Shown here: positions 1 to 41,396 of the stretch, one piece after another
Layout: every line of letters starts with the position of its first letter
Position numbering within the stretch: the first letter of the stretch is position 1
Assembly (NCBI GenBank): GCA_001179505.1
Contig: CDMY01000619.1
Location: 1-41,396 of the forward strand
Length of the DNA: 41,396 nt
Direction: 5' to 3'
DNA from: Vitrella brassicaformis CCMP3155
Lineage: Eukaryota; Protista; Chromerida
Position numbers and translations under genes: made by a program
Notes under the pieces: model-generated
What the model was told of the DNA's origin: nothing
The model's input: the letters and a program-made list of their open reading frames with translations, nothing else
Database searches by the model: none

Positions 1-138
1 CGATGGACTGGGCGGTGATGTTGGCGATGTTCTCCTCACTCACGCTATACCTGATGGGCAGGCAAATCAAGGGAAGACCCAATGACGCGGGTCATCATGT
101 AGGTGTGTGTACTGTGTGTTGGCGTGTCGGCCGTTCAC

Positions 139-2607
139 TTACTCCAACTCTTTGGTGCTCATGAGGGCCCCCTTTTTGACGAACATCGGCCCGCTCTCCA
201 CCGGCACCACACGCAGGTACACCTCCTGCAGCAACTCCCCACGAGCCGCTATGATAGCCCGGTGAGGTGTTGCTGCCTGAATACATGTAATTCAACGCAC
301 ATCCAGACGAAGAGACATGTCAACAAAAAAGAGAGGGCAGGAAGGGGTGTGTGCGTACCCGCGCCCATAAAGAGATCCAGTACAATGCTCCCGCTGACGA
401 CGTTGTTGGCCACCGTCTGGGCGGTGATAGCGCGAGGTTCTCCTGCGCCCTGTCTGAGAGCATAGGGCACACACACATGCTTCATCTGTGTGTGTGTGAT
501 GTGATGTGATGTGGTGTGGTGCATTCAGACGTACTCGAGCTCCTCTGTCGACATCCTGGCGCCCTCGGCTGCTGACCTCCTCCAGCGTCACGTCGACGAC
601 AGACAGACACCACACTCACGCGCCTCCCGTCCGTCCATCCACTCCTCCATCCGGCCGATCTGATCAGCCTCTCGTCTGTCTGCCTGCCCGCCTCCCTGTG
701 TAATCCAGTCAGTCACACGAGCGGAGCTCAGCCATGCAACTAGCACATGTGTGTGAGTGTGTGTGTGTGTGTGTCTGGGAGATGCATGGATGGCATGCAG
801 CCCAGCCCAGCCCAGCCGTCGTAGTGTAGTCAGTTAACTGTAGATGAGCTGGAGCCGCTCGGTGGTGTGGCTGGCGCCGCTGTGGACTAAGCTCATCACA
901 CGGTCTTCAACGGTCGTGTGTCCGGCTGAGCACTTGGTGTAGGAGGACTGGGGCAATTTCTTGGCGATGCTGCAGACAGACGAAAATACACACCGACACG
1001 TAGACAGACAGACAGACACACATACATACTGGTCAACAGTCGTTCGTTGGTTCGTGCGGTGTGTGTGGCACGCGTGTGTTGTGGACAGACAGGAGATTCC
1101 ATCCGTCGCACTCACTGACCGGTCTGCGATATTGCCGAGGTATACTGTGATGAATTTCAGGAGGTAGTTGAAGCGCTTCCCCCTGGCGGCGGGCAGTCTC
1201 GTGACGTAGGCCTCGATGACAGGGGGCCGGTAGGTGAACAGGTGCGTCCCGCTCCGATGGAACTCCCGTGTGGCCTCCCAGGCCGCCAACTCGGCCTACA
1301 TTACATATGTACAAAAATACATGGGAGGGAGGCACAACAAACAGACAGACAGACAGACAAACAGACGGAGAGTGGAAGAAATGTGAGGGACACAGTTGAA
1401 GACGTCACCCTCCCTCCCTCGTCTGTCTGTCTTTGCGTGCGTACCTGCGCCAAGGTAAGTAAGCTGTTGTCCTAATGCGAACCAACCAACGAACCAAACC
1501 AACCAGCAAGGAAGAAAGCCCGCCCTGTCTGTCTGTCTGTCTGTCTACGGTCCCAAGCAACAAACGACAAACAAGACCCTCACAAACAAACAAGAAACAA
1601 AGAAGAGCTAGCTAGCTACTCACAAAGAGACACGTACACAAACACATACACGCATGCATGCACGGCTGGCGGTCTCTGTCCAGTATGTTCTCTATTCATT
1701 TCATATGCTTGCCATAAGTCTGTCTGTCTGTGCAGGAGCGGAGGAATTAGTTGATCGATGATTGTGATATGTTAAGGGCGAATTACGGAGGGGAGAAGGC
1801 CGTCGGGGGGGTTGTGTGGTTGTTTGTGTGTTGCCGTGGCGTCGATGCGCCTCCACAAGTCGGGGCCGGGTTTCGTTACCATTTGTTTGAAGCGTAGAAG
1901 GCCATGAGGCGGGCGGGCGATGAGGCGATGGGCGTCGATCGAGAGATGAGGAGGAGAGGAGGAGAGCTTTGGCGCTTTTCCCTTCTTTCTCGAGAGAGAG
2001 TCTGACGATGGGGGGGAGCTTCCGCGGACGCGCCTTGTCGTCTGCGGCGGCGCTACATACAGAATGTACTTGACTTTTCTCTTTTTTTCGTCTCACCGGC
2101 TTTGCTCTTCTTTTCCTTCGTCGACTGAGGATCGATTCGCATGGGGGAGACACCTGCACAGCACACAAACACATACACCAACACAAACCATGTCTGCTGT
2201 CGTTGAGGACTTCGTCGAGAAAAGGAGACGACCATTTGGAGAAAGAACACAAGCATGCCAACAGGGCACAGTGAGATCACCACAGCAATGAGACGGACTA
2301 TGCAGTCATCCTTGAACACCGTCATACACCATACCGCAACAGCCAACAGAAAAAAAGAAGGTACTCACCTGGGAGGCTGCTTTGAAGACAAAAGAAGCGT
2401 GCGCGCACTCAGCTGACGCCAGACAGTCGCCAGTGACTCGCCACCGTTCAGCCTAAGGCAGGGCGCCACCGGCGGAGGCCTCGCTCGTGGCCCGGCGGCA
2501 GAGGAAGGAAGTGGCGGGTGAAATCCGGACGAGTTGGGAGGGGTAGAGGGGGACGAGGCGGACCACACAAGCCAAAAAGCAGATGAAAAGACAAAGAAGC
2601 GGGGCAT
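139..2607 (-). CDS. Hypothetical multi-exon protein (model uncertain; may be more than one gene)
   Basis: Protein-like exons between GT/AG sites: AELAAWEATREFHRSGTHLFTYRPPVIEAY...LGNIADR (~1295-1120), IAKKLPQSSYTKC...ERLQLIY (~970-838), GAGEPRAITAQTVANNVVSGSIVLDLFMGA (~450-360), terminal ...RAIIAARGELLQEVYLRVV...STKELE* (stop 139-141). Putative hydrophobic first exon MPRFFVFSSAFWLVWSA from ATG 2607. Several junctions are unresolved. Confidence 0.35.
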
Positions 2608-3046
2608 CTGTGGCCGAAAGAAGGCTGCAAGGCGACGCGGAGCCAAAAATGTGAAGAGCGGGACGAAATATTGTCTCGCAATCGAATTTTCTCGTCCCGT
2701 CTCCAATTCTCGCCGAGGGAGAATCATTGCTACGAATCATGATCTGTCTTTTTGCAAGACGCTGGCTCCGGAGAAACGCAATAAGCCCTCAGCCGAGGGG
2801 AAGCGAGACGCCCGGGATCTCGCCCCCACGTATTCCCTCAACCTGCAAGCGAGCGGGCAACGACAGCGACGAACGACTGTATGCAAAACAGACGTCCTCA
2901 TGGATTTAGTGCAGGGCGGACAATATTTCGCCGAGTGCGTGTGACATTCGACTGAAGAATAGTATTCAAAACCCGGCTTCACTCAAATAAGCAAATGCTA
3001 TCATACACACTCACTGGCGGCCGTTCGAAAAGACCGACCACGAGTA

Positions 3047-4352
3047 CTACTGCACACTGCTGTCAATGACGACCGACTTGTTTGGTCGTTCGTTGACGGT
3101 GAGAGTGAAGATGTCGGGGCGGTTGTAGTGGCCCACCACATCAAGGTCCATCTTCCCTCGCACCACCTGCACACACCCACGACAGATGCGAGTGTGATGC
3201 GTGTGTGGGCGTGTTGATGGATGGATGGATGGACACACCTCATCGAGGTCGATGTCCGCCACAAGCACTCCTTCCTCGCCCCACAAAGGACCCGCCACAA
3301 CCTTGCCAAACGGAGAGATGATCTGACAGACCCCCCGACACACATCCACACACGCGCAGTCATCCACTACACTCGTCGGCGTGAAAGCTCGTTTGTTGAG
3401 CACTCACCGCGCTGCCTCCCTTGAAGAGCGGCGCACTCGCCCCCGGCTCTGTGAAATACTGCACCGCTGTCAGCACCCAACACCGGCCCTCGACAGCGAT
3501 GTGCTGGCAGGTGGGCAGCCAGGTGTCCCGGTCGTCAAGTGTGGGTGCGCAGTAGACCTCCACCCCCTTGCCGTAGAGAGCCGTGCGAAGCAGGGGCATG
3601 TAGTTCTCCCAGCTATAGACGTGACAGACAGACAGACAGACTCAAATGAATGATTGCGGGCCCGATGGCAGGTCGATTGCCTACCATATGGCGGCTCCGA
3701 TGCTTCCAAAAGGCGACTTGATGACGGGCAATGTGCTCCCATCTCCTCGCCCCCACACCAGCCGCTCAGTATCTACACACACACATATATGCACAGGTTT
3801 GCAAAGCTCCTATCCCTCCCTCTCTCTCTCTGGAACATTAGCCCACCTGTGGGCACGAGCTTCCGCCTCTTGCCCACCAGCTGCCCCTCATTGTCGAAAA
3901 ACAGCGCCGAGCAGTAAAGTGTGCAGGCCTCCTTGTCCTTCTCAATCACCCCAAGCACCATGTACACACCGAGCTCCTTGGCCAGGCCGGCCAGCCGCTC
4001 CGTCTGCGGCGATGGCACCTCGATGGCGCCCTCGACATACCGCCGATACACGTCCTTGCTCTCTGGTGTGCCCGGAACAAACCCCTGCACACAAACACCG
4101 ACACACACGCAGAAAGAGAGGTACATAAGAGATAAAGATCTATGCAATCGGGTCTAATCGGGTCCGTACCAGTGCCCGTGCGTAGCCTCCGATGAGCGCC
4201 TCAGCACCAACCACCAGCTTGGCGCCCTGCTCTGCCGCCTGCGCAACCTTTCTCCGCACCACGTCAAACGTGAGGTCAAAATCGAAGATGCCGTCTTTGA
4301 TAACAGGGCCTGCCTGAAGCACCGCTGCCTTATAACGACGCTCTGATGCCAT
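3047..4352 (-). CDS. Nitrilase (carbon-nitrogen hydrolase), 6 exons
   Basis: Spliced product has the Glu-Lys-Cys triad motifs [17 protein letters not shown] and [13 protein letters not shown], plus EVYCAPT, HIAVEG and the C-terminal [14 protein letters not shown]. Introns are canonical GT-AG. Confidence 0.95.
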
Positions 4353-4650
4353 GCGCCTCTCTGGGAAGTAGGATCCTGCCCATATGGGTCCTACGGCGTC
4401 GAGATGGAACATGGAGCTGTCGAGCTGTGCTGGATGCTGAACCGGGCTTGCTGCTTGCTTGCCGTAATGCTCCTGCGGATCTATCGCTCAAAAGGATCGT
4501 TTGCACATAGAAGCTCGCGGAAGAGGAAGGAAAAGAGGAGGCTGGGACAAAAAGCAGCAGCAAGACGACCAGACATCATCATCCTCCACTCTTGACTCAT
4601 TCATTTACTGGCGGCAGCTTCTCCAACTCACATAGGTCAGCAACCGCGCA

Positions 4651-6037
4651 ATGGCATCTGGAGGTCCTGCGTTCGGCTGTGCAGTGGTGATTGGCATCGG
4701 GCCTGGTCTCGGCACATCAGGTCAGCGAGTCAATCAAAGTACCAGTCTGAGATCTGTAGGTTCTCCCTTGCACCGAGATCTGTGATTTGGTGTTTGCGCT
4801 GCAGTGGCGAGAAAGTTCGCAAAGGAAGGGTATCCAGTGGCTCTCGTGGCGCGGTCAGAAAAGCACCTCAAGCCCTTACAGGCCACCATCGAGAAACAAG
4901 GTGCACACCTGACTTACAGGCGTCTTTGGCGGATGCTTTTGTGTCCGAGTGCTTGGCGTGTGTATGCAATGCAGGTGGCAAGGCCCTCAGCGTGTGCGCC
5001 GACGCGTCGAGTGAGCAGAGCTTGAAGGACGCCTTCGGTGTCATTCGCTCTCAGTTGGGCGACGTAGAAGTGCTGGTACGGTGGGTGCATGACAGCAGAT
5101 ATGACATGCAGAGAGCTCTTACTCTCTCTCTCTCCGTCTGTTTGAGATGCAGGTGTACAATGCCGGCGGTGGAATGCCGTCGTGGCCGCCACCGCCCGTC
5201 ATGGAGCTTGACACGGCGGTGTTCGTCAACAACCTGCAAGTCGGTACGTGTTGAGCCTAGCTGTGGCTGCACCGCGTGTGAGAACGTATCAGTGAGCCAT
5301 CCATCCATCCATCCATCTGTGCACTGTGTGCCGGCAATGCATCATTGCAGGCTGCACCGGCGCCTTTGTCGCGATCAAGGAAGTGCTGCCAGCCATGACA
5401 AAACACAAGAAAGGTAGGTTAGGTAGGAAGGAACCACACACACACACACACACAGACAGACAGACAGACAGAGCCCAGACACACGGCGCTGTCTGTCTGT
5501 GTGCCAGGCACCATTCTGCTGACCGGTGCGACGGCGAGCCTGAGAGGCGGGGCGAGGTTCGCTGCTCTGGCCGTGCACAAGTTCGCTTTGAGGGCTCTGG
5601 CCCAGTGTGTGGCTCGCGAAGTGCAGCCCAATGGCGTCCACGTGGCGCACATCGGTAAGCAGGTGTGTGTGAAGCAAAGTGTCTGCACATCCACGGGCGG
5701 GTATCTATGTTTGTGTCTGTCTTTTTCCCTCGTTGGCTACAGTGATTGATGGGCAGATCGGGGCGTCCTATGCAGACGAGGGCGAAATGACTTACCACAT
5801 CCGAAAGTCGTAGGCACACACATCCACACACTCACACGCCCATGCCCATGAAAGCACCTGCCCATGTGTCTGTGTGGTTGCATCCGATCCATCCATCCAT
5901 GCAGTCAGCCCGACCGTGCTGAGGACAGCTTCCTGAACCCCGACGCCATAGCGGCCACCTACTGGCACCTGCACACCCAGGACAGAACAGCATGGACTCA
6001 CGAGCTGGAACTCAGGCCGTACGTCGAGAAATGGTGA
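4651..6037 (+). CDS. Short-chain dehydrogenase/reductase (SDR), 8 exons
   Basis: N-terminal VVIGIGPGLG Rossmann motif, LVYNAG, GTILLTGATASLRGG, KFALRALAQCVARE, GVHVAHIVIDG and C-terminal PDAIAATYWHLHTQDRTAWTHELELRP. Confidence 0.92.
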
Positions 6038-6917
6038 CACTGCCAGGACATCTCCCTCTGTCTGCCGCTCTCCCATTTGGTTCTTTGAAATTGATCGGTC
6101 GGCCTTCCTCTTTTTTCGGGGGCATTTGAATGGCACCGCTTTGTTTGTTTGTTTGGTGAGTGTGTCGAGGCATTTGGTCGGCCGGTGTATAAGTGTAGCG
6201 GATGAGGTGTGTGGACTGTAATGCCAGGCGGGTGAGGTGCACACAGGCTGGGCTGACTGTTTGAATGCAAGTCAAGACCCACTATGGGTCCTCTCCCATT
6301 GTGTCTGTGAGTGCCGGTCAGTCGCACACTGCCGCAGCCGCAACAGGAAGCGGCTCTCTGATTGAGAGCCAGCCAGTCAGTCAGTCAGTGTTTCTGTGCC
6401 GCCCACTCTCTGTGTCTCGGTTGCTCACACTCGCACAAAGCCCTCCATACAACCACGAGAATAACATCGGGAATTCATCAAGTGCATCGTAGCAGTCTTA
6501 GCAAACAGAGGCACTGACAGACAGACACCCTTACATTCAGACATTTACCGACCCAGGGGCCAACGCACCTTCCTCTGCCCTCAGGCTGGATGGATGTGTG
6601 CCTCCTGGTACATCCGTGTAACCCTCCAGGAGCAGGCTTACGAACCTTCCAGCGAAAGAGGCTCGTCTGTCTCTCCTTGAGGGACCCAACGCACGCAGAC
6701 AGGAAAGACCACACCACACCAGTGTACACCCACATGCACACACAACCGCATACGAGCCAAGAAACACGAAAAGACACGGGAGATGACGTGGAAAAATCCG
6801 GCCGACGTCAGAAAACACGCAGCAATCACATCACATCACATCACATCACATCAGGTGACCGGACACCGTGCAAGCCAGCGCCTCCCCGCTCGCGGCTGTT
6901 GCTGTTTCTCCCTCAAA

Positions 6918-8604
6918 TCAGGCCCCCTGTGACTTTGCCGGTGCGAGAGGCGTCAGCTGGTAGAAGCGCCAGAAGCCGTTGTGGTGCACCTCCTCCACAT
7001 CGTAGCCCGCCGATTTGGCGATGGCGCGGAGCGTACTCGGCTGCGCACGGTCGTACACACCACACAGGTATAGAAAGTGGTGGAGGGGTGGGTGTGCTGG
7101 GGATTTGGTGGGGTGGGGGACGATTACCCTGATGGCTGTGCCGATGGCAGCGGATGAGTGCCAGCACTTGGAAGCGGGCAGGCAGTGCAGCACACTGAAG
7201 CCGTAGTTCAGTCGACCCAAGAAATTGTTGGGCTCATCCGACGGCGAACCGATCTAACACACAGACACAAGACACATGGATGGATGGATGGATGGATGGA
7301 TGGGCCCACTGGCTCACTGACCTTGGTAGGGTCTTTGGGTAGCATTTCTTCCTCAGTGTCCGGGACGCCCTCGTCAGCGACAAACACGATACCGTCGTCG
7401 TGCAGCAGCGGGAGCAGGGACTTGAGCACCGTCTCCGGATTGTGCATGTCGTGCAGCGACTCGCAGATCATTATCAAATCGTAGTCGCCGTCGGACACCT
7501 CGTGGGCGTACTTGTGGTGGAGCGCTATGCGGTCACTGACGCCCTCCGCCTCGATATTCTGACGCGCCAATTCAAGCGACTTCCTGGCACGCACAATACG
7601 ATCGACCACTGGTTGTTCGTGCGTGTCGGTTGTGTGTCCCGCCCTCCCTCCCTCCCTCTCTCACTCGTCTAGGTCTACGGCATCGATGACGTTTGTGAGA
7701 TGGGGCAGCCCCTTGGCCAGCGTGATGGTGCTCCACGCCTCCCCACACGCTGCCACACACACAGAGGGAGAGAGAGAGAGAGGGGGGGGGGGAGAGAGGG
7801 CATCTTGCATGAGAATGGTGGGGTGTGCTGTGTGGATAGCGAGCACTCACTCACTCACTCACCGACGTCGAGGATCTTCGCCCCGGGTGTCTGCAGCTTG
7901 TCCCACACCTTCGTCTTTGGCAGCCACTCCTGCAGCATCTCGTGCTTGTACAACGGCCGATTGCCCTCACTGATGCCCTCCAACAGGTCCGGCCCGTAGT
8001 CATGGTAGGGCATGCCGCCACCCGTCCTGCACGCTCACACACACACAGATGGACGTGCAGCGGACGGCAACACCACTCTCTCTCTCTCTCTCACCGAAAG
8101 GCCTCCTGCAGTGCGCCGAGTATCGGTGTGATGGACGGCAGGAAGCACGTGAAGGCGGCGCAGTAGTTGGGATGCTCCCTGTCACAGAGGGCCGACGCGT
8201 GGCCCGCCGGCAGGATGAAGGCCGCCTCATCGTTTGGCGCCTTGATCAGGTACCCCTGCACGGCACACGACTTGAGGAACTCGACGATGTACCTCTCAGA
8301 CAGCTGCATCTTCGTCGCCAACGCACTGGCTGCACAGAGAGACAAACACGCGCAGCATCGCCATCGCCATGCACTCATGAGTGTGTGTAATTCATGAGTT
8401 GGCTGACCTGTGACGGGCGTTTCGGTGCCGAACGATCTCATGGCGTCGAAGATCTTGAGGCGGTGGCCCAGATACAGCTGCAGCACTCCCATCGACGCTG
8501 CGCACAAGAGGAAACACACACGCGCGCAGTGTCCCGTGAGCCTTTTCACGTTCCCTACTTGCGAGATCATTGATGAGACGCTCCTGAAAGCCCGCCGCAT
8601 CCAT
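6918..8604 (-). CDS. Class I SAM-dependent methyltransferase with N-terminal winged-helix-like region (Rv2258c-like architecture)
   Basis: Exons join to give MDAAGFQERLINDLA-TSMGVLQLYLGHRLKIFDAM...LSERYIVEFLKSCAVQGYL, SAM motif KILDVG|CGEAWSTI, VDLD, YDLIMICESLHDM and C-terminal GFSVLHCLP...AIGT...PSTLRAIAKSAGY. Confidence 0.88.
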
Positions 8605-8858
8605 GATGTCGACGAAAGAGGGACAACGCCGATCTGGCACACCTGGCAAGGGTTTCACAAAGCACCCTAGGCGGCCAGAGCTGAGCGAGCTTAGAAGTTT
8701 CAAGCAGCCCGTTGCGTCCGCGCACATTCATGGGAAGCAGCATGCCGGCACGGTACGCCTTTCATCTCTGCTGTTCATCTTTGTGCAGCCTTCGTGTGTG
8801 TCCAAAGGCGGCCCTCTTCTGCACGTGATGACGTGATGGGCGTGATGGCATCCATCCC

Positions 8859-9411
8859 ATGACATCAGCTGCTACAAGCGGCCATGAGTGCCATGAGCAT
8901 GCTGCGAGTGTTGACCGTGGTTTGGAGGTGCGTCGGTCTCTCATCCGCGGCGCTGGAATGGGGCTCTTCGCTTCCAAGGCATTCAGACGGGGAGAGGTGC
9001 TCTGCGAATACACCGGCACTGTGCTCACTCTCAGGTGAGAGGGGGAACGAACCATGGGGCAAGGCCATCCATCCATCTCACACGGGGAGGGTCGATGGAT
9101 CTGTGTGCCTTGTGTGGTGCAGGCAGCTGCTGCAGCAGAGGGACCGGACTTATGTGATGGGCGGCTTCGGACTCAACGCCCACATCGACGCGGGACCACA
9201 CCCAGAGGTCTGACAGAAGAAGTGTGTGGCACACAACTGATGGTTGCCATAGTCCAAGTGTTTGGTTGGCTGGCTGCCTGGCTGCGTGGCTCTGCAGGTG
9301 TTGGCTCGTTATATCAATGACAACTTCGACAAGAGCAAGATCAACGTCAGATTCAACAAACTCAAGACCCTCAAGTAAGACCGCTCACCAGCCATGCACA
9401 GCTGGCCACTC

Positions 9412-9446
<35 letters not shown>

Positions 9447-9631
9447 GAGGGCCGAGGTGATAGCTCTGCGCGACATCGCGCCAGGAGAGGAACTCTACGC
9501 CAGCTACGGACAGGTAAACAGCTGCGCCAAACACACACACAGGTTGAATGAACATTGTGTGTGTGTGTGTGTAGGTGTACTGGCGCGGCTACGAGGCACG
9601 CCAGCAGGCCACGGCGGGCACTGCCAAGTGA
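8859..9631 (+). CDS. Minimal SET-domain protein, putative lysine methyltransferase (copy A), 5 exons, ~140 aa
   Basis: GLEVRRSLIRGAGMGLFASKAFRRGEVLCEYTG, HIDAGPHPEVLARYINDN, RAEVIALRDIAPGEELYASYGQVYW. All four introns are GT-AG and keep the frame. Confidence 0.92.
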
Positions 9632-10017
9632 CTGACCATTGGCCATGATGTGTGGTGGCCTGCTGCTGATGTGTTGCATGGAGGGTGCACAACGCACGAC
9701 GAGTACCTCTGTTGATAGAAGGGTCGGGGCACACTGCATGTGGCGTATGGAAAGAACTGTTCGTCGAACGCTGCCTGCTGTTGTACTGCTGCTTCCTGTG
9801 TCCATCCTGTTGGTCTCTGTCGGTCCATCTGCACACCGACATGTAGGCGAGTGTAACATTTCGCACGCACCTGGGTGCAGCACACCATACATCTGCAGAA
9901 GGGTGTGTCACTCGAGTGCATGCAAGGTGAACGTCAGGTGAGCTCGCTGGGGGCCAACACCGGGGGCTTGACGTCAGTCATCGCAGAACGACGCCTTTTG
10001 AGAGTTTTGTGAGGATC

Positions 10018-12025
10018 ATGGCCAGTGCACCCGACCCCATTGCCACGCAGTCGGCTTCGGCCACCACCACCAGAGACAGGGAGGGGAACCGACGAGTCCC
10101 GCTGCAGACCTTCCTCCGAGAGAATATGATGCTCATCCTCCTGGGAGCCTTCGCGGCGCGTAAGCCAGAAGAAAAGACGGCTGACCATGCTCGCTTCTCG
10201 ATGAGTGATGTTCTTCTTCCCCATCACACGTCTGCAGTGACCGACTGGTTCTCCTTCTTGGAGATGCTGATTGACGAACCGTCCGAGTACACCGTGCCCC
10301 CTCAGTGCAAGACCCTCCTGCTCGCGTCTGCCTTCATCTCCACCACCCTGCTCGTCCTCAGGTGGTGGCTCGAGTATCAGCTAGTGAACGCTACTATGGT
10401 ATGATTGCGGCCAAGATCAATCACGTCTCTCGGGGCGATTGGTCTCATGTGGTGTCTCAGGTGAAGCGCGTGAAACGGCCGTCGAGAGACATCGAAATGG
10501 GCGAGCACACAGTGCACTCTCGCCTCATCCAGCCCGGCGTAGCATCACAGGCCTCTACACCCCGAGGGCCCTCTGTCAAGGCACCCGAGATACCCCGCTT
10601 CCACCGGCCCGATCCGCCTCAGTGGCTCGTCAGCATGACCCCTTTCTTGGGCAGCATCTCGGTCTGCAATGACAGCATCGACTTGATCAACGTCGTTGTC
10701 ATTCTGCGGACCAATCCAGGAGCCAGCACTATGGGGACACTCATCTGCAATCTCTTTCTGGATCTCCTCAATGCCGTCGCCTCGGCCTATGAGGCCATGG
10801 GCTTCGAAGCCTCGCAGCAGCAGCTGGCGCAGGAGACAGAAACTCTCAGGCTGCGAGGAGACGCACGGGAAATTTCGAAGCTCCCCCAGATGCTCGCTGG
10901 TCCCTGTTTTATGGGAGCGATCAGTGCGGTGTTGGCTGTTTGGTTCCCTGCGCTTTCTTGGCTGTTTTCTTTCTTGTTCTGGTTCCTCGGCGTTTTCTTG
11001 CCGGTGGTGGGTATCATCGGTATCATTCACGGGTCAATCCAATACTATCACCCTGGCAAGATCTTCGTCGACTACAGCAGATTGGGCCTCCTCCACCTCC
11101 TGATTGCCGAGCTTGTCGATGCGACGACTGACTGGATCACATGGTTCACGATCGCGATGGCCAGCGAGAGGGTCCCCACATGGCTTTGGCGGCTCTACCT
11201 TCTTTCCCCTTTGACAGGAGGCCTCATGCTTTATCCTTGCCTGGTCGCAATGCTTGAAGCCAAAATCGATGCCAAGGCCCACCAACAGACGATAGGAAAT
11301 CGTCTTGCCAACCTAATCTGTGAGGATCTTCTGGGCCTGGTGTGTAACATCTTCTTCCTCTGCTATCCCACTTACCAGCTGCAACTGCTCCCCATTGCCA
11401 ACATCATCCTTACGCTGGCGGTCATTACCTGTCAGCTGATTACAGAAATCAAGGGGCTGCTTCATGCCGAAAAGCTTTTGGCAGAGACTCTGGATGAGAG
11501 ACACATCGAGGAGCTTCTGAATGATGGAGCGGATCCAAACATGGCGTGCGGTGAACCACTTCGGCGCGCCCTGATGATCAAGGCAGCGGAAAAAACAATA
11601 ACGACCGCATATTCAAAATCGTTGAGCTGCTGTTGGAAGCCGGAGCAGACCCGAATCTCTACAAGACTCAGGCAGGGGGCTTGGCTATAGCACCTTTGGA
11701 TTTAGCGGTGACAAAATGGCGAACAGAAAATATTCAACCAGGCTCACGAAGTATTTGCGTCTGACTTCAGGCACTGCAGCCCGAGCTGAACGATGTCGCC
11801 GCCCTCCTCGCAGCCAATAAGGCTAAGCACTCCAAGGATTGGCACAAATACGGCGGCCGCACCGACCGGAAAGCCTATGCTGCCATTGTGATGCGGTCGA
11901 ATGCCCTGCAAGAGAAGAAAGATCGCAACTTCCGCGAAGCGCACCATCAAGAGGTCGACAATGCAGAGAAAGCGTTGAAGGCCGACCTGAAGGCCCTTGC
12001 TGATGCAGCTAGGCGAAGGAATTAG
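10018..12025 (+). pseudogene. Multi-pass membrane protein with C-terminal ankyrin-like repeats (copy A), apparently frameshifted at ~11590
   Basis: Exon 1 starts MASAPDP, followed by an intron at ~10400-10460 and a long hydrophobic exon 2. The ankyrin-like text (FKIVELLLEAGADPN...APLDLA|ALQPELNDVAALLAANKAK) is out of frame after the A6 run at 11590-11595, and the upstream frame stops at 11690. Could be an assembly error. Confidence 0.7.
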
Positions 12026-13119
12026 ACCGGGTATGTGTGCATCATGCAAATCAAACATGTGTCTCGTGGGGACGATCCCTTTGTGCGTCTTGTGCTGTCT
12101 CTGTGCAGGCCCACTGAAGGCCCACTGAGTGCAGCCCTTCGGATGAAAGCCTTCACACACGACGTGACTATGCATGAATCAGTCAGCTGAATGGGACACT
12201 CAACAATACCTCCAACGATACCTGAAGACGACGAGTTGATTGATTCAGTTTCGCATCTGTTCGCCGTCCAGATAATACTTTCCATGTGCACACACCACAT
12301 GAAGGCAGAGTGCTGTCACACGAAGGAAGAATCACATCTTGCAAGATACCACCACACCACCCCCACACCCCCACACACACAGCAGCCTTCGATCGATCAA
12401 GTGAGACACATCGATGGTCACTGCGGAGGACAAGACAGCCACAGATCTTCTCTCCCACTAGCGCCCCCCACTACACCCCTATATATCCACTTGTATCGCC
12501 ACACACACACATATGCACACCCCTGCGCTATGTCAGTCACTACTCAATCGTTCACTACAGACGAGTCTGTCTCGTCAAATCTACCCAAAGCCCGCTCCCT
12601 TGCCACGTATCTGCCTCTATTGCCCTCTATTGCCCGCTTGCCACAGACCTGAGCGGCAAAATGCCACAGCGACATAGCACGTTTCATGTCTCAGGCTCGC
12701 CAGGTCACATCACCACCGACAAGAGCACACACACGCGCAAGCGAACAAACGGAGGACAGAAAGAGGGAGATAGGCAGAGAGACGGAGGCGGGACTCAAGT
12801 ACAGATTGACTTTCAATTGTCCTCTAGGCGCATGGGCCGTCAAGGGGCGAATGGAGGCACTTGGCACGGCTGTAGCCAACGATCTCAAAGCGCAGCTCCA
12901 ATTTCGGCTTCATCGGGCTGTCGAAGAGTGTCTCGATCTGCTGCAGGCTCGTCGCCGTATTCCGCCATGTCGTCCTACATACTTTCGATTTGCCTCTTGA
13001 CCATGTCCTCGATATACTTCAGAGTGAAAGTCCCGGCCCCCACATTATGTCGGCGGCAATCGCAGTGGCCGCCGTATCGTAGTCACCCTCATCGATCATC
13101 TCACCTGCCTATACACACA

Positions 13120-13167
<48 letters not shown>

Positions 13168-13241
13168 CATCCTCGATGTGTCCGTCGCCCGCTCGTTTAC
13201 TCACCCCAGAGCACTTTGCCTGGGATCGCCTGCTGCTCCTG

Positions 13242-13558
13242 TCAAGCGCTTCGTGCCTCTTTGATCTCGTTCTTCACCATGGTCTTCCACCACGGGCCGC
13301 AACCTCCTCGGCTCGGCCCACGGCCGACCTTGCTGCACTGGCTCCGTCCACCCACCGCCGTCATGACGATTTGCAGTTGGCGATGCTCCTCGCTCTCTGA
13401 ACCGCCACTCAGGCCAGACGGGGCCTGATGAGAAATGCGACAGACAACAGACACACAGTGTAGAGATGCAACGCATTTGATGCCCCGGACCGCTTTCTGC
13501 TTACCGATGACACGGCACACACAATGAGGCCGAGGGCCAACAGAATAAGCCTTGACAT
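13242..13558 (-). CDS. Small putative secreted protein, probably degenerating
   Basis: Signal-peptide-like exon MSRLILLALGLIVCAVSS with a gtaagc donor at 13504. Acceptor at 13425 leads to APSGLSGGSESEEHRQLQ. The downstream frame disagrees with the duplicated copy; a further exon-like segment lies near 13110-12830. Confidence 0.35.
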
Positions 13559-13739
13559 GGTGATCTGCCAGCGGTGTGGATCGGAAACGACGAAGCATGA
13601 TGGGATGGATACAGAGGGCTGACGCAAGGAGGCCTTGAAGAATGCGGAAGGGGGAGCAGCTGCGAGCTCATATGCTCAGATGCCAATTGGCGCAGGTAGA
13701 TCGCCGAACCGCGCAGATCTGGCAGCCTTTCGCTGAGCC

Positions 13740-15480
13740 ATGCCTCCCCTCCATGCTGTCCTGCCTCTTTTGGCTCTGATCTCTATCTGCAGCACGTGCA
13801 ATGCGTCAGACATACCCCATCGGGTGGTGCATGGCGATGGCTTTCAGGACTGTGCGGCCGCCATCAACTTGAAGAACTGGACGGGACTACCCAGCTATGA
13901 CAACTACAGGTGCGAAGCGCATCTGTGTGCTTGAGTGGACGCATGCGTGTGTGTGTGCGTTGCAGGTCGTGCATTTCAGCGTCCAGTGCCGACGTGTCGA
14001 CCAAGTACTGCCTGGGTGAGCTCACGGCGCTTGGCGGCGTGGCGGGACTCACTGCGGGGCTGTGTCTGCCGGACCACTGCACACAGGCGAGAGGGCGTCG
14101 GTGGGCGGTGGGGTGCAATTGTGACGCATGTGTCCATTCATGTGTGTCGCAGAGTAACATCGAGGAGTTCGTGGCGCTGGTGTGTGCGGTTCCCTCGTGT
14201 GTCGACATCGAGCAGACACTGCAGCCCCTCTGCGACGCCGTGCAGGCAACCATGTGCGACCCCAGGAACCGGTCAGTCAGTGTGCACACCTCATATAATA
14301 CACACATGCATCCAACTACCTTAAGCATGGATTGCTGGTGCTACTGTGTGTGTGTGTGTGTGTGTGTGTGTCTGTGTGTGTGTGGTCAGGACGTCGTCCG
14401 CACACAACTTTCACCTGTCGTGTCTGGAGTCGGACAGTCCGTCGAGCAGCAAGGGCGAGATGCTCGACGCCACGCTGGCGTGCGGCGGCATAGACCCACA
14501 GAGGACACTCGACAGCGGCCTCATCAACAACCTCGGCAACTGGGATGCTTGCAACGACGTTAGTGACCGAGATGGGAGAAGGGGGCGGGAAGGGGAAGCT
14601 CGTCTCTCATTCTCTGTATGTGTCTGGGGGGGATTGTGCGTGCAGCTGCCGGGCGCTCGCTACTGCCTGGCGTCCTACGCTCAGATCTTCATCACGTCTG
14701 GGCAGTGTGTGGCGTCCACGTGCGGTGTGGACAAGTACCAGCAGATGGTGTCCTTCGCCTGTGAGGTCGACAACTGCATGGCCGTCACCAACCTCATCAA
14801 CCCGGAATACTGCGCTTTCTGGTACACATACCCACCCCCATGCCCATCCATCCATCCATCCATCGGTGTCTTGCACGCCATATGCAGGAAAACGGTGTAC
14901 TGCGGTGCAAGGGGTAAGCAAGTGATCCTTGCAGGCGGCCCCAACGACCTCCCCGTGCCGACAGAGATCGATCTGGACGTCACATGCGACTACAGCGCCC
15001 CTAAACCAGAGACCGGCACATACGTCACCCTGGCCATCTGCGGCGTCATTGCGGTGCTCATCACGGCTGCAACGGTGCTGTCAGAGGTCAGACGCAGGCG
15101 TGCTGAGGGGTTGCAGGGTGTGAGTGTTGAGTTGGTGGGCAAGGACGGTGGTGGCGAGGGCAGGCGAGTGGCCCCCCGTGGTCGTGCTCCTGTGTGGGAG
15201 CGGCTGCTGCTGGCCTTCTCGCTCACAGACAACTGGCACAAGATGCTCAGCACACACAGGGTACCCACCCACACACACACACACTCGGTTCATCAATCCA
15301 TCTGCTTGTGTGTGTGTGTGTGTTTGTGTGTGTGTGTGCGTATTGGTCAGAGTGGTGATGCCGTCTGTTGTCTGGACGGGCTGCGGTCTCTGTCGATCTT
15401 GTGGGTGCTGCTGGGCCACACCTTCCTCATGGCGGGCGCGGCCGTCCCTCTCACCAACCTCACGGTAGCACACTCACACA

Positions 15481-15515
<35 letters not shown>

Positions 15516-17935
15516 GAGGAGAGAGCCACTCATGGACACGTCTGCTGCGTGTTGTGTTTTCTGCTGCTGCAGGATACCATCCAAGTTGGTCAGTCAGCGC
15601 TTCTGCAGTACACGCATCTGCATCAACGGAGCTCTCTCTCTCTCTCTGTCGTTCAGTTGGCCGTTTCAGCTTCCAGCTGGTGGTGGGGGCCTTCTTTGCC
15701 GTCGACACCTTCTTCTTCCTCTCGGGATTCCTCCTAGCCTACGTCGCCGTCAAACACGCCACGCGGATGAAGACGCGCGTCAATGTGCCCGTCGCAATCA
15801 TACACCGGTATGTGTGTGTATACGATGACACACACGCACACACATATAAAGTCTTGTGGATGAATGGATGGATGGATGGATGTGTGTGTGTGTGGTCAGG
15901 TGGGTGCGTCTGAGCGTGTTGTACGTGTTTGTCATTCTGGCGTGGGAGTACCTGACGCCCTACATGGGCAACGGCCCCCGATGGCCGCAGTTCACAGTCC
16001 AACTGCACTCCACTTTCCTCTCGGTCAGTAAGTACACACATGTCCCACACACAACACACACACACACCGGAGGATGGACCCACAGGTGCGTGTGTGTGTG
16101 TGTGTGTGTTGCAGAGGGGTAAGGAGAGCGCTTGCAAGAGATACTGGTGCGTATCCAGAGAGGGGATGGATGTGTGGTGTGCGTCGCCGTGTTTCAGTGC
16201 CGTGTGCGGTGTGTGTGTGCTGAGTGTTTCGTGTGCAGGTGGGCGAACCTGCTTTACATCAATAACTTCATCCCTCACCTCTACGGCGCCCAGTGCAGTA
16301 AGCCAAGCCCCCACACCCACCCCAATTACCTACAGGTCTTATAAGTGTGTCTGTTGTGTGTTGTGCAGTGCCTTGGACGTGGTACCTCGCCAACGACATG
16401 CAGTTCTTCGTTGTGGGCATTCTCATCATCGCCATATACTGCGGGTCGTCCACCCCCCCCCCCCCCCCCCNNNNNNNNNNNNNNNNNNNNNNNNNNNNNN
16501 NNNNNNNNNNNNNNNNNNNNNNNNNNNNNNNNNNNNNNNNNNNNNNNNNNNNNNNNNNNNNNNNNNNNNNNNNNNNNNNNNNNNNNNNNNNNNNNNNNNN
16601 NNNNNNNNNNNNNNNNNNNNNNNNNNNNNNNNNNNNNNNNNNNNNNNNNNNNNNNNNNNNNNNNNNNNNNNNNNNNNNNNNNNNNNNNNNNNNNNNNNNN
16701 NNNNNNNNNNNNNNNNNNNNNNNNNNNNNNNNNNNNNNNNNNNNNNNNNNNNNNNNNNNNNNNNNNNNNNCCCCCCCCCCCCCCCACACACACACACACA
16801 TTGCGTGTTTGTCGGCTGGCTGGTCTACAGGTACTCGAAGCGCCTCAGCTGGTGCTGCATGGGCCTTCTCCTCGTTGCCAGCTGGGTCACCACAGGCTCC
16901 CTGAACCTCATCCACGGGTGGAAGGTGGCCGTGATGCCCATGATCCTGGAGCCAGGCCAGCACCAGGAGTATCTTTATTATGAGAAGCCTTGGTGCAGAA
17001 TCGGGCCATACCTCGTCGGCATGGTCAGCTATCAACCAACAGACAGACACACCGTCCTTGCACCCATTTCTCCCCCTCTCTCTCTGTGGTTGTCAGGCCG
17101 GCGGCCTCTTGGTGCTTGAGCACGGGAGAGCTGTTCGCGTGTTTCTCGCCGGGATGACCCGCTTCGGCCGGTGGGCGTGCCATCTGCTGTGTGGTGCTGT
17201 GATGCTCTTCGTCATCTTCATCCAATATGACGCCAACAAGGCCGGCGCCGTCCCGTGGACCCCCCTGGAGACCATGCTCTATAACACGTTCGCGCGTTCT
17301 GTGTGGGGGCTGTGTCTGCTGTGGCTGGTGGTGTGCTGCGCCGCGGACAAGGACGGCGTGTATGCGCCCTGGACCAACCGGCTGCTGTCTTTGCCCGTGT
17401 TTGTGCCGCTGGCCCGGCTGACCTATGCGTTCTACATGATCCATTTGCCGCTCATGGCCGTCTGGTTCTTCTCGAGGCGAGATCAGGATTACTACTATGA
17501 CGGTGACACAGGCTCCCTTGCTATCCCTCCCTTTTGACCAAATGCGATGCGTGTGTGTGTGATGTACAGGTCTGATGGCCGTGTACTACCCGGCCTTCAT
17601 GGTGCTGGGCTTCGCCATAGCGACCTTCTGCTTTCTCTTCGTGGAGGCGCCCGGCATGAACATCGACAAGATTGTCCTCGACAGACTCATGACACCCTCC
17701 ACCACACAGGCCACTACGCAACCAAGCCCCGATTCTTACGAAGGTGTGTGTGGTGTGGAGGAAACATGACACAACAGCCGAAGACACACACACACATCCA
17801 TCCGTGTGTGTGTGTGTGTGTGTGTGTGCAGGGAAGGAAGGCTTCGGGTGTCCGCACTTTGAGAGCGGCGAGAGCATCAGCACGGCCATCCCGACCCCCG
17901 AGCGATCTGACGTGGCGCTTCTTGCCACCAAATGA
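13740..17935 (+). CDS. O-acyltransferase (acyltransferase-3; NRF-6/OacA-like) with Cys-rich N-terminal domains
   Basis: Signal peptide MPPLHAVLPLLALISIC. Motifs LDGLRSLSILWVLLGHT, FAVDTFFFLSGFLLAY, IHR(W)VRL, WYLANDMQFF, YYEKPWCRIGPYLVG, PLARLTYAFYMIH and FLFVEAPGMNIDK. Confidence 0.92.
16471..16770. other. Assembly gap (300 N) between poly-C tracts, inside an intron
   Basis: The N run is flanked by C homopolymers. The flanking exons join in frame (IIAIYCG|YSKRLSW), so no exon need be missing. Confidence 0.9.
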
Positions 17936-19682
17936 CCTGACGCAACCAGGCAATATTGTATGTGTGTGAGTGTCTGGGTGTCTGAGTGTGTTCTGTGCTG
18001 TCCTGTGGCGTGCTGTGCTGCGTGCATCTGGCTGTGTCTGTGTGTGTGGGCGGCCACCGGTTTTGCTGCCGTGCGGCCACAGAGAGAGAGCGCGGGGGAG
18101 AGTCGGGGAACATCGCGGGGGAGTGTTGGATGCGATACCTCGTTCGCTTCTCTCACTCCGTCTCGGAAACGCATAATCAATCGTGAGTGACCTGACGCAT
18201 TCATATCTGTCTAGGACGGAGGGGAGGGGAGGGAGGGAAGCACTCGGAAGATGAGCTATCATGCTGTTTTTCACCTCACGCTGTGTAAGCGTTGTCCGCC
18301 TGGTGGACAACCAACAGGTCGATAAGGCGGCCGATCGGGAACGTTCTGTGGGTGTGGTGTTTTTGTTTGAGCAACGCGCAGGGGGTGGGGGGAGGGGGCA
18401 TTTTTCGATTTTTCCAACTCTTCCCTCGTCAGTCGGAGAGCTTGAGGTGTGGTTAGTTGGCTGGTTGGTGGTGTGGGTGGCTGGGCCAATTCGTGTGCAT
18501 GCGATGCGTTGGTTCATGCATTGCCCAAATTCTGTGAGTATTCGTTCGTGTGGTGTACCTACTTGCATTGATTGATCACTGCATCCGATCGCTGGGTGGG
18601 CGGGGCGGGCGGGTTTAAGGCCGAGAGAGCTGACGGCATTGCGAGCATGAGAGAGCTGAGAGAGTGAATGAGCTGAGGTCTGTCTGTGTATCTGTCTGTC
18701 TGTCTATCTGTCTCTTTGTCGCCAGTGTCGGACGCCTTCGGGTGAAGCGCATCTGGGGCGACTGACACACCGTGGATCAGATATACGCCTCTGTCTGTCT
18801 ATGTCTATGTCTATGATGCGAGGACGACCGATGCGTCCACGCGTTCATCCCTCCATCAGATTTATCTTCCTGCCTCCGTCTGTCTTCGGTATGCCTCTTT
18901 GTCTGTCCAAGTGTGTGTGTACCTTTTTTCAGCTGGCTGGTGTGCGGCAGGGCGGGAGCTCTGCTCTGCAGGCAACACACGATCACAATCACAATCACAC
19001 AAACACTCTCGTCAGGAGAGAGCACAGCACGTCAGTGTGTACGTAACGCGACGTCTCGGGGCTATTTGTCCACTCGTTCGTTCCATAACAGACAAACGAA
19101 GCGGCTGCATGTCAGTCAGTCATGTCACGTGAGCGAATGAGAGCGCGTGGGGGGATACTATCCGTGTGTGTGTGTGCGTGTGTGTGGTGAGAGTGAGAAG
19201 GGGGCTGCGACTCCATCTAGACACATGGTCACCCACCAGTACACTTTTTTGGACTCTCTCTTGACGGACGGCTTCATCGTATCTATCAAGTCATCCCACG
19301 AATTCTATCACCCCGGTCCAAACACTGTACACGTGCAGCCAGCGATCAGCCTTTGCCAAGGGCCTTCCAAAGCACACCCGCCACCGGCACCTCACCTCAC
19401 ACTACAGGCGTCTCTGTGGTGCTCGAGGAGTTGCCAGCGACAACTACACTGGAGGATGACCTTTGGCAGGGAGAAAGGATGGCGCACTGAGCGATAGAAG
19501 GACGGAAACACGCACTCAAATCGACTACCTGCCTGCCTGCTTCATTGCTCGAACCACACAACCCCGCCACTTCAGACATCAGCCAGCAAAAATTTCCTCT
19601 TTTCATCTTTGTTTGCCTCGACTGGACAGCGCATCCTGATCGAATGAGGCACGTGCTTCTCCCATCCGCGTGCCTTTATGCC

Positions 19683-20579
19683 TTAGTAAGGGCTGACCAC
19701 CTGCACACACAAGAACAAGCAACGCTCCATTTATCTATCTCTCCGGCCATTCCCAGCCTGTGTGCCTGTCTGTGTGTGTGGCATAGGTCCACGGTACCTA
19801 CCTTGAGTTGTGGTGCGAGTCGTGTGAAGAGGATGTCGCCGTACTGGCCAAAGAGGACGTCCTGCACGATCAGCCCCACGATGGCCATCATCGCCAGCCG
19901 CCCGTTGTTGAGCTCCCTCGTCTGGTACCCCACCCACTGCTCGGGCGTCACGCCGCTGTCCGTCACGGGGAAGTCGTCAATGCCGTCCGCCCGTCGGGTG
20001 CTCACGATGTCCTGGTACCACCCGTAGGTCCCCAGGTAGTCGCCCGGCAGGTCCATGCGGCCGGGGGTCTCCCGCTGGTACTTCTTGACCAAGTTCATCG
20101 TCACGTACTCGAAGAAACCGATGAAGAAGAGCAGCTGGATGATGCCTGGCGCGGGGACCTCCGTGATGGCCTTGAGAGGGTCGGCGCTCAGCTTGCCGCC
20201 ATAGAGGGGGTGGAAGACCGTCTGTGTCATCCACCCCAGGACGGCGAACATCGCCAGGCGGCCATGCTTGAGCTCACACTCGCGCAGACGGGCGATCTCC
20301 TGCGTGCTCTTGTTCTTGGTGAAGCCAAGGGGGTCGAAAAATCCGAGAGGCGCTGAGGATCCGATCAGCGGGTAGCCGGGGGCGACCTCCAGACCATTGG
20401 GAGCAGTGATGCCGCACTCTGCGGGCGTGAGGGTGGTCTTGGCGTCCAGCCGAGTGGGTGGGGTGCGCAGGATGTTGCCTCGGACTGCGGGAGGGACGAA
20501 GGCGGTGTCTGCCGCAGCGCTGAGGCCGACACAGAGGCCCACCATCACGGCACCGATAACAGACCTCATCTTTGCCAGA
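19683..20579 (-). CDS. Light-harvesting chlorophyll a/c-binding protein (LHC/FCP family), plastid-targeted
   Basis: Motifs APLGFFDPLGF, RECELKHGRLAMFAVLG and YQTRELNNGRLAMMAIVG. Signal peptide followed by AFVPP (Phe-led transit peptide). One intron (19701-19801) precedes a final VVSPY*. Confidence 0.96.
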
Positions 20580-21192
20580 TCAGACGCTGCTAAAGTCACC
20601 CTCTCGCCCTCTCGCTGCCTGTAGAGCCTTCCAGATCTCTGGTTGGCAGCCAGGACTTTCATTGGCTGCCAGGATCGCCTTGGCCCGGATGACGGCTGTA
20701 TGGTGAGAGGCCGCTCCCTGATCCGTCTCTTCAGTTCACTGCGAGGCGGCTTCACGCGCACTTCCGTCCGCACATGAGTTCACGCAGTGGTGCGTCTGCA
20801 AGCTAGGGCGATGATTACAAATTTCTTAGCTCGCGAGAGACGGAGTGAGGAGGGAGGGAGACGAGGAGGTGATGCAGAGCATCATGCAAGAGGGAGATCC
20901 ATCCGTCGAGCCCCTTGACGTCGAAGGAGCGTTATTTCGGTGGTGAAGCGTTGAGGGGAGGAGGTCAAAGCGTTGAGGATCGTGTGGGACAGATCAGAAA
21001 ACGTGACTTCCAAGAGCCTCTTTGGTGCTTTACTCGCTATCCCACGCTGCGTGGTTTTCTGCATTCGCCCTTCCTCTCTCTCCCGGCGCGTCTTGGTGTC
21101 TGGTGACTGTCCGCCAGCCAGACTGAGTGAGTGGCTTCCCACGAGGCAGGCAGTGAGTGAGGTCAGCAGTGCGGCAGCAGCAGACGGACGCG

Positions 21193-23181
21193 ATGGACCC
21201 TTTCAGCAAGCTTCTGCAGGAGGTCAGGGAGGGAGAGAGACAGACATACACACACAGCCGTTCCGTCTTTGATGCATGTGTGTGTGGTGTGTGGTGTGTT
21301 GCGCGGTGCAGTGGGACATCTCCGAGAAGCAGTGGTCGTGCCTCAGCCCACAAGCCAAGCACCGCATGATCGTCGCCAAGCGATTCGAGATACTCGGCCG
21401 CACTCTCCCACACACACAGACGCCGCAACAGCCACAGCCGCGGACACACGCCGCCACTATTACAGCACCAACAGCAGCAGCGGCGGGGGCTGGCCGCAAA
21501 GGGCCGCCCCGCAAGAGCAAAGAGCGCAAGCGTGTGGCCGACAGGCACAGCCACATAGACGTGATGGCCAAGAAGAAGGCGGTGTGCGAGATGGTGGTGC
21601 ATGGGACGCAGCCGATGCCCGTGTCGGTTTGCAAGCAGGTGTCAAATGCGGTCAGTGAAGGGGCGGTGAGCGTGGAGGCCGACAAGGCACACAACGACAG
21701 CGGCAAGGACCACATGGCGGATGGTGGGCAACACAACGCCCAAAATGGTGCGTGAGGCAGGCAGGCAGGCAGGCAGGGAGGGAGAGAGGGACACACATGG
21801 CGTTGTGTGGTTGCATCCCCCTTGATGTCTTGTGCTGTGTTGGATGTTGGTGTGTTGGATCGGATCCCATCAGCGTTTGTTGCGTTGCCGTGCCTGCCTT
21901 CTGACCGACGCCCTCACACCCAACAACAAGCAGGTATGGGACAAACCCCCCACCACCACCACCACCACCATTACCGCCACACACAGACCACATTGTTTCT
22001 CCCTCCCTCCCTCCCTCCCTGTGTGTGGGCAGACGAGGACGGTGACACTGACGAAGGAGATGTGTTTATGGGGGGGGTTGCTGGTGCTGGTGTGGGGGCG
22101 AATGAGATGCTTGTGGCCAAGCGCGACATCAGCGGTGTGGCCAACGCGCTCATCGACGAGTTCAGGCAGAGGGAGGGGCTGCTTGGACCCAATGGCAACC
22201 GCATCAAGGTATGGTGGGACAGGACACCCACCCTCTCACACACCACACGACACAAGCCGAGCCAGCCACATGAACGAATGAAAGGTGCGTATACCTGTGC
22301 TGTGCTGTGCTGTGTTGTGTTGTGTGTTGTGTGCAGGGGTTTCAGGTCAACTGGACGACCAAGTACCGCTGCTTCGCGGTACGCCTGTCACCCACAGCAC
22401 AGCCACACACAGAGAGGGATTCCCATGACCCATGACATGAGCACGCCCATGCGTATGCGCACGGCATGTGTGTGTGCATCCATCCGTTGGATTGGATTGC
22501 AGGTGTACTGGCAGCAGCGAGATCGGGGCCGCCGGTCGAAATTCTTTCGCACCGACCGGCACACTTACGAGGGCATCCGTGAGGCACTCGAGCTGGCCAT
22601 AGTCTTCCGCAACCGATGCAGACAGGAGGGGTCGCTGCCCGGCACACCCAACGACACTAACATGACCATCACCGGTGCGTTGTGGGTCTGTGCAGTGCAT
22701 GGTCCGTCGTGTGTGGTGTCAGAGGAACCATGGGCTGTGCGTGTGGGTTGTGTCTGTGGTTGGTGTGTCAGGTGGTGGCAGCCTGTTGGTGCACGCCCAC
22801 CACCAGGTGGCGCGGTTTGGGGGCGATGATGGGGCTGACGACACGCCGAGTGACGACAAGACGCCCCAGGAGGAAATGGACATCGGGGCCATCCACGGTG
22901 GGTTGGTGGATGCACGGACACACAGACGGACGGACAGACAGACAGACAGACGGAAGCATGCCAGCCAGCCAGGAGTCTTGGTTCTTTGCTTTGTTTGATA
23001 GAGACCCTCCCACACAAAGCGGATGACAACACGCCCGTGCCCGAGTATGAAATGGGTGCGCGCACATACCACACACAGGAAGAATACACACACTGCTCGT
23101 ACCTGACTCTCTCTCTTTCTCTCTCTCTCTGTCTGTGTGTGTGTGTGTGTGTGTACAGGCGAGATGGTGCCGGTCGCGTGA
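21193..23181 (+). CDS. AP2-like (ApiAP2-type) DNA-binding protein, single module, 8 exons
   Basis: Spliced module RIK|GFQVNWTTKYRCFA|VYWQQRDRGRRSKFFRTDRHTYEGIREALELAIVFR fits the ApiAP2 three-strand-plus-helix pattern. Basic NLS-like RKGPPRKSKERKR. The exons keep the frame. Confidence 0.7.
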
Positions 23182-24369
23182 GCGAACCGGGGTATACGAG
23201 ATGAGCGGCTGAAATGGGAAATGTGTGCGCGTGAGGCATTGATGAATGCATTCATTTACAGCTCATTCGTGTGGATGTTGTGTGTGTATGGGTATGTATG
23301 TACGTCACGTCTGTATAATTCGGCAGCCAATACTGCCGCGTACTCACTCTCTCTCTCCGTAACTCCCTGACTCGAACTGGCTGGCATGGTCGACCGCATT
23401 CACGTGTGTGTCTGTCTCATGTGTGTCTGTGTGTATGTGTGTATGTGATTATGCCCTCTGTCTGCTGTGTTGGTGTGTACATACGACGATAGATAGATGG
23501 CACTAAATCGCAGAGGACAATTATATATATCTAATGCATCACATCGATCGCATCGCACCACAACACACCACACCACGCCACAACACACCACACACAGCAC
23601 AGCCCACGTGGCTGGGCGGCCCGTTTTCTTGTTTTCTGCCGTCCGTCCTCAGCCCAGCCATAGGGCACATACGTAGTGTGTGTACATTGTGTGTGCAGCC
23701 ATAGAAGCGGAGTGGGTGGGCGGAGAGAGAGAGAGAGGGAAGGAGAGGCAAAGGGCCGCCGACGGATGGGATGGGAAGCTTGAAAGGAGGAGGGAGGGAG
23801 GGAGGGAGGGAGGAGCGATCAGCCATCCAAATATGCGTCTCGTGAGTCGCTCGTGTGGTGTGTTGTGGTGTGGTGTGGTGGGTTTGCGTCTGTGCTGTGC
23901 GTGTCGGTGCGGTGTGGGGGCATACACGTGTCGTGTTGGAATGAACCCATCGCATGAGTGAGTGAGAGTGAATGGATGGATGGATGGTCGGATGGATGGA
24001 TGGATGGGTATACCTACCTACGTAAATGCATAGTCAGGCCCGAGGTGGGGTGGGAGGTGGGGGCCGAATTGGATGGATGGATGGATGGAATTGACTGATG
24101 GGAATGTGCATCGATGGGATGTCTGTATAGCTGTTACATACCAAGTTCGGACTGACGGACGGACAGACGGACGGACAGATGGACACGTGCACGTCAATTA
24201 GCGATGGTACATACCATACCCACACGACGAGCACTCACAAACAACCTCACGCAGCGGCATCTCTTTCCCATTACACGCAACAACACGACGTTTGTGTGAG
24301 GATGCGGCGGTCCTCAACGATGTGTGTGTGGTTGGTGCGATCGTGTGAGGGTGGGTGTGGGTGGGTGTC

Positions 24370-25784
24370 TTAAACAGAGGGTCGTTTGGCTTTCTTGCGT
24401 CTGTCTGTGGCTGCTCTGATCATGGCCGATATGGCCTGCAGCAGCAGCAACGGGTGGATGCTCTCCCACTCCTTGTCCCCAACACACACCGACACCCAAC
24501 GCCTCACGTCGCCCTTCTGTTGACACACACGCGCACACACAGACAGACAATCCACCCACACAGAGACACACATGAGACGCCTGTGGTGTGGTGCGTGAGC
24601 TCACGAGGTTGTGTTTGAGTAGCATGCTCTTCAACTCGGCCGCCTGTCCTTTGGTCGGCAGGCCGCTATCGACCGACCCCACCCACCTGTGCTCACACAA
24701 CACAGCACAACACAACACACACACCTGCGCCACATCACACCATGTCATGTGTGTTGTGTGTATGAGGGCGTGCGTCAGTACTGCAGGAGGCCGTCCAGGC
24801 AGGTGTCGTTGATCTTGCCCACCACCTTCGACGGAGGCGGCGGGAGAGAGGGCGCACTCTGACTCACAAACAACGGCATATGTAGGACCACGCACCGGAC
24901 GCCAAACCGCACCCCGCCCCCTCGCTCTCACTTTGGTCATTTCGCTGTCTTCGTTGTCCGCCAGGTCGATGGACACGAACGCACCGCCTCCCCTCACCGC
25001 CTTCATCGCCTTCGTCTCCCTCTCCTTGCGCGCCTCGTCGCGCTTGCGCTTGCGGCGCTTCTCGTCCTCAGCCCGCCGTCTCTTCTCCATCTCACTGCGG
25101 CCGTACTGCTCGATCACCGAGATGGCCGTGCGGTCAGAAACCTTCCTGACAACCACACAGTACACAGAAAGGTGCGGTGAATGGATGGGTGTGATGGGGA
25201 GGGAGGTGTGTGTGTAATGTACATGTTTGGTGTGAGTGGTTTCCGGCTGGTGGGCGATTTGTATCTGTGGTTGAGCCGCAGGTGCGTCACCAGCGCCTCC
25301 CGCTCGTAGATGTTCTGCGTCGTCGACAACACGGGAACCTGCACACAATTTGAACCCACACCCACACCCACACACCCATCCCCTGTGCTTGATCTCAGTG
25401 TCTCAACTGTCAAAGCTGACCTTAGGCACTGCCATGGTGATGGGGCAGATGGGTAGGAAGGGCGGGAGGTCCTTGTCAGCCATGGACTCGGTGATGAACC
25501 GGTACACCTCCTCATCCACCGAGGGAACCGACGGCCATCCTCCTCCTCTCCATGATCACCTTCGAAGTCCTCTTCCTCGCCGTCATGATCATCGTCGCCA
25601 GAGCTGTCTTGAAGATACGCATCGTCCATGAGCTCGGCAAGCCCTGCCTGCGCCGCAGCCTGACAGGCAATTGGCAAGCAGTGGGGGGGAAGCGGTGGAT
25701 GAATCAGCGAGATCTCGCCCAAATCGTTACCTGCGCCGCAGCAGCGGCCTGCTGCGCTCCCCCAGCTGCCTCAATGCCCTCCAT
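24370..25784 (-). CDS. U-box domain protein (putative E3 ubiquitin ligase) with an apparent 1-nt frameshift near 25535
   Basis: LPICPITMAVPK|VPVLSTTQNIYEREALVTHLRLNHRYKSPTSRKPLTP is a U-box. It has an acidic N-terminus, a basic coiled-coil EKRRKRKRDEARKERE and a stop at 24370. Confidence 0.75.
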
Positions 25785-25998
25785 TTGAGTGTCCGGGGGC
25801 GGAAAAGGCCCGTAAACTTGGTCGTCAGAGAGGTTAGTCTCACGGTCCACGGTCTCCAGCGTACCTGTGGGCTGTCAGGTCCGCCTCATCCCGCCTTCCC
25901 ATCGTCCATTCTCGCCCGCCCTCGTGCATGCACCTCTCCATCCCCGGGGGACGTCGTGGAGGGTGCCTAGCGGAGCGAGAGGGCGGCAATCCTCTCAT

Positions 25999-28976
25999 AT
26001 GAGCACAGATCTCGCATTCTTCAGCGCCTTCCTCCGTGCGTCGGGCCTCGAGTACTCGCAGTTCGCATCGCTCTCTGCCGAGGACAAACTCCAAGCCATC
26101 CGGCATGTCAAGAAGTCACTCGTGCAGCGGATACGGGCGTCTGACACATGCCACTCGACCCTGAAGCACCCGCAATCATCCGAGAAGCGGCTGGCGGTGG
26201 TGAAGGGGGCGGTGATCAGTCGAGAGGAGGCAACAGTAGCTGTCAAGGAGGAAGGAGAGATGGGTGGGTGCATGCACCAACAGGCAGCAGACAGCAGACA
26301 GACTCATGCAATCAATCAATGGTTCTGGTGGGATCTCACGGTGCGTTCTGGGTGTGGCGTGATGTGGCGTGATGTGGTTGTGTGGTTGTTTGTGTGCAGA
26401 GTCTCCGAGTGATAGGTCTATAGGAGGTGGCGATTTGGAGATGGATGACGCGCGCATCATCGGGATGGCGGAGCGCCTCATGGACCAGCAACGACAGCAG
26501 GAAGGTACGTACGTGCAGCACACCTCTACCTCTCTCACCATCACTCACAACCCCCGCCACACACCCACACCCACACCCACACGCACCACCATCCCTCTCT
26601 CCCTTTCTCTGTCAGGTCTGCTGACGTCCCGTGGCCGGCACCGTCCCGGGTTCGGCATAGATTTCGCCTTCTGTGGGGTCACCCAGCAGCCCTACTTCGT
26701 GGTCAACGAGCAGCCCGCCGACCAGGAGGCCGTTGCCGCGTCGTCGTCAGCCGCATCGGGTTCTGGTAGTGGTGTGGGTTTTGGTGGTGGTGGGCGTCGG
26801 TTCATGGTGGCGTCGCGGACAGCCGAGGAGGTGGAGAGCGCCTTCAGGCAGGCGCTGGAGTACCGGGATGGCGTCGTGCGCCAGAACGGTACCACGCGCC
26901 ATCCACACGACACACCCTGTCACCCATTCATCGATCCCCCGTGTGTCTTGCGCCTTGTGTGGGTCTCTTCCTCAGGTGGTGCGGCGGGTGGTGGCAAGGA
27001 GAAGAGCAGTCGCGCCGCAGACGATGACGAGGACTTCGAGCCGTCTGCCGAGGACGCGCCAGCCCGACCCCGGGGCAAAGTCAAGCGCGAGACCCACCCG
27101 GGCAACAAGGCCATGCTCAGCGCGCTGGCCAACCGCATGATCGACGAGCAGCGGCACAGGGAGGGGCTGCTGTGCAGGGTCGGGGGCATGGCCAAGCGTG
27201 TGCCGGGCTTCCACATCAACTACTCCGAGACGCGTCAGGTGTTCGCCGTGTGCTACCAGAAGACCATGGACACCGGCAAGGTGGAGAGGAAGTCGCGTCA
27301 CTTCCGCCCGACCAAGAGAGAGCCTGACGAGCTGAGGGAGGCCTTCGCGCAGGCAATGGCATTCCGCGAGGAGTGTCGAGGGAATGGCTGGCTGTCGGGG
27401 GAAAAAGTGCCGCCCGGTAAGGACATCATGGCTCGCGTCATGCATCATGTTTTAAGCCGTGTGTGTTCTGGTGTTGTTTGTGTGTGTGTGCAGAGGTGTG
27501 GATCCGCGACAGCCAGGGGGAGATCGACAGACAGCCGCCCAAAGAGCCGCCCAAAGAAGGTAGGTGAGGTGCTTTCATTTGGATGGGTATCACACACGTG
27601 ACATGGGCACGCCCACCCATTCGGCCCATATTTGCCTCTCTGTGCGTCGTGTGTGTGTGTGTTGGGTTCGTTGGTGCAGAGACCGATGCTCAGCAGGAGG
27701 CGTCAGTAGCAGAGCCGAGTTCATCCGCACCACCACCACCACCAGCACCAGCCACCAACGAACAACACCACCCACATCCACACCCACAGCCGAAAGCGCC
27801 TCCTCGTGAGTCAGCCACCAAGCACCCTCAGCCCATTTTCCGCCTCTCCATATGTGTGTGTACGTCCCTGTGTGTGCAGCCGACTCGCTCGACGACACCG
27901 GCATCGTGTTTGCGGCCAACGAGCTCATCGATGTGCGCCGAAAGGTCGAGGGCCTTATGACTCCCGACAACCGGCGCATCAAAGGCTTCCACATCTCCTT
28001 CCGCTCCGACGGCAAGACCCTCAAACACGTCTTCCACGTGCACTGGCGGGAGCTGCATGGCGGCGAGATGGTGCCGCGGACCGACGAGTACCCCGTCAAG
28101 CTGCCCACACACGCGGGAGTGCAAAAGGCGTTCGGCGAGGCGCTTAAGGGGCGGGATGAGCGCAGGGCGCAAGTGGGGTACACGGCGGCCACTAATAGCA
28201 CTGGTACGTAACATGTGCAGGCCGGACAGAGAGAGGGAGGGAGAGAGGGAGAGTGCATCTGGTTGTGTGTGTGTGTGTGTGTTGGATGGCTTGAACTGCA
28301 GTTGGTCACATGAGCAGCGGCAGCTCGACACACACCTGTGGGAAGCGTGACATCGACCAGATGTTGCACGGCGGGGGCCAGGGAGAGGGAGAGGGACAAG
28401 GGGAGAGGGAGAGGGAGAGCGAGGGCGACGGAGCGCTGCTGCAGGCCAACAAACGACACCACAACCTCAACCTCAACCACGACTCACACACAACCGGTAT
28501 GTACCTACACGCCCACACACCTACACACCCACACAGACACGCTCATGCATGCCCTTCTCAACTCTGCTTTTCTTCTCAGGTAGCGATGACTTCTCCCCCG
28601 TCCACCATCCCGTCGACACAGCTATCCTCACAGCCCATGCACAGAGCCTCCTGGCCACCCACATGCGCAAGATTAGCACCGGCCCCCTGACGATCACCTG
28701 GCGGACGGGGCCCTGTCGCTTCGAGGTCCACCACGGCAGCACGCCCATCGCCAGCGCCATGGTGCCCGACCCAACCACACCGGCCAATGTCCAGCGGGCC
28801 TTCGAGCAGGCCATGCATCTGCGAGAGATATACCCAACACATAGCGGTCGGTCCGGTGCGAGCAGCTGCGCGCCACATGTGACACATATACATGTGTGTG
28901 TGTGTGTGCGGTGGCAATGGTGGCAGATGGGGGATTGGGGTCTGAGACGGCCGAGGCGCAGGGCGGCCACAACTAG
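25999..28976 (+). CDS. Multi-module AP2-like protein (3 clear and 1 degenerate module), ~10 exons
   Basis: Repeated units such as ANRMIDEQRHREGLL..KRVPGFHINY..VFAVCY..RHF..DELREAFAQAMAFR and ANELIDVRRKVEGLM..RIKGFHISF..VFHVHW..QKAFGEALKGR. Confidence 0.72.
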
Positions 28977-29855
28977 ATCAGATCGTAGCCATGTCAATAA
29001 GTATCGACTAATTAGGTATGCACACACACACACACACAGACAGATACAGAAAATTGAATGCGCGGAATCCCGTCGCTCTCCTTATCTGCTGTGTGCAGCC
29101 TTTGATTAGCACACACATTGATGGACGGCGGTGGAGAGGGATGGAGGAAGGGACAAGCAGTGGCGTAGAATGGGGTTTGGGGTTGCTTAACGGGGCAAGG
29201 GCAATTCAGGTGCACGTGTGTGGGTGGGTGGATGGATGGATGGCAGTGTTTTTCCATCCATCGGGCCTTGCCATGTCGTGTGCATCGTGCTTGCGTGGGG
29301 GACGGTCTGTTGGTCTGTCAGGGGAAGCCCAGACAGACAGACGACACGACCATGGCCGGCTCCCAGACGCCCATGTTAGACCGCAGATAAGACCGAGCAC
29401 AAGATCAACGTGAGCTTTCAATCAAGGGGTCGTAGCCATGGTGTGTCCGTCTCAGTACTCACTGTACCTGCACATACCGATAAACGCGGCCATGATGGAT
29501 GTACCACCGCACACACGCGTCTCGCCTAGTCAGTGGCCGCCTAGTCACCTCACCCCCACCACCATGCGTCTCTCCCTCTTCTGCCCATTCATCCAGCCAT
29601 CCATCCATCCATCAATCCATCCGTCCACCCATGAGGCAGTGAGTCAGTCGTACGCCTCATGCTCACTCCCGTAGACCGTGTCAGAGGTGTGCCGCCCGCC
29701 GATCCCAGCACCCATCCCCACACCCAGACCTCCACCGCCATCGTCTCGATGCACATGGTGACGCGCTGCATCATCACACATCACACACACACACAGAGCA
29801 CACATTTCGTGTGTGCATGTCACCATGCCAACCTTTCCATCCACCACCTGCCCAT

Positions 29856-31391
29856 TTACTGACCCCTCAGTTCTCGTTCGAATTCGTTGTGGCCGGACTC
29901 CTCCCCGCCACCCATCACGCCACCCATGGTCTCCTGCGGCTCATCGTCGTAGTAGTGCTGCCCCCTCTGCTGGTACTGGCGGTGCTGGCCGCCGCCGAGT
30001 CGCCCGCGGCGGGATGCTGACGAGTAGGAGGCCGTCCGGCTGAGCAGCTCCTCCATCTGGTCCTGCATCCATCGACCCACCGACACACATTGATCGCATC
30101 ATACCGTCGTGAGGGGGGAGGGGGGAGGGGGATGCTCACGGACGGACTCACTCGGTCAAATCTGGAGTCGTGCTTCATTCTGGTGCTGGTGCGCTGGTTC
30201 TGCACCTTGAAGTACTGGAAGACAAACACCGCCACCACTGCTATCAACAAGCTGACACACATGCACACACAGACAGACGGACGGACGGGATGCACAGATG
30301 GAATATGCGCGGCCCTCTCTGCGTGGCTAGCGTGTCGTGTGTGCTGTGCTGTGCGTCACACACACACACATGGGGATTCTGAGGTTGGTGAACCACGGCG
30401 AGAGGTCCGTCTGGGGCGGGGGCGGCGTCAGCACCACCTCATACACAACCACACTCGTCGCTGCACACACACACCGACACACACGCACACACACACACCG
30501 ACACACACCTGTGCATCCACCAGCTCACAAGCGACGTGACGCACCGTTAGTCTGCATGGCGACCACGTCGATCTGGCCGGGCTTGCGGAAGCCGACGAAA
30601 TTGAGCACCTGATCGATAGACAGTCGGCTGGATGAGTGCCAGGGAGGAAGAAAAGTCATATATCAATGTGTCACCTGCTGTCTGATGGTCTTCCTGAAGG
30701 TGACGCCATGTGCGCCTGATCTTGACTCGGCCGCAGACGTGTTGAAGGCGATCAGAGAGGCCTGCAAACAAACACACACACACGACACACACGTTGGTGG
30801 ATGGATGGATGTGACAAGTCTTGGAGCCGACAAAAGGGCGGAAAGACTGCCTTATGCCGGACTATGAGCCTGTCTGCCTGTCATGGCTTCTCTCTGTGGG
30901 CAGCCAGGTAGGCCTGTCTCAGTGAGGGCCGGGGGTTTGCAGGACGCACACCCACAAAACGGCCCGACCCAGTCAAGAAATGGCACAGCCAGCCGACTGG
31001 TCACTCAGACACTGCCCATATACCCTCTCTCTCTCTGTGTCTGTGTGTCTGCTCACGGGTTGTGCGGTGGTGGCTGAGGCGCTGGTGGTGTCAGGCTGAG
31101 CGAATGCGAGAGTGTACCCACGCATAGCGAACAGCTGCAACGGCCGCGACGACACCTGGGGGTACTTGAACTCAACTGACAGAGACAACGACACACGTGC
31201 AAACAAGCGGCACCTAGGTGTGCACGTCAGGCCCTTCCTTCTCTCTCTCTCTCTCCCATGTATCGCTGACCGAGGCATGCCTTCCCTTTGGTTTCGAAAG
31301 CGAGCACCGATCCGTCCTCCAGGCTCACAATGGGGCGGGACGGGTGAGTCACGTCGAGCACCATATCGTGGATGGGGGATGACAGCTGACA

Positions 31392-31425
<34 letters not shown>

Positions 31426-33173
31426 AAAGATGCACAGATCCAACATGTCTTCATCTGTACGCCCCACTCACCCCAGGGTTGCATGGCGGCGCATTGGAGT
31501 CGAGCATGGCCGGCGAGAAGGGTCCGAACATGGTGTGTGTGCGGAAGAAGAGCGTGTTGGTGTGGCCAGCGAGGCCCGTGACGCCCCCCTCCTCCTCAGT
31601 CACCCTCACGCGGCCCTTGAAGGTCGTGTTGCGCATCAGGACACTCACGCCGCCCTCACGGTCGCCTATCACGATGTAGCGCACGCCACTGAGAAAAGGA
31701 AGCACACCCATCGATGCGACCATCCGTCTGTGTGGGTGTGGGTCGTTCCGTCACCGATTTTGGTAGCAGGCGAGTGCGGTTGAGTTGCGAAGGCCGTCAG
31801 ACACTGACGGGGGCCACTGAGAAGCAGGGAGGGAGGGAGGGTGCATGGTGAGGTTGGGCTATCTTCGCCTGTTTTTTGTTTCTGTCTGACCTCTCCTTTG
31901 ACATCGAATTTCAGTGTGACATTGAGCATCGGCCCCATACTGAGAGATATCCTCTCATCGTGGGAACTCTTGCGACCTGTATTGCATGCGCAGCACAGAT
32001 GTCCGCCCACAGAGAGGAGAGAACGAGAGTGGCGTGTGCATGCCTTCTGTGAGTTGTGGTTCGGTGTGTGTCTGATACCCCACCTTTCTTCTCCTCTCTG
32101 GACAGCTTGATGTGTCTGATCCTGATGGCGTACACGAGCACCTCACCCCCCTCACCCAATGCCACCAAATGCTGATCTGCACACACACACACACACACAC
32201 ACGCAGGACAGACAGACAGACCATACCGTCCGCCAATCCATGTGTCTGTTCTCTCTCTCTTTGACGCTTTGACGTGGTACCTTCAATGGAGGTCGACACG
32301 GCCACGTGTCTGATTGGCTGTGAGGGCTCCATCTGTGTGTATGCCGTCAGCTCGCCGCCATGGATGTAGACGCCCACATGGCCCTCGCGCGACACGCACA
32401 CCAACAACGAGGTGGGGACGCCCCCAGGGGCTGAGGACACACACACCCGCACACACACAGGTGATTGGTCAGCCGAGAGTGTGATGTGCTGGCGCGTCTG
32501 TCACGTCCGTACATACTTGTGTCGGTTTTGGGCCCCGCTGTTGGCGGCCTGGCCGAGCGCACCGGGATGAACCGGATGAAGTCTACCGTGAAGTTGGCCT
32601 GCATGCACAGAGGGGTGTCCTCAGACACACAGATTCGTGTGTATGGTGCACATGTACCTGTATGGCGGCTCGTTCGATCATGTGATCCTCAGCTGAGCGA
32701 CTCGGCGCATGGGCGTCGTCGAAGCTAATCTGGCGCACACACACACACACGTGTGCGCACATGGCCCATCCCGTCCACCTCTCCGCCCACCTGACTGACT
32801 CCTCACCTCTGCCAGCAGAGGGACCTTGTCTTGCAGCAACCGTCGGTACGCAGCAGGCAGGGCCACCCTGCACACACGGGAAGCATCACATCCATCAATC
32901 AATCCGTCTGGCTGTCCATGTCTGGGTTGCTGTGGCTTACGGTTCTCCTGCAAGCAGTGCCGTCCTCATTTTCTCCAGGAGTCCCCTCTTTCTCTCGTGC
33001 AGCTCGATGAGCGTCTCCACTTCACGCAGCTCCTGGCTGAGCAGATCCATCGCAGCACTGCCTTCGCCACGGCCATCGATGTCATCCGATGCACCTCCGG
33101 ACGAGCCAGCAGCTGCTCTCAAGGCGCCGCTTATGGCATGCAGGCAAACCAGTGAGAGGAAGGGAGATTTCAT
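29856..33173 (-). CDS. Hypothetical type-I membrane protein (signal peptide, coiled coil, beta-rich WD40-like region, C-terminal TM segment and tail)
   Basis: Leader MKSPFLSLVCLHAISGALRAAA. Exons include LLVCVSREGHVGVYIHGG, HLVALGEGGEVLVY, YIVIGDREGGVSVL and IVSLEDGSVLAF. A hydrophobic AVAVFVFQYF segment precedes a Gly/Gln/Arg tail; stop at 29856. Some junctions near 30400-30900 are unresolved. Confidence 0.65.
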
Positions 33174-33511
33174 GATTCGAGCATGGGATGTGCAGGGTAA
33201 GGGTTGTTGGGGTTCAGGGTTGTTTGGAGTAAATTTAAGTGTCGAATCAAGCTGCACGATGCACTGGATAGATCGACATGCAGCAAACCGCAGCGGTATT
33301 ACACGACGAAACAAAGGAGCTAGAGAGCAGCACCATTACGTCAGATCAGCAGCAGACAGTCAAAGAAACCCATTTCCCGCATGCACTCACGCATCGTGAA
33401 GTCAAGCACACGCAGCAGATGGCCATAGACGACATTGGCTTGCGCCCAGTGTCAGTACCGAATGTTGCATCTCTGTAATGTGTGTCTGTTGTCTGTCGCA
33501 TTTCTCATCAG

Positions 33512-33900
33512 GCTTCGTCTGGCCTGCGATTCGGTTCAGAGAGCGAGGAGCATCGCCAACTGCAAAGCAGTACTACTGGAGGACAGCGCCTTGACGGCGG
33601 TGGGTGGACGGAGCCAGTGCAGCAAGGAGGAGAGCTTCAATTTGAGGCTGCCTGCAGCGCGGCCCGCGAGTACTGCAGAGACCGTGGCGTAGACGAGGAG
33701 GCAAAAGACGCAGAGGTGAAGTAGGTGAGGTGAGTGAGCCCGGGGGCGATGGACACATCTCTCTCTCTCTCTCTCTGTGTGTCTGTGTGTGTGTGTATGC
33801 AGATGAGATGATTGACGAGCGTGATTACTACACGGCGGCCACTGCTACTACGACGGACACAATGGGGGATGGGGACTTTCACGCTGCGTATCCGTCTCAT
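33512..33900 (+). pseudogene. 5'-truncated remnant of the small secreted gene of copy A
   Basis: Keeps the acceptor tttctcatcag (33511) and SESEEHRQLQ, but homology ends within intron 1, so the signal-peptide exon is absent. There is a 19-nt length difference versus copy A after ctgcaaa. Confidence 0.55.
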
Positions 33901-34751
33901 AACGTGAAAGTCATACTTTGGAATGCGTGGAAAACTGAGACCCAACTGACGCTTGACTCCGTTCTTCCCTCTTGCCGCCCCCTCTGTGCGTCGTCCGTCC
34001 GTTTTGTGTTCATGCGCTTGTCTCTGTGTGTGAAGATGTCGATTTTGCCAGTGAAGTAGCTGGAGTGGGGAGAGGGAAGGCGGGATGAGACGAGTGCTGC
34101 TCACTAATGGCGTGCCTGCGTTGGCTTGTTTGGTTCTTGTCGGTGTGGTGATGTAACCTGGCGAGCCTGAGCCATGAGACGTGCCATGTCGCTGTGGCAT
34201 TTTGCCGCTCAGGTCTGTAGCAAGCGGGCAATAGAGAGCAATAGAGGCAGATACGTGGCAAGGTAGCGGGCTTTTGGGTAGATTTGACGAGACAGACTCG
34301 TCTGTAGTGCATATGTGTGTGTGCGGCGATACAAGTGGATATATAGGGGTGTAGTGGGGGGCGCTTGTGGGAGAGAAGATCTGTGGCTGTCTTAACCTCC
34401 GCAGTGACCATCGATGTGTCTCACTTGATCGGTCGAATGCTGGTGTGTGTGGAGGGTGGTGTGGTTGTCTCTTACAAGATGTGATTCTTCCTTCGTGTGA
34501 CAGCACACTGCCTTCATGTGGACAGCGAACAAATGCGAAACTGAATCAATCAACTCGTCGTCTTCAGGTATCGTTGGAGGTATTGTTGAGTGTCGCATTC
34601 AGCTGACTGATTCATGCATAGTCACGTCATGGCCGTGAAGGCTTTCAACCAAAAGGGCTGCACTCAGTGGGCCTGCATGGGGAGAGACAGCACAAGACGC
34701 ACCAAGTGATCGTCCGCGAGAGACATGTCTGACTTGACACACATACCCGGT

Positions 34752-36798
34752 CTAATTCCTTCGCCTGGCCGCATCAGCAAGGGCCTTCAGGTCAGCCTTC
34801 AATGCTTTCTCTTCATCGTCGAGCTCTTTGTCAAAAAAATCGAAGTCGTAGTGAATATCTTTCTTCCATTGCAAGGCATTCGACCGCATTACAATGGCAG
34901 TGTAGGCTTTCGGGTTGGTGTTGCCGCCGTATCTGTGGTAATCCTTCGAGTGCTTAGCTCCGTTGGCTGCGAGAAGGGCTGCGACATCTTTCAGCTCGAG
35001 CTGCAATGCCTGCCCAGACGCACACACTTGTCAACATGCGTGAGCATTTTCTGTTTGCCTTTCGTCACCGCTAAATCCAAAGGGGCTACAGCCAAGCCCC
35101 CTGCCTGAGTCTTGCAGACATTGGGGTCTGCTCCGGCTTCCAACAGCAGCTCAACGAATTTGAATATGCGGAGAGCATCTCTATCGTTCCGCACCAAGCG
35201 GTCATCGGCGTGTTGGGAGGCTGCCTTGATCATCAATACGCACCGAAGTGGTTCACCGCACGCCATGTTTGGATCCGCTCCATCATTCGAAAACCACTCC
35301 AGCCCTTTATCAGTTAAATTCCTGAGGCGGTCCTGTCCTAGCATTTTGGCATGCTCCAGCCCCTTGGTTTCTGTAATCAGCTGACAGGTAATGACCGCCA
35401 GGGTGAGGATGATGTTGGCAATGGGGAGCAGCTGCAGCTGGTAAGTGGGATAGAAGAGGAAGAAGAAGTTACACACCAGGCCCAGAAGGTCCTCACAGAT
35501 TAGGTTGAGAAGGCGATTCAATATCGTCATCTCATAGGTCTTGGCATCGATTTTGGCTTCAAGCATTGCGACAAGGCAAGGATAAAGCATGAGGCTTCCT
35601 GTCAAGGGGGAGAGAAGGTAGAGACGCCAGAGCCATGTGGGGACCCTCTCGCTGGCCATCGCGATCGTGAACCATGTGATCCAGTCAGTCGTCGCATCGA
35701 CAAGCTCGGCAATCAGGACGTGTAGGAGACCCAACCTGCTGTAGTCGACGAGAATCTTGCCAAGGTGATAATTTGAAGCGTCGGGAAACAAACTCAAGGA
35801 TACCAGCACCACCGGCAACACAACGCCGAGGAGCCAGAACAAGACAGAAAACAGCCAAGAAAGCGGCGCAGGGAACCAAACAGCAAACACCGCACTGATC
35901 GCTCCCATACCACAGGAGGTAGCGAAGGATTGTGGAAGCGCTTTCATCAGATGTGCGTTTCTTTGCACCCTGAGAGTGTCTGTCTCCTGCGCCAGCTGCT
36001 GCTGCGAGGCTTCGAAGCCCATGGCCTCATAGGCTGAGGCGACGGCATTGAGGAGATCCAGAAAGAGATTGCAGATGAGTGTCCCCATAGTGCTGGCTCC
36101 TGGATTGGTCCGCAGGATAATGACGACGTTGATCAAGTCGATGCTGTCATTGCAGACCGAGATGCTGCCCAAAAAAGTGGTCATGCTCACCAGCCACTGA
36201 GGCGGCTCGGGTCGGTAGAAGCGGGGTATCTCGGGTGCTTTGGTAGACGGCCCTCGAGGTGTAGAGGCCTGTGATGGTACGCCAGGCTGAATGAGGCGAG
36301 AGTGCACTGTGTGCTCGCCCATTTCGATGTCTCTCGAGGGCCGCTTCATTCGCTTCACCTAAGACACCGCATGACACCAATTGCCCAGAGAGACGTGATT
36401 GATCTTGGCCGCAATCATACCATAGTAGCGTTGACTTGCAGATACTCCAGCCACCACCTGAGGACCAGCAGGGTGGTGGAGATGAAGGCAGACGCGAGCA
36501 GGAGGGTCTTGCACTGAGGGGGCACGGTGTACTCGGACGGCTCGTCAATCAGCATCTCCAAGAAGGAGAACCAGTCAGTCACTGCAGACGTGTAATGGGG
36601 GAGAAGAGCATCACTCATCGAGAAGGGAGAATGGTCAGCCGTCTGCCCTTTTGCCTTACGCGCCGCGAAGGCTCCCAGGAGGATGAGCATCATATTCTCT
36701 CGGAGGAAGGTTTGCAGCGGGACTCGTCGGTTCCCTTCACTATCTCTGGCAGTGGCCGAAGCCTCACTCGTGGCAACGGGGTCGGGTGCACTGGCCAT
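34752..36798 (-). CDS. Multi-pass membrane protein with C-terminal ankyrin-like repeats (copy B, intact), 3 exons
   Basis: Exon 1 MASAPDPVAT...NATM, a long exon 2 with ~6-7 hydrophobic segments and NDGADPN / FVELLLEAGADPN / APLDLA, an intron gtgacg...ggcag, and a last exon ALQLELKDVAALLAANGAK...ARRRN*. Confidence 0.85.
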
Positions 36799-37165
36799 GT
36801 TCCTCACCAAATTCTCGCGTCGTTCTGCGATGAACTGACGTCAAGCCCCAGCGATCTCACTTTGCATGCACTCGAGTGACACACCCTTCTTGCACTGCCA
36901 GATGTATGGTGTGCTGCACACAGGTGCGTGCGTAATGTTACACTCGCCTGCATGTCGGTCTGCAGATGGACCGACAGGACAGACCGACAGGATGGACACA
37001 GGAAGCAGCAGTACGACAGCAGGCAGCGTTCGACGAACAGTCATTTCCACGCGCCACATGCAGTGTGCCCCGACCCCTCTATCAACAGAGGTGCTTGTCT
37101 CGGGTGTTGCGCACCCTCCACGCAACACATCAACAGCAGCCCACCACATCATGGCCAATGGTCAG

Positions 37166-37901
37166 TCACTTGGCAGTGCCCGCCGTGGCCTGCTGGCGTG
37201 CCTCGTAGCCGCGCCAGTACACCTACACACACACACAGTGTTCATTCAACCTGTGTGTGTGTATGGCGCTGTTGTTCACCTGTCCGTAGCTGGCGTAGAG
37301 CTCCTCTCCTGGCTCGATGGCGCGAAGAGCTATCACCTCGGCCCTCCTGCACACACACACACACATAGAGAGGCCAGCTGTGCATGACTGGTGAGCGGTC
37401 TCACTTGAGCGTCTTGAGTTTGTTGAATCTGACGTTTATCTTGCTCTTGTCGAAGTTGTCATTGATGTAGCGAGCCAACACCTGCAGAGCCACGCAGCCA
37501 ACCAGCCCCTTGGACCACGGCGACCATGAGTTGTGTGCCACACACACTCCTTCTGTCAGACCTCTGGGTGTGGTCCCGCGTCGATGTGGGCGTTGAGTCC
37601 GAAGCCGCCCATCACATAAGTCCGGTCCCTCTGCTGCAGCAGCTGCCTGCACCACACGTAAGGCACACACATTCATCACCCTCCCCATGTGAGAGGATGG
37701 ATTTTTCTTGCCCAATTATTCCCCCTCTCACCTGAGAGTGAGGACAGTGCCGCTGTACTCGCAGAGCACCTCTCCCCGTCTGAATGCCTTGCAAGCGAAC
37801 AGCCCCATTCCAGCGCCGCCGATGAGAGACCGACGCACCTCCAAACCACAGTCGACACTTCGAGGATATTCATCGCCACAGCCGGCCGCATCAGATGCCA
37901 T
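37166..37901 (-). CDS. Minimal SET-domain protein (copy B, intact)
   Basis: GLEVRRSLIGGAGMGLFACKAFRRGEVLCEYSG, VLARYINDNFDKSKINVRFN, RAEVIALRAIEPGEELYASYGQVYW. Same four introns as copy A; an alternative ATG lies at 37910. Confidence 0.92.
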
Positions 37902-38102
37902 GCAATTCATGCCATCACGTCACCACTGCCCGTGGCCAAGCAGTGCAGAGGAGGGCCGCGTTTGGACACACGAAAGCTGCACAAAGATGAACAGCAGAGA
38001 TGAAAGGTGTACCATTTCAGTGCCTTTGCGGTGCTGCTCACTACCGAATGTGCCTGGGTGCCTTCTCTGAGCTGAAGCATCTAAGCTCGCAGATCTTCCA
38101 GC

Positions 38103-39345
38103 ATGAGGGCGCTGCTCCGCAAGGCGAAAGAGAAGCAGACGGACAGGTCATTACCACGAGAATCACCAGCCACATCTGCCGAAGCACCATCTGCTCATGA
38201 CGAGGAGCACCATGTCGAGCCCATCTGCATCAACGAGGAGGCCACGCAGTCGGCCGAGGGCGGTGACGCAGGTGTGTTCACCGCGCCGATCAGCAGCATC
38301 CGCGTCGTCAACGACTGGATTGACAGAAACACTGAATCGGTGAGCAGTCTGGCAAGAAATCAGCGTGTGTGTGATCTCATTGATCCATGCGTTTCCTTTG
38401 CACTGCCAGGTGCTCGTCAGGAATGTGGCGAGGGGAGAGGGCAGGGCTGTCAAGCTCACCGGCAGAAGCACACAAGCTTACGGAGGTACGCAGAGAGAAG
38501 CACACATACTGACCTGACGCACTTGTCGACCTTTGTGTGTGTGCGCCCACAGGCACGGTGACCAGTGATGGTCTTGCGGATCAGGAGGCCCTCCCCCAGT
38601 GGCTGCAGGCCCTCAGCGACCGACTGGTGGCCCAGGGCGTGTATCCCCCCTCACACACACCCAACCACGTGCTCATCAATGACTACATCAGCCCAGAGAG
38701 CGGCATCTTCCCCCACAAAGACGGCGCAGCCTACTGGCCGCGCGTGAGCATCCTGTCGCTGTCGTCGTCTGCCGTGATGGACTTCCACCGCCCGCGCAGC
38801 GGCATGAGCACATCTGGTGAATGTGGTGATCGTCCATCGACAGAGACCGTCGTGTGCCGCGTGTTCCTGCCGTAAGGAAGTGAGCTGCTGTCCCGCACGG
38901 CACATCCCCGCGTACGTGAGATGGCCTTTCTGTCTGTTTGCCGGTCGGTTTGTGTCGGGCAGGCCCAGGAGCCTCTTGATATTCGACGGCGCGGCATACA
39001 CTGACTACCTGCACGTACGCGCGCCTGTTTGTGTGCACGCGGGAGGGAGGGGGGGGGGGATCACTCTCGTGCATGGCTGGTGCTTGGCCATCTGTCCATC
39101 CGTTCATTAGGGTATATGCGCCGTGGCTGCCGACGTCATCGATGAGAGCGTCCTCAACACCGACCCGCACACTCACGGTCAGCTCAGCTGGGAAACGGCG
39201 GGGAAGTGATGTGCCTGCTTGGGTGTCCATTCTTTGATCCTTTCCTTCAGGTACGAGTGTTGCTCGGAGTGAGAGTGGGCGGATCTCTCTCACCATCAGA
39301 CACGTGCCGCCTGCCACCGCCAAGGCACACCAACTCGACGGATGA
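38103..39345 (+). CDS. ALKBH6: AlkB-family 2OG-Fe(II) dioxygenase, ALKBH6-like
   Basis: LPQWLQALSDRL, PNHVLINDY, GIFPHKDG (HxD), VSILSLSS, PRSLLIF..AYTDYLH|GI (distal His) and RISLTIRHV (RxxxxxR-type C-terminal strand). Confidence 0.85.
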
Positions 39346-41078
39346 ATCGGGATGGACCGGTTCAGGTGCACGGGAGGGACTGCATCAAGAATCCTCGTCG
39401 CTCTGCCGCTTGAGTGGAAGCAGAGAAGCGGCAGAAGAGATTCTCATTGGCCCGGTGGCGATGATTTGGCTGGCGTGATGTGATGTGCATGATAGGGTCT
39501 TCTTGTGTCGCGCCGGCCGGGAGACACGTGTTGCAGGCAGGTCTTCACGCATGCACGCATTTGGTGGGTGTCCACGTTTGTATGTAGAAGCTAGCTAGCG
39601 GAGAGTCCGTCTGTCTGTCTGTCTGCCTACCTCGACCGAGCACCGAGGCACGACCGACCGAGCAAGGAATGCAATCGCGATCGTACGTAATGTTATGTGA
39701 CGTACTGTACGCACGCATCCGCAGAAAGTGTATGTATACGTATACGTATGCATGAATGGGTGTGTGTGTACGAACGTATCCATTCATGCAGCATATCATG
39801 CAAGTGAGAGGGTAGGTGAGTGGGCGAGCGAGTGAGTGGAGTGAGTGTCATAGGCAAACTTCGTATGCATGACAACATACCCAACGCGTCCAAAGCGTCC
39901 AAATCGTCCAAATCGAAGGAATGGGTGAGAGAGTGGTGGTGCGATCGATCACGAATGGGGCGGGTGGGCTGGGCGGGCATACGGACGGACAGAGGGAGGG
40001 ACGGACAAAGAGATATAAATAACCATTCATTCACTCATTCATTTCAGCCGGACAAGTCAGTCAGTCAGTCAGACAGTCAGGCAGAATGCGTACATTACCC
40101 ACCCCCCTCCCCTCCCCTCCCCCCCACCCGATAATAAGATACTTATGCACTTGCACGTGGCACGTGTGCGTGTGCGTGTGGTCCTGGGTGCGTGTATGTC
40201 AGTCGGTGTCTGCCTGCAGGTAGGTGAGGTGAGGTGAGCGGCGCACACAAACAAAAGCACGCACAGGTACTGCACTGCACGCGTCCACACGCACCCCGCG
40301 CACATAGATGGACGCACGGCAGGTGTGCACACTATATATATTCGCTTACAAAACGGACACAGAGACAATGCCATTATTCATGTCTATCTGTGTGTGTGAG
40401 TGTGCGTGTCATGGCACGGCACGCCATGTCAGCATGATAATCACCACCCTCTCATCATCCATTAGTCCATCCATCCATCTGTTCTCTCGCTGGTGCGTGC
40501 CGTGCAGGCAGCTGTGTGTGGCTAGCTAGTCCCTGGCTCAGAGAGAGAGAGAGAGAGAGTGGCGTGAAAGGAACCGAACGATCGTACGCATCCATCCATC
40601 CATCCATTCATCCATTCACACAGGCACGGAGAGAGGTGAGTGGTCAAGTCAGTGGGCACATCATATCAACACAGAGACGACAGGAGATGAGAGCAGAGGT
40701 CAGACCAGACAAGGCAAAACAAGGCAAGACAAGGAAAGGCATGGCAAGGAAAACCAGCAGAGAGGAGAGGGTCTACGGCCGGCTGCCCCCGTCAATCCAT
40801 CCATCGGTGTCCATCCATCTGTCTGTCTATCTATCCGTATCTCCACCGCCCGCCAACAGCTGCTATCAGTTGGCGGCACTCCTCACAGGTCCTGCACACA
40901 CACACACCACACACACGGATACATGCCGGCGCTCCTCTCCACTCCTTCGCTGTCCGTACCGGATTGACCCAGGGTGAGTCGGACGGGAACCGGAACTCCT
41001 ACACACACACACACACACACACATGGGTGATGCGTAAACGAGCCTCTGTGTCTTATCTGTGTCTGTGTGTGGGTAGGC

Positions 41079-41396
41079 TTACATCGACCTTGACGACTTC
41101 TCCCTGGCGCCAGGTGCCCTGGAGGGTGTGGCCCGTGGCTAGCTTCAGGATGCCGCTGTGGAGTGGGATGGCGGGCAGCACATCACATCACATCACAAAG
41201 CGATAGGGTAGGGAGTGGGTGGGTGCATTCACTCACCGTCCCTCCTTGCGGCCGTTAGCCCACTCGCCCTCATAGACGGTGCTGTCATCCTGCACACCAA
41301 GACACACACATCGGTGGTCGACCGATGCGACATCAGTAAGTAGAGCTGTCAGACGAGCATCCATCCGTACCGCGCATGAGAAGTATCCCTGTCCGT
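41079..41396 (-). CDS. MORN-repeat protein, 3' end only
   Basis: Spliced exons GQGYFSCA|DDSTVYEGEWANGRKEGR|GILKLATGHTLQGTWRQGEVVKVDV* contain the YEGEWxNGxxxGxG MORN motif. Confidence 0.82.

What the first reader, a model, noticed from the sequence alone, without database searches (positions are those of the whole stretch)
8685..38090. ~4.7 kb inverted duplication carrying a SET + membrane-ankyrin cassette and bracketing ~20 kb of unrelated genes
8685-13472 and 33465-38090 are reverse complements (roughly 85-90% identity by eye) with the same gene order and introns. They flank the acyltransferase, LHC, two AP2-like, U-box and membrane-protein genes like giant inverted repeats. Recombination between them would invert the enclosed block. 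I found no transposase and no target-site duplication. The unit may be a dispersed or mobile cassette, or a one-off inverted duplication.
Basis: partly seen in the sequence, partly recalled or inferred. Interest (0 to 1): 0.8.

Follow-up and report, generated by a model that had tools for sequence, protein, structure and literature searches.

The report
One-off inverted gene-block duplication, Vitrella
In the alga Vitrella brassicaformis a 4.8-kb stretch carrying a small SET methyltransferase gene, a species-only membrane-protein gene and the stump of a third gene exists twice, as mirror-image copies 20 kb apart; this is a real but ordinary one-time DNA copying event, not a jumping element.

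Summary
Window 8680-13472 and 33464-38095 are reverse complements, 89.5% identical over the 4-kb core and 85% overall. Gene order and all seven intron positions are the same. The window is a whole 41.4-kb scaffold of Vitrella brassicaformis CCMP3155.

The assembly gap (16471-16770) lies inside one intron of an Acyl_transf_3 gene. The exons on either side are consecutive exons in two paralogs, so the join and the inverted orientation are supported.

Each arm carries three things:
- an intact 153-aa SET gene (dN/dS 0.30);
- a member of a roughly 17-copy, Vitrella-only family of multi-pass membrane proteins with a weak ankyrin-like tail;
- a decayed relic of a third, orphan gene.

The inner breakpoint falls in intron 1 of that third gene. 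Arm A keeps exon 1 and arm B lacks it, so arm A keeps the ancestral inner junction.

The whole unit occurs exactly twice in the genome. There are no terminal repeats, target-site duplication or transposase, so the mobile-cassette idea is not supported. Neutral divergence is about 13%, so these are not haplotypes.

Whether the 20-kb block was inverted at the same time (staggered-break model) or the copy was simply pasted in cannot be decided from this sequence. The scan has flagged other inverted duplications elsewhere in this genome. Interest is low to moderate.

The parts
8680..13472 (+). Arm A of the inverted duplication. It keeps the ancestral junction at its inner end.
33464..38095 (-). 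Arm B, the reverse complement of arm A. Its inner junction is novel.
8859..9631 (+). SET-domain gene, copy A. Five exons (8859-9034, 9123-9207, 9298-9374, 9447-9513, 9575-9631), 153 codons, intact.
   Evidence: Exons were read from the alignment and splice sites. Pfam SET matches exon 1 at profile positions 1-22 and exon 4 at 86-105. Exon 1 is closest to KMT5A/SETD8 in the PDB, weakly (E 0.011).
37166..37901 (-). SET-domain gene, copy B. Same five exons, intact; start, stop and all splice sites are conserved.
   Evidence: dS 0.18, dN 0.055, dN/dS 0.30; exons 2, 3 and 5 encode identical protein
9632..10017 (+). Conserved spacer between the SET stop and the membrane-gene start (8.2% divergence, below the neutral 13-14%).
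10018..12025 (+). Membrane-protein gene, copy A (P0001). Exons 10018-10159, 10238-10398, 10461-11707, 11771-12025. A net 31-nt loss at about 11588-11604 shifts the frame before the ankyrin-like tail. The annotated product stops at 11687. The downstream frame stays open to the family's normal stop at 12023-12025.
34752..36798 (-). Membrane-protein gene, copy B (P0002, 615 aa), full length. Exons 36798-36660, 36581-36421, 36358-35069, 35009-34752.
   Evidence: Residues about 454-557 are ankyrin-like.
12026..12726 (.). Non-coding stretch 3' of the membrane gene, conserved between the arms (B: 34133-34751). Only 6.0% substitutions but ten indels. Significantly below the neutral level.
   Evidence: Fisher p 1e-4 against 4-fold sites, 2e-4 against introns
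12590..13557 (-). Relic of a third, orphan gene in arm A. The signal-peptide-like exon 1 (13504-13557) lies just outside the arm. The body is broken by an in-frame TAG and by frame changes (12836-13111).
33466..34271 (+). Relic of the same third gene in arm B. It is cut off at the 5' end exactly at the arm's inner boundary and lacks exon 1. It has lost and kept different internal pieces than copy A.
13473..33463 (.). 19,991-bp single-copy spacer. It holds the Acyl_transf_3 gene (about 15372-17537, +), an LHC gene (19676-20773, -) and other genes.
16471..16770 (.). Assembly gap with a C-run on both sides, inside one intron (about 16445-16830) of the Acyl_transf_3 gene. The flanks are continuous in order, strand and phase.
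33452..33465 (+). 14-nt motif just outside arm B's inner end. It recurs (13 of 14) at 38038-38051, about 45 nt inside arm B's outer end. Marginal significance, unexplained.

Best explanation
This is a one-time inverted segmental duplication in the nuclear genome of Vitrella brassicaformis. A 4.8-kb genic segment now lies twice, head-to-head, 20 kb apart. The segment held about 180 bp of SET upstream sequence, the SET gene, a membrane-protein gene and most of a third gene on the opposite strand. The inner breakpoint cut the third gene in intron 1, about 32 nt past exon 1. Copy B was therefore born without that gene's first exon, and arm A keeps the ancestral inner junction (shown). About 13% neutral divergence has accumulated since (shown). 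Both SET copies stayed intact under purifying selection. The two membrane-gene copies diverged mainly in segments that are hypervariable in the whole family. Copy A has a frameshift before its ankyrin-like tail. Both third-gene copies decayed in different ways (all shown). The event was DNA-level repair or replication, not transposition (inferred from copy number and ends). Whether the 20-kb block was inverted in the same event is unresolved. The arms could serve as a substrate for later inversion by homologous recombination, but nothing shows that this occurs.
For: Arms and limits. Two copies only: a whole-genome DNA search found arm A, arm B and nothing else covering the SET part or the non-coding parts, and SET exon 1 has only these two close matches. 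Each arm lies inside its own contig with kilobases of unique flank. The scaffold join is supported by a gene spanning the gap. Polarity: the C408 paralog of the third gene aligns with arm A up to 13560, which is 88 bp past the boundary and includes exon 1. Its alignment with arm B starts at 33466, at the boundary. Age and selection: 4-fold sites differ by 14.0% and introns by 12.6%. SET dN/dS is 0.30, with fewer non-synonymous changes than neutral (p 0.0012). The membrane gene has dN/dS 0.47, with patches near 1. A and B are sister copies with support 1.0. In no 90-nt window of the large exon is either copy closer to another paralog, so there is no sign of conversion from the arrays. No mobile-element features.
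Against: Relative orientation and distance still rest on a short-read scaffold (Velvet k=75, SSPACE; PMC4501334). Four perfectly shared tracts of 80-108 bp exceed k, so local switches between the arms during assembly cannot be ruled out. Two non-coding parts (9632-10017 and 12026-12726) are less diverged than neutral sites. This could mean later gene conversion between the arms, in which case the duplication would be older than 13% suggests. A 14-nt direct repeat brackets most of arm B and is not explained by this account.
Confidence: 0.85

Rival explanations
1. Scar of a roughly 25-kb inversion made by staggered breaks. A pair of single-strand nicks 4.8 kb apart at one breakpoint was filled in. 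The segment between the nicks then ended up at both ends of the inverted block as inverted duplicates. This is the model proposed for most Drosophila inversions. It refines the origin of the duplication rather than denying it.
For: The architecture fits: ancestrally unique genic DNA duplicated in inverted orientation at both ends of a block, at about 85-90% identity. Ranz et al. report about 88% for such duplicates in 17 of 29 inversions (PMC1885836). One prediction is met: one arm (A) keeps the ancestral inner adjacency. Unchecked notes from this scan list other inverted duplications with 18-35-kb spacers in the same genome.
Against: The model also predicts that arm B keeps the ancestral outer junction and that sequence left of 8680 once adjoined the reverse complement of 33463. 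Neither can be tested without an outgroup or transcripts. No second short inverted duplication from the other breakpoint was found, although the Drosophila study also often lacks one. A staggered break of 4.8 kb requires long unwinding.
Confidence: 0.35
2. Mobile or dispersed cassette: the SET and membrane-gene unit is carried by a transposable element or moves as a unit.
For: The two genes travel together in both copies. The membrane gene belongs to an expanded family. A 14-nt direct repeat lies near both ends of arm B.
Against: There are exactly two copies of the unit. The other roughly 15 family members sit in tandem arrays; no copy of this SET gene lies elsewhere in the genome, and no third-gene homology was listed on those scaffolds. 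There are no terminal inverted or long terminal repeats. No transposase, integrase or reverse-transcriptase domain was found in arm ORFs. One end lies inside an intron of a neighbouring gene. The outer copy of the 14-mer lies about 45 nt inside the homology, not at its edge, and is only marginally significant (1 of 300 shuffles, six comparisons).
Confidence: 0.03
3. Assembly artefact: two haplotypes or strains of one locus mis-scaffolded as an inverted pair, or a wrongly oriented contig.
For: The assembly is a short-read scaffold with one gap between the arms.
Against: The arms differ by about 13% at neutral sites and by dozens of indels. They carry different deletions in the third gene. Each is embedded in unique sequence within one contig. 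The gap lies within one intron of a gene whose neighbouring exons are on the same strand and in the right order, as in two paralogs.
Confidence: 0.04
4. Functional invertible segment: the arms are kept similar by recurrent exchange and flip the 20-kb block between two orientations.
For: The inverted orientation allows inversion by homologous recombination. Two non-coding tracts are less diverged than neutral sites, as recent exchange would produce.
Against: Overall divergence is 10-15% and the longest perfect tract is 108 bp, which makes a poor substrate. The low-divergence tracts carry many indels and could equally be constrained UTR or promoter sequence. No recombinase gene or site was seen. 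Only one orientation is present in the assembly.
Confidence: 0.04

Closest known systems
Inverted duplications at inversion breakpoints (staggered-break model; Ranz et al. 2007, PLoS Biol 5:e152, PMC1885836)
   Same: Non-repetitive, gene-bearing DNA is duplicated in inverted orientation at the two ends of a block of tens of kilobases. The copies are about 88% identical and some duplicated genes decay. There are no transposable elements at the ends.
   Different: Here the inversion itself is not demonstrated, because no outgroup order is available. Only one breakpoint shows a duplication. The organism is a chromerid alga, where this has not been described as far as my literature searches went.
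Low-copy repeats / segmental duplications in inverted orientation (substrates of non-allelic homologous recombination)
   Same: There are two copies of a few kilobases, embedded in unique sequence, carrying whole genes with introns, and able in principle to invert the intervening DNA.
   Different: It is much shorter and more diverged than the repeats that drive recurrent inversions in mammals. No polymorphism data exist.
Composite or cargo-carrying DNA transposons
   Same: Inverted copies of one segment bracket unrelated genes.
   Different: There is no transposase, no terminal inverted repeats, no boundary target-site duplication, only two copies, and one end lies inside a neighbour's intron.

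Membership tests
Inverted segmental duplication (low-copy repeat pair) | Two, and only two, long copies in the genome | tested here: met
   A whole-genome DNA search with arm A found only arm A and arm B for the SET, spacer and 3' parts. SET exon 1 has two close matches only.
Inverted segmental duplication (low-copy repeat pair) | Copies in opposite orientation on one molecule, each within unique flanks | tested here: met
   One reverse-complement HSP. No flank homology. The scaffold join is backed by a gene spanning the gap. This is still a short-read scaffold.
Inversion-breakpoint duplication by staggered breaks | Inverted duplicates of ancestrally unique sequence at both ends of the block | tested here: met
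Inversion-breakpoint duplication by staggered breaks | One copy keeps the ancestral inner junction and the other keeps the ancestral outer junction | tested here: inconclusive
   Arm A keeps the inner junction, because exon 1 of the third gene continues past 13472 as in the C408 paralog. Which arm has the ancestral outer junction cannot be told from the sequence.
Inversion-breakpoint duplication by staggered breaks | The enclosed block is inverted relative to the ancestral or outgroup order | not testable with these tools
Transposable element / mobile cassette | Terminal inverted or long terminal repeats at the unit's ends | tested here: not met
   Only microsatellite matches were found inside each arm.
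Transposable element / mobile cassette | Target-site duplication immediately flanking the unit | tested here: not met
   The only candidate is a 14-mer at 33452-33465 and 38038-38051. Its outer copy lies about 45 nt inside the homologous region, and it is marginal against shuffles.
Transposable element / mobile cassette | Transposase, integrase or reverse-transcriptase gene, and multiple dispersed copies | tested here: not met
   Arm ORFs gave only SET in Pfam. There are two copies.
SET-domain methyltransferase (Pfam PF00856) | Match to the SET profile at or above the curated cut-off, colinear over the exons | tested here: met
   The exon 4 region scores 23.1-23.7 bits against a cut-off of 22.4, at profile positions 68-105 and 86-105. 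Exon 1 scores 18.4 bits at profile positions 1-22. The spliced protein was not searched as a whole.
Ankyrin-repeat protein (Pfam PF00023 and relatives) | Match to an ankyrin profile above the curated cut-off | tested here: not met
   P0001 and P0002 gave no Pfam hit. Paralogs P0003 and P0004 score 14-18 bits against a cut-off of 21.1. P0002 residues 454-521 match a designed repeat protein (8frf_A, 'RBL7_C2_3'; E 4.5e-6), and residues about 499-557 match consensus ankyrin and DARPin chains only at E 0.06-0.9. It is ankyrin-like, but membership is not established.

The most novel reading that the evidence does not exclude
The pair is the breakpoint scar of a roughly 25-kb inversion made by staggered breaks. 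It would be one instance of a mechanism that has repeatedly reshuffled the Vitrella genome in 20-35-kb blocks while duplicating genes at the breakpoints. That would extend the Drosophila model to an alveolate alga and explain the other inverted duplications the scan has flagged in this genome.
Probability: 0.3. Interest if true: 0.45.

Novelty: new member of a known kind. Interest (0 to 1): 0.22.

Why it matters
On its own this is an ordinary structural feature, and it is now cleanly documented. It shows a dated duplication in which the fate of each gene can be read:
- the SET gene is kept twice under selection;
- the family membrane gene is diverging at its variable segments;
- a truncated neighbour gene is dead in both copies.

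It also shows which junction is ancestral. Its wider value depends on whether many such inverted pairs in Vitrella share a spacer scale and an origin. If they do, that would say something about how chromerid genomes rearrange and how lineage-specific gene families and duplicated chromatin enzymes arise. For annotation, it flags a probable frameshift in copy A of the membrane gene, two unannotated pseudogene relics, and a gap that is harmless.

Tried and rejected
1. Mobile cassette. I looked for terminal repeats, target-site duplications and transposase-like ORFs and found none. Copy number is two.

2. Haplotype or mis-join artefact. I rejected it on divergence, unique flanks and the gene spanning the gap.

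3. Gene conversion from array paralogs as the cause of the low-identity patches. In a sliding-window comparison with 14 paralogs, A and B were always closest to each other. The patches coincide with segments that are hypervariable in the whole family.

4. Faster decay of copy A after its frameshift. Polarised changes show no significant excess in A.

5. A second short inverted duplication from the other breakpoint, as the staggered model allows. None was found.

6. SET or membrane genes next to the C408 paralog of the third gene. None was found.

7. Rfam and tRNA scans of the window found nothing.

8. A genome-wide U-box search listed no match on this scaffold. The AP2 list was truncated.

10. 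Spliced gene models were never searched as joined proteins. Exons were searched one by one, by reference, and dN/dS was summed exon by exon.

11. The large representative-protein search and structure prediction were not used, because the family scans settled what mattered for this finding.


Full report
**Source and context**

The window is the whole scaffold C619 (41,396 bp) of a 72.7-Mb, 1064-scaffold assembly. Protein hits name the organism as Vitrella brassicaformis CCMP3155. This matches the published assembly, which was built from Illumina reads with Velvet k=75, SSPACE scaffolding and REAPR checks (PMC4501334). The scaffold consists of two contigs, 1-16470 and 16771-41396. Arm A lies entirely in the first contig and arm B entirely in the second.

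**Gap test (done first, as asked)**

- The N run at 16471-16770 has a C-run on both edges.
- Upstream exons on the + strand match Pfam Acyl_transf_3 at profile positions 4-37 and 41-76. A downstream exon matches positions 211-294.
- The exon ending at about 16444 and the exon starting at 16831 are the same two exons that are immediate neighbours in two paralogs of this gene. In loci L021 (C677) and L022 (C656) they are separated by introns of only about 67-88 nt.
- The phase fits: two bases of a codon lie before the gap and one after it.

The gap therefore lies inside one intron, nothing coding is missing, and the two contigs are joined in the right order and orientation. The inverted orientation of the arms depends on this join, so the test matters.

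**The observation**

- There are 21 colinear inverted blocks and a single gapped HSP, 8661-13472 against 38113-33464.
- The global alignment shows weak but real homology from about 8680/38095 and strong homology from 8756/38009.
- The inner end is sharp at 13472/33464.
- Identity is 89.5% over 8756-12726 and 85.1% over the whole arm. The longest perfect tracts are 108, 89, 88 and 80 bp.
- Outside the arms nothing is shared.

**Content of each arm**

*(i) SET gene.* It has five exons and 153 codons, read from splice sites that are conserved in both arms. Pfam SET matches exon 1 at profile positions 1-22 and exon 4 at 86-105, the latter above the curated cut-off. Exon 1 is weakly closest to KMT5A/SETD8 among solved structures. 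Both copies are intact. dS is 0.18, dN 0.055 and dN/dS 0.30, with a deficit of non-synonymous changes (p 0.0012). Most amino-acid changes fall in the first 20 residues.

*(ii) Membrane-protein gene.* It follows a 386-bp spacer and has four exons; the public models are P0001 and P0002.
- The word search of 5.8 billion proteins returned only Vitrella proteins.
- Pfam gives nothing above threshold.
- Residues about 454-557 of P0002 look ankyrin-like by comparison with PDB sequences.
- A language-model look-alike, XK-related proteins at 0.85, is only a lead.
- In arm A a net 31-nt loss next to an A-run at about 11588-11604 shifts the frame just before the ankyrin-like tail. The annotated product therefore ends early at 11687, although the shifted frame stays open to the family's usual stop.
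- Polarised substitutions show no significant extra decay in copy A. The shift is therefore recent, tolerated or a base-call error.

Its family has members on C408, C98, C240, C395 and C689 and no Pfam domain. In arm A it is broken by an in-frame TAG and frame changes. The two arms have kept and lost different internal pieces relative to the C408 paralog. This explains the patchy identity of the inner 750 bp.

**Polarity**

The C408 paralog aligns with arm A up to 13560. That is 88 bp beyond the arm boundary and includes a signal-peptide-like exon 1 with its splice donor (13504-13557). Its alignment with arm B begins at 33466, exactly at the boundary, and the sequence left of it is unrelated. 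The inner breakpoint therefore lies about 32 nt into intron 1 of the third gene. Arm A keeps the ancestral inner junction, and arm B's inner junction is new.

**Copy number and relatives**

- Arm A as a DNA query finds only itself and arm B over the SET gene, the spacer and the 3' non-coding part.
- SET exon 1 has no other close match, and the other SET-domain loci of the genome are unrelated genes.
- The membrane gene has about 15 further relatives at about 52-59% protein identity (roughly 70% in DNA). They lie in tandem arrays on C280 (three clusters, both orientations), C351 and C109.
- In a tree of the large exon, A and B form a clade with support 1.0 on a long branch.
- In no 90-nt window is either copy closer to another paralog. 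The low-identity patches coincide with segments that are hypervariable across the family.
- dN/dS for the membrane gene is 0.47 overall and near 1 in those patches.

**Age and heterogeneity**

| Class of site | Divergence between arms |
|---|---|
| Four-fold degenerate sites | 14.0% |
| Introns | 12.6% |
| SET-to-membrane spacer (9632-10017) | 8.2% (p 0.018) |
| 3' non-coding stretch (12026-12726) | 6.0% (p 1e-4) |

The 3' stretch shows few substitutions despite ten indels. Either these tracts are constrained as promoter or UTR sequence, or they were homogenised later by exchange between the arms. I cannot separate the two. No Rfam family or tRNA lies in the window.

**Mobile-element test**

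- No terminal inverted or direct repeats other than microsatellites were found.
- No transposase-like domain was found.
- There are two copies only, and one end lies inside a neighbour's intron.
- The one oddity is a 14-nt direct repeat at 33452-33465 and 38038-38051 that brackets most of arm B. It beats all but 1 of 300 shuffles in one of six comparisons. Its outer copy lies about 45 nt inside the homologous region, so it is not a boundary target-site duplication. I leave it unexplained.

**Mechanism**

The data show a single DNA-level duplication with arm A ancestral at its inner end. Two origins remain open.

1. *Copy-and-paste.* A copy of the segment was inserted, inverted, 20 kb away, by template switching or break repair.
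2. *Staggered-break inversion.* A roughly 25-kb inversion with a 4.8-kb stagger at one breakpoint left the staggered segment at both ends. This is the model proposed for 17 of 29 Drosophila inversions, where duplicates are about 88% identical (PMC1885836).

The second model predicts that arm B keeps the ancestral outer junction and that the sequence left of 8680 once adjoined the reverse complement of 33463. Testing this needs an outgroup or transcripts, which the tools could not supply. I was led to this model by earlier notes of this scan that describe other inverted duplications with 18-35-kb spacers on other scaffolds of the same genome. Those notes are unchecked and count only as leads.

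**Comparison with the known, and verdict**

The structure is a member of a well-known kind, an inverted segmental duplication. It resembles inversion-breakpoint duplications and fails every test for a transposable element. This particular case is not described in the literature I could search. Its one-off-duplication reading is supported and its mobile-cassette reading is not. Interest is low to moderate: a clean example, possibly part of a genome-wide pattern worth a dedicated survey.

Noticed in passing
G000:C280:42000-48200 (+), 97400-101700 (-), 122100-134600 (+); C351:93900-100500 (-); C109:1-2241: A Vitrella-only family of about 17 genes for multi-pass membrane proteins with a weak ankyrin-like tail. 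They are arranged in tandem arrays of about 2.2-kb units. Members on different scaffolds interleave in the tree, and some segments are hypervariable across the family.
   Followed up: partly
window 11588-11604: Copy A of the membrane gene has a net 31-nt loss next to an A-run, which shifts the frame before the ankyrin-like tail. The public model P0001 reads into the wrong frame and stops at 11687, yet the shifted frame stays open to the normal stop. It may be a real recent frameshift or a base-call error.
   Followed up: partly
window 12590-13557 (-) and 33466-34271 (+); paralog at G000:C408:65917-67419: Two unrecognised pseudogene relics of an orphan gene family with a signal-peptide-like first exon. 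Other members lie on C408, C98, C240 (several), C395 and C689. No Pfam domain.
   Followed up: partly
window 12026-12726 and 34133-34751: A non-coding stretch 3' of the membrane gene is only 6% diverged between the arms, against about 13% at neutral sites, yet it carries ten indels. It could be constrained UTR or a later exchange tract.
   Followed up: partly
window 33452-33465 and 38038-38051: A 14-nt direct repeat (13 of 14 identical) brackets most of arm B, marginally above chance. It is not at the outer homology boundary and is unexplained.
   Followed up: yes
window 8091-8642 (-): The left neighbour of arm A, head-to-head with the SET gene, has an Rv2258c-like winged-HTH domain (HTH_65, E 1.3e-7). 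I know this domain as the N-terminal part of a class of SAM-dependent methyltransferases.
   Followed up: no
window 9404-9447, 9548-9575, 12082-12109 and the matching sites in arm B: Several introns end in a (TG)n run directly before the CAG acceptor, and (CA)n/(GA)n runs fill other introns. The assembly gap itself sits in a C-run followed by (CA)n.
   Followed up: no
The largest ORFs gave no Pfam match, and the genome-wide U-box search listed no site on this scaffold. The AP2 list was truncated, so that label stays open.
   Followed up: partly
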